Positions 1-61,547 are shown, numbered from the stretch's first letter. The stretch: 61,547 nucleotides of DNA from an uncultured virus (IMG/VR IMGVR_UViG_3300010163_001998) (IMGVR_UViG_3300010163_001998), one strand, 5' to 3'. Program-made: numbers and translations. The notes: generated by a model from the sequence alone, not told the origin.

Positions 1-1347
1 ACAGATTCAGAGGAAACATCGGCATTTCCTAATTTGCTTGGAGAAAACAATGACACGAGTAATTTACCATTAATAGGGTTACCTGAAGCTATCAGGAGAA
101 TAGAGACAGAGATGGGTAAACGCGCTGCATTAGGTAGTCAGTTTGGAATATTGAAGAGTGAAATTACATCTCAGAATATCAATGGTAGCTTGATGTACGT
201 AGTTCCACTTGAACCTAAGAGTTGGTTACAATGGGATGACAATGGAAACAGGGGATACTTCATCATAGACAGAAACAATGGAAACATTGAATTTATTGAA
301 ACATCCTTAGCAACAACAATTAAAGCTCCTTTTGGAAATAATGCAAAGAGAATACTTTACTCATACATGCTTAATAATGGTATAAACGGTAGAGTAACAG
401 ATATTAGTCCAGAGATAGATGACAGTGGCAATTTCTTCTATGTAGCAACTGTATATGAAACAGATGGTATAGATGGAATGAGCAGAGTAACAGGTGTAAT
501 TCAGTTAAATCCTTTTACAACAGAATGTGAGTTCTTCGGATTGGACAATATACCAGAATATATAGACAGGGTATTTCCTCAGTGGTTATTTGAAGATTAC
601 TTAGAGTACTATGGAAAATATGAAAAGGGCTGGTTGAATTCATGGATAAAACAGAAAGGTGTTCAGGTAGCAACAGATGGAAGCGATATAGTTTATATAG
701 ATGGAACATGTTACTACTATACTGGGTTTACACCTTCTGGAAAAGGTGAAAGCAGTAACGGAATTATGATGATGAACTGTAGGACAGGTGAGATAGAATA
801 TCATGTAACCTACGGTATATCAGAAAACAGGGCAATAACAGTAGCACAAGGTAAGGTTCAGGAAAAGGAATATAGTGCATCATATCCATTATTACTGATG
901 ATCAGTGGAGAAGAAACTTATTTCATGTTAATGAGAGATAAGAATAACAACTTAGTAGGATATGCATTTGTAAATTACAAGGATTATACTAAGTCAGCAG
1001 TAAATGAATCACTCTTAACAGCCCAAGCAGATTATATCAAGGCTTGTAATGAGATAAACACTGCAGATTTATTGAATAACATGGATTCAGAAGGTTTATC
1101 TTCAGATTCAGGAACAATATTACAGCTGGCAACAGAGGTAGTGGATAACAATACAATGTATTACATCCGAATTAAAGAGAGTGGACCAATATATACCTTC
1201 AGGAGCACCTTGGAGCCTGAAATAGTCTTCGCAAAAGAAGGAGACACAATCACCATAAGTTACATTCCATTAGCATCAGAAGCATCAAATGAAATAGGTA
1301 CTACAAAATTAATTCCAGCAGTTAAAGTAAAGCTGGGAGGCAACTAA
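1..1347 (+). CDS. Conserved Firmicutes-type hypothetical protein, probably extracytoplasmic (5' end outside window)
   Basis: Frame is open from base 1. Motifs YVVPLE, GWLNSWIKQKGV, YYYTGFT and AQGKVQEKEYSASYPLL recall an uncharacterised Firmicutes family. Confidence 0.75.
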   Translation, partial: TDSEETSAFPNLLGENNDTSNLPLIGLPEAIRRIETEMGKRAALGSQFGILKSEITSQNINGSLMYVVPLEPKSWLQWDDNGNRGYFIIDRNNGNIEFIETSLATTIKAPFGNNAKRILYSYMLNNGINGRVTDISPEIDDSGNFFYVATVYETDGIDGMSRVTGVIQLNPFTTECEFFGLDNIPEYIDRVFPQWLFEDYLEYYGKYEKGWLNSWIKQKGVQVATDGSDIVYIDGTCYYYTGFTPSGKGESSNGIMMMNCRTGEIEYHVTYGISENRAITVAQGKVQEKEYSASYPLLLMISGEETYFMLMRDKNNNLVGYAFVNYKDYTKSAVNESLLTAQADYIKACNEINTADLLNNMDSEGLSSDSGTILQLATEVVDNNTMYYIRIKESGPIYTFRSTLEPEIVFAKEGDTITISYIPLASEASNEIGTTKLIPAVKVKLGGN

Positions 1348-1373
1348 AAACTATTACAAGGGGGAAAAAGAGC

Positions 1374-1601
1374 ATGAAAAAAGCATCCAACAAACCTAAA
1401 TTCAAAATAGGTCAAACAGTATATAACACTGTAAGCTGTATAGGTTCATATGAACCATCAAGGTGTGGAAAATATGAGAAACTGAAGATATCAAAGATTG
1501 AGCAACAGGGTGATACATTTGTATACACCTGTGATTATGATGGATACAAATTTAAAGAGAATGAACTGATAACAAGAGCAGAGTACAAAAGAATGATTTA
1601 G
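1374..1601 (+). CDS. Small hypothetical protein (KFKIGQTVY start, SH3-like barrel type)
   Basis: 75-aa ORF with purine-rich RBS, followed by a terminator. Confidence 0.75.
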   Translation: MKKASNKPKFKIGQTVYNTVSCIGSYEPSRCGKYEKLKISKIEQQGDTFVYTCDYDGYKFKENELITRAEYKRMI

Positions 1602-1612
1602 CACCTAAAACT

Positions 1613-1649
1613 AAGGGGTTCATTGATAAGATTCAGTGAACCCTTTTTT
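1613..1649 (+). terminator. Rho-independent terminator
   Basis: GGGTTCATTGA / TCAGTGAACCC stem followed by T6. Confidence 0.85.
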
Positions 1650-2318
1650 ATAAAGAATTAGCTTATTGCAATATCACAGAATCATTCTTTTTTGTTTTTA
1701 TCTCTCTTCAAGGATACCGTTATTTTTACATTGTACTCAATAGGAGTTAAATTTTTGTTTTATTATAACATTAATATAGGCATATAGATATTTATGTTAT
1801 ATTAATTAAAATAATAAACAAGGGGATATACATTAAAAAAGTAGCTAATTGTCCATAAAAAGATTGGTTAAGATACCTAAAATTAGAAGCATTAAGTAAA
1901 TTTTAGTAATACATCAATAAAAATTTAATAGCATGTAATATTAAAATCAAATAAGGGTTAAAAATTTCAGGGTGGAGATTGATGGTCGCACTGCATTAGA
2001 AAATCAACTAGACATTGGAGTTAAAACTAGGATAGACTAGTGAGTAGAATGATTAGACATTCCAGAGGCATTGGTATAAAAACAACATTATTAAAAAATT
2101 ATCAAAATTGGTAAGAGTTTAATTATGGATAAAAAGCTGAAATCAGCAATATAAAATTAAGAGGGTATTGCATGAATAAAACTTATAAACATATAAAATT
2201 AAGGCAAAATTAAGGCGAACATATAAAAATGAAAGATATAGCAAAAAACTTATTAATAGACACAATACTTATAATAATAAAAATTATTATAGACAATATA
2301 AGATAGGAGAAGAAAAAT

Positions 2319-3122
2319 ATGATTATAAACAACATTTGTTACATAGCAGAATTAGACCAAGATATAGATGATGTGTTGGCAGCAGAATATCTTCATGCAA
2401 CAATACCAACTGCATTAAAATCAGTAGTTTTATCTCCATACCCAAGAACAAGAGAGGGAAAGCAGAGATTAGAGAAATTACAAGCATCGTTTAATACAGC
2501 AAGAGCATCAGGATACAGTGACGTAAAGATATGCAAGAACATACCCTTAGGTACTGAGGTAGTGCTTGTAGGAGGACCCCTAACAGAAGTAGCAAAATAT
2601 ATAACACAGGGTAACAGTTTACACACATTAATAATGAATGGTGGTTTTGTAGGGAGCAACATTGTACCATTCAATATGCAACTAGATAAGTTCAAGAACA
2701 AGAAGTATGTGAGAACCTTTAATTTCAATTGTGATATCAGGGCAACAGAAGTAGTATTAAAATCAAATTATTCAAGTATAGGGGAGATAATACTAGTTGG
2801 TAAAAATGTGTGTCATAGTGAAAGAAATACATTACAAGGAGATATCTGGAGGAATGACAAAATACTACAGGACATTTGTAAACGTTACAACGTAAGACCT
2901 AACAAAAGACTTCATGACATACTAGCATCTAAGGATGGCCTACAGTATATAATAAACAGTGCCTATTGTATATGTGAATATGCAAAGGTATTTCCTATAA
3001 ATACAGGGTTAAATGATAACATGACACAATGGGGAAGTGAAATGACAAGAATAAATGGTACAAGACAATACAGAGATGTATGGGCAGCAGTTTGCATGAA
3101 AAATGAGGACATAGTACAATGA
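2319..3122 (+). CDS. Nucleoside hydrolase (IU-NH fold) family protein, main catalytic motifs retained
   Basis: ELDQDIDD (cf. DxDxxxDD), GPLTEVA (GPLTN), IMNGG, FNFNCDIRA (FNxxxDPEA), LHDILA (LHDP). AGGAG RBS. Confidence 0.75.
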   Translation: MIINNICYIAELDQDIDDVLAAEYLHATIPTALKSVVLSPYPRTREGKQRLEKLQASFNTARASGYSDVKICKNIPLGTEVVLVGGPLTEVAKYITQGNSLHTLIMNGGFVGSNIVPFNMQLDKFKNKKYVRTFNFNCDIRATEVVLKSNYSSIGEIILVGKNVCHSERNTLQGDIWRNDKILQDICKRYNVRPNKRLHDILASKDGLQYIINSAYCICEYAKVFPINTGLNDNMTQWGSEMTRINGTRQYRDVWAAVCMKNEDIVQ

Positions 3123-3946
3123 ATCATGAAGTAACATTTATTTTGGATCCTAATGACATAGATAGTTATATAGCCTGTGAGTATATCAATTATTATTTAA
3201 AAGATAAACTAGGTACAGTAGTTATAGATGGTGAACCAACCAGTAGAAACAGATATTTATTAAATAACTTAATAAATTTATTTAATAAACAGTTAACACT
3301 TGGGATAAACAATGTACAGATAGCATCTGAATTATCACAGGCTGAATATTACATTGTGGTTTGTTGCTCTAAACTTACAAAAATAGCTAATGCAGTATCA
3401 AATAACAGATACATCAATTGGCTGTTTATGCCAGGTGGATATATAGGAAATGAAATAGATTCTATAAAGACGACTACAACCAGACATAAAATGAAACAAT
3501 CACCCATATTAAATAAATCAGGATTTGCAACTGATGTTATACTATCAACAGACAGTTCTCAAATAGGTAATTTATATTTAATGACTGAAAATATATTATG
3601 TAGTGGAGCAAATAAAATAACAGGGAAACTTTGGAAATATGATAAGCTAGCAAATAAACTTTTTAAGAAATACAATAGAATAAATAATCCAGACTATATG
3701 CATAAAGTAAATCATTTGATAACAAGCAGGGAAGCATTAGATGTTACAGCCATACTAGGTTCTTATAATGGAATGAAAATTTTAGACACTAATATAAATC
3801 TTCAAGCAAATAGATTAGTTAAGTTTGAGTATTTATATCCAGAATGTTCAATACAACCATATAACACATATAACAAAAATTATTGGTATGCATCAGATGA
3901 TATTTATGGTTCATATAGAGGATGCTTCATGGCTTATATAAAATGA
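3119..3946 (+). CDS. Diverged nucleoside-hydrolase-like paralog, catalytic motifs degenerate
   Basis: LDPNDIDS, LTKIAN, MPGGYIG and GKLW align to 2319..3122. ATGA overlap with the previous gene. Confidence 0.7.
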   Translation: MNHEVTFILDPNDIDSYIACEYINYYLKDKLGTVVIDGEPTSRNRYLLNNLINLFNKQLTLGINNVQIASELSQAEYYIVVCCSKLTKIANAVSNNRYINWLFMPGGYIGNEIDSIKTTTTRHKMKQSPILNKSGFATDVILSTDSSQIGNLYLMTENILCSGANKITGKLWKYDKLANKLFKKYNRINNPDYMHKVNHLITSREALDVTAILGSYNGMKILDTNINLQANRLVKFEYLYPECSIQPYNTYNKNYWYASDDIYGSYRGCFMAYIK

Positions 3947-3952
3947 GATAAA

Positions 3953-4697
3953 ATGTTTAATACAAATACAGTAGTGTTTATATTAGACACAAATGATATA
4001 GATAGTTACATAGCCTATGAATATGCAAGTATCCATTTAAAAGATAAACTAACCCACTTAGTAATAGATGGTAAACCAAATGCTAAAAATAAACCTTTAT
4101 TAAATAATCTAACTATCTTTTTACAAAAACAAGCAGTACTTGGAGTAAGTAATATAGAGATATCAACAAAATTACCTTTTAGTATATACACAGTAATATG
4201 TTGTTCTACTTTAAATAAAGTAGTATAATCTTTAGATCATACAACAATAGACACTTTGATAGCATCAGGGGGATATGTGGGAAGGGGTTATGCAGAAGAA
4301 AGTAATATACTAAAAGAAACTTTAGCAATCGGTTACGATTACAATATAACTAAATACAAAAGCCAATCTCATATTCTCAGTAAAAATTTGTCAGCCACTG
4401 ATAAGTGAAAACTTATTAAGAAGCAGATTAAATGCAACATCAGGAGCACTTTGGGCATATGATACAGCACAGCACTTGTTTAAGAAGTATAACAAACAAT
4501 ATTCTAAAGTGAAGCATTTAGCAATATGTTATATGGACATAAGGGATATTTTATATGCTGGGGTTTCAAAAATAAATTTTGGTGTTGTTGGATATACAAC
4601 ATATGATGTTGATAAACAAGGCAAAATATATTGGTACTTTTTATTAGACAAAAGACAATACAGAGAATGTAAAATATACATAAAACAAAGGACATAA
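3953..4697 (+). pseudogene. Disrupted nucleoside-hydrolase-like paralog, closest to 3119..3946
   Basis: In-frame TAA at 4226-4228. The frame continues SLDHTTIDTLIASGGYVG...SHILSKNLSATDK*, then another frame gives GALWAYD...LFKKYN...KVKHL. Confidence 0.75.
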
Positions 4698-4839
4698 CAG
4701 GTAAGCATAAAAGATAACATATTATTAATAGGATTTATAATCATAAGCATAATATATGCAACTATTCCATCAATCAAACAACTATATGATAGCAATATGA
4801 ATAAAAGACTTGCAATTATAAAAAAAGAGGAATAACATA

Positions 4840-5652
4840 ATGAAACTATATAATGTTTGTTGGGTAGTAAATTTAGACAAAGATATAGAGTGTGTGATGG
4901 CAGTAGAGTATTTTCATGCATTACATCCAGATTTATTAAAATCAGTAGTTTTATCTCCATACCCAGTAACACCTGAAGGAAAACAAAGACTAGAGAAGCT
5001 TGAAACCTTGTTTAATAAGGCTAGGATCTTAGGTATTAGTGATGTAAACATAGTTGAAAAAATTCCAGATAAAACAGAAACAGTATTTATAGATGCACCA
5101 TTAACAGAGGTAGCAAATTATATAAACAGGTCATGCAGACTAAATACATTGATAATGAATGGGGGATTTGTAGGAACTAACTTAGTACCTTATAAAAAAG
5201 ATTTAATGATTTTAAAGATGGAGCATACACAGAGATACCAAATTTTAGCAATGACCTAGAAGCAACAAAACAAATATTGCATAAATCATCATTGGCAGAT
5301 ATATCTAGTATACTACTGGTAGGAGATAATGTAACATACAATAACAAAAAACACACCTCAAGGAGAAATTTGGAAAGGTGATGACATAGCACAGAACATA
5401 TGCAAGCGTTATAATGTAGATGCAGACAAAAAGCTTGCCAATATGTTATTATGTAAAGAAGGTTTACAGGCAACAAAAAATCTGAAAAAATGTTCATGCA
5501 TCTATTACAAAGTGTATTTATACAGTAATACATTGAATATAAAAGAACCACAATAGGGGAGTACCACACATCCTATAAATAACCATGATACAAGGTCATT
5601 CTTAGCAGCAGCTTATATCAAAGACACAAATAAGGGAGGAGAATATACTTAA
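4840..5652 (+). pseudogene. Frameshifted nucleoside-hydrolase-like paralog
   Basis: N-half LKSVVLSPYP/PLTEVA/IMNGGFVG. Homology continues in other frames after A6 runs near 5194 and 5346 (LLVGDNV, QGEIWK, ICKRYNV, RSFLAAAYI). Ends in TAATG overlap with the next gene. Confidence 0.75.
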
Positions 5653-6467
5653 TGAAAATATCTAGTATATGCTATGTAATAAATATGGACAAAGATATAG
5701 ATAGTATGTGTGCAATAGAATACCTTCATGCAACACTACCAAATAAACTAAAATCAGTAGTTTTGTCTCCATACCCAGAAACAGTTGAAGGAAAACAAAA
5801 AGTAAAAAAGTTAGAAACACTATTTAATAAAGCAAGAGCATTTGGAATAAGTGATGTAAAAATTTGTGAAGAAATACCCCTTAGTACAGAAGCAATAATT
5901 GTAAGTGGACCATTAACAAAAATAGAAGAATACATTGGTAAGAGATTTGAAACTTTAGATTTATTAGTAGTTCATGCTGGTTTTGTAGGATACAATGTAG
6001 TACAATATAATGATAAGCTATCAATATATAAAAATACAAAACATTTAAAATCAGAAAACCTTGATGATGATTATTATGCAACACAAGCTGTATTAAAAAC
6101 ATCAAAAATAGTTATAGATAAAATAGTGTTTATAGGGGACAATGTTTGTCACAGTCCAAAGAACACATCACAAGGGAGCATATGGAGAAATGATGAAAGG
6201 GCACAGAACATTTTTAAAAGATACAATATAGAAAAAGATAAAAAATTATGTAACATGCTAACATGTAGGGAAGCATTAGCATTAATACAAAACACAGGTG
6301 ATTACATATGTGAGTATAGAACAGTACATCCTTTTAGGGATAAAGATACAAAACAATGGGGAAGTGAACAAAGAACTTATATTGATACATATGAGACGTA
6401 CTCGAGTCAATTACAATTACAAAATTTTAGAAGTGTAAGAGCAGCAGCTTACATCCTTGAAGATTAA
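5652..6467 (+). CDS. Nucleoside-hydrolase-like paralog, catalytic Asp/His lost
   Basis: NMDKDIDS, LKSVVLSPYP, GPLTKI, QGSIWRND; LCNML replaces LHDIL. Confidence 0.8.
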   Translation: MKISSICYVINMDKDIDSMCAIEYLHATLPNKLKSVVLSPYPETVEGKQKVKKLETLFNKARAFGISDVKICEEIPLSTEAIIVSGPLTKIEEYIGKRFETLDLLVVHAGFVGYNVVQYNDKLSIYKNTKHLKSENLDDDYYATQAVLKTSKIVIDKIVFIGDNVCHSPKNTSQGSIWRNDERAQNIFKRYNIEKDKKLCNMLTCREALALIQNTGDYICEYRTVHPFRDKDTKQWGSEQRTYIDTYETYSSQLQLQNFRSVRAAAYILED

Positions 6468-6519
6468 TATTAATAAGGAGAACATATAATATGGGAACAG
6501 GAACATATAACCAGGTTCA

Positions 6520-7332
6520 ATGGCAGCTATATATAAAATGAATAACAAGATACACTACATAGCAGATTTAGATAATAGCTCAGATGACTTACCAGCAATA
6601 GAATACATACATGCTGTAGTACCTGAACTACTAGAGGGTGTCATAGTAACACCACCAAAAACAACAGGAGGCAAAGAAAGACTACAAAGTTTGCAGATAC
6701 TTTTTAATAAAGCACGCGCATTAAACATAAGCAACATAGAAATACTAGATAGTGTACCATCTCACACTGATATATTAATATGTAATAGTTCATTTACACC
6801 TATTGTACAATGTATAAATAGCAACACAGCTAAAATTGATACATTAGTTATAAATTCTATGTATAATAGTAATAACAGCAATGAAAAATATGAACATACA
6901 AAATATATAGAATCAGAAAAACTCAACAGAGATTTAGAAGCAGTAGAAAATGTATTAAATGACACAAGAAATACAATAAGTTACATTTATTCAATAGGTA
7001 TAGATACCAGTGATATACCTGATAATACAACTCAAGGTTTACTCTGGAAAGATGATAATATAGTACAGAATATATGTAAAAGGTATAAGATACATGAAGA
7101 TGTACCATTAAGCAACATATTAATGTGTCATGAAGCAATAAATCTAGCAGCTGGACGTAAAAAGGCTACTCGCTACTGTTATTATACAGGGACATATCCT
7201 ATTATGTATAAAATAGATGAAAAAATATATTGGGGAAGCATATCTGAAGATACAAAAAAGTATAAACTTTGGAACAAGTTACATACGAGTTTTAAGCAAG
7301 AAATAATAGTATCAGATGGGATTATAAAGTAA
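6520..7332 (+). CDS. Nucleoside-hydrolase-like paralog (start may be 6538)
   Basis: YIADLDNSSDD, LFNKARAL, QGLLWKDD, ICKRY; LSNIL replaces LHDIL. Confidence 0.8.
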   Translation: MAAIYKMNNKIHYIADLDNSSDDLPAIEYIHAVVPELLEGVIVTPPKTTGGKERLQSLQILFNKARALNISNIEILDSVPSHTDILICNSSFTPIVQCINSNTAKIDTLVINSMYNSNNSNEKYEHTKYIESEKLNRDLEAVENVLNDTRNTISYIYSIGIDTSDIPDNTTQGLLWKDDNIVQNICKRYKIHEDVPLSNILMCHEAINLAAGRKKATRYCYYTGTYPIMYKIDEKIYWGSISEDTKKYKLWNKLHTSFKQEIIVSDGIIK

Positions 7333-7359
7333 ATTAATTGAAGGAAAAGAGGAAAAGGA

Positions 7360-7620
7360 ATGACATCACAAGACAACACATCATTAAACAACCAGAGTAG
7401 CACGACTAAGATATTAAGAATCATTAGTATAATATATTGGATAGCAATAGTATTAATAGTAATATACATATGGAATACATACACGTTGCCAATGTTTAAA
7501 TCATCAAAGATAAATGGTAAGCTATTTGATATACCAATAACACTATTTATAGCAGATATAATACATAAAATAGGAGGAATAATACCATGTCAAATCTTAA
7601 GGAAAACAAAGAAGAATTAA
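7360..7620 (+). CDS. Small membrane protein
   Basis: Hydrophobic stretch IISIIYWIAIVLIVIYIW; purine-rich RBS. Confidence 0.6.
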   Translation: MTSQDNTSLNNQSSTTKILRIISIIYWIAIVLIVIYIWNTYTLPMFKSSKINGKLFDIPITLFIADIIHKIGGIIPCQILRKTKKN

Positions 7621-7886
7621 ACCAAGAAGGCTTAAATGAGATAAAGCAACATTGCAAAAAATTAACAGACTTATTACTAACACTTTGGGCAGCAGTAGAT
7701 AAAGAAGTATGTAAAAACTTAATACCAGAGATACTTAAAAAACTTACACTAAGCGATAAAGAAAAAGTATCAAAAGAATTACTTAGTACTATTGAAGCAG
7801 GTTTAGTCAGTAGAGTAATTATAGATAGTGACCTAGAAAAATTAAAAGAAGATGCCAATAAATTATTATATAACACAAACTTATAG
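7587..7886 (+). CDS. Hypothetical helical protein
   Basis: 99-aa ORF with AGGAGG RBS. Confidence 0.75.
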   Translation: MSNLKENKEELNQEGLNEIKQHCKKLTDLLLTLWAAVDKEVCKNLIPEILKKLTLSDKEKVSKELLSTIEAGLVSRVIIDSDLEKLKEDANKLLYNTNL

Positions 7887-7922
7887 GTAGAAAATTTTAA
7901 GGTAGGGAGGGGGTAAAAGAAA

Positions 7923-9182
7923 ATGATTCCAGTATTTACATGTGTAGGCAAAGTAAAAGATGAGAACAACAATATAGTATCCTATATAATCATGGACCCT
8001 AATAGCCCTGTAGATGGAACAAGACCTATAGAATCTAGTGTACTTAGAGATAAAATATTTAAAAAGCAAGTGATGATAGATAACATCAAGCTTAATGAGT
8101 TTGGCAAGCTTACTATAATTGGTTATGAAGATGAAAGTGAACATAAAACAGAAAAATATGTAGGTATAGAATACAAATATTTAGCTAAAGAAGCATTAAA
8201 GAAATTAATGTGGTACTTTAGCTGTGCAGGTATAGAATCTAAATTGGGTAAGAGTTATTGTAATGATACTAGACTAACATCTGAAAATACACTGCATTAC
8301 TTAGTCATAGATATAGTTGACATGAAAATGGATGACAGACTTAAAAATAAGTACAAAACAAATAAAGATGTACTAAAGACATTAAGAACAAACCCAACAT
8401 CATTTAATAATAAGGCTGAAAAGGAGCATGTGTCAAGTAGTTATAAGCTTATATCCATGATAAATCGTAGGAATGTCAATAACAATTATGTAAGTGATAC
8501 TAATAGGCCAGGTATAGTAATTCTGGATACAATAGAAGAAGCATTCTCAAAATTGGGACTAACCAACATAGCAATAGCTTTAACAGCAACACTTAGGGCA
8601 AACAATACTACTAAAGAAGAAAAACTGCTTAAAGATTACAATGTATACATTGGACATATAGTAGATGATAAGTTTATACACCTTACTTACAATAAAGTAA
8701 TAGACAGTGTAGAAAAAATAATAAACCATCAATTAAATGTAGTAGAAATACGAACATATAGGGATCAGGACACCCTAAAAGTAAAGGTAATGGATAAAAT
8801 AATGTTTAAGCTAGATTCAGAAAATAATGGTCCTGAAAGATTACAGATATCAACAGAGATGTTAATATTAAGCGACTTGATATTAAATATATTTATAGCA
8901 CAGAAACTTAAAGAATATCCTGACAGTATAGGTATTGCAACATACTTTAAGGGTGCAGATAGTTATGGCAGAATAAACTTATTTGAAAATGAAATATTCA
9001 ACAAACTTAATAAGAAACGTAAAAATTCGGAGACAAGAAAAGAGTTTATAGACTATCATATAAGAAAAGTAACAGAACAGCTTGAGGCAGTACAAGAAGC
9101 AAGGTCTATTTTAGAAAAACCAGCTCAGGTAAGCAGACAAAATACGAATATAATCAAAACATTCCTTGATACATTTAAATAA
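7923..9182 (+). CDS. Hypothetical protein
   Basis: 419-aa ORF with GGAGG RBS; no recognised catalytic motif. Confidence 0.8.
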   Translation: MIPVFTCVGKVKDENNNIVSYIIMDPNSPVDGTRPIESSVLRDKIFKKQVMIDNIKLNEFGKLTIIGYEDESEHKTEKYVGIEYKYLAKEALKKLMWYFSCAGIESKLGKSYCNDTRLTSENTLHYLVIDIVDMKMDDRLKNKYKTNKDVLKTLRTNPTSFNNKAEKEHVSSSYKLISMINRRNVNNNYVSDTNRPGIVILDTIEEAFSKLGLTNIAIALTATLRANNTTKEEKLLKDYNVYIGHIVDDKFIHLTYNKVIDSVEKIINHQLNVVEIRTYRDQDTLKVKVMDKIMFKLDSENNGPERLQISTEMLILSDLILNIFIAQKLKEYPDSIGIATYFKGADSYGRINLFENEIFNKLNKKRKNSETRKEFIDYHIRKVTEQLEAVQEARSILEKPAQVSRQNTNIIKTFLDTFK

Positions 9183-9281
9183 ATAGGCAATAATATAATT
9201 TTATAATACATGAACTTGCCAATTATTATAAAATATGGTATAATAGAATTATGAACCAACAAGAAAATTAAAGGACAATAA

Positions 9282-9935
9282 ATGGCTAATATATTATTAG
9301 ATTTAAATATTAAAAACATAATCATAAAAGGTATAAAATCAGAAGACGATTTAGTCATACCAGTTCTTAGAGATAAGCATGGGTATAATTATGGTAAGTT
9401 AAATCTTAATAATTATAGACAAATAAAATCGTTTTTAGGATTATGTAAAGAATTTATAAGAACAAAAATACAAACAAAACAGTGGAATGACATAAGCGAT
9501 AAAGATATAAAAAATTTTATATTTAATAAACTAATGCTTTTATTTGTTAATGAATCCAGAAAATATGTATTAGGTACAGGGATAATATTACATAGAAGAT
9601 TTATAAATTCAGAAATAATATATGAATTAGATTTGCGATTGCTTGGGCATAATTATACAAAATTCAGTAATAAGTTATTTTTTCAGTTTGAAGGTATACC
9701 AGAATTAGTAAACATACAAGACTTTATGAACATGGTACAAATGACATATGGGAATAGTGAGATGAACACTTATATAATAAGGGTAAATTATATAGATTCC
9801 ATATGGATTAAAAGATATCAAGAAAGTTTTTTAGAAATAGGTATTAAAACAAGACTGGTAACAAATTATAAATACAGACAACGATTAGAGAGATACAAGG
9901 GGTTAAGTAGCATAACACAATATATACATGATTAA
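9282..9935 (+). CDS. Family A paralog
   Basis: IKNIIIK; VNIQDFMNMVQMTY. Confidence 0.8.
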   Translation: MANILLDLNIKNIIIKGIKSEDDLVIPVLRDKHGYNYGKLNLNNYRQIKSFLGLCKEFIRTKIQTKQWNDISDKDIKNFIFNKLMLLFVNESRKYVLGTGIILHRRFINSEIIYELDLRLLGHNYTKFSNKLFFQFEGIPELVNIQDFMNMVQMTYGNSEMNTYIIRVNYIDSIWIKRYQESFLEIGIKTRLVTNYKYRQRLERYKGLSSITQYIHD

Positions 9936-9964
9936 ATTATGTAATTTTAAGGAAAAGGTATAAC

Positions 9965-10453
9965 ATGCATTTAGACAGTATAAATATTACATCTAAGAAA
10001 TTAAATAAGACAATTCAATTAAGCATGAAAAGTAACTGGGAAGAAATTAATAAAATTTTAGCCAATTCAGGTATGATAAATGAGCCTTTAAAAAGAGTAG
10101 GTAACAGTTCTATAACACTATTTCGTTATCAAATATGGGGTATGGGTATAATACCTATAAGATATGGTAGCATACCAGTTTTAATAAATAACAAATACCA
10201 TAAAACAACAAGCGATAAAATAGAAATCATAATATATAAAAAAGTATTTGATGGTTTAGTGGAATTTGAGTACAATGACACTAAAGTAAATGTATATGAT
10301 TTTTACACTTTATTAAAGACACTCTTTGATAAAAAAGAATCTGAATTAGATTCTATAGAAGCGTATGAATTATTTGATAATGCAGCAATAATAATATATG
10401 ATATATCAGATACAACAATAGACATACAAATAATAAGATGGTTAAGTAAATAA
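9965..10453 (+). CDS. Family A paralog
   Basis: LDSINI; VNVYDFYTLLKTLF. Confidence 0.75.
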   Translation: MHLDSINITSKKLNKTIQLSMKSNWEEINKILANSGMINEPLKRVGNSSITLFRYQIWGMGIIPIRYGSIPVLINNKYHKTTSDKIEIIIYKKVFDGLVEFEYNDTKVNVYDFYTLLKTLFDKKESELDSIEAYELFDNAAIIIYDISDTTIDIQIIRWLSK

Positions 10454-10477
10454 TAAAAAGCATAAGGTTAAATAAAA

Positions 10478-11005
10478 GTGAACATATCAAATAGCATAGA
10501 TTCAATAATATTAAACATTGGAAAAAATAAGGAAGCACAAGTAATACTTAAACTAGACAATTTATTAAATGCATTAAGCATAATAGAGCAAGTAAAAAAA
10601 CTAAAAAGCAAGTTTAACAAATATTATATAGCTGTAGCTGAAGGATTTGGCAGAGATAAAGTTAAAAGAATATATGTGATACCAAACAAATTTGTAAATG
10701 CTAATATTGCTATAAATGAAACATTAGGTAATTATGTAGCAATAATTATACTTGACACTCAATTAGATAAAGTTAAAGATAGGGTACAAATAAAGTTCAT
10801 TGACAATAGCATAATAAATGTAGAGGATTACATAAGAATAATAAGTATAACCAACACATTTATTAAAACGAAAGAACAGTATGAAAGTTATTATATGGAT
10901 AGCACTCAATTAGTGCATAATAAAAATGTGAATATGCAATTGATTAGGAGTCATATTAAAGAAAACATAGCTGATTTATACATAAGAATAGATTTTAAAC
11001 AATAA
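10478..11005 (+). CDS. Family A paralog
   Basis: IDSIILNI; INVEDYIRIISIT. Confidence 0.75.
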   Translation: MNISNSIDSIILNIGKNKEAQVILKLDNLLNALSIIEQVKKLKSKFNKYYIAVAEGFGRDKVKRIYVIPNKFVNANIAINETLGNYVAIIILDTQLDKVKDRVQIKFIDNSIINVEDYIRIISITNTFIKTKEQYESYYMDSTQLVHNKNVNMQLIRSHIKENIADLYIRIDFKQ

Positions 11006-11028
11006 AACATCATAAAGGAGAAAAAGAC

Positions 11029-11226
11029 ATGAAAAAAGAATCAAAATCAGTAATTATAGCAGCATTATTAGCCCTTGTGGTATGCACAGCATATTTAGTG
11101 AGAAACATCATTGATTATAAGCAAAGACTTTGGGAATTAAAGAATAAATTTAAGAAAAGAAAATATACACAGGTATCAAAAAAGCCATTGGAAAGAAATT
11201 ATATAACACTCAGGAGCAATAATTAG
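11029..11226 (+). CDS. Small single-TM basic protein
   Basis: AAGGAG RBS; TM segment VIIAALLALVVCTAYLV; Lys/Arg-rich tail. Confidence 0.7.
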   Translation: MKKESKSVIIAALLALVVCTAYLVRNIIDYKQRLWELKNKFKKRKYTQVSKKPLERNYITLRSNN

Positions 11227-11228
11227 AC

Positions 11229-11528
11229 ATGAGGCAGACAGAGATATCATATATAACAGTAAAATCAATAGAGGAAAATAAAATAGCAACTAATATAGAG
11301 ATATACAAAGAAAAAATGTGGACAGTAACAGCGGATATATCAAGAGATGGCATAAACTTTTACATAAGTAAAGAAAATATTTGCTATAACCAGCCAGTAA
11401 TAATAGACATAAATAAAAACAACGAGCTTGTCTTTAAATGTATGGATAAAAACATAGTAATTCCTTATGCGATACAAACAAAATTGACAAGAACACTCAG
11501 AAATTACCTTATAATACGTGGATATTAA
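11229..11528 (+). CDS. Hypothetical protein
   Basis: 99-aa ORF 2 nt after the previous stop, followed by a hairpin. Confidence 0.7.
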   Translation: MRQTEISYITVKSIEENKIATNIEIYKEKMWTVTADISRDGINFYISKENICYNQPVIIDINKNNELVFKCMDKNIVIPYAIQTKLTRTLRNYLIIRGY

Positions 11529-11570
11529 TCCAAGGATGCCTAATAAGTTAGAGCATCCTTGGATTAATTT
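11524..11570 (+). terminator. Stem-loop, probable terminator
   Basis: 16-bp inverted repeat ATTAATCCAAGGATGC / GCATCCTTGGATTAAT. Confidence 0.7.
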
Positions 11571-11642
11571 ATACATATAAAGATTACAGTTAAATATTAT
11601 ATAACAAAATATTTAATATTTAAATGAGGGACATAAGAAAAA

Positions 11643-12296
11643 ATGAGTGAAAAGATTAGCATAACAAGCATGAGCATTGAGGATAAAGAAATAACATGCA
11701 AGTTTGATATATACAATTCAATGAATGACTCAACATATATAATAGATTGCTTAAATCAACAAAACAGACGTTATGCACTTTATATTGATAGATTAAACAA
11801 TAAATACAGAACAGGTAAAATGAAAGGATTTGACAGAGACAGTTTTGATTTCTTAAGATTACATATGTTTTATAAAAGTGTACATAGCAGATTCCATGTG
11901 AGCGATTTAATATCTGATAAAATTGCATTGGAAATTCAACAAAACGTATTAACAATTAAGGCAACATCAATAGATGAACTTGAAAAAATAACGTTATTAA
12001 ATAAACTTAAAGAGACTACAAACTTAAAGAGTTTATGCACACTTATTCAAATGACATATGATGAAATAGATGTAAGTTTTGCATATAACAAAATAAGAAA
12101 AGCATATGATATAACCGATTTAATCACAGATTATAGAGTAATAGTATTGCTTACTGAAGGCAATAGAGTTATGGTACAATTATATCATAAAGATTATGTT
12201 TACCCAGCAGAAGATACTGATGCATATAGAAAATACGAAAATGCTTTAGGACCTGTATTAGATGCAACATTTGTATATTTATCATTAGTAATATAA
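11643..12296 (+). CDS. Family A paralog
   Basis: TNLKSLCTLIQMTY. Confidence 0.75.
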   Translation: MSEKISITSMSIEDKEITCKFDIYNSMNDSTYIIDCLNQQNRRYALYIDRLNNKYRTGKMKGFDRDSFDFLRLHMFYKSVHSRFHVSDLISDKIALEIQQNVLTIKATSIDELEKITLLNKLKETTNLKSLCTLIQMTYDEIDVSFAYNKIRKAYDITDLITDYRVIVLLTEGNRVMVQLYHKDYVYPAEDTDAYRKYENALGPVLDATFVYLSLVI

Positions 12297-12320
12297 ATAT
12301 AGATATAGGAGCAATAAGAA

Positions 12321-12776
12321 ATGTACATAAAAACATTAATAATAAAAGGTAAGCATTTTAATATATACCCATTCAATAAAGAAAAATTGATTAAAGAATT
12401 TAAAGATAAATTAAAATTAGTTGTGTCAACGTTTTGGTATGAACAAACAAATTTATCTGAGAAGAGCAAAACATGGTTTTATAAAGAAAAGACATTGGAA
12501 ATAGGTGTAACATTTAATTCATTAATAATAGACATAAGAACCATAAAAGATGCAGTAGAGGTTAAAGATGTAAATGGAGAAATCATTCATCTAAGCGAAC
12601 TAGTAAGCATAGCAAAAATGTCAGTAAAAGATAAACACAATATAAAAGTCATAGTGTATGAATGTAAAAACTACACCATAGTATATAATTACGTATGTCC
12701 TAAGTTTGATCCTAATGACTATACAGAACAGCTAATATTTTATTATAGAGGCAGACCGGCATTCGGTTTAAAATAA
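12321..12776 (+). CDS. Family A paralog
   Basis: MYIKTLIIK; IHLSELVSIAKMS. Confidence 0.78.
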   Translation: MYIKTLIIKGKHFNIYPFNKEKLIKEFKDKLKLVVSTFWYEQTNLSEKSKTWFYKEKTLEIGVTFNSLIIDIRTIKDAVEVKDVNGEIIHLSELVSIAKMSVKDKHNIKVIVYECKNYTIVYNYVCPKFDPNDYTEQLIFYYRGRPAFGLK

Positions 12777-12795
12777 TAAATAAAGGTAAAAACAT

Positions 12796-13251
12796 ATGGA
12801 CATAGTGATAGACTTAAATAAAAAGAGTTACATCTGGCTACCAACAAATGAAAATGATGGAACAATCCATAACATTATGAAAAATCAATATAGTATGAAA
12901 GAATCCATTTTATTACCTAATCATGATGTAATAGCACATGGAATGATAATAGAAAAATTAACAGAGACAAATCCTGGTATGGCTTATAGAGTAACATTTA
13001 TTAAACCATTATTTACTAAAGAATATTTTGATAATTTTATAAGAATAAAAATAGATGATTCAAATACATTAACAAAATTTAGTGATTTTATAAAAGTCAT
13101 AAGAATGACATATGAACCATACTTTGATCATAGATTTAAGACATACTTAATAAATTATAACATTGACAATAAGATTTTAGAAGTAAAATATGTTAAAGGG
13201 AAAACAGATAAAGAATATAGGCTGTTTAAGATAGCAATAATTAACAAATAA
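12796..13251 (+). CDS. Family A paralog
   Basis: IVIDL; KFSDFIKVIRMTY. Confidence 0.8.
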   Translation: MDIVIDLNKKSYIWLPTNENDGTIHNIMKNQYSMKESILLPNHDVIAHGMIIEKLTETNPGMAYRVTFIKPLFTKEYFDNFIRIKIDDSNTLTKFSDFIKVIRMTYEPYFDHRFKTYLINYNIDNKILEVKYVKGKTDKEYRLFKIAIINK

Positions 13252-13281
13252 ATTCAGTATAAACAATGCAGGTGATGTAAT

Positions 13282-13755
13282 ATGCAAATATCAAAGATTA
13301 AAATACATAATGATAATAATAAAGATGACTATATAATTGATTTAAAAAAGAAAAATATGAGTTATGAATTATACAAACAAGTAATGCCACTTAGCATAAT
13401 GACTTATGCACATGGAATGCACTTAATAGGTAATGGTATTACAGTAATGTTCAATACTCAAAGGAGTATGCTTATAACATTTAAAAATGAAGCGTCATAT
13501 AACAATGTAGAAATAAAATTAATGCATCAAAAAGAATACATAAAGTTTAGTGACTTTATTGCATTAGTAAAAATGTCTACAACTTGTAAATCAAGTTTAC
13601 CATTTAATGATGACACTAAAGAATATACTGTTAACAATAAATCAGGTAAGATAGAAAGCACTATTACAGTAATAACAATACCATCGCCATTATATAACAA
13701 TGAATATATATGCCGTGGATTGGAGATACAATTAGCACATGCATATTGGATTTAA
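13282..13755 (+). CDS. Family A paralog
   Basis: ISKIKI...IIDL; IKFSDFIALVKMS. Confidence 0.8.
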   Translation: MQISKIKIHNDNNKDDYIIDLKKKNMSYELYKQVMPLSIMTYAHGMHLIGNGITVMFNTQRSMLITFKNEASYNNVEIKLMHQKEYIKFSDFIALVKMSTTCKSSLPFNDDTKEYTVNNKSGKIESTITVITIPSPLYNNEYICRGLEIQLAHAYWI

Positions 13756-14254
13756 GACAGCTGATGATAAAGTAATGACTGTAGAAATATCAGATGACAT
13801 TAAAACATTAAGAGATAATTTTTTACATGCAATACTTAAGCATAAAAAAGAAATAAAACGTATAAAAATATATAAAAGGCAAGCAGTACAGATACCATAT
13901 TATTTAGACTTAAAACTTGGAGAAATTAGTGATACAATAGATTTTTATATACAACAATCAAAAGCACATATAAGATTAGCTGATGCAATAACCATAGATT
14001 TTATGGATATACACAGAGGTAGGATATATGATGTTACAAATAACGAACACACAAGCAATATGTTTATAGGAATGCAAAAAGATATAGGACTAATCCCTCT
14101 TAATATATTTTTAGATATAGGATATATGACACATAAAGTATTTATTTTTAAAAATAATAAGCATATAATAATAACACAAAAACATACACAAATAGTTACT
14201 ACATTCGATTTAGAGAAGAGTCTTCTAACCAGAATAGATGTAATGAAAATATGA
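13739..14254 (+). CDS. Family A paralog
   Basis: IPLNIFLDIGYMTH. Confidence 0.72.
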   Translation: MHIGFKTADDKVMTVEISDDIKTLRDNFLHAILKHKKEIKRIKIYKRQAVQIPYYLDLKLGEISDTIDFYIQQSKAHIRLADAITIDFMDIHRGRIYDVTNNEHTSNMFIGMQKDIGLIPLNIFLDIGYMTHKVFIFKNNKHIIITQKHTQIVTTFDLEKSLLTRIDVMKI

Positions 14255-14754
14255 ATAAGATGCAATTGAAAATAATCATAGATAATAATGAAGAATTAAA
14301 TATTGAATTAAATTCAGACATATCAAAAGAAATAAATAAGATAATAAGTTGGTGCATAGCAAAGAAAGATAAAAAAGAAACTAACAAAAATCTTCGTATA
14401 GACATAATGAATAAGGAGCAGTATACAAGCTGTTACTATGTGTCGTACAAAAATGGATTAATAATACATGTGGACAACTTTGTTAATAATATATACATAT
14501 TATTAAGTATACCAACTAACATAAAATCAATATTTATTAGGATAGACAAAGATTCAGATTATATTTCATTTAAAGAATTCATAAATATGGTAAGTATGAC
14601 ATATGAGTGTATATATAAGCGTGAAAATTTAATGATACAGAAGTATTACATAGTAAATTGTAATTATAACAATTTAATCATAAGTTATACCAAGAAAATA
14701 GATGCTAATAAATGGAAGTTTCATGGTATATCAATAAAAGGGAAAGAAAAATAA
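14251..14754 (+). CDS. Family A paralog
   Basis: ISFKEFINMVSMTY; ATGA overlap. Confidence 0.8.
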   Translation: MNKMQLKIIIDNNEELNIELNSDISKEINKIISWCIAKKDKKETNKNLRIDIMNKEQYTSCYYVSYKNGLIIHVDNFVNNIYILLSIPTNIKSIFIRIDKDSDYISFKEFINMVSMTYECIYKRENLMIQKYYIVNCNYNNLIISYTKKIDANKWKFHGISIKGKEK

Positions 14755-14757
14755 ATT

Positions 14758-15258
14758 ATGAAAATACAAGAAATAAAAATAATAATAAACCGTAAGAAAG
14801 AATACATAACATTGGACTTAACTCAATTATTAGAATATGCAATATGGAACCTAAATAAAGTTGCAATGGATAATACAAAAGATTTTGAATTATCGACTGA
14901 TGTATTTAGCAGCATATATGTAAACTACTCAGGTATTTATATAAGATACTCAGGTTTAAAAATTAGCTATAATATTACTATACCACATATAGCAATTATG
15001 ATGAATGAAATCAAAGATGTTAAAAAAGCTAAAATATTTATCAAGACAGATGATACCCCAGAATACATAGAATTAAGTGAGTTTTTAACATTGTTAAAAA
15101 CAATATACACATTTAATTCATACAAAGGTACATCTAATGAATCAAAGTGGATAACAATAGATAAAATAAATGACTGGGAAATTAAATTTGAATACACTAA
15201 AGAATATAATGATGACAAACTTAACTTCTGGGGTATAACAATTACAAGGTGGGCTTAG
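14758..15258 (+). CDS. Family A paralog
   Basis: IQEIKI...ITLDL; IELSEFLTLLKTIY. Confidence 0.8.
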   Translation: MKIQEIKIIINRKKEYITLDLTQLLEYAIWNLNKVAMDNTKDFELSTDVFSSIYVNYSGIYIRYSGLKISYNITIPHIAIMMNEIKDVKKAKIFIKTDDTPEYIELSEFLTLLKTIYTFNSYKGTSNESKWITIDKINDWEIKFEYTKEYNDDKLNFWGITITRWA

Positions 15259-15261
15259 GGC

Positions 15262-15726
15262 ATGACAGATTTTGTGGAGAAAATAGTTATAAGATTTGAT
15301 AACAACAAGAGTTTTGAATTTGACTTAAGTAAAGATTTAAGCTCAGAAATTGTAAGCTTAAACAATAGTATTACAAATAATCAAATGGGTAAAAAAGAAG
15401 AATGCTTTATATTTCTTCACAAAAACATACTTATGACATTGAATCCAATAAAACCATGCTTAGAAATGAATTTCATACTGTTAAACATTGAAAATTATAA
15501 AGATAACATAAAAATAAAGGTAAAAGATGTTGATGAAAGTATAGACATTGAAGATTTTGTATTATTAGTAAAAGCTAATGGGGATTGCAATGTAGACACA
15601 GAGATAGTCAATAAAGAAACAAGAATAAATATTTACATAAAGGTTTATGATAAAATGTTAAAATTAGGGGAAGAATATAGTAAAGAAGAAGGGATATACA
15701 AGGTATGCACATTAAAAGTATATTAA
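15262..15726 (+). CDS. Family A paralog
   Basis: VEKIVI...FEFDL; IDIEDFVLLVKAN. Confidence 0.8.
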   Translation: MTDFVEKIVIRFDNNKSFEFDLSKDLSSEIVSLNNSITNNQMGKKEECFIFLHKNILMTLNPIKPCLEMNFILLNIENYKDNIKIKVKDVDESIDIEDFVLLVKANGDCNVDTEIVNKETRINIYIKVYDKMLKLGEEYSKEEGIYKVCTLKVY

Positions 15727-16316
15727 TACCTATAAATAAAAAAGAAAAATTAAAGATAGATTTAAACTGTTTAGTAGATGAGACAATTCAAAATTTAGAC
15801 AGACAGATATATAATCTAAAGGATCATATAATAAATTCACAATTAACAACTATAACTACCACGGAAGCATATATAAGCAGAGTAATTAGGTTTAATACAG
15901 CAAGTATATATAATAGATATTATATAGAATGCGCTAATATGATTCTATATACTAATAATTTGCATAAAAATATAAGATTATTATTTACAGTACACAATAG
16001 TTGTACTATTAGTGGTAATGTTATTGGCATTATAAAAGATTACAAAACAGAAAAGGACATATTTAAGCTTAAATTTGATATAAATAAGCAATTTAAAAGA
16101 ATATTAATAATATTAGATACCAATGAAATTGTAAAATTACAAGATTTAATATACATGATAAAAATGTCATATGAACCACTTTTAATGGGAAACGGTTTAA
16201 AAAAGTATGGATTACATATAAATGATAGAGTATATATGGGAATAACATTTACTAGTAATAAATTACATGAAATTTCATTATACCCGCAATTGTACCCGCA
16301 TATGGAGGTACTCTAA
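15705..16316 (+). CDS. Family A paralog
   Basis: IKSILI...LKIDL; VKLQDLIYMIKMSY. Confidence 0.8.
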   Translation: MHIKSILIPINKKEKLKIDLNCLVDETIQNLDRQIYNLKDHIINSQLTTITTTEAYISRVIRFNTASIYNRYYIECANMILYTNNLHKNIRLLFTVHNSCTISGNVIGIIKDYKTEKDIFKLKFDINKQFKRILIILDTNEIVKLQDLIYMIKMSYEPLLMGNGLKKYGLHINDRVYMGITFTSNKLHEISLYPQLYPHMEVL

Positions 16317-16317
16317 A

Positions 16318-16803
16318 ATGGTAATAAACAAGCTACTCATAAAATTAAAAGAAACGGATCCAGTAATATTTGATTTAACAAGCCAAGATAAGTTTTTAGA
16401 ATCATTAAATAATTTTTCAAAAAACTTGCAACAATTTAAGCTTGGAGCAAAAGATAAAACAACAAAAGACTTTGACTTTATAGATTCAGAAATGAGCATT
16501 CATGAGAATCCACAGACAAGTATAGTTGAAATAGGTTTATGGTATGGAATTACAATTGGACAACTTTTTATACAGTGTAAAAATGATGATAATTACACTG
16601 ATCTATATGATAGTTTACCAATAATAAGAATGACATACCCAATAAATGATTACTTTAATAGTGCAGTAAGTTTATTAAGCAACACATATAAAAACTGGGG
16701 CAAGGATGAATTTAAATGTATAAGAGTAGAATCAAAAAATAGAAAAGCAATAAACCTAATAATACATGAAGATGGTGTAATATATACAGTCATAGTATCA
16801 TAA
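16318..16803 (+). CDS. Family A paralog
   Basis: Start moved to ATG 16318 after GGAGG; INKLLI...VIFDL; DLYDSLPIIRMTY. Confidence 0.78.
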   Translation: MVINKLLIKLKETDPVIFDLTSQDKFLESLNNFSKNLQQFKLGAKDKTTKDFDFIDSEMSIHENPQTSIVEIGLWYGITIGQLFIQCKNDDNYTDLYDSLPIIRMTYPINDYFNSAVSLLSNTYKNWGKDEFKCIRVESKNRKAINLIIHEDGVIYTVIVS

Positions 16804-16819
16804 GAAAAAGAGGAAAAAG

Positions 16820-17299
16820 ATGAACATTAATTCAATAGTAATAACATTAGAAGATAAGCATCAAATCATTATAGATATAAGTAATACTTATGATGAAATA
16901 ATGGATGCATTACAAGAAGAAATAGATAACTTAGAAGCAGTAGCAATAACAAGTAGGAATACAGTAAATAGCATCTTAAGAACTCAATCATTAAGCACTA
17001 GCAATAATTGGTTCAGGCTAAAAGATAATATGATAATAAAAATAAATAAGAATTGCATAGATATAAAAGTAATAAACGATGAACTATCCAAGTACAATGA
17101 TGTACTAAGTATAAATACATCAGAAGGATCACAAATGACACTAGAAGATGCAATAACAGTATTAAAAATGACATGTGATTATAAAAAATTTACATTAGGT
17201 GAAGATAGGAGTAAATATATAGAAATAACTTATAATAATCAAGAAAAACCTGGATACACGGAACTACTTATTTTCAAAGTATATCAATTAGTGAGGTAA
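16820..17299 (+). CDS. Family A paralog
   Basis: INSIVI...IIIDI; MTLEDAITVLKMTC. Confidence 0.8.
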   Translation: MNINSIVITLEDKHQIIIDISNTYDEIMDALQEEIDNLEAVAITSRNTVNSILRTQSLSTSNNWFRLKDNMIIKINKNCIDIKVINDELSKYNDVLSINTSEGSQMTLEDAITVLKMTCDYKKFTLGEDRSKYIEITYNNQEKPGYTELLIFKVYQLVR

Positions 17300-17304
17300 G
17301 TGGG

Positions 17305-17853
17305 ATGTTCAAATACGGAGTTAAATTGAGCATAAAATTAAGCAATGGGAATGATTTAATAATAAATTCAATGGTATACATTCCTTCTTTTCATCATTTC
17401 ATAATAAATGAGGTAGAAAGAAATATTGATTGCATTAAACCACTAGTAGTATGTGATCATAGTGTACTTAAAATAAGGGATAGTATACCAGAATATACAG
17501 AAGGATTTGATAAATATTTCTTAATAAACAACTGTTTAATGTTAACACTACCTGCACATAGTTTTCATACAAAGATACAAATAGCAAGAAACACCATGCA
17601 CAGGATTGAATATGATAAGAATATAACAGAAGACCAGTGTTTAGATATGATAAACGTAAAATTATCAGAGGAATCAGATTATATGTCATTGAAAAGTTTA
17701 ATAGGTTTAATGGAAATGAATGATGACAAAGAAGAATTATATTATGTTTATACAAATAAGTATGAGTTAGTTAAATACAGTTACCCGATAAGTAACAGAA
17801 AATCATTAAATATGTTTTCTGTACATGGTCATTTATTAGAAATAAATATTTAA
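17305..17853 (+). CDS. Family A paralog
   Basis: LSIKL; MSLKSLIGLMEMN. Confidence 0.72.
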   Translation: MFKYGVKLSIKLSNGNDLIINSMVYIPSFHHFIINEVERNIDCIKPLVVCDHSVLKIRDSIPEYTEGFDKYFLINNCLMLTLPAHSFHTKIQIARNTMHRIEYDKNITEDQCLDMINVKLSEESDYMSLKSLIGLMEMNDDKEELYYVYTNKYELVKYSYPISNRKSLNMFSVHGHLLEINI

Positions 17854-18344
17854 AATGTGTCAAAAAAACAATAACATGTTTTAAATGTAAGATACATATA
17901 CAAGTATACATATGATATTATTTTATAGTTAGCTTAACTAATATTTTTATTATGAGAGGTAGATAAATTCTGGATAATTATTTTTATAAAAATAGCATAA
18001 AAATAATCAGAAAATAACATACATAAATCGAATGATTAAAATAGAAAAACTAATAATACATTAAGCAAAAATTAAGTTATACATTAAGAAAAAATCCAGG
18101 TATACATAGGGTGGAAAAATTTCAATAATTTCATAAGATGTTAAGTACATATAGAATAAAAACATACAAATAGCAACAAGAGAGTAAACAACTAAATAAA
18201 ATAGATATTTAATTCAGATTATATAAGCATGTTATTATACCTTCCAGTATAATAAGTAGTTATTAATAATTATTTAAAAATATTGCATAAGATTTTTAAG
18301 TAGCAACATATAAGTTATTGTTAATAACAGTTTACCTCAGCTAA

Positions 18345-18408
18345 AATTGTTTATCAAAAAAGCAACTCAACTTTGGTAGGAGCGGTTGCTTTTTTGATAC
18401 AAACAATT
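18345..18408. terminator. Long imperfect inverted repeat, bidirectional terminator-like
   Basis: AATTGTTTATCAAAAAAGCAAC...GTTGCTTTTTTGATACAAACAATT. Confidence 0.65.
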
Positions 18409-18457
18409 CAAAATTTTATTTATACATTAAAAATATAACTATAAAGGAAAAATAATA

Positions 18458-19027
18458 GTGGAAACATTAAATTATTATCCATCAACATTAGAAGAAATAG
18501 ACATAAAATTAAAAAATGATAAATATATTAGGATTCCAATAGATATCACAATATTATCTAATAGAAAAATGATAATAAACCAGTGTTGGGAAAATAGGCA
18601 CCTAGTACACAATTCACATATAATTTGTAAAAATTCAACAATGCTTTATGTTGAAAGACGTAAAAATTTTAGACCCAGTGAAAATGCTGAAGATATAGCT
18701 TATGAAACATCAGATGGGCTAATCCTTGAAATTCAAAAGAATAGAATTAGCATCATTATTATGCCATCTAGATTGTCGGATGATGCTAGCCTTGAAATGT
18801 ATAATGATACACTGTATTTTAAATTTGAAAATGAAAAAACACTTATAAACATTGAAAGTCTATTGAATATGATGTTTATGAGTTATGATGCATCTGAAGT
18901 ATTAAAATTAACAGGCAATAGAAGTAGTAAAATAATAAAATTAAGAAAAAATGGAACATATATAGATATAAAAACAGAAATAGATAAAGATGGAACATTT
19001 TGTAAATTAACACTAAACATGTATTAG
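18458..19027 (+). CDS. Family A paralog
   Basis: LEEIDIKL; INIESLLNMMFMSY. Confidence 0.8.
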   Translation: METLNYYPSTLEEIDIKLKNDKYIRIPIDITILSNRKMIINQCWENRHLVHNSHIICKNSTMLYVERRKNFRPSENAEDIAYETSDGLILEIQKNRISIIIMPSRLSDDASLEMYNDTLYFKFENEKTLINIESLLNMMFMSYDASEVLKLTGNRSSKIIKLRKNGTYIDIKTEIDKDGTFCKLTLNMY

Positions 19028-19068
19028 GATGCATAAAAATCAATATAGCAACACAGGGGGATTACAGA

Positions 19069-19785
19069 ATGAATAAAATTTTAAAGGGTTACAATCTTGC
19101 ATTAAATGCAATAGGAAATCGGTACAAGTATATAGAATCTGGTATACAATCAGTAATTTTTAGAGCAAATGGTACCAACAGTGTTGAATTGAGAATGTCA
19201 AGGGAATATAGGTCAAACAATCGCGAAGCATTAAGAAGTTGGTTAAGATGCAATGGAGAACATAAACCTTATGCAACTATTATTGATATATTAAACTTAA
19301 ATAGAAAGGCTAAAAGAGAAATAAAAAAGATAAGATTCCAATATGAATTAGAAGATAACACTGGAGAAGATGATCAGGAAAATAAACAATCATTTATCAA
19401 GAACATCAAGAAACTGATTAGTTACAAGTTTAAGCCAATCAAGGCAGGTATTCCAGATTTCCCATTACTCAATAAAAACTTATGCATTGTTGATAATACA
19501 ATGATATTTAAGTGGGGTCAAGTATGCTATTCGTTTGATTTTGTTGAGCTTTGGTTACCCACCAGTAATTATGATGACTACAGGGATAAAATTTTTTTCA
19601 AATTAAAAGGTAGTGATGAAATAGTAAACATAGCAGATTATTTAAGATTGACAAACATGTCACTTAATTATGTACCAGTAGAAAAAAATTATGTATTTAA
19701 AAATTCAGACAATGAAAAACAGTTATCAGCATTAATATTAGAGACTATGGGTGCAGCTGCTAACTTAAGCTTATTCATATTTTAA
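19069..19785 (+). CDS. Family A paralog (longer)
   Basis: IQSVIF; VNIADYLRLTNMS. Confidence 0.75.
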   Translation: MNKILKGYNLALNAIGNRYKYIESGIQSVIFRANGTNSVELRMSREYRSNNREALRSWLRCNGEHKPYATIIDILNLNRKAKREIKKIRFQYELEDNTGEDDQENKQSFIKNIKKLISYKFKPIKAGIPDFPLLNKNLCIVDNTMIFKWGQVCYSFDFVELWLPTSNYDDYRDKIFFKLKGSDEIVNIADYLRLTNMSLNYVPVEKNYVFKNSDNEKQLSALILETMGAAANLSLFIF

Positions 19786-19957
19786 CTATACGTACAATAT
19801 TACATTTTGATATAATAAATAAATTTATTCTAAAAATTTTCATTATACCAAAATGTATAAGGCATGGTGAAAGGATTTTTAGTAAGTAAATTTCCTTTCA
19901 CTTTTTGTGTTTATACAAGGAGATCATGATGAATATATCATATAAGGATAAAAGATT

Positions 19958-20535
19958 ATGTACATTGAAGAAATAATATTTAAAATAGCAAAAAATAAGG
20001 GTATACGTATAAAAATAGATAAAAACTTTTTAGAAAATACCAATGCAACACTTAGGTACTTTTCAGAATATATAAGTGAAGATTCGTTATCAGAATTGGC
20101 TAAAGCAAGAATTAAGCTGGAACTCAGCACTAAATCATCCGAGCCAATAAAATATATAATAAAATACAGTGGAATATGTGTAGAAACAATTAATAAGGAT
20201 ATAAAAGACTTTAATTTTCAGATAAGGTGTTTATAACTGTAGCAAATAATGCATTTAAGGATCTATTAATTAAGCTGTCAGAACAAGATAAACCAATTGA
20301 ATTAATAACATTCATAACATTTTTAAAAATGACATGTGATGTAAAGAAAGGTGCAGGTTGGAATTACGACATACAAACAATACACGTAAAAATACAAGAA
20401 AATATAGAATTTATCATTGAAATAATAGATGTAAAACAAGAAGAAAAACAAAAGACAACAATAGAAAAATTATTAACAAATAGTAATACAGCAGAGCAAC
20501 ATTTAAAATATGTAGAAATAAAATTAATTAGATAA
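19958..20535 (+). pseudogene. Family A paralog split by a frameshift near 20220 (ORFs 19958..20236 and 20227..20535)
   Basis: First ORF has only the N-terminal IEEIIFKI...IKID pattern; second has only IELITFITFLKMTC. Confidence 0.65.
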
Positions 20536-20559
20536 CAAGTTAAAAGAGGTAAATAAACA

Positions 20560-21054
20560 ATGAATAAACCAATAAACCTTAATGAATTAAATATAGTAAG
20601 ATTAATAATAAGTGATACTACTAATATAGAGATAGACTTAACAAAAGATATGATTAGCTTTGAAAAAGCAAGGGATATATTATTAAATAATAACTGTATG
20701 CCTTATGTAATGTATGCAAAAAGAGGTAATGAAGATGATAGACATAGAAGAATAGAAGATGAAAATGCGCTTATGTTTTTAACAGAAGGAAATTTATTAA
20801 TACAGCTAATTAGATTTAATAATAAATTAGGGATTACTTGTAATCAACCAGAACAATTTGAAAAAATTCAATTTAAGATATCAGGCATAGAAGATTCATT
20901 AATGACACTTAATGATATAATAAGCATATATAATATGACAGATAACTCAAAGACAAGCTTCATATTACATATTAAGAACAATATAAATTGTGAGATATAC
21001 AGAGATTATGATGGAATAATGTTTATTGATTTATTGCAAGGAGATAAAAATTAA
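20560..21054 (+). CDS. Family A paralog
   Basis: IVRLII...IEIDL; MTLNDIISIYNMT. Confidence 0.8.
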   Translation: MNKPINLNELNIVRLIISDTTNIEIDLTKDMISFEKARDILLNNNCMPYVMYAKRGNEDDRHRRIEDENALMFLTEGNLLIQLIRFNNKLGITCNQPEQFEKIQFKISGIEDSLMTLNDIISIYNMTDNSKTSFILHIKNNINCEIYRDYDGIMFIDLLQGDKN

Positions 21055-21055
21055 A

Positions 21056-21523
21056 ATGACTAAACTTCAAGCAGTAGAAATAGACTTACCAAAACTAGGT
21101 AAAAGCATACAATTAAATTGTGATGATAAATTTGAAAATATAATTCAGCAATTAATTGATAAAGAAATCATACCACAATATAGATTACTATTTAAAAATA
21201 ATAAGGTAACCTGGGATAAAGTATCTTTAAGAACAAGTAGTTATACAACTTCACAATCATTAAAAATTAATATACAGGATACAAATGATCCAGATAATAG
21301 ACAAGATGAACAAGTATATATAATATTTGACAATCAGAAAATAAATATACTAGACTATATAAGATTATATGTATCATGCCATGATATAAATTTAGATGAT
21401 TTCGGGTGGTCAACTATAATATATACCTTTGATAATATAAAATTTATGTCTGTACAATATACAGAAGCATTTTTATTAATAGGTCAAGACAATGCAATCT
21501 TTTGCATATCAATATACTTTTAA
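21056..21523 (+). CDS. Family A paralog
   Basis: Start moved to ATG after AAGGAG; LQAVEIDL; INILDYIRLYVS. Confidence 0.72.
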   Translation: MTKLQAVEIDLPKLGKSIQLNCDDKFENIIQQLIDKEIIPQYRLLFKNNKVTWDKVSLRTSSYTTSQSLKINIQDTNDPDNRQDEQVYIIFDNQKINILDYIRLYVSCHDINLDDFGWSTIIYTFDNIKFMSVQYTEAFLLIGQDNAIFCISIYF

Positions 21524-21537
21524 GGAGATTTATATTG

Positions 21538-22035
21538 ATGAATAAAAGGACACTTAAGGAAATAGTATTAACCTTAAAAGATGGTACAGAATATAAATTA
21601 GATATAAAGAAACCTAAACTGTTAACATTGAATAGTAGATTGTTATTCACTAGTTTAAATCATAATAAATTAGAAGTAACATACCTAAATAAATGTGAAG
21701 TATTACACAAACGAAACAATGAAACTAAAGAATATGAATCAATATATTTTGATAAAATACTAATTGCAATAGACAAAGAAAATTTCAAAGGAGACATTAA
21801 ATTAATATTTAATAACAATGATATAACAGAAGCAGTAGAAGAGGTAGGCTTAATTCAAATGTACCACATGGTAACAACATTGTACTCCATATCAGACAAA
21901 TGCGGAGATGAGGTTGCATATGATATTTCAGATATGTTCAATAACTTATTCTATGCAGAGTTATGCACAGACACAGCTACTGGTATAATAACATTAATAT
22001 TAGAACAGGAAAACCTAAAATGGGGAATGAAATAA
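21538..22035 (+). CDS. Family A paralog
   Basis: Start moved to ATG after AAGGAG; LKEIVL...YKLDI; VGLIQMYHMVTTLY. Confidence 0.72.
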   Translation: MNKRTLKEIVLTLKDGTEYKLDIKKPKLLTLNSRLLFTSLNHNKLEVTYLNKCEVLHKRNNETKEYESIYFDKILIAIDKENFKGDIKLIFNNNDITEAVEEVGLIQMYHMVTTLYSISDKCGDEVAYDISDMFNNLFYAELCTDTATGIITLILEQENLKWGMK

Positions 22036-22036
22036 C

Positions 22037-22474
22037 ATGACTAAAGAAATAGCAGCATTAAAAGAAATAGAAATACAAATAGCAAAAGATCATAAAGTAA
22101 AGTTCAATACTTATGATTTAGAAGAGATAAATAGACTCAGAAATTCACTTTTAAGCTTATTAGAAAGTGAATATACCAATTTATTTGAAATAACTGATAA
22201 AACTAGAATCATGTTATTTGATTATGCAATTTCACTTGAAGTAAATACAGAAGAAATTGAAGATACAAGTATAACATTAACATTTGATAATAATAAGACA
22301 GACTTAAACACCTTTTTAGCTTTAACATTTATGTCAATAGAGCCTAGTACGACAAGCAATATTTGTAGTGTATATGTATTATACTACGAAAAACGTTATT
22401 CACCTAATAAATTAATAATAACACAATATAAAATGTTAAATATCATCAGATTATTATTTCAATACAGTGGTTAA
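22037..22474 (+). CDS. Family A paralog
   Basis: LKEIEIQI; TDLNTFLALTFMS. Confidence 0.78.
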   Translation: MTKEIAALKEIEIQIAKDHKVKFNTYDLEEINRLRNSLLSLLESEYTNLFEITDKTRIMLFDYAISLEVNTEEIEDTSITLTFDNNKTDLNTFLALTFMSIEPSTTSNICSVYVLYYEKRYSPNKLIITQYKMLNIIRLLFQYSG

Positions 22475-22479
22475 AAAAT

Positions 22480-22989
22480 ATGAAAATTAAAAATATATCA
22501 ATACGTTTAAACAATGATAACAAACTTATTATATATACTAATGTACCAGATTTTATAAGTGAAGATAACAGTTTATACATATTTAAACAATTAAGAAATA
22601 ATAGAAAATACATAAAAAGAGTAACAGCATACAGCAAAAAAGTCATAAGGAAAGTATCAAGGTTTGAGAATTGGGATAAAAGGCTATTGAGCAATTGTTA
22701 TGACATAAATAACAATTTATCAATTACATTGATAAAGAATACTGAAATAATATTGCTAGCAACTTTGAACCATTCACATGACACTTATAAAGAAATCAAT
22801 GTTGATTTAGAATTTTATAATCATTATAAAATTAGCTTAATGGATATTATAAATGTAATAAAAATGGGAGGTACAAAAGAGGAAATCATAGAATTTAAGG
22901 AGAAAGCACCTTATCCGATTGTAGATATCAAATTAAATAATACAGGCAATACAGTAATAATGTATATTAAGCAACAGGGAGATAGCTAA
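22480..22989 (+). CDS. Family A paralog
   Basis: IKNISIRL; ISLMDIINVIKMG. Confidence 0.8.
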   Translation: MKIKNISIRLNNDNKLIIYTNVPDFISEDNSLYIFKQLRNNRKYIKRVTAYSKKVIRKVSRFENWDKRLLSNCYDINNNLSITLIKNTEIILLATLNHSHDTYKEINVDLEFYNHYKISLMDIINVIKMGGTKEEIIEFKEKAPYPIVDIKLNNTGNTVIMYIKQQGDS

Positions 22990-22990
22990 A

Positions 22991-23548
22991 TTGAAAGTGA
23001 TTATAAAACTATCAGACAATGATAATCTAACAATAGATTTCTGCAAAGGGTTTAAGCACTTATATAAGCAGTTAGAAAAATACAATAATAACAAAATAAA
23101 TATGTGTTTGTTAAGGTATAACGAAAGGCAGTTATTAATTACTCCTTCAAACATAAAAAGAAAGCCAAGAATAGTAAAATTATGTTCCATGTTAGAACAA
23201 ACAGGTGAGGATATACACACTTATAAGGTATCTTTACCTGATGTTTCATCCCAAATAGTACTAACTAAGAATGATGCATGGTCAAGTTATTTTTTAAGTA
23301 TATTATTATTAAATAGTAATATTAATTATTATGATGATAAAATATTCATAGGAGAAAATACCACATTACCACTTTCAAATTTTATAGCAATGACTAAATT
23401 AACAACAGAAGGAATTAAGTCAACTAACAGAGAAGAAACATTCATAAGATATATGATAGGTAACAATATAGTATTAATATATAACATTTTAAATAATGGA
23501 GATAAAGGAAGATATAATATAGATACACACAATTTTATTGTAAATTAA
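22991..23548 (+). CDS. Family A paralog (recent sister of 23577..24143)
   Basis: MKVIIKLSDNDNLTIDFCKG; LPLSNFIAMTKLT. Confidence 0.8.
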   Translation: MKVIIKLSDNDNLTIDFCKGFKHLYKQLEKYNNNKINMCLLRYNERQLLITPSNIKRKPRIVKLCSMLEQTGEDIHTYKVSLPDVSSQIVLTKNDAWSSYFLSILLLNSNINYYDDKIFIGENTTLPLSNFIAMTKLTTEGIKSTNREETFIRYMIGNNIVLIYNILNNGDKGRYNIDTHNFIVN

Positions 23549-23576
23549 GCATAACAAGATAAAGGAGGCAAATAAA

Positions 23577-24143
23577 TTGAGAGTAACTATAAAACTATCA
23601 GACAATGACAATTTAACAATAAATTTCTGCAAAGGAGTTAAACATTTCTATAAACAATTACAAAAATATGAAAACAATAAAGAAATAAATATGTCAGTGA
23701 CATTTCGAAAATTTACAAAAGAAACAATGATGAGAAGAGAAAAAGCACTTGTACCAGTACCAGTACCACTGGTTAATATGCTTGAACCCATAGAAAAGAA
23801 CATAACATATAATTACATGATCAAGCTACCAACTGCAGACATAGAAATAACCGTAGGTAAAAATAAAGACTGGCCAAGTTATTTATTGCAAATAAACCTT
23901 TTAAATAAAGATTTGAGTTATTATAACAATAAAATTTTAATAGAGAAATATGAAAAGATGTCATTTTCTGATTTTGTAGCCATGGCTAAATTAACATGTA
24001 AAAGTGACAAAGACCAATTTGTAGGTTCAAGTTATACTTATACAACATATTATATAGGAGACAAGGGATACTTGGTACATGAAATATTCGATGATGAATC
24101 AGAGAAATATAGCATAGAAGCATTAAATTTGATCAAAGACTAA
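23577..24143 (+). CDS. Family A paralog (recent sister of 22991..23548)
   Basis: MRVTIKLSDNDNLTINFCKG; MSFSDFVAMAKLT; AGGAGG RBS. Confidence 0.8.
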   Translation: MRVTIKLSDNDNLTINFCKGVKHFYKQLQKYENNKEINMSVTFRKFTKETMMRREKALVPVPVPLVNMLEPIEKNITYNYMIKLPTADIEITVGKNKDWPSYLLQINLLNKDLSYYNNKILIEKYEKMSFSDFVAMAKLTCKSDKDQFVGSSYTYTTYYIGDKGYLVHEIFDDESEKYSIEALNLIKD

Positions 24144-24162
24144 ATTTAGGAAGAGTTAAAAC

Positions 24163-24666
24163 ATGGATATTAAAAGAATAATCATTCAGTTTAATAAAGA
24201 TGAATCATTTAAGATAAATATAAATCATCCTGATTTAGAGTTTAACCACATATTAAGTCAGCTTAACATATATAAGGATTATATCACACAATTAGATAAA
24301 GAAACAGAAATAGTATCAATAATTAGAGATGGAAGAAAAATGTTAAACATGCTTATAAATAATAAGGTATATTTAACAGCATTACAATATGGCTGCATAA
24401 ATTTGTATATACCAATTGAAAATATGCAAGAATTAAATGAAACAATGTTTATAGAAGATGAGAATGGTGATACAATTGGTATAGATACATTTTTATACAT
24501 CATAAATACATTTAATAATAACAAAAGACACTTAAAATCTGGTGAAAGAATAGCCAATATAAAGGATATGGGCTTATACTGTATAGAGGTTGGACATTGT
24601 TATAAATCATACAACAATGTAGAATTCTATATAATCAAGTTTAGGAGAAGAACACATGCAATGTGA
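24163..24666 (+). CDS. Family A paralog
   Basis: IKRIIIQF; IGIDTFLYIINTF. Confidence 0.78.
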   Translation: MDIKRIIIQFNKDESFKININHPDLEFNHILSQLNIYKDYITQLDKETEIVSIIRDGRKMLNMLINNKVYLTALQYGCINLYIPIENMQELNETMFIEDENGDTIGIDTFLYIINTFNNNKRHLKSGERIANIKDMGLYCIEVGHCYKSYNNVEFYIIKFRRRTHAM

Positions 24667-25219
24667 GAGGTTAGAAAAAATAACAATCAAACTAAACAAA
24701 AGAAATTCCATAACAATAGATCTTACAAAACCATTTCATGAATTGGCTTATGATTTAAGTCATCAGATATTAAAGCATAGATTATTGATAAAACATATAA
24801 ATGCTTTTGGAGAAAGAATAAGACATACAAACATTCTCGAGAAACAATTTTATATTCATAGTAGAACATGGTGGGGTAAATTGATAAGACCAAATAGAAC
24901 AATATATAAGTATACTGAATATTTAATAAAACATAAACAATTAGTTAAGGGAGTAACAAATAAGAATGCAACAAATATTAGGTGCAGTCAACACTATGAA
25001 ATAGGTAAGGCAATTAGCCTTTATGTATTAACTAATTATGATAGAGAAAATGTATTAAGCATTATACTGAATTATTCTAAGATACAAAACTATGATGATA
25101 TAATAACATTTGAATACAGTAATAATAAGCAAGTAAAATATTCGGACTTATATGATATGATTTGCATGGGCAGTAAAAATAAAAACAGGTTCAATGGAAC
25201 AGTGGTAAGTGCATCCTAG
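24656..25219 (+). CDS. Family A paralog, C-terminus possibly frameshifted
   Basis: LEKITIKL...ITIDL; VKYSDLYDMICMG. Another frame stays open to about 25340. Confidence 0.72.
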   Translation: MQCERLEKITIKLNKRNSITIDLTKPFHELAYDLSHQILKHRLLIKHINAFGERIRHTNILEKQFYIHSRTWWGKLIRPNRTIYKYTEYLIKHKQLVKGVTNKNATNIRCSQHYEIGKAISLYVLTNYDRENVLSIILNYSKIQNYDDIITFEYSNNKQVKYSDLYDMICMGSKNKNRFNGTVVSAS

Positions 25220-25358
25220 ATGAAATAACAAACATTGAAATAAAAGAAACAAATATAATACGTAGAGTAGATATGTTAAGATTTTACATATTTAATAAAT
25301 TATCTGAGGTGACAATAACAATAGAAAGTAATGTCAAATAATAGAATTGGAGTTAAAC

Positions 25359-25946
25359 ATGAAAGCATTACAAGAAAACATAATAGATTCGATTATAATA
25401 TGGTTTGAAGATGATAGGGCAACTGTAATTAACATAGCATCAGGTATTGATGAAGTAAGCATACTAAAACAATTAAAAAACTATAGAGAGCACATACTTA
25501 GTTTGGATGAAGATGGTCATACTAGAGTAATAAGAACTAGCATTAAAGTTAAAGGTAATGGACCAATAAGAATAGGATTTGAGGAAGTAAAATATCAGAA
25601 ATTATACTATATAGCAATACAAATACCATATATGATAAATGTTGATGCACATAGAAATAAAGTATATATTAAATATATTGACGGTAGCATAATAGATATA
25701 ATAGATTTCTTTGACCTAGTATGCATGACATATGATTTTGAAAACAATGATACACTAAATGATACAGATAGCTCAGACATTGTATTAAGTAAGAGACTAA
25801 AAATTAGCTTAGTCAGATCATTTATTGGTAATAAATTAAGAAGTATGAGCCTTGGAATAGTATCTAAAGATTATACAATAGATAGGATAAAATATCCATT
25901 TGGAGGTAAAGATGATACCTATAAAAGTTCGAGCAGTAATATTTAA
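25359..25946 (+). CDS. Family A paralog
   Basis: Start moved to ATG after GGAG; IDSIIIWF; IDIIDFFDLVCMTY. Confidence 0.8.
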   Translation: MKALQENIIDSIIIWFEDDRATVINIASGIDEVSILKQLKNYREHILSLDEDGHTRVIRTSIKVKGNGPIRIGFEEVKYQKLYYIAIQIPYMINVDAHRNKVYIKYIDGSIIDIIDFFDLVCMTYDFENNDTLNDTDSSDIVLSKRLKISLVRSFIGNKLRSMSLGIVSKDYTIDRIKYPFGGKDDTYKSSSSNI

Positions 25947-26385
25947 ATCCTTAGGAGATGTAAAACCTAATCTAATTATAAACTTAAGTAGCAGTACCAA
26001 GGATATAGAAAATAGTATAAATACATTTCTAAATAAAAATAGCATGGATACACAATTTAATATAAATAGTGTAAGCACTATACTTTCCTGGATTGATGAT
26101 TTTACTCAGAGGGATCATAGTTATTATATCAATAGTGACATCAACATAATAATACAATTTAATGACAAATATAAAATAGATATAGACATATTAAATAATA
26201 CAGCAAATAAAATTGTATATTTAGCATTAGGCAATAATAAAAAGTTAGTACGATTGGATGACTTTTTAAGTATGCTAAAAATGACAGATGAGTTTAATGA
26301 GGATCTTATAGGAAAATACTACATACTATCAAATTGTAGAATATCCTATAATAATATAGACATTAACATATTAGTAAATAAATAA
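25912..26385 (+). CDS. Family A paralog
   Basis: Start moved to ATG after GGAGG; VRLDDFLSMLKMT. Confidence 0.78.
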   Translation: MIPIKVRAVIFKSLGDVKPNLIINLSSSTKDIENSINTFLNKNSMDTQFNINSVSTILSWIDDFTQRDHSYYINSDINIIIQFNDKYKIDIDILNNTANKIVYLALGNNKKLVRLDDFLSMLKMTDEFNEDLIGKYYILSNCRISYNNIDINILVNK

Positions 26386-26398
26386 ACAGGTAATAGTA

Positions 26399-26920
26399 AT
26401 GAAAAATAAATTAGAAATAATTGAGATATACTTTAAGTTAAGGAACAACAATATAATAACACTCAGGTGGATAGACCATAAAGATGATTATACATTTGAG
26501 TTTAATCAAGTACTCAAAAATAGAGATGTAATAAAAAGAGTAAAGTTTGAAAAACTAAGCACCCAAATGCAAGAGGTAAGACAAGTAGAAATATTTCATA
26601 CAGATATATTCAGTAAAGAAGAACGTTATTTATTAGATGATAACGTATTATTAATGATACACCCATTAAATGGGGTAAGCATGCTATCATTTACTAAAGA
26701 TAGTTTTGGATTATATTTGGATAGGCTCAGTGTTAAAATTAAAAATGATAAAAATATACAAACACTAAGTATGGAGGATTTTGTAGCTTTAGTCAAATTA
26801 TCATATAATCATATACTAAGCAAAGACATGAAATTGTACATACTTGAAGAGAATAAGGGTTATAGAACAAGTCTGTGTTTTATACTGCAAGAATCTGAAG
26901 TAGCATTTTGGAAAATGTAA
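26399..26920 (+). CDS. Family A paralog
   Basis: IIEIYFKL; LSMEDFVALVKLSY. Confidence 0.8.
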   Translation: MKNKLEIIEIYFKLRNNNIITLRWIDHKDDYTFEFNQVLKNRDVIKRVKFEKLSTQMQEVRQVEIFHTDIFSKEERYLLDDNVLLMIHPLNGVSMLSFTKDSFGLYLDRLSVKIKNDKNIQTLSMEDFVALVKLSYNHILSKDMKLYILEENKGYRTSLCFILQESEVAFWKM

Positions 26921-27026
26921 TACACCTTATATTAAGCAAATAAATAATAAGAAGCATGTTTTTATTTTAAAATTTAATTAGCTGGCAAAATAAAGAGGAG
27001 ACACAATAAGGATATATTGAAAAGAA

Positions 27027-27578
27027 ATGATTATAAAAGACATAATTATAAAATTTAACCCAGAAAATGAACTAGTTATAAATTTTGATAGATTTGATAA
27101 AAATAATAAAGCTATACCTGATTTATTAGTAAAAGCATCAACAGAATTATTAAAATTAACAGAATTTGTTGAGACAATATATGTAAATGAGATGAATACA
27201 AAATCATATACACTTGGGAATGATTGGGCAAATGAAATAATAGATGCAGCTAAATGCATATCAGAATATGGGGAGTCAGTAAGCATAGTATTTAACAACA
27301 CTATAACATTAGAGTTTAACACTTACAGCAATGTAATTCGAATATATCTAAATAAACAAGACACAACTAATATAATATTCAACATTATTGAGGATAATCA
27401 AGAAGTATATAATATTAAGCTTCAGGATATTATAAATATACTTAACATGACACAAGATACATCAGATATTAAAGTAGCAGAACAGCGTTTAGATACAGAT
27501 AACAATGTATTAATTTCAATAGAGACATATAAGTATAAATATTGGAAGGACATAAGCGTAAGAATTACAAGCAAATAA
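27027..27578 (+). CDS. Family A paralog
   Basis: IKDIIIKF...LVINF; IKLQDIINILNMT. Confidence 0.8.
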   Translation: MIIKDIIIKFNPENELVINFDRFDKNNKAIPDLLVKASTELLKLTEFVETIYVNEMNTKSYTLGNDWANEIIDAAKCISEYGESVSIVFNNTITLEFNTYSNVIRIYLNKQDTTNIIFNIIEDNQEVYNIKLQDIINILNMTQDTSDIKVAEQRLDTDNNVLISIETYKYKYWKDISVRITSK

Positions 27579-27740
27579 CATTCAAAGTTTATACAGGGTA
27601 TAATAAAATGCATAGTAAACAAAGTAGCTAAAGATTTAGGTATATGCATAAAATGTAAATATATAAGAGCAGGTGGAATTGGTAATATACCTGACATATT
27701 AAATTATATACAATTACAAGAAAATAAACTATGTTTTATA

Positions 27741-28406
27741 ATGTATGATTCAGGATTAAAAGATGTAAATACATTAAATAAAATTAATACAACAATAGAA
27801 TTAATAAGTAAAGAGCATATAGCAAAATGTATAGTATTTTACCCATTGTGTATTGAAGAATGTGCATTAACATTTAAAAGAATTAAATCAGACATTAAGG
27901 GTTTAAGTAGCAGTCAAGTGAAATTACTAGATAGTGCTTATAACTTTCTAAAGACTGGAAACATGTTTAATTTCATAGATTATGATATACAAACAAGTAA
28001 ATACAAACTGTGTGGCATAGATATACAAAACATAACAAATAGTAAATTGATCAAAGGATATACAAATATAAGCACAATAGAAAGATGCTTAGCAGATAAA
28101 TTAGCAGAAATAACTAAAGGAAAGCCCTATAGATTTATAAAGTCAGCAAATGAATGTTGGTATAGTAATTGTAGTTGTCCCGGATATGAATGTAATTATG
28201 AAAAGATAATAGGTAGTCACAGATTAAATTCTCCTATAGCGGCATGCAACAAGACATGTTTAGGCAAAGAGAAAATAGAATGTGTAATAAAAGAATCAAT
28301 GTTTGGAATTATATATGAATGTATAATATATTTATTAAGTAGTGAAAAAAGAAACATCATAAATGAAAGTATAATAAAAGAATATACAAAGAGTTATTTA
28401 TGGTAA
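27741..28406 (+). CDS. Cys-rich hypothetical protein, possibly a 5'-truncated TOPRIM-like protein
   Basis: Frame is open upstream to 27579 without ATG (…RAGGIGNI…FIMYDSG); PLCIEECALTF; C-terminal Cys cluster. Confidence 0.55.
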   Translation: MYDSGLKDVNTLNKINTTIELISKEHIAKCIVFYPLCIEECALTFKRIKSDIKGLSSSQVKLLDSAYNFLKTGNMFNFIDYDIQTSKYKLCGIDIQNITNSKLIKGYTNISTIERCLADKLAEITKGKPYRFIKSANECWYSNCSCPGYECNYEKIIGSHRLNSPIAACNKTCLGKEKIECVIKESMFGIIYECIIYLLSSEKRNIINESIIKEYTKSYLW

Positions 28407-28766
28407 CCATTTATACATATAATACAACTAAAAATAAAATAGTTGACGTAGAATCCAGATTTAATATACTATTACAGTCTGGAGAAAAATTTAGCAACAG
28501 TATATATATATACTCAAATAATGCAAGCCATAGACGGTGTTATAATCAGAAAAGGAGATATAATAGAAACTAAATTTTGCAAAACATTGCTAAATGATTT
28601 ATCCACAGGGTGTAAATCAATCATACTCGCGGTATTTTATGAAGCATCTAAATATGTAGTGAGTATAGACGAATGCGGCGAGAATGCTTTAAAAATTCTT
28701 TTTAAGATTGGAGAAAAGATAGACATTAGGGTATTTACATCAAGCTATATTAAAATAAATGAGTAA
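28400..28766 (+). pseudogene. DUF4869-like gene frameshifted at a (TA)6 tract
   Basis: ATG 28400 gives MVTIYT...IVDVESRFN. The C-part (28521..28766) has LSTGCKS and ECGENAL. Frames differ by 1 across TATATATATATA at 28501-28512. Confidence 0.6.
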
Positions 28767-29202
28767 AGTATCATTTCAGATAGGAATAAACTCTGTAAAT
28801 CTTGATATAAAAGAAAGACTAACATTTATAAGCGGTGATTCTGGTATAGGCAAGATACTTATAATTAATATGCTATATGACATAATGAAAAATCCAGACG
28901 CATCTAATATAACTGGTATAAGTCCTAATAAAATAGTAGTATGTAAAAATGAAGATTCAGTGAAATTAATAATAAACAAAGAAAAATGTTTAATAGCAAT
29001 AGATAGATTTGACATTTATTCACAAGATTCCAAAGATATAATTCAAAGAGAAATTGAAAAAGAAAATAACACATGGTTAATAATATCTCGTAGGCCTTCA
29101 TTTAAATTTAAAAAGAATGTAGGTGCCTCATTATCAAGTTTTACTACGCTTAAGACTATTAAAACAAATACAGGTAATTTAATAGAATTAAAGAGAGTAT
29201 AA
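28759..29202 (+). CDS. Small P-loop ATPase-like protein
   Basis: Walker A-like ISGDSGIGK; Walker B-like LIAIDRFD. Confidence 0.65.
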   Translation: MSKVSFQIGINSVNLDIKERLTFISGDSGIGKILIINMLYDIMKNPDASNITGISPNKIVVCKNEDSVKLIINKEKCLIAIDRFDIYSQDSKDIIQREIEKENNTWLIISRRPSFKFKKNVGASLSSFTTLKTIKTNTGNLIELKRV

Positions 29203-29239
29203 GACACATAGATGATTAAAATATAAAGGAGGTAGCATT

Positions 29240-29680
29240 ATGAAGTATGAAAAGCCAGTTGTACATGTTAATGAGGAATTAGCAGAAGGAGTTTATGCAG
29301 CAAGTGGTTCTGTTGGTGATTGTTGGACAGTGGATCCAGTGTCAGTTCAGGATTGGAATGGTTCACACCATGTATTTGAGATTAGGTGTGTGCATTCAAA
29401 TGCAGTTGAACACATTTCATCAGCTTCTACTGTTGAATTAGTATTCAACAATCCCATTAAAGATGCATATTCAGAGTTTAGCTGTTCATTTAGTGGAAAT
29501 ACAGTGACAGTTACACGCGAATTGCTAGCAAATGCTTATAAATCAGGTGACACCATGACATATAAGGTTTGGGTACAAGGATCTGATGAAGCAACTACAA
29601 AGTCAATGGCATGCACACATGCAACAATATCATGTACTAAAACAGTAAACGTTCAAGGTAATGGTGGCGACGGCAACTAA
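29240..29680 (+). CDS. Hypothetical protein with YEKP...ELAEGVYAASG leader-like N-terminus and Cys/Ser/Thr-rich beta domain
   Basis: AAGGAGG RBS; visibly higher GC than neighbouring genes. Confidence 0.8.
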   Translation: MKYEKPVVHVNEELAEGVYAASGSVGDCWTVDPVSVQDWNGSHHVFEIRCVHSNAVEHISSASTVELVFNNPIKDAYSEFSCSFSGNTVTVTRELLANAYKSGDTMTYKVWVQGSDEATTKSMACTHATISCTKTVNVQGNGGDGN

Positions 29681-29701
29681 AAACTGAAAAAAGTAGATAA
29701 A

Positions 29702-29743
29702 AGTGGCAGTCATGCACACTAAGCAACATGAATGACTGCCACT
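29702..29743. terminator. Stem-loop without a clear U-tract
   Basis: AGTGGCAGTCAT / ATGACTGCCACT, 12-bp arms. Confidence 0.5.
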
Positions 29744-29756
29744 AATATTATATGAG

Positions 29757-30329
29757 GTGAAATACACAAAAATGTATAAATTAGACTTAACAAACATAAA
29801 AATAGCTGTATTTGATTTTGATGATACACTAGCAAAACATAAAAATGAAAACTATTTGAAAACAAGACAATCAAATAAAGATAACTACTATTTGCAAGCA
29901 TATATGCATCCTGACATATTTTATAAGGAAATTGAGCCATGTATAGCTCCAGCAAATTTAAAGTTACTAATAAATTATTGTAAGGAATTAGGTGTCAAGG
30001 TGTTCTGTATATCAGGCATGAGATATTCTTTACATAAACAAGCTAAAGAAGTATTCTTACATGAAAATTATAATAAAGATATAGAGTTTATACAAGTATC
30101 ATCACAACTTTTAAAGATAGATGCAATTAGAGTTTTACTGAAGGCAAACAGTTTAAACTGGAATAATATTTTATTTGTAGATGATATGGAAGAAAATGTA
30201 GAGATGGTTAGAGAATTAGGTGGTAATGCATTACTGCCAAATGAAGCAAACGAAGCAATAATAAAAAGCATTAACAATAATACTAAAACCATGATTATTT
30301 ATAACAGCTTCATTACTAAACGAGTATAA
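29757..30329 (+). CDS. HAD-superfamily hydrolase/phosphatase
   Basis: Motif I AVFDFDDTL, motif II CISG, motif III Lys, motif IV LFVDD. Confidence 0.8.
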   Translation: MKYTKMYKLDLTNIKIAVFDFDDTLAKHKNENYLKTRQSNKDNYYLQAYMHPDIFYKEIEPCIAPANLKLLINYCKELGVKVFCISGMRYSLHKQAKEVFLHENYNKDIEFIQVSSQLLKIDAIRVLLKANSLNWNNILFVDDMEENVEMVRELGGNALLPNEANEAIIKSINNNTKTMIIYNSFITKRV

Positions 30330-30341
30330 GCTGTTATTTTT
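30300..30341 (+). terminator. Probable intrinsic terminator
   Basis: ATAACAGCTT / AAGCTGTTAT followed by a T-run. Confidence 0.55.
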
Positions 30342-30431
30342 ATATCAAAACATATAAAATATACACCTTTGTATATCAACACAAAATTATTAAAATTTTT
30401 TGTATTTACTATAATAATTAATAAGACATGT

Positions 30432-30920
30432 ATGAAAATGTGGTTTAAACAAATAGACATAAATATTAGTGATAAAGAAAAAATAAGTATGAAAGTAGGC
30501 CGTGATTATAAATGGAGTCCTGCCTTAACCAGAGTATTGTATAAAGATATATTGAGGCATAAAAATGCAGCAAGAATAGTATTTAATACTAGTATAATAA
30601 ACATACCCGACAATTACAATTTAGATGACATTAAAGACCATGGGAATTTTTTAATACAGTGTGGAAAATATAGTATAATGTTAAATACAGTAATATCACC
30701 AGATATTATTATAGATAAACAAACCATGGATATGCAACCTAATATAATAGAACTGGTTACAGATGAGGATACTAGAATAAACATAAGAGATTTGTACTAC
30801 ATAGTAATAACTAGTTGTAATAAGATTGAATCAGGATGTAATTGTTTTTATGAATATAATAATATATACATAAGTAATTTTACATATAACAAGGAAATTG
30901 TTATAAGATTAAAATGGTAA
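30432..30920 (+). CDS. Family A paralog (triplet 1, gene a)
   Basis: MWFKQIDINISDKEKI; INIRDLYYIVITSC. Confidence 0.78.
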   Translation: MKMWFKQIDINISDKEKISMKVGRDYKWSPALTRVLYKDILRHKNAARIVFNTSIINIPDNYNLDDIKDHGNFLIQCGKYSIMLNTVISPDIIIDKQTMDMQPNIIELVTDEDTRINIRDLYYIVITSCNKIESGCNCFYEYNNIYISNFTYNKEIVIRLKW

Positions 30921-30930
30921 AAGGTGAAAT

Positions 30931-31377
30931 ATGAAAATCAATTGTCCAGAAATAGATTACATTAGCATAAGAAATAAAGCCAATGCAGAAGCAAAAATAG
31001 ACTTAACAAGATTAGAACTTGCTAATAGTAGCATAGAAAATATAGGTACACAAATTGAAAATAAGATAATTGATAGAGCAATAGCAATATCAGATACGCC
31101 ACATTTAGAAATAGTTATATACTATAATATAAATGTAATATTAATGGAGATTGATCAAAGTAAATTAAATGAATACAATAAATTGATAAAAATACATTAC
31201 AAGTCAGGAGAGATTATAAATATAGAAGACTTTTTGCATATGATGTTTATGAATTATACACCCATTATTAAATATAAAAAATCAATATATAAACTGTATC
31301 CGAATGAGTGTTGCTATATAGAAATAGATGTGCATAAATATGATACAGTGATAAGTATATCACTTAACAATTATTGA
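30931..31377 (+). CDS. Family A paralog (triplet 1, gene b)
   Basis: NCPEIDYI; INIEDFLHMMFMNY. Confidence 0.8.
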   Translation: MKINCPEIDYISIRNKANAEAKIDLTRLELANSSIENIGTQIENKIIDRAIAISDTPHLEIVIYYNINVILMEIDQSKLNEYNKLIKIHYKSGEIINIEDFLHMMFMNYTPIIKYKKSIYKLYPNECCYIEIDVHKYDTVISISLNNY

Positions 31378-31396
31378 ATTGACAGGTAAACAAAGC

Positions 31397-31882
31397 ATGA
31401 ACAATATAGCAGTTAATCAAGTAACAATCACCATAGATAATGGGGAAACAATAGTAGTAAATCTAGATGATCCTGATATTATACATAATGTATCTAAACA
31501 ATTAGATAGTAATAGTGATTTGATAAGAAAAATGTTATATAGTGAAGGAGTTGACAACATAGATGCCTGGTACTTTTCAGTGAATAAAAATTGCCCTATT
31601 AATATTAGTACATTAGGTGTAGTATCATTAAAATTTGAAGCTTCTGGTATTAATAAATATGGGGACAAAATAAATATAACATTAAACAATAATGGAACCT
31701 TAGAAACATTAAATTTATATGACTTATATCATATGATGCTAATAACAGCAACCCATGAAAAAAGAGGAAGCTACAGTATATACAATATTGGTGCAATAGA
31801 GTTTAGAACATATAAAAACGGATTATGTATGTATTTCTTTAATCAAAAGCAATTGAAACAAAAGCTAGAAAGCAGTTTATGA
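31397..31882 (+). CDS. Family A paralog (triplet 1, gene c)
   Basis: VNQVTI...VNLDDP; LNLYDLYHMMLITA. Confidence 0.8.
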   Translation: MNNIAVNQVTITIDNGETIVVNLDDPDIIHNVSKQLDSNSDLIRKMLYSEGVDNIDAWYFSVNKNCPINISTLGVVSLKFEASGINKYGDKINITLNNNGTLETLNLYDLYHMMLITATHEKRGSYSIYNIGAIEFRTYKNGLCMYFFNQKQLKQKLESSL

Positions 31883-31977
31883 TATATGATACACTAGCTA
31901 GAAAATTAAGGTAGGCATTTCAGAATTATACAATGACTTCAGAATAAATAAAAACTGATTAAAAGGGTATACAAAAT

Positions 31978-32487
31978 ATGTACTTTAAACAAATGGATAT
32001 AAACATCAACGATAAAGAAAAAATAAGCTTTGGATTAGCTTATACATATAGTAAATATTGTAAAAGAAATAGAATACTATATAATTGTATAATGAAATAT
32101 AGGGATACAATAAAACTTGTAGATTATACTAATGAATCAGCCATACCAAATAATTACAGCTTAAAAAATTTTAATCAGGAATATAGAAAATTTTTGATAC
32201 ATTGTGAAAAATGCAATGTATATCTAAATGCAGTAGGAACACCAGTAATAATCATAGCAAGCAAGAGTTTAGATATACAACCTAATATAATAGAAGTAGT
32301 TACAAATGATAATATTAGAATGAATATAAGGGATTTATATTACACTATAATAGCTAGTTGTGACAAAGTTGAGTCAGATTTTGGCTATATGTATACATAT
32401 AGCAATATATTTATAAGTAGACTTTTAAATAGTGACAATATTTTTATAACGTTAGAGGATGAGGAAGAAGTATTATGTCACATATAA
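31978..32487 (+). CDS. Family A paralog (triplet 2, gene a)
   Basis: MYFKQMDININDKEKI; MNIRDLYYTIIASC. Confidence 0.8.
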   Translation: MYFKQMDININDKEKISFGLAYTYSKYCKRNRILYNCIMKYRDTIKLVDYTNESAIPNNYSLKNFNQEYRKFLIHCEKCNVYLNAVGTPVIIIASKSLDIQPNIIEVVTNDNIRMNIRDLYYTIIASCDKVESDFGYMYTYSNIFISRLLNSDNIFITLEDEEEVLCHI

Positions 32488-32963
32488 GTGCATTAAAGGC
32501 AACTCCAAAAGTTAATTGTCCAGAAATAGATTACATTATTTTAAAAAATAAATGCAGTATGGGAGTAAAAATATTAATAGAAAATATAATGAATACAACT
32601 GCAAGTAATTTAGAAAGTTTGGGGATGCAAACTAGAAGTGGGCTTTTTATAAAAACAATAGATATATTGGACACACCTAGTATAGAAATAGTATTATATG
32701 CGTATGTACAATCAATAACAATACGAATTGACAAAAATAAATTAAGCGAATACAATGAATTAATAAAAGTACATTATAAAACAACAGGATTCATAAATAT
32801 AGAAGATTTTTTACATATGGCATTTATGAATTACACACCTGATATTGAGTATAAGAAATCAAGTTATTTGTTATTTCCAAGTAAAAAAGGTGCTATACAA
32901 ATAGACATATATAAAGACAGTACAATATTGGACTTAGCACTCATTGATTTTAATAAGTGGTAG
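32475..32963 (+). CDS. Family A paralog (triplet 2, gene b)
   Basis: NCPEIDYI; INIEDFLHMAFMNY. Confidence 0.8.
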   Translation: MSHISALKATPKVNCPEIDYIILKNKCSMGVKILIENIMNTTASNLESLGMQTRSGLFIKTIDILDTPSIEIVLYAYVQSITIRIDKNKLSEYNELIKVHYKTTGFINIEDFLHMAFMNYTPDIEYKKSSYLLFPSKKGAIQIDIYKDSTILDLALIDFNKW

Positions 32964-32967
32964 AAAT

Positions 32968-33456
32968 ATGAATAATATAATAGTTAATCAAGTAAAAATC
33001 ATTATGGATAATAAAGAAACATTATTAATAAACTTAGATGACCCTAATATCATTGGTAATGTATCTAAGCAATTAAACAATAATAATTTAATAAAAAAGG
33101 TGCTAAGCAATCAGAATGATGATGGTTCAATTGAAGATACATGGTATTTTGAAGTGAATAGAGACTACCCTATTAAAGTCAGTACATTTGGTGTAGTATC
33201 ATTGGCATTTGAGACTTTTAGTATTAATAAATATGGAGACAAGATAAGTGTAACATTAAACAATAATGGAACTTTAGAGACATTAAGTCTATATGAGTTA
33301 TATTATATGTTACTTATGACAGCAGACCATAGAATTAGAAAAGGGTACAGTATATATGATATAGGTGTTGTAAAGTTTACAACACATAAATATGATGGCT
33401 CGATTTTATATTTTTATAATCAAAGGCAATTAAAACAAAGACAGTTGGATAAGTAA
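32968..33456 (+). CDS. Family A paralog (triplet 2, gene c)
   Basis: VNQVKI...INLDDP; LSLYELYYMLLMTA. Confidence 0.8.
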   Translation: MNNIIVNQVKIIMDNKETLLINLDDPNIIGNVSKQLNNNNLIKKVLSNQNDDGSIEDTWYFEVNRDYPIKVSTFGVVSLAFETFSINKYGDKISVTLNNNGTLETLSLYELYYMLLMTADHRIRKGYSIYDIGVVKFTTHKYDGSILYFYNQRQLKQRQLDK

Positions 33457-33561
33457 TATTAAAAGTTAAATTATTATAGCATACAATATACAGGTTATTA
33501 AATTAAGATAAACATTTTCAATGTATAAGAAATAATTTTAATATGCAAAGGGGTTCATACT

Positions 33562-34272
33562 ATGGCATTAACTGATAAAGATTTGCAGAACATTATATCT
33601 GAATTATCAGAAGGGGAACAAAGGGCACTTTTAGAAAAACTGAAGGATAAATTTGATACTGATAGAAAAGCTAAGCCAGTACATTCAGAAACACCAGTCC
33701 AAAGAACTGATGGAAAATCATACAGTTGCACTGTATGTGGTTCAATAAATTGTAAAAAGCATGGTACAACTGCTTCTGGTATGCAAAGGTATATATGTAA
33801 AAATTGTGGAAAGACATTTTCAGAAAATAATGGGGAGGCTTTAAGATATAGTCATTTATCAGAAGATATTTGGAAAGAAATGATAAGGGGTTTTGTGGAA
33901 GAATCATCATTGGCAACCATAGCCAATAACATAGGATGTTCAACAAAAACTGTATGGCTTGCAAAACAAAAGGTTAACCAAGCCATCATGGCCATATATG
34001 GATATAATGAACTATTCCAAGGCCAGACACAGGCAGATGAATACTATACACGTGCAGCTTTCAAAGGAAAGAGAGACCCAGAATTTTTTATATACACTTT
34101 AAAGCGCATGCCACGGCACCACAGAAATTATGCAGAGAAGGTGGAATGGTTACAAAAAGCAGGTTTATATGAGAAATTGCAAAAAGAATCACCAGATTAT
34201 TTAGAAGAATTATTAGGTAATAACCCTAAAATGAAAAAGGGTATTAATAAATTCAATAGACATACAGATTAA
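33562..34272 (+). mobile_element. IS1595-family transposase, 3'-truncated
   Basis: Zn ribbon CTVCGS...QRYICKNCGKTF, HTH, and first catalytic motif QADEYY. The ORF stops just after KKGI and lacks the rest of the DDE core. No TIRs identified. Confidence 0.8.
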
Positions 34273-34530
34273 ATAATATTATTCTGCAATAATATTATAA
34301 CATCATAATTATATTATCAAAAAAATTTATACATTCTAAAACATACCAATCATATAATCAGTAATCATTTTTATGTAATTCTAAGTATGCTTATAAAGTT
34401 AAATCACAAAACATATAAGCATAAATAATACAATCAACATAAAATTATGTCTAATATACCAAGAAATATAGTATAAAGCAAGCTTACAAATAAAAACTCA
34501 AACACAATTTTATATACTTTTTATTTTAAT

Positions 34531-35571
34531 ATGAAGGCTCACAGTATGTTAGATATTTTAAATAAGGAGTTTGAGAGAGAAATGAAAATAGACATTGTAA
34601 TAAGTAACCCTCCATATCAAGAAACTACTGGTGGTGGTAATAATGGTGGTAAAGTGATATATGATAGTTTTATTTTAAATGGATTAAAAATATCAAATAC
34701 ATTATGTATGATTGTAAAAAACAATTGGATGAACTCAGATTCATTAAAAGATTTAAGACAATCCATATTAAAAAGTGGGTTAAAAACAATAAAAAATTAT
34801 TCTTTACTTGGGAATGTATTTCCAAGTATGGGTATTTCAGCTTCTATCATTTATATTGATAAAAATTACAATGGTAATATCGATTATACAGAGATAGTAA
34901 AAGATAAAGTTGTAAATGAGTACAATGAGGACATCCGAGATATTGGATTCATACCAGCATCTAAATATGAGTATACAATAGTAAAAAAGGTTACAGAAAA
35001 GACAAAGAATTCATTTAATAATTATGTAATAGGAAGTAATCCATTTGGAATAGACACAAATGGGGCCATATCCAATGGATTTATTGATGAAAGTGTAATA
35101 AAAACTGATGAATATAACATAGCATTAAGATATGTGGACAGTGTTTCATATACAAACTTGAATTGTATCACTAAAAATAGAGACATTGTAGATAAATATA
35201 AAATAGTGTGTCCCAAACAAATACATAAAACAAATAATCCTATACCAAGTGTAATAGGATTATTACCAAATCAGATTTGTTCAGGATCCTACAGTTTAAT
35301 GTATTATGATATTGATATGACAAATGCATCCAATGCAGCTAAATATGTTAAGACAAGATATTTTAGATTCCTAGTGTATTGTTTAGCAGATACATTATGT
35401 AGATTAAATTCTTATAGAGTTTCATTGGTACCTGATCAAGATTTCACCAACCAGTCCGATATAGACTGGACACAATCTATAAGCGACATAGATAAACAGT
35501 TATATAAAAAGTACAATCTCAGCGAAGAAGAGATAGACTACATTGAAAAAACAATCAAACCAATGCAATAA
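34531..35571 (+). CDS. Eco57I-like adenine methyltransferase C-terminal half (NPPY + TRD), no SAM-binding motif I; possible start 34582
   Basis: IDIVISNPPYQ, KNNW, YVKTRYFRFLV, VPDQDF, LYKKYNLSEEEIDYIEKTIKPM. Homologous to the C-half of 52682..54643. Confidence 0.8.
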   Translation: MKAHSMLDILNKEFEREMKIDIVISNPPYQETTGGGNNGGKVIYDSFILNGLKISNTLCMIVKNNWMNSDSLKDLRQSILKSGLKTIKNYSLLGNVFPSMGISASIIYIDKNYNGNIDYTEIVKDKVVNEYNEDIRDIGFIPASKYEYTIVKKVTEKTKNSFNNYVIGSNPFGIDTNGAISNGFIDESVIKTDEYNIALRYVDSVSYTNLNCITKNRDIVDKYKIVCPKQIHKTNNPIPSVIGLLPNQICSGSYSLMYYDIDMTNASNAAKYVKTRYFRFLVYCLADTLCRLNSYRVSLVPDQDFTNQSDIDWTQSISDIDKQLYKKYNLSEEEIDYIEKTIKPMQ

Positions 35572-35575
35572 TTTA

Positions 35576-35606
35576 AAGAGCCATTCATTATTGAGTGGCT
35601 TTTTTA
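35576..35606 (+). terminator. Rho-independent terminator
   Basis: AGCCATTCA / TGAGTGGCT stem followed by a T-run. Confidence 0.8.
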
Positions 35607-35774
35607 TGTAAAAAATTATATAATCATATAATAATGTTATCTACACGTTGCAAACTTAAATAACATCTTATCATACTATTTTATATATTAAGTATATTGC
35701 ATAATTATAACAAGTTTTGAATAAACCAAATACATTGAATTAAAACTAATTTCATTAGATATATGGAGGGACAT

Positions 35775-36251
35775 ATGATAGAACAAATACTACTTCACTT
35801 AGAAAATAATAAAGATATAGTAATAGATTTAAATGATGCTAATTATGTAAGACATACATCAGACCAGTTGGCAAAATTAAAACACACTAGATATATAGCT
35901 ATACCTAAATCATTAAGGTACAGTAGACTTATAACTTATTGTTTGTTAAACAAACATGAAAGATTGAAATTTGTATTAAGTCTGATGAATGGTATTCATG
36001 GTGTTACATTAGATTTTCCTGGAAATATTAAAGATTATAACAACACAGTAAAGTTTAAACTATCAGACAACAATAATAAGGAGTATTTAAATATAGATGA
36101 ACTATGTACACTAATAAGCATGACCTGCATACATAGAGAGTATAAATATGGATGCAATATATATGATTGCGGTAATATCATATTAAGTGTATATAAATTT
36201 GACGAAATAACATTATCAATTAAAACATCTAATACAAAGGAAAACAATTGA
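35775..36251 (+). CDS. Family A paralog
   Basis: Start moved to ATG after GGAGG; IEQILL...IVIDL; LNIDELCTLISMTC. Confidence 0.8.
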   Translation: MIEQILLHLENNKDIVIDLNDANYVRHTSDQLAKLKHTRYIAIPKSLRYSRLITYCLLNKHERLKFVLSLMNGIHGVTLDFPGNIKDYNNTVKFKLSDNNNKEYLNIDELCTLISMTCIHREYKYGCNIYDCGNIILSVYKFDEITLSIKTSNTKENN

Positions 36252-36727
36252 TGATATTAAAAGAAATAAGAATAAAAATAAAGAATACAACTATAATAAT
36301 AAAGATGCATAATACAGGCTTAACTGAGGAAAATGGATTTCAAGAGAATGATTATTTAATAATAAATAGTACATTTGGATTGTATATGGATAAAATAGAA
36401 GATTATTATAAAATGCAAGAAATATTTTCCCATTACAATATGGTATTACAACTTTCCTTTATAAGTAATTCGAGAGTATTTGGTATACGCAGTAAACATT
36501 TAAAAAGATATGGTCATGCAGTAAAATTAATTGTCAGTAATAATCACAACATTACAAATGATAAAGATGACTTTTCAATGGATTTGATAGACTTTTTAAC
36601 ATTATTAAAAATGAGTTATGAAATGGTAAAATGTAGTGATAGTACTTATGAAATTAAGTTTGATCATAATGAAAAATATGAAACAGATATAGCATTTACA
36701 AATAATATGATATACATAACAATATAG
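36248..36727 (+). CDS. Family A paralog
   Basis: LKEIRIKI; MDLIDFLTLLKMSY. Confidence 0.8.
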   Translation: MMILKEIRIKIKNTTIIIKMHNTGLTEENGFQENDYLIINSTFGLYMDKIEDYYKMQEIFSHYNMVLQLSFISNSRVFGIRSKHLKRYGHAVKLIVSNNHNITNDKDDFSMDLIDFLTLLKMSYEMVKCSDSTYEIKFDHNEKYETDIAFTNNMIYITI

Positions 36728-36738
36728 AAGATTAAAGC

Positions 36739-37101
36739 ATGGAAATAAAAGTAAAGCAGTTAACAATAAAGACAAATAATGATTCAGAATTTATAATAGA
36801 CCTTAGAAGAGATAGAAATAACACAGAAAATATTATAATTGATCAATTATTAAATAATAGGAGCATAGAAATTTAAAGGATTTCAAGATATGAAACTATA
36901 GAAAACACTGTAGAAAATATGATGCTACTAAGCATAAATGAAATATCCCAGAATATTATTTTTATACTTAATAGTGAATATATCATACGATTTCATATAT
37001 TTGGGCACAAAATTAATATGGATAACAGTGAGGATTACACCAGTGCAATGATAAGGTTAGATGTAAATAAGATGAAAAATAATTCATGCATAACTGTATG
37101 A
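36739..37101 (+). pseudogene. Decayed Family A paralog
   Basis: MEIKVKQLTIK...FIIDL, in-frame TAA at 36874-36876, then the same frame continues as ORF 36919..37101. The 3' part is disrupted by a 70-bp duplication. Confidence 0.65.
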
Positions 37102-37173
37102 GTATTACACCAGTGCAATGATAAGGTTAGATGTAAATAAGATGAAAAATAATTCATGCATAACTGTATGAGT
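37034..37173. repeat. Perfect 70-bp tandem duplication
   Basis: ATTACACCAGTGCAATG...CTGTATGAGT at 37034-37103 and 37104-37173. Confidence 0.95.
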
Positions 37174-37261
37174 ATAAAGCGATTTAAAAGAACAGAATAT
37201 AAAATATTTTAATGCACAACATAAAATAAACTAGTAATTAAATAGGTGAGGCAAAAAAAGA

Positions 37262-37714
37262 ATGGATATAGATTCAATAATAGTCAGACTAAAAGACAAT
37301 ACAGATTTTAAGATAGACGTTAAGGATTTTAATACACAAGAAGTATTAGCAATGTTAAAGCATAAAGACCAAGAATTGGTATTACCAGATAGGGTGGATA
37401 TTCCTGAAGACTTATATACTGACTTTTGCAAATGTTTATTAAATGATGAACCCTTTATAGCAATGAAGGTTGAAACATTTAATATAATATTATACTTTAA
37501 ATTAGATCAAGCTAAAGAGCATATATACATAGAAGAAAGTAAAAATTTTTTAAATGTAGAAGAGTTTATCAATATAATAAAAATGTCATGCAGTTATAAA
37601 GAAATTTTGGATACTAAAGTTTATAGAATACAATATAAAAAATGTATGATATCATTTAATATAAATAGGTATAACAATATATCACTGTCAATATATGGAG
37701 AGGTTATATTATGA
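37262..37714 (+). CDS. Family A paralog
   Basis: IDSIIVRL...FKIDV; LNVEEFINIIKMSC. Confidence 0.8.
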   Translation: MDIDSIIVRLKDNTDFKIDVKDFNTQEVLAMLKHKDQELVLPDRVDIPEDLYTDFCKCLLNDEPFIAMKVETFNIILYFKLDQAKEHIYIEESKNFLNVEEFINIIKMSCSYKEILDTKVYRIQYKKCMISFNINRYNNISLSIYGEVIL

Positions 37715-38187
37715 ATAATTTAAAGTCATTTACAATTTATAGTAAAGACAAGGAGAAAAGTGTTACAATCAATTTATTTGATAATATAAATACGATATTA
37801 AATATTATGTCTAAAGTGACTAATAGACCCATAGTTAATACAAGTGAGATGATAATAGCATCATGTATGGATTATGCATGTGACATTGTAGTATCTATTT
37901 TAAAAGAGTATGTAGTATATGATGGAAAAAGGAAAGAGAGGCGCAGGTTATTTTGGATAGTAATAGATAATGAAGAGTTAGACAGACTAGAATTGATGAA
38001 TGATGATAATGAGAAGATAGGAATGGATATTGTTTATACATTTATTAAAATGTCATATGAGAAGGAACTTGAAGATTATGACTATATAAAAATGTATGAT
38101 AACATACAAGAGTTTTCTGTATACAATACATTTGAGAAAAAGAATGGTATAAAAATAGCTTTAGCAATAAAATTAGATAAGGAGTAG
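37711..38187 (+). CDS. Family A paralog
   Basis: LKSFTI...VTINL; IGMDIVYTFIKMSY. Confidence 0.8.
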   Translation: MNNLKSFTIYSKDKEKSVTINLFDNINTILNIMSKVTNRPIVNTSEMIIASCMDYACDIVVSILKEYVVYDGKRKERRRLFWIVIDNEELDRLELMNDDNEKIGMDIVYTFIKMSYEKELEDYDYIKMYDNIQEFSVYNTFEKKNGIKIALAIKLDKE

Positions 38188-38194
38188 GTAAAAA

Positions 38195-38632
38195 TTGGGA
38201 AACAATATATTAAAATCCATAGTCTTTTATACTGATATAAATAAGCCATCTAAGAATAATATAAAAATTACATTTGATAATGGAATACATATAACAAATA
38301 TAACAAACAATAAACTTCAAAGATCATTATGCATAGTAGGTTTAAGTTTACATAAAGAGAGTAAATTAGATGAGGTTACGTTCAGATTTTTTATGAGAAG
38401 AGCATCTAATTATGAGATTGAATATGAAGTAAATGACATAACAGAGAAATGCACATTACAAGAGTATTTAAATATGACCAGTATGCTATTGGATATAAAT
38501 AATAAAGAAAATGGCACATACAATATAGAAATGTTTGAAAATATTGAAACGTTGAAGGTATCAAGGTATGTTAATGTATATAAAGATCTAACCATAGTTG
38601 ATTTTGATATAATAGCATATAATAATATTTAA
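38195..38632 (+). CDS. Family A paralog
   Basis: LKSIVFY; CTLQEYLNMTSML. Confidence 0.72.
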   Translation: MGNNILKSIVFYTDINKPSKNNIKITFDNGIHITNITNNKLQRSLCIVGLSLHKESKLDEVTFRFFMRRASNYEIEYEVNDITEKCTLQEYLNMTSMLLDINNKENGTYNIEMFENIETLKVSRYVNVYKDLTIVDFDIIAYNNI

Positions 38633-38678
38633 GTATAGCCTAAATTAAAATAATATAGTTCAGGCTATACTTATTTTT
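38630..38678 (+). terminator. Probable terminator closing the last Family A block
   Basis: AAGTATAGCCT / AGGCTATACTT followed by ATTTTT. Confidence 0.7.
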
Positions 38679-39160
38679 ATGTATAAAAACAATACAACAT
38701 ATATGGAAGATGTGATATAAATTAAAAAATTAAGCATACACAGTAAGTGTATAATACATATTAAATAAATGTACCTAATCATTATAAAATTTTAATTACA
38801 TACATTTAATAAAAAATAAGGAATAAAGTAAATAAATCAACAATACAGTTATATCAGATGTGATATAAATTAAATAAAATAAATATACAATATTATATAA
38901 GAGCAGACTAATATAAATATATAGGTACAGCTAAAAGCAAATAACAGTTTAGAATGTATAAAAAGAATAATACATTAATATTAAAAGTGATTTAAATTAA
39001 GAAAAATGAGCAGAGCAGTTAATAATAAGGGAAACAATAAGTCAAAGCAATGGACAGTGAGCAATAACAATAAACAGTAGAAAATAATGAGGGGGATATG
39101 AAAAATGATAAAAGACTGTAGAGAATGGTAGGGGCTGTAGAGAATGATAAATACAGTTGA

Positions 39161-39210
39161 AAAATAGTAGAAAGCAGTGGAAAATAGTAGAAAACAGTAG
39201 AAAATAGCAG
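39161..39210. repeat. Five tandem imperfect 10-mers (consensus AAAAYAGTAG)
   Basis: AAAATAGTAG AAAGCAGTGG AAAATAGTAG AAAACAGTAG AAAATAGCAG. Confidence 0.85.
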
Positions 39211-39250
39211 ATAACTATGAAAATTTTATTATTAAACAATAGAGAATATT

Positions 39251-39340
39251 AGAGGGCTGTTATTAACAATAGAGGGCTGTTATTAACATTAGATGGCTGT
39301 TATTAACAATAGAGGGCTGTTATTAACAATAGAGGGCTGT
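39251..39340. repeat. 4.5 tandem copies of the 20-mer AGAGGGCTGTTATTAACAAT (iteron-like)
   Basis: Copies at 39251, 39271, 39291, 39311 and a half copy at 39331, each with at most 1 mismatch. Confidence 0.92.
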
Positions 39341-40063
39341 GAAAATATTAGTATTAAACAATAGAAAATATTAGATAGCTATTATTAATATCAAAGGGCT
39401 GTTAAGAATAATATATAATAGTTGACATTATGTTAGATATAAATGTATTGTTGAATAACACATTTATAAATTTAAAATAAGCTATTGATAAAATAAAGTA
39501 GAATATAGATATATTAATTGAGACAGCTTAAAAATAGTATGATAAAATTAAAATAATGATATAGGCTGTCATAAATTAAGTTATGTTGCTAAAATAATTT
39601 AAAGACAGTTGAATCAATATCAATAAAAATAAGTTTATAGTATACAACAGTTGGGATTAAGTAGATTTAAATTAAAAAATATTTTTATATAGTGAAATAA
39701 ATGTTAGTCATTTCAAAATTAAAGACAAGCATAGATTGTTAAATTTAGGGTTGTATGAAAGATTAGAGAAATTAAGAATATATAAATAGGCATGTAAATG
39801 GAATAGAAGTATCAAATAAGTTCATGGAAAGAATAGCCAGTAATTTTGAAATTAATAGACAGACTTATAAAATAGTAAGAAATCCTTTTGATAAAATTAA
39901 GTTAATTTAGAGATAGTAAGAAGTCATTTTAAAAAGTGAATTAATTTAAGAAAAATTGGTTTCAATTTGGGGTTTAATTAAGTATTTTTAGATAAAAGTT
40001 ATATGCAATAAATTAAAAAGTTATATGAATTTTAAAGCAATTAATACATTAAAATAGCAATTA

Positions 40064-40126
40064 TTTTTATATTAAAATTTAGAAAAGTAAATTTTAGTTT
40101 TTTATATTAAAATTTGGAAAAGTAAA
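40064..40126. repeat. 28-bp direct repeat pair
   Basis: TTTTTATATTAAAATTT[A/G]GAAAAGTAAA at 40064 and 40099. Confidence 0.85.
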
Positions 40127-40261
40127 GGTATGGAGTGAGAAGTTTTTCAGGAAAAGGCTGGTTTTTAGGGGAAATTTGTAGGTATGGGAAAAGGTGGATA
40201 GATTTATGAAAAAAATTGTTTTGTAAAAATTTAATATAAAGTTGAATTAAGTATGCCCAAT

Positions 40262-40463
40262 AAAAATGAATTTAATATAGGATTTTGGTAATAGTATTTA
40301 GAATTTATAGAATGACCTAAAAAAATTAAATTTGATTAAAAATTGTAAATAGACCTGATAAAAATTGTATTTCATATAAGATTTTGGTAACTATTTTTAA
40401 AATTGTAAGCAAACTTTGTAAAAAATTGAATTTAGCATAGAATTTTGGTAATTGTTTTTGAAA
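40262..40463. repeat. Three degenerate ~43-bp repeats with core ATTTTGGTAA
   Basis: Units begin near 40262, 40360 and 40420. Confidence 0.7.
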
Positions 40464-40859
40464 TATATAAAACACATTAAGATTTTTAAGTAATTAATTT
40501 ATAAAAATTTTGATAGCCCGTAAGTTAAAAGCAGATAATTGTTTTTGAAATTAAATACATAAAATAAATAAGTAATCAGCTAATTTGGAATTGGGTTATG
40601 TATAAAATAGGTATTAAATAATTTTTAGAAAAATAAAAAATTAAATTTAATCACACAATATATGAAAATGTTAATAATTGCATTATGCAATAGAATTGTT
40701 AATATACAATTTGTTAAACAAGTATTATTTTTAATAAAATTAATATCACAGTTAATAAAGTATGTATACTTTAAGAATTAATATATGTATATAGTGTATA
40801 AGGCTTGGTATTATATAAGACTATATTTTTATTATTTTTAATTAAAGGAGAAAAATGTA

Positions 40860-42137
40860 ATGGCTTATAAAAAGAAAAGTATTTTAAAGAGAGCAAAGGA
40901 AAATTATAAGGATTACTTTAGATTAGATAATAATGAATTTAGTGAAGATAAGGCTAGGCTTAAGTTAGGTAAATTAAATAATGCAGATTTAAGGATAGAT
41001 ATTATTAAGAGGACTTATGAAGCTTTGTTTAATTCTAGTAGAATAAAGGATATCACTAAGGAATGGGTAAGGTATGAGGGAAGTATATCCGAGACCATTG
41101 AAAATTATAACTCCAGACAAAGAAAATTAAATGATAAGATAGAATTAAGTAAAGGTGTAGCTTGGATAAATTATGATATAGCAAAGTTAAGAGATGAATT
41201 GATAATAGGATATGGGAGTAATGGTGATATTAAGACCATATTTGAGATAGTGGAAGAGTTTACAAATATCACTGAAGATGATTATAATAACTGTATAAAA
41301 ATGTTAGCAACCTTTAATAATAATAAAGCTAGACGTGATGTAAATAAGGGTGAGATAAATATAAATATAAGTACAAAGCAGTTTAGTGAAGAATGTGATG
41401 ATGAAAGTTTTATAGCATTTTTAAATTTAATTAAACCCTTTGGAACTAAAGAAAAGAGACACATACAGGACTTTATTAATAGTAGTTATAACAGGGAGTG
41501 TGGTTATTTTAATTATATAATGGCACCTGATGCTGAATTAAATGACCATGAAAATGAATATAGGAATTTAATAATAGCTTGGTTAGATGGCAATGGAATG
41601 GATTTCAACACATTATCCTTTATAGGTAATTTATTAGAAGATAAAGAAGGGAACCAGGACACTGAAGTGAATCAGGAAGTAAGTGAAACAATTCAAGAGA
41701 ATAAAGAGGATAATTTAGAAGTAGAAAGTAGTCAGTCAATTGAAGAAGGGAACCAGTCAACTAAAGAAATTGATTTAAGAAATAAAGAGGATAACCTAAA
41801 TATATTAGGGCAGCAGTTAAGCGAAAAAGAAGTAGAACTAAATAATAAAGAATTAAAATTAAACAGATATAAAGAAAAGTTGGATGAAAGAAAGACCAAA
41901 CTAGGAGAAGTTGAAAACGAACTAAAAGCAAGGAATAGTGCCTTAGACATAAGGGAAAGTGATATAGAATCAAGGGAAAATAAGTTATATACAAAAGAAA
42001 TTAATTTACAGTCAATAGAAGAAAGATTAGAAGCAAAAGAAAAAGAATTAAAGAGCAAGGAAGATGACTTAAATGTCAAAGAAATTAGGCTGAAGTCAAT
42101 TGCAAGAGGGTTAAAGAAAAATAGACAAGGAGTTTAA
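40860..42137 (+). CDS. Hypothetical protein with C-terminal coiled coil; paralog of 42143..43069
   Basis: AAAGGAG RBS; RIDII, KPF, GYFNY and RNLII shared with the next gene; KExxL heptads in the tail. Confidence 0.8.
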   Translation: MAYKKKSILKRAKENYKDYFRLDNNEFSEDKARLKLGKLNNADLRIDIIKRTYEALFNSSRIKDITKEWVRYEGSISETIENYNSRQRKLNDKIELSKGVAWINYDIAKLRDELIIGYGSNGDIKTIFEIVEEFTNITEDDYNNCIKMLATFNNNKARRDVNKGEININISTKQFSEECDDESFIAFLNLIKPFGTKEKRHIQDFINSSYNRECGYFNYIMAPDAELNDHENEYRNLIIAWLDGNGMDFNTLSFIGNLLEDKEGNQDTEVNQEVSETIQENKEDNLEVESSQSIEEGNQSTKEIDLRNKEDNLNILGQQLSEKEVELNNKELKLNRYKEKLDERKTKLGEVENELKARNSALDIRESDIESRENKLYTKEINLQSIEERLEAKEKELKSKEDDLNVKEIRLKSIARGLKKNRQGV

Positions 42138-42142
42138 ACATT

Positions 42143-43069
42143 ATGAGTGTATTAAATGATGCAAAGCAGTTTTATAGTTACATATATAACAATCAAGGTG
42201 TGCTTGATGTAGTTAAGGTAATAGGACTTATATCCAGTAGGGATGAAGTAGACAGAAGGATTGATATAATAAATCAGATTTATAACCTACTATTAAGAAA
42301 GAATATAAAGACAGTAGATAAATTAGATAGATTAACAAATATATGGATAGATGCAACTAGGGAATTTGTAACTACTAATTTAAGCATGGGGGAACTGTGC
42401 GAAAAGTATAAAAGGGACACATTAGAAAAAGAAGTATATAAGTTTAATGAAGATATAGAACAATTAATGATATTTAATGACAGACACAACTTTAAAGAAA
42501 GTGCAGTAACATATTTGATATTCTGTGATAGTGGTGAGATAAGCGAAGAAGAATATAGTAATATACAGTTAATTATAGATAAGATTAAATATAAAGCAAC
42601 AAATCCAATAAGTGACGATAAAAATTCTACAACAGACCCAGAAAAATTGGAGAGAATCATAGATGAAAAGAATATAGACTTAAGAATACCAAAGTATTTT
42701 TATAACATACATGGAATAAATTGTAGGAAGTCTGATTTTGAGAAGTTTATTACAATAATATTAAAGCCTTACATTAAGAAAATTAAAAATGAAACACAAG
42801 AGATATTAAATAATCAAGATGATAGTGGTAGTGATATAGCAAATATTATAGGTTACTTCAATTATCTAACAGACAGCAGCATAAATAAAGATGACTACAA
42901 TGAGCAAGATAGAGAACTTAGAGAATTAATTATTAAGACATTTAGTAGTGAGCCTAATATAAAAGACCTTGATCATAAGAATAATAAATCAAACATCAGG
43001 TTTGATGATATGAAACCTGAAGAAAAAGAGAAATTAACTAAATATAAGAAGAGAAGAATACAATTCTAA
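42143..43069 (+). CDS. Hypothetical protein; paralog of the N-domain of 40860..42137
   Basis: RIDII, KPY, GYFNY, RELII. Confidence 0.8.
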   Translation: MSVLNDAKQFYSYIYNNQGVLDVVKVIGLISSRDEVDRRIDIINQIYNLLLRKNIKTVDKLDRLTNIWIDATREFVTTNLSMGELCEKYKRDTLEKEVYKFNEDIEQLMIFNDRHNFKESAVTYLIFCDSGEISEEEYSNIQLIIDKIKYKATNPISDDKNSTTDPEKLERIIDEKNIDLRIPKYFYNIHGINCRKSDFEKFITIILKPYIKKIKNETQEILNNQDDSGSDIANIIGYFNYLTDSSINKDDYNEQDRELRELIIKTFSSEPNIKDLDHKNNKSNIRFDDMKPEEKEKLTKYKKRRIQF

Positions 43070-43110
43070 TAAACATTTTAGTATACTAATTAATAAAATA
43101 GTTATACAAA

Positions 43111-44004
43111 ATGGGAAGGTATACTGCAATGGTTAATGAAAAGTGGATGATGGACATTAAGTATCAGATAGCTAACTGGTATAATAAATTAGGCATACTT
43201 GATAAATGTTGTGTAAATATTGATGCAGCAATAGATTCACAAGTAGCATTTGTATATGACACAATAGAAGACATGGCTTCTAGCCATGAAGTTATAGCAC
43301 TAGATATATTTAATAATGAGTTTGAGATACCGGGCTATGCATTGTCTAAAGATATTAAAAATGAGATGTTAAACATCAGATATGCAAATCCTGAAATACC
43401 CTTAGGCAAGACATTATTAAAAAGTGACAGAAGGTTTATAGTAATAAGACATAAAAGTAATCCTAAAAAACCAGTAGTTGTACAGGATATACCTATTGAT
43501 GTAGCTAAATTCCTTTTAGATCCCAAGAATGACTTTGATGAAAGTATATTTAACCATTTGATATTGAACAATTTCAAATTAGAATATAATGCCATACCTA
43601 TTTTTAAGAAAATACTTAAAATAGGACACAATGATTTCAAAAACAAAAACTTGATAATAACTAAAGACACAGATAATGAAGATGACAATAAATTAGATGT
43701 TGTTGATTATGTGATTAAAAAATATAACACAGTAGAAGCTAGTGAGTTTAAAAATATACTCGATGCAGATATGTATCAGAGACTTATAAATATTGCAACA
43801 CTCAAGAATATACATGAAAATACATTGATGTATAGAATATATTCAGGAATGAGTGAATCAGAAGCAATTGAGATTGGAATAGAAGAAAAAGAAAAATACT
43901 GTATAGGCAATAATTTATATAATAGCATAACTAATACGATATTAAGAGTGGTATTCTTCAAGGTAATAAGGGAATTTATAAAGGAGAATAATAAAAATGA
44001 GTGA
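43111..44004 (+). CDS. Family C paralog, putative DNA-binding protein
   Basis: ALDIFNNEF, NPEIP, IPIDV, KILKIG, IHENTLMYRIYSGMSESEAI, IREF. Confidence 0.8.
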   Translation: MGRYTAMVNEKWMMDIKYQIANWYNKLGILDKCCVNIDAAIDSQVAFVYDTIEDMASSHEVIALDIFNNEFEIPGYALSKDIKNEMLNIRYANPEIPLGKTLLKSDRRFIVIRHKSNPKKPVVVQDIPIDVAKFLLDPKNDFDESIFNHLILNNFKLEYNAIPIFKKILKIGHNDFKNKNLIITKDTDNEDDNKLDVVDYVIKKYNTVEASEFKNILDADMYQRLINIATLKNIHENTLMYRIYSGMSESEAIEIGIEEKEKYCIGNNLYNSITNTILRVVFFKVIREFIKENNKNE

Positions 44005-44920
44005 AATAGAAAGACAAACAACAGACTGGTTAGCTGGTGTAAAGGATGCAGTAAAGAAAGTAGCATACAGTGTAGGTATGAATCAAGGGCAATATAAGTC
44101 ACTTATAACATATGAACTTAAAGATTTTATATCTGCAATTCTATATACTACACAAAATAAGCTAATAGAATGCATAGATAGAGGTGAACTAAGGGCATTA
44201 GACCAGTTTGGAAATGAGTTTATAGTAAAGTCATGGGACAGGGATAATGTAGTTACAGACACAGAATTAATAAATGATGTAATATGTTTTAAAATGGACA
44301 ATCCAAATATACCATTTAAAGATATACTGATATTGTTGGGCACTAAGTTTAGTGTTATATACAATGTATTATCTGTTACAAGTCCTATAGATATTAGGTT
44401 TGCTAAAGAAGGACCCAAGATAGTACATATACCATTAGATATATGCAAGTATTTAGTTGAGAACAATTATGGCAATGATGTATTCGAACATTTATTAACT
44501 AATAGTTTCAATAGAAAAATAAAATATAACTTTGTTGAAGTATTAAGAAAGATAATAAAAATAGGTAAAGAATTTGATAATAAAAGCGCAGTCATTAAGT
44601 CTGACAGTAAACAACCTGATGGAGTAGTAGATTATGTGATATATAAGTATAACTCATGGGACATAAGTAAATTAGAAAGGCAGTTTAAAAATTCACGATC
44701 TCCTAAAGTAGTAAAAGAATTAGAATCAAAGTGTGTATCACTTGATATATCTTATAATAATGTAATGTACAGATATATTATGAAGAAAATACCATTGAAT
44801 GAATGCATTACAATGGGAATAGACGAAAGAGAACAATATAAAATAGATCATGACTTTAACTCAGGTATATATATACAAGTAGTTATAATAAATTTTTTAA
44901 TAATTTGTTTTATCAATTAG
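43997..44920 (+). CDS. Family C paralog
   Basis: ALDQFGNEF, NPNIP, IPLDI, YNFVEV, LDISYNNVMYR. Confidence 0.8.
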   Translation: MSEIERQTTDWLAGVKDAVKKVAYSVGMNQGQYKSLITYELKDFISAILYTTQNKLIECIDRGELRALDQFGNEFIVKSWDRDNVVTDTELINDVICFKMDNPNIPFKDILILLGTKFSVIYNVLSVTSPIDIRFAKEGPKIVHIPLDICKYLVENNYGNDVFEHLLTNSFNRKIKYNFVEVLRKIIKIGKEFDNKSAVIKSDSKQPDGVVDYVIYKYNSWDISKLERQFKNSRSPKVVKELESKCVSLDISYNNVMYRYIMKKIPLNECITMGIDEREQYKIDHDFNSGIYIQVVIINFLIICFIN

Positions 44921-44957
44921 TATTAGAACAGATAGCATCTGAAAATAAGGAGTAATT

Positions 44958-45800
44958 ATGACAGAACTCAACTATGCAAATAAAGAATATTGGGAAATAC
45001 GAAATTACCTGATTAAGGAAATTTTTATAATGTCTAAGACGGGTGACCTTAAAGCATTAGATCAGTTTGGAAATCAGTTTATATTGCTTCCATTAGCACT
45101 TAGGAGTGTAAACGTACTTGACAGATATATAGATGACATAATAAATTTTTATAGATACAATACTGAAATGAGTATATTTGATATTTTATTAAAGAGTGGT
45201 GTCAGGTTTAGTGTGTCAGACTTAAGAGTAGCTAAACATGACACAAAATTAGCTATAAATGAAATATTAAATATACCACCTGACATATACAGATTTTTGT
45301 TATTAAATAATTATGACAATGAATTAATAGAGACAGCCCTAAACGATACATTTTATATACCTTATAATTTTGTTGAAATCATTACAAAAATACTTAAAGT
45401 TGGCAAGGATTTTAAAGTTAAAAATAATATAATTAATTTTGACAATGATAAGGCTAGTGAGAATATATTAGACTACATAAAAGAAAAATATACTACGAGA
45501 ACGCCAAGTATACTTTATGCCAGTTGTAAATTCAAATTTGGTGCAGATTTTGTGACATACTTAAGTAATAAGTGCAGGACATTAGATATATCTTTTAATA
45601 ACATGATATATAGAGTACATGAATTAAATATGAGAATAAATGATGCAATTAAAATTGCAATAACTGAAAAAGAAAAATATGATATAACATTTAGAACAGG
45701 TTATGGATCAGTACACACATTTGGGTTAAATGAAGTATTTTATAATGTAGCAAGAGAATATATTAAGGATTTGGAGGATAAAGAGGATGGAGACAAATAA
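44958..45800 (+). CDS. Family C paralog
   Basis: ALDQFGNQF, IPPDI, YNFVEI, LDISFNNMIYR, AREY. Confidence 0.8.
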   Translation: MTELNYANKEYWEIRNYLIKEIFIMSKTGDLKALDQFGNQFILLPLALRSVNVLDRYIDDIINFYRYNTEMSIFDILLKSGVRFSVSDLRVAKHDTKLAINEILNIPPDIYRFLLLNNYDNELIETALNDTFYIPYNFVEIITKILKVGKDFKVKNNIINFDNDKASENILDYIKEKYTTRTPSILYASCKFKFGADFVTYLSNKCRTLDISFNNMIYRVHELNMRINDAIKIAITEKEKYDITFRTGYGSVHTFGLNEVFYNVAREYIKDLEDKEDGDK

Positions 45801-46668
45801 TAATCAAATAGCACCTTATTTAGAAGATGTAGTAGATGTAGTTGGTAATATATACAATGCCTTTGGATTGGATACATCAAATACATGTAAAAAGACAATT
45901 GAAAAATTAAAAGACTTACAAGAAATGATAGAATATAGTATAATAGAGGCATTAGCTAAAAGCCATGTAAAGACAGTTGATGCATTTGATAAGCCATTCA
46001 AAATGGGTAATATGTATTACTATTTAATGCCATACGTATCAAAAATAATAGATTTAAAATTAAAAAATCCTGACATGCCAATTGAAGATTTGGTAGTAAA
46101 CAGTGGTATAAAATTTAGCGTTGAGTATTTGAATGGTGATTCAGTACACATATTGAATATACCAGCAGATATATACAAGTTTTTAGTATTAAATAATTAT
46201 GACAGTCAAATAAAAGATGTATTGCATACAGCTGATTTTGGTATAACATATAATTATATAGATATATTTAAAAAAGTAATAAGGATAGGTGCAAATTTTG
46301 AAGATAAGAATAGAGTAGTAAACAGTGAAAAGCCAAGAGTAGGAGTTGTAACCTTTGTTGAGAATAAGTTAAACACTGTTCCATCAAAATTATTGTGTTA
46401 TGAATGTAACAAGCTAATAGGACATGATAACTATGTAAACTTGGTAGATAACTGTGAAAAATTAGATATACATTTATTTACTGCTGTTCATAGATTAATT
46501 AAACAACATATGAAATATCCTAAAGTATTGGAACTTGGAATAAAAGAAAAAAATGAATATAAGATAGGTTATTATACAGGTGAAAGTGGCATAGAATTAA
46601 AAGAAGCATTTTGTAAAATAATAAGAGATTACATGAGGAAAACTGAGAGATGGCATATAAAGGGATAA
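45787..46668 (+). CDS. Family C paralog
   Basis: VDAFDKPF, NPDMP, IPADI, YNYIDI, LDIHLFTAVHR, IRDY. Confidence 0.8.
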   Translation: METNNNQIAPYLEDVVDVVGNIYNAFGLDTSNTCKKTIEKLKDLQEMIEYSIIEALAKSHVKTVDAFDKPFKMGNMYYYLMPYVSKIIDLKLKNPDMPIEDLVVNSGIKFSVEYLNGDSVHILNIPADIYKFLVLNNYDSQIKDVLHTADFGITYNYIDIFKKVIRIGANFEDKNRVVNSEKPRVGVVTFVENKLNTVPSKLLCYECNKLIGHDNYVNLVDNCEKLDIHLFTAVHRLIKQHMKYPKVLELGIKEKNEYKIGYYTGESGIELKEAFCKIIRDYMRKTERWHIKG

Positions 46669-47192
46669 CAGACAATAAAAATTTAAACATACCAATACCA
46701 GATGATATAATTTCATTCTTAAAAGAAAATAAGTATGACAATGACTTATTATATGATGTTGTATATAATACATACAACATATATTATAATTTTGCTGAAA
46801 TATTTAAATTGACACTAAAGATAGGAAAAGGCTTTAGAATTAAAAGCATAGCAATGAACATAAATGATGAACAAAAAAGTATAAGTGCATTGCAATATAC
46901 AGTTAAACAGTATACACCTAGAAGTCCAATTGCATTAATGAATGCATTTGATAATATGGGTGATATATCAGAAATAATAGACATAACAAAAAATTTAAAT
47001 ATACATACATTAACCATGTTGTATAGAATGCTCTACAATAATATGTGTAATGATGAAGCAATAAAACTTGGTGTGACAGATAAAGATAAGTATAATATAA
47101 CTTTTAATACATGTAGAGAAACAAGTATTGCAGGTATACGTCAAGTGTTTATTCAGGTAGCAAGAGAATATATGAAATCGAAAGAGCAGTAG
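46650..47192 (+). CDS. Family C paralog lacking the N-terminal part
   Basis: Starts at IPDDI; YNFAEI, LNIHTLTMLYR, AREY. Confidence 0.78.
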   Translation: MAYKGITDNKNLNIPIPDDIISFLKENKYDNDLLYDVVYNTYNIYYNFAEIFKLTLKIGKGFRIKSIAMNINDEQKSISALQYTVKQYTPRSPIALMNAFDNMGDISEIIDITKNLNIHTLTMLYRMLYNNMCNDEAIKLGVTDKDKYNITFNTCRETSIAGIRQVFIQVAREYMKSKEQ

Positions 47193-47202
47193 AGAGGGTA
47201 AC

Positions 47203-47982
47203 ATGAAAAATAAAGAAGAGATCATAGAAAAAACACTAAATGATTTAAGGGGCAAACAAATTACGGCTATAGACGTATTTAATAAAGAGTTTACAATTAA
47301 TACAGAGTATATTGAGCAGTTTGTATCTGATAATATAAAAGAAATGCTTAGTATAAAATCAAGAAAGCCTAGTATAGAAATAGAATCTTCATTAAAGTTC
47401 AGTAATAAACGATTTTGTGCATTATATGAAAATAAAGATGACAATGAAGCCATAGCAGTAGTGGATATGCCAGAGGATATATTTAAATTCTTAGTAACTA
47501 ATGAGTATGACAATGAAACAATCGAAAAGATAGCAGAAGAAAAATTAGCTATGCAGTACAATTATGTAGAAATAATCAAAAAGACATTAAAAATAGGTAG
47601 AAACTTTAAGAAAAAGAATACTGTAGTTAATGCAAACACAGATGAAGGTAAATTATGTGCTATAGACTACGTAACAAATAAGTTAAATCCTATACCATCA
47701 TATATATTATATTCAAAATACATATTAAAATATGGAAAGGACAAAAGTGATAGGTTATTAAAAGATTGTGTGAGATTAGGTATACATTCAAGAACTGTGC
47801 TTTATAGAGAATTATATGAAAATATGACAACTGAAAAAGCAATAGACATTGGTATAGAAGAAAGCAATAAGTATGGTATAAGATCCGAAGTTGATGTAAA
47901 ATTTACCATTGGAGTAAAGAAAATATGCTGTAACATAATAAGGGAATACATGAAAGAAAATCAAGATAAACAACCTAAATAA
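47203..47982 (+). CDS. Family C paralog
   Basis: AIDVFNKEF, MPEDI, YNYVEI, LGIHSRTVLYR, IREY. Confidence 0.8.
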   Translation: MKNKEEIIEKTLNDLRGKQITAIDVFNKEFTINTEYIEQFVSDNIKEMLSIKSRKPSIEIESSLKFSNKRFCALYENKDDNEAIAVVDMPEDIFKFLVTNEYDNETIEKIAEEKLAMQYNYVEIIKKTLKIGRNFKKKNTVVNANTDEGKLCAIDYVTNKLNPIPSYILYSKYILKYGKDKSDRLLKDCVRLGIHSRTVLYRELYENMTTEKAIDIGIEESNKYGIRSEVDVKFTIGVKKICCNIIREYMKENQDKQPK

Positions 47983-48275
47983 ATCAATTAAGAGTTAAAA
48001 ACATGTAAATAAAGTATAAATAGACATCCTATAATAAACTAGTTGATAAATTGGATTAAGCATATAAAAACAGATATAATTTGTAAAAAATTTAATAAGC
48101 ATTTTTGTAAATATTAAATTTAATATCAGTAATTTATTGTTATAAATTTTTTATAACATATACATGCAATTTTAAATAAAAATTAAAAAATCATTACGCA
48201 TTGAAATAGAGAAAATTTATTGTAATAGAATATAATCTTTGTAAAAATATGGATGAACAATGCCAAAATTTAGGA

Positions 48276-48304
48276 TTGACAAAATGGTATTTTTATGTTA
48301 AAAT
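48276..48304 (+). promoter_or_regulatory. Sigma-A/sigma-70-type promoter
   Basis: TTGACA, 17-nt spacer, TAAAAT with extended -10 TG; AAAGGAG RBS downstream. Confidence 0.8.
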
Positions 48305-48338
48305 ATAGTGTAGAGATAGAGAAAGGAGATATCATTTA

Positions 48339-49577
48339 ATGATCGTAAAGAGGCTTAAAGAATTGTATGACGTAGATACTATCTCACAAGATAAGGGCTG
48401 GAAAAAACTGCAAGATGCAATAAGTGAAGTTACTAAAGACAATGAAGAAGTTACCATAGACTTTACTGGAACTAATGTGGTAGACCCTTGGAATTGTGTA
48501 GAATTTAGAAAACTATTGCAGAATCCTTTGCTATATATGGAGTTTACAAATAGCCCTGAAACAGTTAAGCGGTTAAAAATTATGTGTGTCATTGAAGGTT
48601 TAGATGATAAGCACATAACAAATAAGATAGTAGAGATTCCAAGGGAAAAGACAGCAGAAGAAAAGAAAATAGAACGCCTTGGAAGAGAGTTGGTACCTTA
48701 CTTTGTAGTGAGCCAGGACAATCCAGAAGAAGCAACATTTAAGTTTTCTAGTAAGTATACACAGGTACATAGTACTAATACTTTGGCATATGTAAAGTTT
48801 GCAATTGGACTTATGGTATCAGAACATGGTATGAAAAGAATCATACTTGACATTAATGGAATTTCAATTCTGAATAATGTCATTGAAGGCTTGGTTAATA
48901 TCATTGTAGCATACAAGAAAATGAATGTTGACGTTTTTGTCGAGGTTACAAACAAGGACGTAATAACAAGTCTAAAATTATTTTTACATAAAGCAACCAG
49001 TAAAATGTATAACAGCAGAGAGAAAGTAAAGATATTGCAGCAGAATTTAAAAATAAATACTGCTGGAATGCTATTAAGATATAAGAAAAGTAAGGCACTT
49101 GATGAATTTGGTCGTCATGGCAACGGAGAAATTATAAGCAGTCGTATAGCATTGTTTAAGGGCATCAAGCTTGACAAGAATGGACACAATGTAGCAATTA
49201 TCCAGTCATTTAATAACAACTACTTTTATACAAAGACACATTGGATGGTTGAACATGATGATGAAATACCAACCAGTTTACATCCTGAAATAGTCGAAAT
49301 AACAATGGATGAATTAGGGTATGGAGATGTATTTTTGGGTAGTCAGTATCATTTCATGTTACCCATTCAACAAGATGTAAGCGAAAATAAGACTATCATA
49401 ACTGAACTTACAGAAAAAGGAAGTAACGTTAAGGTAAATTGTACAATACCAGAAAGGATTAAGTTAGTATTTGACGATTGGGGTATTCAGTATGATAAGG
49501 AAACACTAAATAAATCAATCATAGAAACAAGAAAAAATCTGAATCTACCCTTAAATGATAAGATAGCACTTGATTAA
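48339..49577 (+). CDS. Hypothetical protein, possibly with two STAS-like segments
   Basis: 412 aa; VTIDFTGTNVVD and IILDINGISI resemble the STAS beta-DxxG pattern. Confidence 0.75.
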   Translation: MIVKRLKELYDVDTISQDKGWKKLQDAISEVTKDNEEVTIDFTGTNVVDPWNCVEFRKLLQNPLLYMEFTNSPETVKRLKIMCVIEGLDDKHITNKIVEIPREKTAEEKKIERLGRELVPYFVVSQDNPEEATFKFSSKYTQVHSTNTLAYVKFAIGLMVSEHGMKRIILDINGISILNNVIEGLVNIIVAYKKMNVDVFVEVTNKDVITSLKLFLHKATSKMYNSREKVKILQQNLKINTAGMLLRYKKSKALDEFGRHGNGEIISSRIALFKGIKLDKNGHNVAIIQSFNNNYFYTKTHWMVEHDDEIPTSLHPEIVEITMDELGYGDVFLGSQYHFMLPIQQDVSENKTIITELTEKGSNVKVNCTIPERIKLVFDDWGIQYDKETLNKSIIETRKNLNLPLNDKIALD

Positions 49578-49606
49578 AAAGCTTTTAACTATTACCTCTT
49601 TTTCAT

Positions 49607-49645
49607 AACATGGGATGTTAGCTTAGGTTAACATCCCATGTTTTA
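49607..49645 (+). terminator. Rho-independent terminator
   Basis: AACATGGGATGTTA / TAACATCCCATGTT followed by T. Confidence 0.8.
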
Positions 49646-49743
49646 TTGTGCCTAACAAAAGGCATATAGGTATAAAATCATATAATTTTTATTTTTTTAA
49701 TACTTGATTTATAAAATATAAGAAGGCATAGGTACATAATGAT

Positions 49744-52077
49744 ATGGCAAACGAGTATTTAGATAATATTCAAAAAGAATTAGAAGAACTAGGAGTAAAA
49801 CCACAGGGCAATCAAAAAAAGAAAGATAACCTAACAACACGTAATACAGACATTATGGATGACAATTGTTTAAAAACAATACTTGAGATGGAGCAAATTA
49901 CTGGTACAAAATATAGTGATGAACAAAAGGCAATCTTAAGCACATCTGGTAATACATGTATATTAGCATCAGCAGGTTCAGGTAAGACAACAGTAAGCAC
50001 ACATTTAATAGCTAAACGTATTAAGACTGGTGAAATTAAAAATGTAAGCAAGATGATATATACAACATATAGTAAAGCTGGACAATTGGAAATGCAAGGC
50101 AGATTAAACAAGCTGCTTAAACAGCTTAATATAAATGAGAATGTATCAGTAAGAACATTACATTCATTCTTCCTACAAGTGTTGCGCACATTTGGTGTTA
50201 ATTCAGAAATTATAAAAGAAAAAATAAGAAGTAAGTACATTAGAGAAGCTTGTGATGATGCTGGTTTTACACATAAAGATGATGAACTTATGTTAGTAGA
50301 TAATTTACTTAGCTTTCAAGTAAATAATATATTAAGTGATAAGAAAACAGTAGAATCATATGTAAACACATTAGATAACTTGACACTGGAACAGTACTCA
50401 AAAATTAGGTCAGGCTATGCAAGTAGAAAGGTGGCCAAGGGTTTAATTGACTATGACGATATGCAAAGCTATTTATACCTTTGGTTAGTTAAGTTTGCAA
50501 AGAGTGACAAAGAATCAGAGAGACAAGTAGCAGAATCAGTAAGAAATTATTGTAAGGCAATGTGGACAGATTTCTACATTGATGAGGCTCAGGATGTAAG
50601 CAAGATTCAGTTTGCAATACTTAGAGCAATTATAACAGATCCTAACGACAAAAACAAGCTAACAGCAGGTTTAGTGTTTATAGGTGATGACGATCAGTGT
50701 ATTTATACTTGGCGTGGTAGTGACCCAAGCATTATTTTAACAATTGGGCCTACTTTTAATATGCAAACAAACCAGCTTACAACAAACTATAGATGCCTTA
50801 GCGAAATAGTTGATTATGCATCTAGAGGTATCAGATGCAATGGAAATAGATATGAAAAAACAATGAAAGCAAGTAATCACGGTGGCTCTGTTAAAATAGC
50901 AGTATCAGATAGAAAAGACTTATGTTCACTAAGTATAGTGGCATTAAATCAGATAAAATATTGGTTAAAAAATGGTGAAAACCTAAAAGATATAGCTGTA
51001 TTAAGTAGAAACAACTTTCATTTAGCATTATTAAGCAATATGCTACTTAGAGAAGGTATATATTGCAATATGACTGAGGACATGAAATTAACCAAGTCAT
51101 ACATGTATCAAGATATTAAAATGTTGATTGATATAACAGAGCCAAACTGGAATTACAATTTAACAGAGAAAATTTTATGGAAGCTATGTAGATATATGGG
51201 TGTAAGTAATTCAAAAGCAATAGCAAACTTCCAAAGTAATTGTGCATTAACCTTAGTTGATGCTTTAGGATATATAGTAAAACATTTTATAAATAGAAAT
51301 ATAGCATTTGATAAAAGACTAAATGTTAACTTACAAGCAGAAGAAAAAATCAAGTACTTTATAGAGAATAGACTGCAAGAAGATACTAAGAATGACATTT
51401 ATATGGTATATCAAGCCTTATCAAATCCTAACAAGGCAGAATGTTTAAAAGTTCTCATGTTCCAGTATGTAGAGCAAAGCAGTTTCTTATATAAGACACA
51501 AGATAAAATGAGATCAATATTAGGTCTAAGGACTTATATAAACAATCTTTTAATTAAAGATGGCTTTGATAAAATGAAAGACTTCCTAAGAGTAACTGAA
51601 CAGTTAGAATACGGTAATATGGTTATACCTGGAGAAAAAATGACATTAACCACTATACATAGTGCAAAAGGCAGAGAATGGAAAAATGTCATTATGTTTG
51701 CTTCTGACAATGTAAGCGAGCCTTCATTCGATGGTATAGTTCATATGATAGAGGATGGAATATCAGTACATGATATATGTGAACATCTAAGTGAAGAGAG
51801 GAGGTTATTTTATGTAGGCAATACAAGAGCAAAAGAAAACCTTGTGACTATTACATCAACAGAGCCAAGCGTATTTATACTTGAAAACTTAGGTATAATA
51901 GACAATACAAATAATGAAGCAAACACCAATATAATAAAGTATGCACAAAACAAGGATTGGTTTATAGGAACACCATTAGAGGAAGAATTTAAAAAAGAAG
52001 TCTTTGATAAGACTAGTAAGTATTATTATGATTACAGCTTATATACGTCAATGCAACCCCAAAATAAAACAGAATAA
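49744..52077 (+). CDS. UvrD/PcrA/Rep-family SF1A DNA helicase
   Basis: ASAGSGKTT, TLHSF, DYDDM, IDEAQD, GDDDQCIYTWRG, NYR, TIHSAKGREW, EERRLFYVGNTRAK. Confidence 0.93.
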   Translation: MANEYLDNIQKELEELGVKPQGNQKKKDNLTTRNTDIMDDNCLKTILEMEQITGTKYSDEQKAILSTSGNTCILASAGSGKTTVSTHLIAKRIKTGEIKNVSKMIYTTYSKAGQLEMQGRLNKLLKQLNINENVSVRTLHSFFLQVLRTFGVNSEIIKEKIRSKYIREACDDAGFTHKDDELMLVDNLLSFQVNNILSDKKTVESYVNTLDNLTLEQYSKIRSGYASRKVAKGLIDYDDMQSYLYLWLVKFAKSDKESERQVAESVRNYCKAMWTDFYIDEAQDVSKIQFAILRAIITDPNDKNKLTAGLVFIGDDDQCIYTWRGSDPSIILTIGPTFNMQTNQLTTNYRCLSEIVDYASRGIRCNGNRYEKTMKASNHGGSVKIAVSDRKDLCSLSIVALNQIKYWLKNGENLKDIAVLSRNNFHLALLSNMLLREGIYCNMTEDMKLTKSYMYQDIKMLIDITEPNWNYNLTEKILWKLCRYMGVSNSKAIANFQSNCALTLVDALGYIVKHFINRNIAFDKRLNVNLQAEEKIKYFIENRLQEDTKNDIYMVYQALSNPNKAECLKVLMFQYVEQSSFLYKTQDKMRSILGLRTYINNLLIKDGFDKMKDFLRVTEQLEYGNMVIPGEKMTLTTIHSAKGREWKNVIMFASDNVSEPSFDGIVHMIEDGISVHDICEHLSEERRLFYVGNTRAKENLVTITSTEPSVFILENLGIIDNTNNEANTNIIKYAQNKDWFIGTPLEEEFKKEVFDKTSKYYYDYSLYTSMQPQNKTE

Positions 52078-52234
52078 GTATAGGAGGAAAAAAAGAAATG
52101 GAAATGGAACCAGCAAAAGCATACTGCATATTTGTTTTTGTGTTAGCAGCATTAGTATCATTTGTAGTTCTATACTACATAGTATAAATCATATACAAAA
52201 CAGAATAAGCATAGGAGGAAAAAAGAAATGGAAA
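52066..52234. repeat. ~38-bp direct repeat pair containing RBS and start codon
   Basis: AAAACAGAATAAG[T/C]ATAGGAGGAAAAAA(A)GAAATGGAAA at 52066 and 52197. Confidence 0.85.
52098..52187 (+). CDS. 29-aa single-TM micropeptide
   Basis: AGGAGG RBS; MEMEPAKAYCIFVFVLAALVSFVVLYYIV. Confidence 0.5.
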   Translation: MEMEPAKAYCIFVFVLAALVSFVVLYYIV

Positions 52235-52303
52235 CCATTATGAATCGTCCACAAAGCATAATATATGACAAGAAAAGTGCAAGCTTGCAACAGTAGGGGA
52301 AGT

Positions 52304-52546
52304 ATGGGTAAATTAAAACAAATAATAATCTACATATCAAAAATCATATATTACATAATACTGATAGTACTATTCATTATATGTGCAGATTACTTAGGAA
52401 TGTTCAATACAATTGAGAACATATCACACATAGCCATGGAAACAACTTATGACAACACAGAAGAAAATAAAGAATGCACCAAACACATTAGAACAAATAT
52501 AAATGCAAATAAAGAGGATATCACTAAAAAAACTAGTGATAAATAA
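52304..52546 (+). CDS. Small single-TM protein
   Basis: IIYYIILIVLFIICA; start moved to the ATG after AGGGGA. Confidence 0.6.
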   Translation: MGKLKQIIIYISKIIYYIILIVLFIICADYLGMFNTIENISHIAMETTYDNTEENKECTKHIRTNINANKEDITKKTSDK

Positions 52547-52681
52547 AAACATACAAGAGATAATGATTAATAAAGATGCAATAAGAGGTAGATGATTCAG
52601 TAGTATTTAACAAACCAACCACTTCTTATTGCATTAATATATAATAGAAAAATTATTTCTATAAGGAGATTAAAAGACACA

Positions 52682-54643
52682 ATGGAGGACAGAAATAAAG
52701 ACATTAACTTACATATTGAAGTATTAAGTGGGCATGAATATGCACTTAAATGTAATCATGAAGATTTTGGAGTTTGTGCTATTAAGATACCTAGAAATGA
52801 ATTAGATATACCTTTTGTTGAACCAGAAACAAAATATTATGGGGTATATTTCCTAGTAGGCGAAGATGAAAATGGAGTAAGACAATATTATGTAGGCCAA
52901 GCAGGTTTAAGGGAATGTGGAGAATCAGTTATACAACGTTGTAAAGAGCATGCTAAAAGTACATCTGAATGGTATCAACCTTTTTGGAGATCAATAGTAT
53001 TTTTCAGTGGGTTAACAGGCAGCTGGGATAGGGCAGTTATAAGTGATCTGGAATATTATTTTTATTCACAAATACCTGCTAAGCAAAGGCTTAATAAAAG
53101 AAGACCTGATAGAGGAAGTACAAGGCCATTTGAATATTACAGATTTAAAATAGAACAAATTAAGATAATCCTAACAAAGCTGGGCTTTGACTTATTCAAG
53201 AACGAACTTGATGAAAACAGTGATAGCTTTAAAAAGACAAGTATAAGCGAACACATAGAAACATTAGTCAGAAATACTAAGAATGTACACGATGGAAGGT
53301 ATAGGATACCATCATATACAACTCCTGTGTTGACAGCTAAGCAAATGGTAGACTTAATATCAGCAGACAAATGGACAAGTGAAGCAAAGTTCTTATGCTT
53401 AGAGTGTTCAGATGGAACATTTCCAAAATTAATATATGAAAAATTGTTTAACTTACCAGATTTAATAAAGAAGTTCCCTGATGAAAGAAAAAGACATACA
53501 CATATAATTGAGAATCAAATATATGGAATAGCATTAAGTCCAGTAACATTAAGTATAGTACTAACAGAATATTATGATGTAAAGAACAATATAAAGATAA
53601 TACCTGGCTATATAGATAAACTAAAAGATAAAAACATAGATATGCAAGAAGTAATAAACAAGGAGTTTGGAAATATGAAGTTTGACGCAATAATAACAAA
53701 TCCTCCATATCAGAATGGAACACAAAGCATATATCAATACTTTATAGATGCAGCAATTAAATTGAAACCTAAGCAAATAATAATGATTGTTAGAAACAAC
53801 TGGCTAACATCAGACACAATGAAAAATACAAGAAGCAATTTAATTAAATTTGGTTTAAAAGATATAATAAACTACTCATCTATAGGTGAAATATTCCCAA
53901 ATGTAGGTGTGGCAGTAAGCATTTTTAATGCACAAAAAGATTATGAAGGAGATACACATATAGTAGAAATTAAAAAGGAAGAAGTTATTAATGAAGTGAC
54001 TACAAATTTACAGGGTATGCCTGCTATATTCATGAATAGGCTAGACAATAGTATAGTTAATAAAATATTAAGTAAAAAAGAGGACTCATTCAGTGAGGAA
54101 GTATACCCTCAAGAAGCATTTAGAATTACATCCATAATGGGATCAGGTAGAGGGGATAACAGTTGCATACTTAATTTTGAGACTACAAGGACAGATGAAT
54201 ATAGTGTGGGTGTGCTATGTCAAGAAAATGGTATACAATATTATAATTGGATTAAGCTAGAGGATGTACCTAATAGGGCGGAACTTATTAATCAGTATAA
54301 AGTTGTAGCATGTGCAAGATACAACTACAATGATAATCCAATTACAAGCATTACAGGATTAGGTCCAGGTACAGTATGTAGTAGTACATTTTGTCCTTTA
54401 TATGCAAGTTATAACAAAGAACAGGCATATGGTGCTTATACATACATCAGAACAAAATTCTTTAGGTACTTAGTCAGAGTTTTATGTACATCTGGTATAA
54501 CAAATCATAGTGAAGCAAGATTTGCTTTAGTACCATTACAAGACTTTTCAAAGACATGGACAGATAAGGAATTATATGAGAAATATGGGTTAACACAAGA
54601 AGAAGTAAATTATATTGAAGCATCAATAAAGTCACTGGATTGA
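52682..54643 (+). CDS. GIY-YIG-like nuclease fused to Eco57I-like adenine methyltransferase/TRD (type IIG-like)
   Basis: GVYFL...YYVGQA...R...H...LE...LN; degenerate motif I FLCLECSDGTF; FDAIITNPPYQ; VPLQDFSKTWTDKELYEKYGL. Confidence 0.8.
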   Translation: MEDRNKDINLHIEVLSGHEYALKCNHEDFGVCAIKIPRNELDIPFVEPETKYYGVYFLVGEDENGVRQYYVGQAGLRECGESVIQRCKEHAKSTSEWYQPFWRSIVFFSGLTGSWDRAVISDLEYYFYSQIPAKQRLNKRRPDRGSTRPFEYYRFKIEQIKIILTKLGFDLFKNELDENSDSFKKTSISEHIETLVRNTKNVHDGRYRIPSYTTPVLTAKQMVDLISADKWTSEAKFLCLECSDGTFPKLIYEKLFNLPDLIKKFPDERKRHTHIIENQIYGIALSPVTLSIVLTEYYDVKNNIKIIPGYIDKLKDKNIDMQEVINKEFGNMKFDAIITNPPYQNGTQSIYQYFIDAAIKLKPKQIIMIVRNNWLTSDTMKNTRSNLIKFGLKDIINYSSIGEIFPNVGVAVSIFNAQKDYEGDTHIVEIKKEEVINEVTTNLQGMPAIFMNRLDNSIVNKILSKKEDSFSEEVYPQEAFRITSIMGSGRGDNSCILNFETTRTDEYSVGVLCQENGIQYYNWIKLEDVPNRAELINQYKVVACARYNYNDNPITSITGLGPGTVCSSTFCPLYASYNKEQAYGAYTYIRTKFFRYLVRVLCTSGITNHSEARFALVPLQDFSKTWTDKELYEKYGLTQEEVNYIEASIKSLD

Positions 54644-54657
54644 ACAGGAGATACATA

Positions 54658-55314
54658 ATGGAAAGTAACGGAATCATATCACAAGATAGAGTAAAAAATT
54701 TTGGGGAAGTGTTTACACCAGATAGCATAGTAAACAACATGATTGACTTAGTAGATGAGCAGTTAAATAAAGAAGCAGATGATATTCAGTATATATCAAA
54801 GACTTTTCTAGAGCCGGCATGTGGGGATGGTCAATTTCTCATAAGAATACTATACAAGAAACTTGAGAGAGTATCAAAATTACCATTGGAACATAGGCAA
54901 TTACATTTAATAAAATCATTATGTGCTATATATGGTATAGATATACAACCAGATAATGTAGTGAAAGCACGTGAGCGTATGAAGGCAATAGCAACTGGTC
55001 AAACAGTAGAAACTTTTGACTTGAATAATAAAGTAAATAAGATATATATTGACTTAGGAATTACTTACAGTGAAGAGATATTAGATGTAATTGATTATAT
55101 TCTTAGTAAAAATATATTAGTTGGAGATGCACTGGATATAAATAATCCACCCATCCTAACAGATTATAGGTTTAATGGAGATAAAGTATACACAGTGGAA
55201 AGTCCATTAACAGACCTAACCATAGAAATAGATAAGACAGAGGAAATCCACTATTTAAGCCTTCCAAACATAAAAGATGGTTTAGATGATGAGGATGATA
55301 GCTTTGATTTTTAA
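54658..55314 (+). CDS. Adenine methyltransferase N-terminal (SAM-binding) half
   Basis: RVKNFGEVFTP, FLEPACGDGQFL, IYGIDI, NILVGDAL; no NPPY motif; AGGAG RBS. Confidence 0.82.
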   Translation: MESNGIISQDRVKNFGEVFTPDSIVNNMIDLVDEQLNKEADDIQYISKTFLEPACGDGQFLIRILYKKLERVSKLPLEHRQLHLIKSLCAIYGIDIQPDNVVKARERMKAIATGQTVETFDLNNKVNKIYIDLGITYSEEILDVIDYILSKNILVGDALDINNPPILTDYRFNGDKVYTVESPLTDLTIEIDKTEEIHYLSLPNIKDGLDDEDDSFDF

Positions 55315-55401
55315 TAGACAGGCAAGCAAACAAGGTAGCAAGTAAAAATTGCACAAGGTGGCATATATAAAAGTAAAGATACAAAAGATGATAGAAAAAA
55401 T

Positions 55402-55430
55402 TTGTATTTTTAATAATTTTGTGGTATAAT
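55402..55430 (+). promoter_or_regulatory. Sigma-A-type promoter for the AbiE pair
   Basis: TTGTAT, 17-nt spacer, TATAAT with extended -10 TG. Confidence 0.65.
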
Positions 55431-55519
55431 ATAAAAGAAGGAGTTTTATAAGAATAAGCTAATAATTTATACTCATGATGAAAAAATAGACAAACTAAAT
55501 ATAAAAGAGGGCAATAATA

Positions 55520-56047
55520 ATGATATTATATGACAAGCCATTCCCTGGTTGTGAAAGTAAAACAATATATGACTTACCAACAGTTTATTACAAGCCTGAA
55601 AAAATAATTTTTTTTGGTAAAGAGTTTATCAGGGAACCTTATGTGGATGACATAATAATAAAAACATTTATTACAGATGGAACAAATAGATATGGTTATT
55701 TTTCTGGACTTAAGTCATTAAACGATTTACATGGGACAACTCAAGTTCCTAGTACTATAGACATAAAATCTGAAAGAATCATTCAGACATGCATGTATGT
55801 GGATGGATTAACAAAATATATAGTACATCCAGCTAATAAAATAATCACCTCTAATAATTATATATATTTACAAATATTAGATACACTTGAAGAAATGTAT
55901 GATTACTTCGAAGAAGATAGAATAGAATGTATAAAACATTTAGTAGACAAATTAAAATTAAATATACATCAGTTTTATAAATTATTACCTAATTATTCAA
56001 CAAGAACCAAGGAGGTAATAAAAAATGTTTTTACACCAGAATATTAA
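55520..56047 (+). CDS. AbiEi-like (DUF6088-type) antitoxin
   Basis: GYFSGLKSLNDLHGTTQVP; overlaps the start of the AbiEii-type toxin. Confidence 0.7.
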   Translation: MILYDKPFPGCESKTIYDLPTVYYKPEKIIFFGKEFIREPYVDDIIIKTFITDGTNRYGYFSGLKSLNDLHGTTQVPSTIDIKSERIIQTCMYVDGLTKYIVHPANKIITSNNYIYLQILDTLEEMYDYFEEDRIECIKHLVDKLKLNIHQFYKLLPNYSTRTKEVIKNVFTPEY

Positions 56048-56963
56048 GACATTTGAAGAAATAATTGAAAATACCCACAGATGTATAGGTATAAATAAGT
56101 CATTAATAGAAAAAGATTACTATGTATTCTTATTATTAAAGCTAATAGTGCATAAACAAACAAATGATAAAGATCAAGAAATAGTATTCAAGGGTGGAAC
56201 ATCCTTATCAAAAGCATATAATATAATTCAGAGATTTTCAGAGGACATAGATTTATGCCTTCCACAAGATAAAATAAAATCAGCTGGTGCAAGAAAAAGA
56301 CTTACCAATGCTATAACAACAAGTATAAATGATTTAGGATTAGAATTATATTCTATTAGAAATATAGAAAGATCAGGTGTATATAATGATATTAGAGGAA
56401 ATTATAATAGTATAACATCTGATGCCCCAATTGAATCTTATATAAAAGTAGAAACAGTACATAGAATAAAAGAGTACCCAGTTGAAAAAAGACTGATAAG
56501 CAGTTACATAACTGATTATATAAATACACATATAGGTAATGAGGCTTTGCAAGCGTTTCATTTAGAACCATTCTATGTAAACACAGTTTCATTATATAGA
56601 ACATTCATAGATAAACTGTTTGCAATAGCAGACTATTACTTAGAAGATAAGGTTACACGATATTCCAGACATATATACGATTTATATAAATTAATAAACA
56701 CTATAGATTGGAATAACATACAATTAGTGGGCAACTTAAGAGAATTATTAAATCAAGTTCAACTCGAAAGACAGCCATCCAAAGGATGCTTAAGCGCACA
56801 GCAAAATGTAGATTTAGCAGCAGTTATATATCAATCACTTACAACAGACTTTTATATGCAAGACTATATGGCTATAACACAATATATATTGCTAGAACAG
56901 GTAGATTATTATACTTGTAAGCAAGCAATATTAAAATTATTGCAATCAAAAATATTATTATAA
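56025..56963 (+). CDS. AbiEii/AbiGii-family nucleotidyltransferase toxin (type IV TA)
   Basis: IEKDYYV, VFKGGTSLSKAY, QRFSEDIDL, RTFIDK, RHIYDL. Confidence 0.9.
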   Translation: MFLHQNIKTFEEIIENTHRCIGINKSLIEKDYYVFLLLKLIVHKQTNDKDQEIVFKGGTSLSKAYNIIQRFSEDIDLCLPQDKIKSAGARKRLTNAITTSINDLGLELYSIRNIERSGVYNDIRGNYNSITSDAPIESYIKVETVHRIKEYPVEKRLISSYITDYINTHIGNEALQAFHLEPFYVNTVSLYRTFIDKLFAIADYYLEDKVTRYSRHIYDLYKLINTIDWNNIQLVGNLRELLNQVQLERQPSKGCLSAQQNVDLAAVIYQSLTTDFYMQDYMAITQYILLEQVDYYTCKQAILKLLQSKILL

Positions 56964-57022
56964 AGATTAATTAAAATAGAGGTATTTAGTACACCAGCAA
57001 ATATATAAATAAGCAAAGTTTG

Positions 57023-57060
57023 AGGGCTAATCACAATTACATTTTGTGATTAGCCTTTTT
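57023..57060 (+). terminator. Rho-independent terminator
   Basis: GGCTAATCACAA / TTGTGATTAGCC followed by T5. Confidence 0.85.
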
Positions 57061-57311
57061 ATAAATCTAATTATATGGAATAAACTGGAAAAACATTAGC
57101 AGCCATTAAGGGCTAGTATGATATAATTGACGTTACATACATTTATGCATATAAATAATTGTAAATAAAAAATTTTAAATAAAAAAGGGAAAAAATATCA
57201 CAGCTACATAACAACTAAGAAATTGTGGTAGACATAAAAATAATCAATTACCATCATAGTTGATAGATGTACTATCAAAGGTATGCAAGCAATTAATAGA
57301 GGACAAGACGC

Positions 57312-57599
57312 ATGAGTTTATATAACAACATATCATTAGCACAAGCAAGAAAAGATTTGCAGTATTTAAAAGATAATTATGGAGAGCCACAAGATTTTTG
57401 TGGCTCCTTTTGTAACACTGAAGTATTGCAATATATACTAATGGGTAAGCAAAGCATTAAAGAAGTAATCATAGATTACATAAGTTACTATTTTAGTAAC
57501 AGCTTACAACGTGATTGGAGAGGCTGTTGTTCATGGGTATACCCAGATAAAGAAGATAAGCATATACAAAAGATAATAGAAAGATATCATATAGATTGA
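57312..57599 (+). CDS. Hypothetical protein
   Basis: 95-aa ORF with AGAGGA RBS. Confidence 0.72.
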   Translation: MSLYNNISLAQARKDLQYLKDNYGEPQDFCGSFCNTEVLQYILMGKQSIKEVIIDYISYYFSNSLQRDWRGCCSWVYPDKEDKHIQKIIERYHID

Positions 57600-57603
57600 A
57601 GTA

Positions 57604-58053
57604 ATGAAGCGAAAAAGATTTAGTCAGCAAATGTCATTAAAAGACTTAGCAGAACACTTTAATAAGTATCAAGATAATTCAGATATGTGTGAATATTATA
57701 AAAACACATAGCTTATGGCAAACAAAAATAATTTTTACTTTGAGGATTTAGAAGAATCAGATATACAAAACCTAAGACCATATTTAAAGTGTGAGTTATC
57801 ATGCTTTTATGAGTTTTTAGCAATTCAGGATAATATGCAACCAGCAGAATGGTTTTATAAATACAAAGATGAATAATGTGATAAACAGGACAATGATGTA
57901 TATGTAGTTACAGAAGAATTATATTTCTTGATTCATGGTAAGGAAGCAAACAGAACAAATTTAGAAGCATCATGGCAGATGATGTTAGATAAATCAATAG
58001 AACCATTTAAATCAAGAGGAATAACAAGAGATTGCTTAGATGATACAGTTTAA
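57604..58053 (+). pseudogene. Hypothetical gene of 149 codons with two in-frame stops
   Basis: One frame from ATG 57604 to TAA 58051, interrupted by TAG 57709 and TAA 57874. It fills the gap between neighbouring genes almost exactly. Confidence 0.55.
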
Positions 58054-58068
58054 TAAGAAAGGATCAAC

Positions 58069-58836
58069 ATGGAACCCATAGAAAAAATAAAAATAAAAAC
58101 AACAAGAGGCATAGAAATAATTATAGACACATCTGATTTAAGCAAGGGCATAACAGATGCGTATAGACAGTTGATAGAAAACAAAGATATTGTACGTCGT
58201 AAATGGTATGAACTGTACAAAAATGGTTTATACCATCTTAAGAAAAAATATAATATACCAAATATGATAATCTCAGGCTGTTTATTAAATAATAAAAGAA
58301 AACTTGCCAAACTAAATGAGTTAGGTGTTAAATATACAGTAAGAAGAATACACAAAAGATCAGATAAGTTATATAACGGTTTTAACGCATTCAGAGTTAA
58401 TAATACGAACATGTTTTTACTTTATAAGTATACACCAGAACTAAAAGATAAGTCAATTTTCACTGTACAGTGTCCATATGTTCATGAAGTAGACAAAATA
58501 GCTCAATCGGACACAGTAAATGCAATAGTAATTGAATGCTGGAAACCAGTTAATTATTACAATACCACAGATACAGATACTCAAAATAAAGTAGAAAAGC
58601 TTATTAAGAAATATTTAGGACCAGATGATGTATACATTAAATTTAAAGATGATGATTACATATTAGTAAATGATATATTTACTCTTCAAGATTTAAATGG
58701 GTTTGAGAAAATAAGCAATTATGAAAGTTGTAAACTAAAAACACAGACAATAGAAACAAATAATGGTACAATATTATTAGAAGAGAGCAAGACTGATAAA
58801 TTTATAACATCTACTATATCAATAGTACAAAAATAA
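58069..58836 (+). CDS. Hypothetical protein, probable dispersed Family A member
   Basis: IEKIKIK...IIIDT; YIKFKDDDYILVNDIFTL. Confidence 0.7.
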   Translation: MEPIEKIKIKTTRGIEIIIDTSDLSKGITDAYRQLIENKDIVRRKWYELYKNGLYHLKKKYNIPNMIISGCLLNNKRKLAKLNELGVKYTVRRIHKRSDKLYNGFNAFRVNNTNMFLLYKYTPELKDKSIFTVQCPYVHEVDKIAQSDTVNAIVIECWKPVNYYNTTDTDTQNKVEKLIKKYLGPDDVYIKFKDDDYILVNDIFTLQDLNGFEKISNYESCKLKTQTIETNNGTILLEESKTDKFITSTISIVQK

Positions 58837-58854
58837 AAAGGAGCATAAAAGTAT

Positions 58855-59160
58855 ATGAAAAAATCACTTAAAAACGAAGAATTGTACATTTGTAAAATTA
58901 ATAAACAGTTAGTATCAATAAATGAAAGAATAATAGACATTAATAAACATTTAAGATCACAAATTTCAGAAAGCACAGGTGAAATAGACATGAAAAAATT
59001 AAAGAAAAAATATGCTAAGCTGTTCAAAAAGTATGACAAGCTATTAAAATATTACCAACACATAAAGCCAACACAGCAAGATGAAGAACAACCATTACCA
59101 CCAGAATATAAAATTGCAAAGAATTATGCAGACAGAATATTAAAAGATAAGAGCATGTAA
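58855..59160 (+). CDS. Basic coiled-coil hypothetical protein
   Basis: 101-aa ORF with AAGGAG RBS. Confidence 0.72.
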   Translation: MKKSLKNEELYICKINKQLVSINERIIDINKHLRSQISESTGEIDMKKLKKKYAKLFKKYDKLLKYYQHIKPTQQDEEQPLPPEYKIAKNYADRILKDKSM

Positions 59161-59187
59161 TAATAAACAAAGTAAAGGAAAGAAAAT

Positions 59188-60108
59188 ATGGATAAACAAT
59201 TATTGGATAACAAACTTATAAGATTAATAGTAACAGATAAAACAAGTAAATTATATAATATATTGTTAAAGATAATGATAGCATTTGGTATAATGCTAGA
59301 CATATTTATAATAGGCTTAACTTTTAGAATTAAAAAGGATATTATGTTTGAACCAACTAAATTACTATGTATATTAGTGGTGAGTACAATAATCACAGTT
59401 GTAATAGTAGCAGTCATAGGTTTAATATCCATTTTAATAATAACTGCATGTGAGCAGACTGATATAGTTATTAAAAATTTCTTAAAAGGCATCAATGATT
59501 TGAATTTAACAATGCCAGTTATTAAAGTATATTTGGATTCAGTAGCATCATTTCATGCATTTGATGAGGATAAATTAGCATCATATTTAATAGATAAAGA
59601 AAAGTTATTAGAAGAACAAAAATGTAACATCATATACAATAAAGAATTATGCAATAAGATTTACAGAGATTTACTCGGTTATTTAGATACAATCTCAAAA
59701 ATAACGAAGAGAGACTTAAAAAACGTAGAGGAGATATTTAATAATTTAAGTAAGATACATGACCAATTCAGTACATTAAATGTATATGTGGTTTATGATT
59801 CATTATATGATAAGAATAAATATGGAAAAAAACTTGAAATACAAGACTTAAAATTACTTGAATTATCAATAAATAAGAAGACAATACAACAAAATAGAGC
59901 AAAAAAGACTGATGCTAAGTTACAAGATGCTTTAACATTATACATGTTAAAGATGCCATTTACATTAGAGGATTTAAAGTCAAAGCGTCATATGTTACTT
60001 AAAGCATTTCATCCAGATGAAACAGATGAAGCAGCACGAAATAATTATACAACTGAAACCATAAGAATAAATGATGCATTTGATACACTTAAAAAATATG
60101 CACAATAA
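59188..60108 (+). CDS. Membrane protein with C-terminal J-domain-like motif
   Basis: Two N-terminal TM segments; LKSKRHMLLKAFHPD...INDAFDTLK. Confidence 0.75.
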   Translation: MDKQLLDNKLIRLIVTDKTSKLYNILLKIMIAFGIMLDIFIIGLTFRIKKDIMFEPTKLLCILVVSTIITVVIVAVIGLISILIITACEQTDIVIKNFLKGINDLNLTMPVIKVYLDSVASFHAFDEDKLASYLIDKEKLLEEQKCNIIYNKELCNKIYRDLLGYLDTISKITKRDLKNVEEIFNNLSKIHDQFSTLNVYVVYDSLYDKNKYGKKLEIQDLKLLELSINKKTIQQNRAKKTDAKLQDALTLYMLKMPFTLEDLKSKRHMLLKAFHPDETDEAARNNYTTETIRINDAFDTLKKYAQ

Positions 60109-60116
60109 AAGGGTAC

Positions 60117-60359
60117 ATGAAAATGATTGAGGCATACAAAATATTATCCCTTATATACTTTATAGAAGGAGCATTAGGTATAATACTAATGACAAGATGT
60201 TTAGTAGTAGAATTATACATAGACAAGTTATTAATAAGTATAATAAAGAATCAGAAGCAGCACGCTAAGAAACCAAGCATTGCATAGTCAACAGTGTTCA
60301 TTCTAATGAATCTTTTAATTATATGTCTTGCAGCCTTATTTGTAATAAGTTTTGATTAA
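60117..60359 (+). pseudogene. Small two-TM gene with one internal TAG
   Basis: Hydrophobic frame interrupted by TAG at 60285-60287; a second TM segment follows in frame. Confidence 0.4.
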
Positions 60360-60435
60360 GGTAAAAATTAAATTTTAAAGACAATTAAACATTAAGGATA
60401 AAATGTGCATCATGATTGATTTTATTTAAAGCAAT

Positions 60436-60768
60436 ATGAGAATTATTAGAGATATTAATATGAGTCATAACCATGATAAAAATGCATTTCCAATAAACGA
60501 GGTTAATCCAAAAGATATTATAGATACACATAAGATAGAATTAGAAAAGCTCAGAGATGACAGATATAGAAAGTATGATATACCAGTAGGAGTATTTTTC
60601 TCACAAAGTGAACATTTATTATTTACAAAAGATGAAGAAAAAGCAATGTATTATTTGGATTCACATCTTGAATTACCTAAAGAACTGGAACAAAAACTTT
60701 TAGATACCTTATCAGAAAGACTAGAAAGAAACACAAAAATAGAAAAAACAGTAGTTCAAAGACATTAA
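60436..60768 (+). CDS. Hypothetical protein
   Basis: 110-aa ORF; its 3' end lies inside the 102-bp duplication. Confidence 0.65.
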   Translation: MRIIRDINMSHNHDKNAFPINEVNPKDIIDTHKIELEKLRDDRYRKYDIPVGVFFSQSEHLLFTKDEEKAMYYLDSHLELPKELEQKLLDTLSERLERNTKIEKTVVQRH

Positions 60769-60935
60769 GCATTAAGGATATAAAAAGAATTTTTGGCATA
60801 GACATTAGAAAAGATTATAAGTCGGAAAAGAAACACAAAAATAGAAAAAACAGTAGTTCAAAGACATTAAGCATTAAGGATATAAAAAGAATTTTTGGCA
60901 TAGACATTAGAAAAGATTATAAGTCGGAAAAGAAA
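60725..60935. repeat. Perfect 102-bp tandem duplication with AAAGAAA junction microhomology
   Basis: 60725-60826 equals 60827-60928, followed by AAAGAAA. Confidence 0.95.
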
Positions 60936-60946
60936 AAGCAAAAATA

Positions 60947-61003
60947 TTGACAAACCAATAGATTTATGATAAAATAACCAAGATGAAATCTTGGTTATTT
61001 TAT
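60947..61003 (+). promoter_or_regulatory. Sigma-A promoter overlapped by a palindrome with 16-bp arms
   Basis: TTGACA, 17-nt spacer, extended -10 TGnTAAAAT; ATAAAATAACCAAGAT-GAA-ATCTTGGTTATTTTAT at 60969-61003. Confidence 0.8.
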
Positions 61004-61019
61004 TGGGAGAGGAAAAGAC

Positions 61020-61547
61020 ATGTTTAACATAAGTGGTATAGAACTGGAACATGCAAGAAGAATGCAACTCAATTCAGAAAAATTAACTAAGATGAGGGTT
61101 GAACAAACAGAAAAGCTACAAAACAGAGTAGACATGAGAGATAAGCAGAATGCAAATCATAGCTCCTACACTAAACATAAACAAAGAGATTGTAACACAT
61201 TAGAACAAAGAATCGAGCAGTTAAATAATGTAATAGACGGTGAGTTTGGCCTCAGTAAGCTAAGTATAATATACCAAAGGCTATTAACTGAAAAGGTTGA
61301 TACAGAGAGAAACTTATCAAAACAGAGAAAACAAAAGCAGGATAACAATAAAAATAATCCAACATACAGTGTATTAAATAGACAATCAACAAAGTATAGT
61401 AATTACAACTTTAATAGATTAAAACTGGCAGTTGTAGAATTATTAAAGTTGGAATATGAAGCATTAAATAAGAAAATGAAATCTAAAGAAAAAGTAACAA
61501 ACATGGAGAAAAAATTTGTAACATATGGTAAAGATACAGCAAAAACA
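61020..61547 (+). CDS. Hypothetical helical protein (runs off the window)
   Basis: GGAGAGG RBS; 176 open codons from MFNISGIELEHARRMQ to the window end. Confidence 0.7.
   Translation, partial: MFNISGIELEHARRMQLNSEKLTKMRVEQTEKLQNRVDMRDKQNANHSSYTKHKQRDCNTLEQRIEQLNNVIDGEFGLSKLSIIYQRLLTEKVDTERNLSKQRKQKQDNNKNNPTYSVLNRQSTKYSNYNFNRLKLAVVELLKLEYEALNKKMKSKEKVTNMEKKFVTYGKDTAKT

Follow-up and report, generated by a model that had tools for sequence, protein, structure and literature searches.

Our combined findings confirm that positions 9282-38632 (+ strand) of the window, the whole 61,547-nucleotide stretch analyzed here, hold a single genuine protein family in tandem copies. The roughly forty neighboring genes are old, intact, strongly diverged copies of one undescribed small protein, and their most likely role is that of a protein-binder panel in a genetic conflict. 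The AT-rich DNA that carries them (GC very low, 0.24-0.27) is probably mobile bacterial or phage DNA.

All-vs-all phmmer matches connected many array ORFs, and iterated HMM building gathered 33 of them, corresponding to 31 genes and both halves of a split gene. Leave-one-out (LOO) profiles, from which any close duplicate was also removed, were compared with 1000 composition-matched shuffles per run. All 31 genes beat the best shuffle of their own run (11.0-57.2 bits vs 5.2-16.3), 28 of them with E<=2e-4 (the weak three being 20560, 25347 and 36248), which argues against the compositional artefact that the first-pass annotation had named as its possible refutation. An HMM built solely from 26 foreign relatives (foreign-only HMM) scored the same 31 genes above the best of 1000 shuffles (7.9 bits), together with ten more ORFs: 10478, 20227, 31978, 21502, 21026, 13739, 30369, 19958, 11643 and 58069-58836. 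With hhalign, 14 further candidate ORFs matched the family at P = 3e-8 to 0.067, the short ORFs 36919 and 11029 gave P = 0.22 and 0.57, and 17 of 17 control ORFs from the window gave P>=0.10. Finally, a six-frame scan of the window matched 41 stop-to-stop pieces of the + strand between 9282 and 37711, one more outside the array and none on the - strand. These approaches agree on a shared family across the array. The tiered membership count (32 solid, 1 split, 5 probable, 4 weak, 1 doubtful and 1 N-terminal fragment; Table 1) leaves the initial estimate of about 43 genes as an upper bound only, ~41 being the better figure. As first described, the genes are co-oriented and tightly packed, with gaps mostly of 1-30 nt and about a dozen overlapping junctions when longest-ORF starts are used. 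One strand of this 25% GC DNA keeps 39-41 ORFs of 145-238 aa open; no ORF on the - strand of the array region exceeds 114 aa. One gene is split and one reduced to a fragment.

Table 1 Array genes, insertions and flanking features. LOO and foreign-only values are bit scores; big, combined-profile HMM.
Feature	Coordinates	Strand	Length (aa)	Details
Promoter-like site just 5' of first gene	9216..9244	+		TTGCCA-17-TATAAT with TG, 11/12 matches
Member, solid	9282..9935	+	217	LOO 32.4, foreign-only 40.8
Member, weak	9965..10453	+	162	hhalign P=0.0024 at motif register; big 13.0
Member, solid	10478..11005	+	175	foreign-only 38.5; hhalign 95%, P=3e-8
Doubtful short member or remnant	11229..11528	+	99	hhalign P=0.067 only; missed by every HMM
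Member, probable	11643..12296	+	217	big 19.1, foreign-only 9.0; hhalign P=0.0016
Member, solid	12321..12776	+	151	LOO 18.3, foreign-only 12.6
Member, solid	12796..13251	+	151	LOO 25.3, foreign-only 25.4
Member, solid	13282..13755	+	157	LOO 26.6, foreign-only 35.3
Member, weak	13739..14254	+	171	foreign-only 10.7 vs best shuffle 7.9; hhalign P=0.04
Member, solid	14251..14754	+	167	LOO 35.7, foreign-only 35.9
Member, solid	14758..15258	+	166	LOO 29.9, foreign-only 23.1
Member, solid	15262..15726	+	154	LOO 34.1, foreign-only 43.8
Member, solid	15705..16316	+	203	LOO 20.7, foreign-only 36.3
Member, solid	16267..16803	+		LOO 26.4, foreign-only 18.3; public gene call starts 16318 (161 aa)
Member, solid	16820..17299	+	159	LOO 57.2; first sequence of A1; modeled
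Member, solid	17305..17853	+	182	LOO 25.1, foreign-only 30.1
Member, solid	18458..19027	+	189	LOO 36.0, foreign-only 48.8
Member, solid	19069..19785	+	238	LOO 30.5, foreign-only 36.8
Split member, two overlapping frames	19958..20535	+		19958-20236, N-terminal part (foreign-only 9.9); 20227-20535, motif part (foreign-only 19.8; hhalign P=1.7e-5)
Member, solid but low-scoring	20560..21054	+	164	LOO 13.6 vs best shuffle 8.5; foreign-only 14.3
Member, probable	21026..21523	+	165	big 19.5, foreign-only 11.4; hhalign P=3.6e-4
Member, probable	21502..22035	+	177	foreign-only 12.9; hhalign P=0.0011
Member, solid	22037..22474	+	145	LOO 25.4 vs best shuffle 16.1; foreign-only 13.4
Member, solid	22480..22989	+	169	LOO 29.7, foreign-only 42.1
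Member, solid	22991..23548	+	185	LOO 29.7; young tandem duplicate of 23577
Member, solid	23577..24143	+	188	LOO 31.7, foreign-only 45.4
Member, solid	24163..24666	+	167	LOO 31.4, foreign-only 40.4
Member, solid	24656..25219	+	187	LOO 32.5, foreign-only 48.9; most basic (pI 9.7)
Member, solid, LOO-weak	25347..25946	+	199	LOO 13.5 vs best shuffle 8.3; foreign-only 25.7
Member, solid	25900..26385	+	161	LOO 30.3, foreign-only 29.4
Member, solid	26399..26920	+	173	foreign-only 79.4; first sequence of A3; best model
Member, solid	27027..27578	+	183	LOO 22.9, foreign-only 25.8; most acidic (pI 4.6)
Unrelated insertion, five ORFs	27741..30329	+		hhalign vs family P>=0.10
Member, probable	30369..30920	+	183	foreign-only 10.6; hhalign P=1.4e-4 over 126 columns; cassette gene 1
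Member, solid	30931..31377	+	148	LOO 34.1; cassette gene 2
Member, solid	31379..31882	+	167	LOO 33.6; cassette gene 3
Member, probable	31978..32487	+	169	foreign-only 18.0; hhalign P=7.7e-4; second cassette copy
Member, solid	32475..32963	+	162	LOO 22.5, foreign-only 42.3
Member, solid	32944..33456	+	170	LOO 34.7, foreign-only 41.4
Unrelated insertion	33562..35571	+		IS1/IS1595-type transposase N-terminal piece (NF050000, 49.4 bits) and methyltransferase piece
Member, solid	35763..36251	+	162	LOO 38.2, foreign-only 42.3
Member, solid, LOO-weak	36248..36727	+	159	LOO 11.0 vs best shuffle 9.7; foreign-only 17.4
Pseudogene fragment, N-terminal module only	36736..36873	+	46 codons	19.4 bits, profile positions 6-47
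Member, solid	37262..37714	+	150	LOO 31.2 vs best shuffle 16.3; foreign-only 36.0
Member, weak	37711..38187	+	158	hhalign P=0.006 at motif register; motif ...TFIKMSYE... read by eye; no HMM match
Member, weak, last array gene	38195..38632	+	145	hhalign P=0.01; loose motif ...EYLNMTSM...
Terminator-like hairpin and U-run directly 3' of last gene	38630..38680	+		-18.5 kcal/mol, z=-4.8
Distant family-like protein outside array	58069..58836	+	255	foreign-only 15.7; six-frame 16.2; residues 1-48 align to N-terminal module, hhalign P=6e-6

The array is interrupted by two unrelated insertions. The ORFs of the first encode a 221-aa Cys-rich protein, a DUF4869-like protein (26.2 bits, below cutoff), a PtuA-like AAA fragment, a 146-aa protein and a HAD phosphatase-like protein, and its GC is 0.295 vs ~0.25 in the flanks. 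The methyltransferase piece in the second matches Eco57I / Type II MTase and is a paralog of 52682-54643 (E=1e-56). The outer boundaries of the array appear operon-like. None of 200 shuffles folded as well as the downstream hairpin, and only one terminator-like site lies inside 9000-28900. The upstream promoter-like site is the best in 9000-28900 in a scan that as a whole did not rise above shuffles in AT-rich DNA, and is only suggestive as the array promoter.

Conservation was assessed in two alignments, A1 and A3, whose first sequences are 16820-17299 and 26399-26920. No column reached 90% conservation in either alignment; conserved columns are almost all hydrophobic core, the best polar ones being a Tyr (80%) and an Asp (66%). 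The family shows no candidate catalytic residue, in line with the first-pass annotation. AF2 models were obtained for the same two proteins, with pLDDT 75.2 and pTM 0.71 for 16820-17299 and pLDDT 94.3 and pTM 0.89 for 26399-26920. They share the same order of secondary structure. Along the predicted scaffold, an N-terminal beta-hairpin and a helix are followed by a central antiparallel sheet, then the [DE]Fxx[ILV]xK[ML][TS]Y helix and finally a C-terminal beta-meander. The models and alignments together show a common fold and a family lacking catalytic residues. The conserved scaffold with diversified surfaces that had been suggested for these proteins is borne out by the constant core and by variation in pI and in the middle segment, which links the N-terminal hairpin to the motif helix and spans 66 to 146 residues. 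Most member pairs are only 10-27% identical, and pI spans 4.6 to 9.7; of 41 members, 18 are acidic and 14 basic. We propose that surface residues, charge and middle segment have diverged nearly to saturation. As anticipated from the apparent lack of signal peptides, members carry no membrane or signal-like hydrophobic segment by Kyte-Doolittle analysis (maximum 19-residue mean <1.6).

Judging from database searches, the family is extremely lineage-restricted. It had been described as unrecognised, and no match to a characterised family or domain was found in Pfam, NCBIfam, PADLOC (4 members tried) or PDB sequences. Only 26 foreign relatives came to light among 1.84 billion representative proteins; the 20 that were looked up are all singletons on contigs of <=2.4 kb. 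The 55 database matches are all 145-238 aa and none is fused to another domain. Foreign protein P0043 is the specific counterpart of 9282-9935 (126 bits vs 37 for the next paralog), and P0050, P0024, P0052 and P0030 are closest to 26399-26920. Because several foreign proteins pair with one specific paralog of the window, the sub-lineages appear old and retained. Comparison of the pLDDT 94 model with solved structures gave no analogue above Z 5.4, all matches lying below the tool's stated noise level, and the common fold has no clear structural relative. At this sub-noise level, the best matches gather in a BLIP/YfeY/PepSY inhibitor-like group and among toxin-immunity proteins, including Tsi3, TplEi and the Rhs immunity protein RhsI1 (Z 4.6 with one model and 4.2 with the other). 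Other weak matches were PUR repeats and SsgA/B by Foldseek (E about 0.1) and the MotA and YdcD double-wing domains by VIA (Z 2.4-4.1).

The array grew through local duplication, both tandem and segmental. The median distance from a gene to its nearest paralog is 6 positions vs 12.4 expected (permutation p=0.0065). The pair 22991/23577 (E=3e-36, 41% amino acid identity) has a dN/dS of 0.51 and a 586-nt DNA repeat, and the 3-gene cassette 30369-30931-31379 recurs as 31978-32475-32944 (E=1e-38, 4.5e-43 and 2e-60 for the successive pairs), with DNA repeats at a spacing of ~1.57 kb. Across the four youngest pairs, dN/dS is 0.36-0.51 at dS 0.75-1.04, the lowest dN/dS belonging to 31379/32944. Such values below 1 agree with the earlier reading of genes kept intact despite divergence, and suggest that they are functional but relaxed or diversifying, with selection on the family apparently purifying but relaxed. 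Four genes share, across the motif, a conserved DNA block of 25 nt that could aid recombination.

An iteron-rich non-coding region adjoins the array, and the surroundings hold a UvrD-like helicase, orphan methyltransferases, AbiE, IS and defense-gene fragments. Defense-type genes comprise the PtuA-like AAA fragment at 28759, AbiEi/AbiEii at 55520-56963, a PDC-S14-like domain and methyltransferases; two further six-gene paralog families occur in the same window. Relatives of the helicase (~60% identical, often with inteins) lie on contigs whose sizes recur (279-313 kb, 335-373 kb and up to 721 kb), and a more distantly related helicase module adjoins ParA-like and secretion-ATPase genes. In one close related locus, L122, genes for Lgt, CheW, radical SAM, cation efflux and RNase H directly follow the helicase and look chromosomal; its 23 kb contain no family member. 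Searches with Pfam, PHROGs and NCBIfam found no phage structural, conjugation or integrase gene within 61.5 kb. The carrier would be large, low in GC and either mobile or extrachromosomal (a huge phage or a megaplasmid), and since AbiE and the PtuA-like fragment are present, a cellular or plasmid island fits as well as a phage.

What do these genes do? That the proteins bind partners, what those would be, on which side of a conflict they act and what kind of element carries them are all inferred, as is the repertoire role (anti-defense, immunity or adaptor) that was first suggested. Our tentative proposal is a co-transcribed panel of ~41 cytoplasmic, non-enzymatic binders that block host-side proteins, carried on a mobile low-GC element. 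All paralogs would be built on one rigid alpha+beta scaffold with a conserved hydrophobic core, and each would bind and block, stoichiometrically, one variant of a host-side protein in the service of counter-defense or host takeover. The element would express the whole panel at once, and an arms race would have driven the panel's growth through local tandem and segmental copying (a ‘genomic accordion’). A binder panel is favored because of the family's diversity, confident fold, mainly hydrophobic conservation, pI spread, lack of membrane or signal-like segments, dN/dS values, duplication pattern, long-retained sub-lineages, operon-like borders and lineage restriction, as well as the mobile-looking surroundings with their two other paralog families, the inhibitor- or immunity-type structural matches and the comparable, albeit non-homologous, array of small paralogs in RaK2-like jumbo phages. 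Against this proposal stand the absence of phage, conjugation and integrase genes, the chromosomal appearance of L122 and its lack of family members, the window's own defense-type genes and the sub-noise structural matches. To our knowledge, known anti-defense loci set different families side by side, never 40 copies of one as here.

Somewhat less probable than counter-defense is an orphan ‘poly-immunity’ locus, in which each paralog would be a cytoplasmic immunity protein against one variant of a polymorphic antibacterial toxin from competitors. This family is nearly absent from the 1.84 billion representative proteins, whereas immunity to circulating toxins is usually encoded by widespread families that are exchanged horizontally. 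Small, cytoplasmic, non-enzymatic, highly diverged proteins in tandem on one strand, set among defense genes and mobile-DNA fragments, would suit such a locus, as would RhsI1, Tsi3, TplEi and the inhibitor group among the structural matches and a 25-nt block that could aid recombination. Published precedents likened to this array (besides tipC) are esaG genes strung together without being identical, of which strain RN6390 has twelve (PMC9484751), SUKH genes in tandem, up to six at a time and interpreted as immunity to non-self toxins (PMC3113570), and acquired interbacterial defense (AID) clusters of gut bacteria (10.1101/471110). Forty-one copies would be unprecedented, exceeding by more than threefold the largest array described in the literature consulted. 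Moreover, Pfam, PHROGs, PADLOC and NCBIfam searches of the window turned up neither a toxin domain nor an LXG/WXG/Rhs/CDI gene or a secretion system, and no sequence match links the family to SUKH, DUF600 or another Pfam immunity family. Duplication of the 3-gene cassette as a unit, the adjoining iterons and the weak PUR, SsgA/B, MotA and YdcD matches would fit cooperating paralogs, which would either co-assemble into a heteromeric structure or serve the element as regulatory or nucleic-acid-binding factors (PUR/Whirly-like or MotA double-wing-like), the array then encoding subunits or a regulatory cascade. This is improbable: the pI range with its 18 acidic members argues against a common nucleic-acid-binding role, every structural match is sub-threshold, and copy number and content appear fluid (split gene, fragment, insertions, recent duplications), unlike fixed-stoichiometry assemblies. 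Still less probable are interchangeable defense-side sensors or decoys that would recognize phage proteins, feed a neighboring effector (AAA ATPase or AbiE-type) and equip the host or element with a germline-encoded set of recognition modules. Surfaces diversified on a fixed scaffold and defense-type genes in or near the array speak for them, but the array has no intact effector as a consistent neighbor, the ATPase-like ORF (147 aa) is a fragment and lies in an insertion of differing GC, no PADLOC model matched the four members tried, and no fused sensor-effector form occurs among the 55 matches. That the ORFs have no function, as Ile/Lys/Asn-rich compositional artefacts or decaying selfish duplicates, is very improbable; low GC and low pairwise identity would allow it, but it is contradicted by the shuffle tests, the recovery of members with the foreign-only profile, the open frames on one strand, dN/dS below 1 and the confident fold model.

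Comparison of all + strand ORFs against each other with phmmer separated three paralog families: six genes at 2319-7332, the large family at 9282-38632, and six genes at 43111-47982. For the large family, an iterated HMM gathered 33 ORFs from the connected core, comprising 31 genes and both halves of one split gene. Because self-inclusion inflates profile scores, each gene was scored with a leave-one-out profile from which any close duplicate was removed too, and 1000 shuffles of family sequences served as the control. All 31 genes outscored the best shuffle in their respective runs (11.0-57.2 bits versus 5.2-16.3), 28 of them at E≤2e-4; the weak ones were 20560, 25347 and 36248 (genes are named by their start coordinate). 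When 1.84 billion representative proteins were then searched exhaustively with the profile, 55 matched at E≤1e-3: 29 window proteins and 26 foreign proteins, the latter with a maximum identity of 38%. When an HMM was built from the foreign proteins only, all 31 window genes again exceeded the best shuffle (7.9 bits), and 10478 (38.5 bits), 20227, 31978, 21502, 21026, 13739, 30369, 19958 and 11643 were added. This second test is not fully independent, because the foreign proteins were retrieved with the window profile; its sequences are outside data, and composition is controlled by the shuffles. The two tests agree that one real family forms a tandem array, as the first-pass annotation had proposed.

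The profile-profile comparison with hhalign that had been recommended as a check brought in 14 more candidate ORFs at P 3e-8 to 0.067, whereas all 17 control ORFs, unrelated to the family, had P of at least 0.10; two short ORFs, 11029 and 36919, scored no better than the controls. A six-frame scan detected 41 family pieces on the + strand, from 9282 to 37711, and none on the - strand, and identified 36736-36873 as a 46-codon N-terminal remnant. Counting 37711 and 38195, two genes recognised only by the motif helix ([DE]Fxx[ILV]xK[ML][TS]Y), we estimate from these sequence comparisons that the array has about 41 members. The initial figure of about 43 genes thus stands as an upper bound, with about 41 being nearer as a count by HMM, hhalign and six-frame scan. 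Likewise, the initial description of nearly every ORF in the 29 kb as a family member is right for about 41 of them but not for two unrelated insertions: 27741-30329, which has a higher GC content and in which a DUF4869-like ORF lies with a fragment of a PtuA-like ATPase and a HAD-like ORF, and 33562-35571, which carries pieces of an IS1/IS1595 transposase and of a methyltransferase.

The four youngest pairs share 41-59% protein identity, with dS of 0.75-1.04 and dN/dS of 0.36-0.51. Judged by these values, the copies are old and under purifying but relaxed selection, with no decay, which bears out the earlier remark that most are intact despite their divergence. Two duplications are visible as DNA repeats, a 586-nt tandem duplication at 22978/23564 and a three-gene cassette duplicated over 1.57 kb (30369-31882 versus 31978-33456). 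Recent duplicates excepted, other shared DNA blocks are short (25 nt in four genes, over the motif, and 44 nt in three genes), and the direct repeats include no integron or AID-like intergenic recombination sites. The nearest relative of a gene lies a median of 6 positions away, compared to 12.4 expected (permutation p=0.0065), and the array has therefore grown by local duplication. Several of the foreign proteins strongly favour one window paralog: P0043 matches 9282 with 126 bits and the next paralog with 37, P0050 matches 26399 with 101 bits versus 26, and further pairings are P0034-22991, P0035-18458 and P0041-30931. The sub-lineages thus predate the split of their carriers and were retained. 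Of the 26 foreign proteins, 20 were looked up, and each of these is a singleton on a contig of 953-2355 bp. Three foreign pairs are found on identically sized contigs (1706, 1332 and 1703), which suggests that they are tandem neighbours there too. Fused forms are absent, since the longest match is 238 aa.

None of the alignment columns is at least 90% identical, either in the 31 window members or in the 58 sequences that include outsiders. The conserved columns are almost all hydrophobic and alternate within strands, and the top polar columns are a Tyr (80%), the Asp at the start of the motif helix (66%), an Asn (62%) and a Thr/Ser. Since only these reach such levels, there is no candidate catalytic set. 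A membrane-like or signal-like hydrophobic stretch is absent from every member. Column conservation and the hydrophobicity scan thus agree with the first impression of proteins that lack both an invariant catalytic residue and a signal peptide. Of 41 members, 18 are acidic and 14 basic, pI values span 4.6-9.7, and the spacer from the N-terminal hairpin to the motif helix varies between 66 and 146 residues.

Structure prediction with AlphaFold2 gave a pLDDT of 75.2 and a pTM of 0.71 for 16820-17299 with the 31-sequence alignment, and a pLDDT of 94.3 and a pTM of 0.89 for 26399-26920 with the 58-sequence alignment. The order of elements is identical in the two models: beta-hairpin, helix, four- to five-stranded meander, short helix, two strands, motif helix and C-terminal beta-meander. 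As modelled, the family would indeed have the conserved scaffold and the variable middle that were first proposed for it. Foldseek, the other half of the structural check suggested at the outset, returned nothing at E≤1e-3 for either model from the PDB or the BFVD viral models; its best matches were a polo-box (0.29) and LolB (8.7e-3), both with a TM of about 0.2. A Foldseek-independent aligner run over ~48,000 chains reached a top Z of 4.6 for each model, and re-alignment of the top 1000 Foldseek matches placed the TagH C-terminal domain best, at Z 5.4. For this aligner Z below 8 may be chance, and unmatched models commonly reach Z 7-8. Given a confident model and a Z of at most 5.4, the predicted fold is therefore without a recognisable solved analogue.

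Sequence searches gave a similar picture. Pfam had no family match for 30 members at E≤0.1, NCBIfam none for the 2 members scanned, and PADLOC no defence-model match for 4 members, with chance-level scores for LeoB (14.2 bits) and for a CARF model over a partial protein (19.8 bits). The only match of the 58-sequence family profile among PDB sequences was RevCC, at E=3.7. Thus, the family did not map to an already characterised domain in Pfam, NCBIfam, PADLOC or the PDB; such a mapping is what the first-pass annotation had named as counting against its proposal. When the 58-sequence alignment was used for a word-based search, just 3 proteins came back, all from the window itself, and in the ESM Atlas 16820-17299 found nothing above 0.82.

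Five of the seven best full-PDB matches of the 26399-26920 model (m6caca69bcb2a) fall into one group, all below the noise guide of Z 8: 4ygt_A (DUF4309; Z 4.6, rmsd 3.7, 103 aligned), 4h0a_B (CAP_assoc_N; Z 4.2), 4ifa_A (CAP_assoc_N) and 2qzb_B (YfeY; Z 4.1 each), and 5boi_A (PepSY; Z 4.0). Overall, matches to this PepSY-type group have Z 4.0-4.6 and an rmsd of 3.7-5.2 Å over 96-108 residues. With the 16820-17299 model, 4ygt and 4h0a are among the top nine, and 4ifa and 2qzb follow at Z 3.1 and 2.9, all again below Z 8. ECOD is reported to merge the DUF4309/CAP_assoc_N/YfeY group with BLIP and PepSY into a cystatin/monellin group, which includes enzyme inhibitors (PMC11836899). The Rhs immunity protein RhsI1 ranks first or second in both models, and the immunity proteins Tsi3 and TplEi are also listed. 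We take these weak but coherent matches of predicted structures as a lead to an inhibitor-like binder, not as membership. Proteins of the BLIP/PepSY/YfeY/DUF4309/CAP_assoc_N group are mostly secreted or lipoproteins, whereas the array family has no signal peptide, and no PepSY-clan Pfam match was obtained for 30 members at E≤0.1.

How would such an array be expressed? The promoter-like and terminator-like signals that flank it (see table) would fit one or a few long transcripts. Only one terminator-like site lies within 9000-28900, and sigma-70 promoter counts are not above those of shuffles in this AT-rich DNA. A Shine-Dalgarno-like 4-mer precedes 30 of the 41 array genes. The window has a GC content of 23-33% and a purine-rich + strand, which carries essentially all long ORFs. 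Stop-codon recoding was rejected for the window, as treating TAG or TGA as sense codons hardly raises the coding fraction (with TAG from 0.824 to 0.852, without notable gene fusions) and the standard code fits. The window contains no tRNA and no Rfam family.

Signals and repeats in and around the array
Feature	Position	Details
Promoter-like site	9216-9244	before first gene; TTGCCA-17-TGnTATAAT, 11/12 matches; best in the region
Terminator-like hairpin, then U-run	from stop codon of last gene	-18.5 kcal/mol, z -4.8
Long near-perfect non-coding tandem repeat	37029-37175	70 nt x2.1 (98%)
Three 44-nt repeats	38686-39004	
Iteron repeat AAAATAGTAG	39161-39211	10 nt x5
Iteron repeat TAGAGGGCTGTTATTAACAA	39250-39340	20 nt x4.6
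Long near-perfect non-coding tandem repeat	60725-60946	102 nt x2.2 (98%)

Public gene calls show the window to be part of a 123,547-bp contig. Near-identical DNA was absent from phage and plasmid collections (megablast of 9282-33000), and the IMG/VR subset held no close relative when the helicase, a family member or the helicase alignment was used as query. Downstream of the array follow, in order, a non-coding 2.2-kb iteron region, a coiled-coil protein, the second six-gene family, a 412-aa protein and a UvrD/PcrA-like helicase, and beyond the helicase lie methyltransferases, an AbiEi/AbiEii pair and more unknown proteins. The helicase has hundreds of relatives, mostly unnamed and ~50-70% identical, many with inteins, on contigs of up to 720,900 bp. 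Two 90% helicase clusters recur on like-sized contigs of 279-313 kb (seven members) and 335-373 kb (five), and these recurring sizes look like complete replicons of huge phages or megaplasmids. The gene of the 412-aa protein lies directly upstream of the helicase (window 48339-52077), and the pair is kept at four loci with helicase relatives (L120, L121, L122 and L202); tblastn with the 412-aa gene found no match in phages and plasmids. L122, a close relative of the window locus on a 245,760-bp contig with a GC content of 28.6%, shares the repeat-rich region, the coiled-coil gene, the 412-aa gene and the helicase, and has no family member within its 23 kb. Past its helicase are genes for Lgt, CheW, a radical-SAM enzyme, a cation-efflux protein and RNase H, which counts against a phage or plasmid replicon. 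In the more distant L121, ParA-like and secretion-ATPase genes follow the helicase.

Among the matches listed, GTDB representatives provided one close helicase locus (L001, on a 3.6-kb contig), and the GTDB helicase matches, again among those listed, comprised two to three short contigs of one Lachnospiraceae-labelled MAG. In a sample of the phylum of this MAG (401 genomes, MAG included), a close helicase was found only in the MAG itself, on two short contigs, and the profile of the 31 window members had no match in that MAG. In the phage collection, which may not include Lak genomes, the helicase had no match above 25% identity. Lak megaphages are described as having genomes of ~476-660 kb with 26-31% GC, in which TAG is read as sense (PMC8346664). 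Compared with this description, the carrier fits in GC (0.23-0.33 in the window) and size, but the window has no sign of their TAG recoding. We consider a mobile or extrachromosomal element, phage or plasmid, to be the somewhat better-founded assignment for the carrier, and give the remaining weight to a chromosomal island.

We propose that the array members would be expressed together and would bind or inhibit their targets stoichiometrically, as a panel built on one fixed scaffold. In one version, which we judge rather unlikely, the panel would consist of orphan immunity proteins that neutralise toxins. The best published precedents (PMC9484751, PMC3113570) are of this kind, and the structural leads from the models are immunity-like. 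The esaG/DUF600, tipC and tsaI strings of the T7SS in Bacillota are, like the array, tandem same-strand, non-identical paralogs of one small cytoplasmic protein, and are described as products of duplication and recombination that provide a repertoire against polymorphic toxins (PMC9484751). However, the esaG string in RN6390 has twelve copies compared to about 41 in the array, and esaG paralogs share long high-similarity blocks, whereas array pairs are mostly 10-27% identical. No DUF600 was found in the family (Pfam, 30 members, E≤0.1), nor were T7SS, WXG, LXG or EsaD-like toxin genes in the window (Pfam, NCBIfam, PADLOC). Strongly diverged paralogs also make up the SUKH "poly-immunity" and herpesviral US22 arrays, reported as alternative versions of a single component, with selection favouring diversity; such arrays are found in bacteria, with at most six SUKH genes in tandem, and large DNA viruses have recruited them (PMC3113570). 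The array family has no SUKH/SMI1_KNR4 or SUKH-3/4/5/6 domain (Pfam, 30 members, E≤0.1), and its predicted fold, which is rich in beta strands, matches nothing in the PDB significantly. Against an immunity role stand the lack of a toxin or secretion gene nearby in the window, where the 30 non-family ORFs that were scanned have no toxin or trafficking domain (Pfam, PHROGs, PADLOC, NCBIfam), and its poor fit with the rarity of the family.

The other version, in which the binders would serve counter-defence or host takeover, is tentative as well, and we place it slightly ahead because the family is extremely restricted in lineage, two other families beside it are expanded, the relatives look replicon-like and RaK2-like jumbo phages have an analogous array. 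In the Klebsiella phage RaK2, a 24-kb stretch (record 155825-180280) has nine small co-oriented hypothetical ORFs that form their own diverged paralog family; here too, old and very diverged copies of one small protein are co-oriented among small genes. Homology between the two families was rejected: the tblastn match (E=0.01) is chance, hhalign of the 9-member against the 57-sequence alignment gave a probability of 0.4% (P=0.16), and cross-HMM searches reached at most 8.7 bits, with neither HMM recovering the other family. In gut bacteria, mobile elements carry acquired interbacterial defence (AID) clusters, which like the array are sets of small neutralising proteins encoded in one orientation (10.1101/471110, 10.1101/2025.05.03.651265). 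Anti-defence islands in the leading regions of plasmids are similar in this respect. These panels mix many unrelated families and are in some cases recombinase-associated, whereas the array is one family, and no recombinase, relaxase or oriT was recognised near it in the window. That the proteins co-assemble or bind nucleic acid seems improbable to us, that they are sensors on the defence side even more so, and an array without function, or one that is an artefact, is hardly credible.

A repertoire array of diverged paralogs is a known phenomenon; what is new is the family, its apparently unmatched fold and the ~41-copy scale. A keyword search of open-access text found no published description of the family. 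Diverged-paralog tandem arrays are, to our knowledge, rare in prokaryotes. The understood cases (esaG, SUKH, viral multigene families) mark molecular arms races, and here about 41 copies, still intact, fill 29 kb, over three times as many as in the largest immunity string from the published work considered. Should every copy neutralise a target of its own, the array would amount to a natural collection of inhibitors paired with their targets, through which unknown defence or toxin systems could be reached in an unsampled gut lineage of low GC. The array would further provide a compact, highly evolvable binder scaffold and, with it, a ready-made scaffold library. It would also represent "genomic accordion" expansion at such a scale outside eukaryotic viruses, a prokaryotic counterpart of the multigene families in large eukaryotic DNA viruses. 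The full proposition, a new fold amplified into a single-family repertoire array larger than any other known from prokaryotic mobile elements, acting as a germline "antibody-like" panel of ~41 variant-specific defence or toxin inhibitors, is one that we hold as possible but doubtful.

In the smaller family at 2319-7332, four ORFs of ~270 aa (2319, 3119, 5652 and 6520) are accompanied by shorter ones at 3953-4228 and 4840-5259 (pairwise E 1e-6 to 1e-77), and for one member a match to inosine-uridine nucleoside hydrolase stays below the threshold (29.6 bits; cutoff 34.2). The six tandem ORFs at 43111-47982 encode 180-307 aa (pairwise E 1e-17 to 1e-37); Pfam, NCBIfam and PADLOC gave no match, and PHROGs one weak match of unknown function (phrog_1065, E=5e-4). 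For 7923-9182, a PDB sequence search had no match and the ESM Atlas gave nothing usable.

The non-coding region at 38633-40859 is strongly G-skewed and contains the iteron-like repeats, but neither the GC skew nor the gene strand switches there. At the equivalent place in L122 (~1600-5800), 5' of the homologous coiled-coil gene, there are perfect 20-22-nt tandem repeats. From its sequence, the region is possibly a replication or partition site. The adjacent 425-aa protein (40860-42137) has a C-terminal coiled coil and is weakly similar to L122:5907-6749 (E=2.7e-13); its public record carries a precomputed PF27881, which our Pfam scan did not return, and a word-based search with its N-terminal part found only itself.

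Beyond the helicase, outside the array, residues 1-48 of the 255-aa protein at 58069-58836 match the N-terminal hairpin-helix module of the large family (hhalign P=6e-6), and the whole protein scores 15.7 bits with the foreign-only HMM and 16.2 bits in the six-frame scan. Possibly this protein is a family member that diverged and gained insertions; alternatively, the N-terminal module could be a separable unit. The methyltransferase-like ORF inside the array (34531-35571, 346 aa) is a paralog of part of the 653-aa Eco57I-type methyltransferase at 52682-54643 (E=1e-56), the N-terminus of which matches the candidate defence family PDC-S14. Further on, 55520-56963 encodes the AbiEi antitoxin and AbiEii nucleotidyltransferase toxin (PADLOC 77.7 and 230 bits; Pfam AbiEii 103.5 bits).
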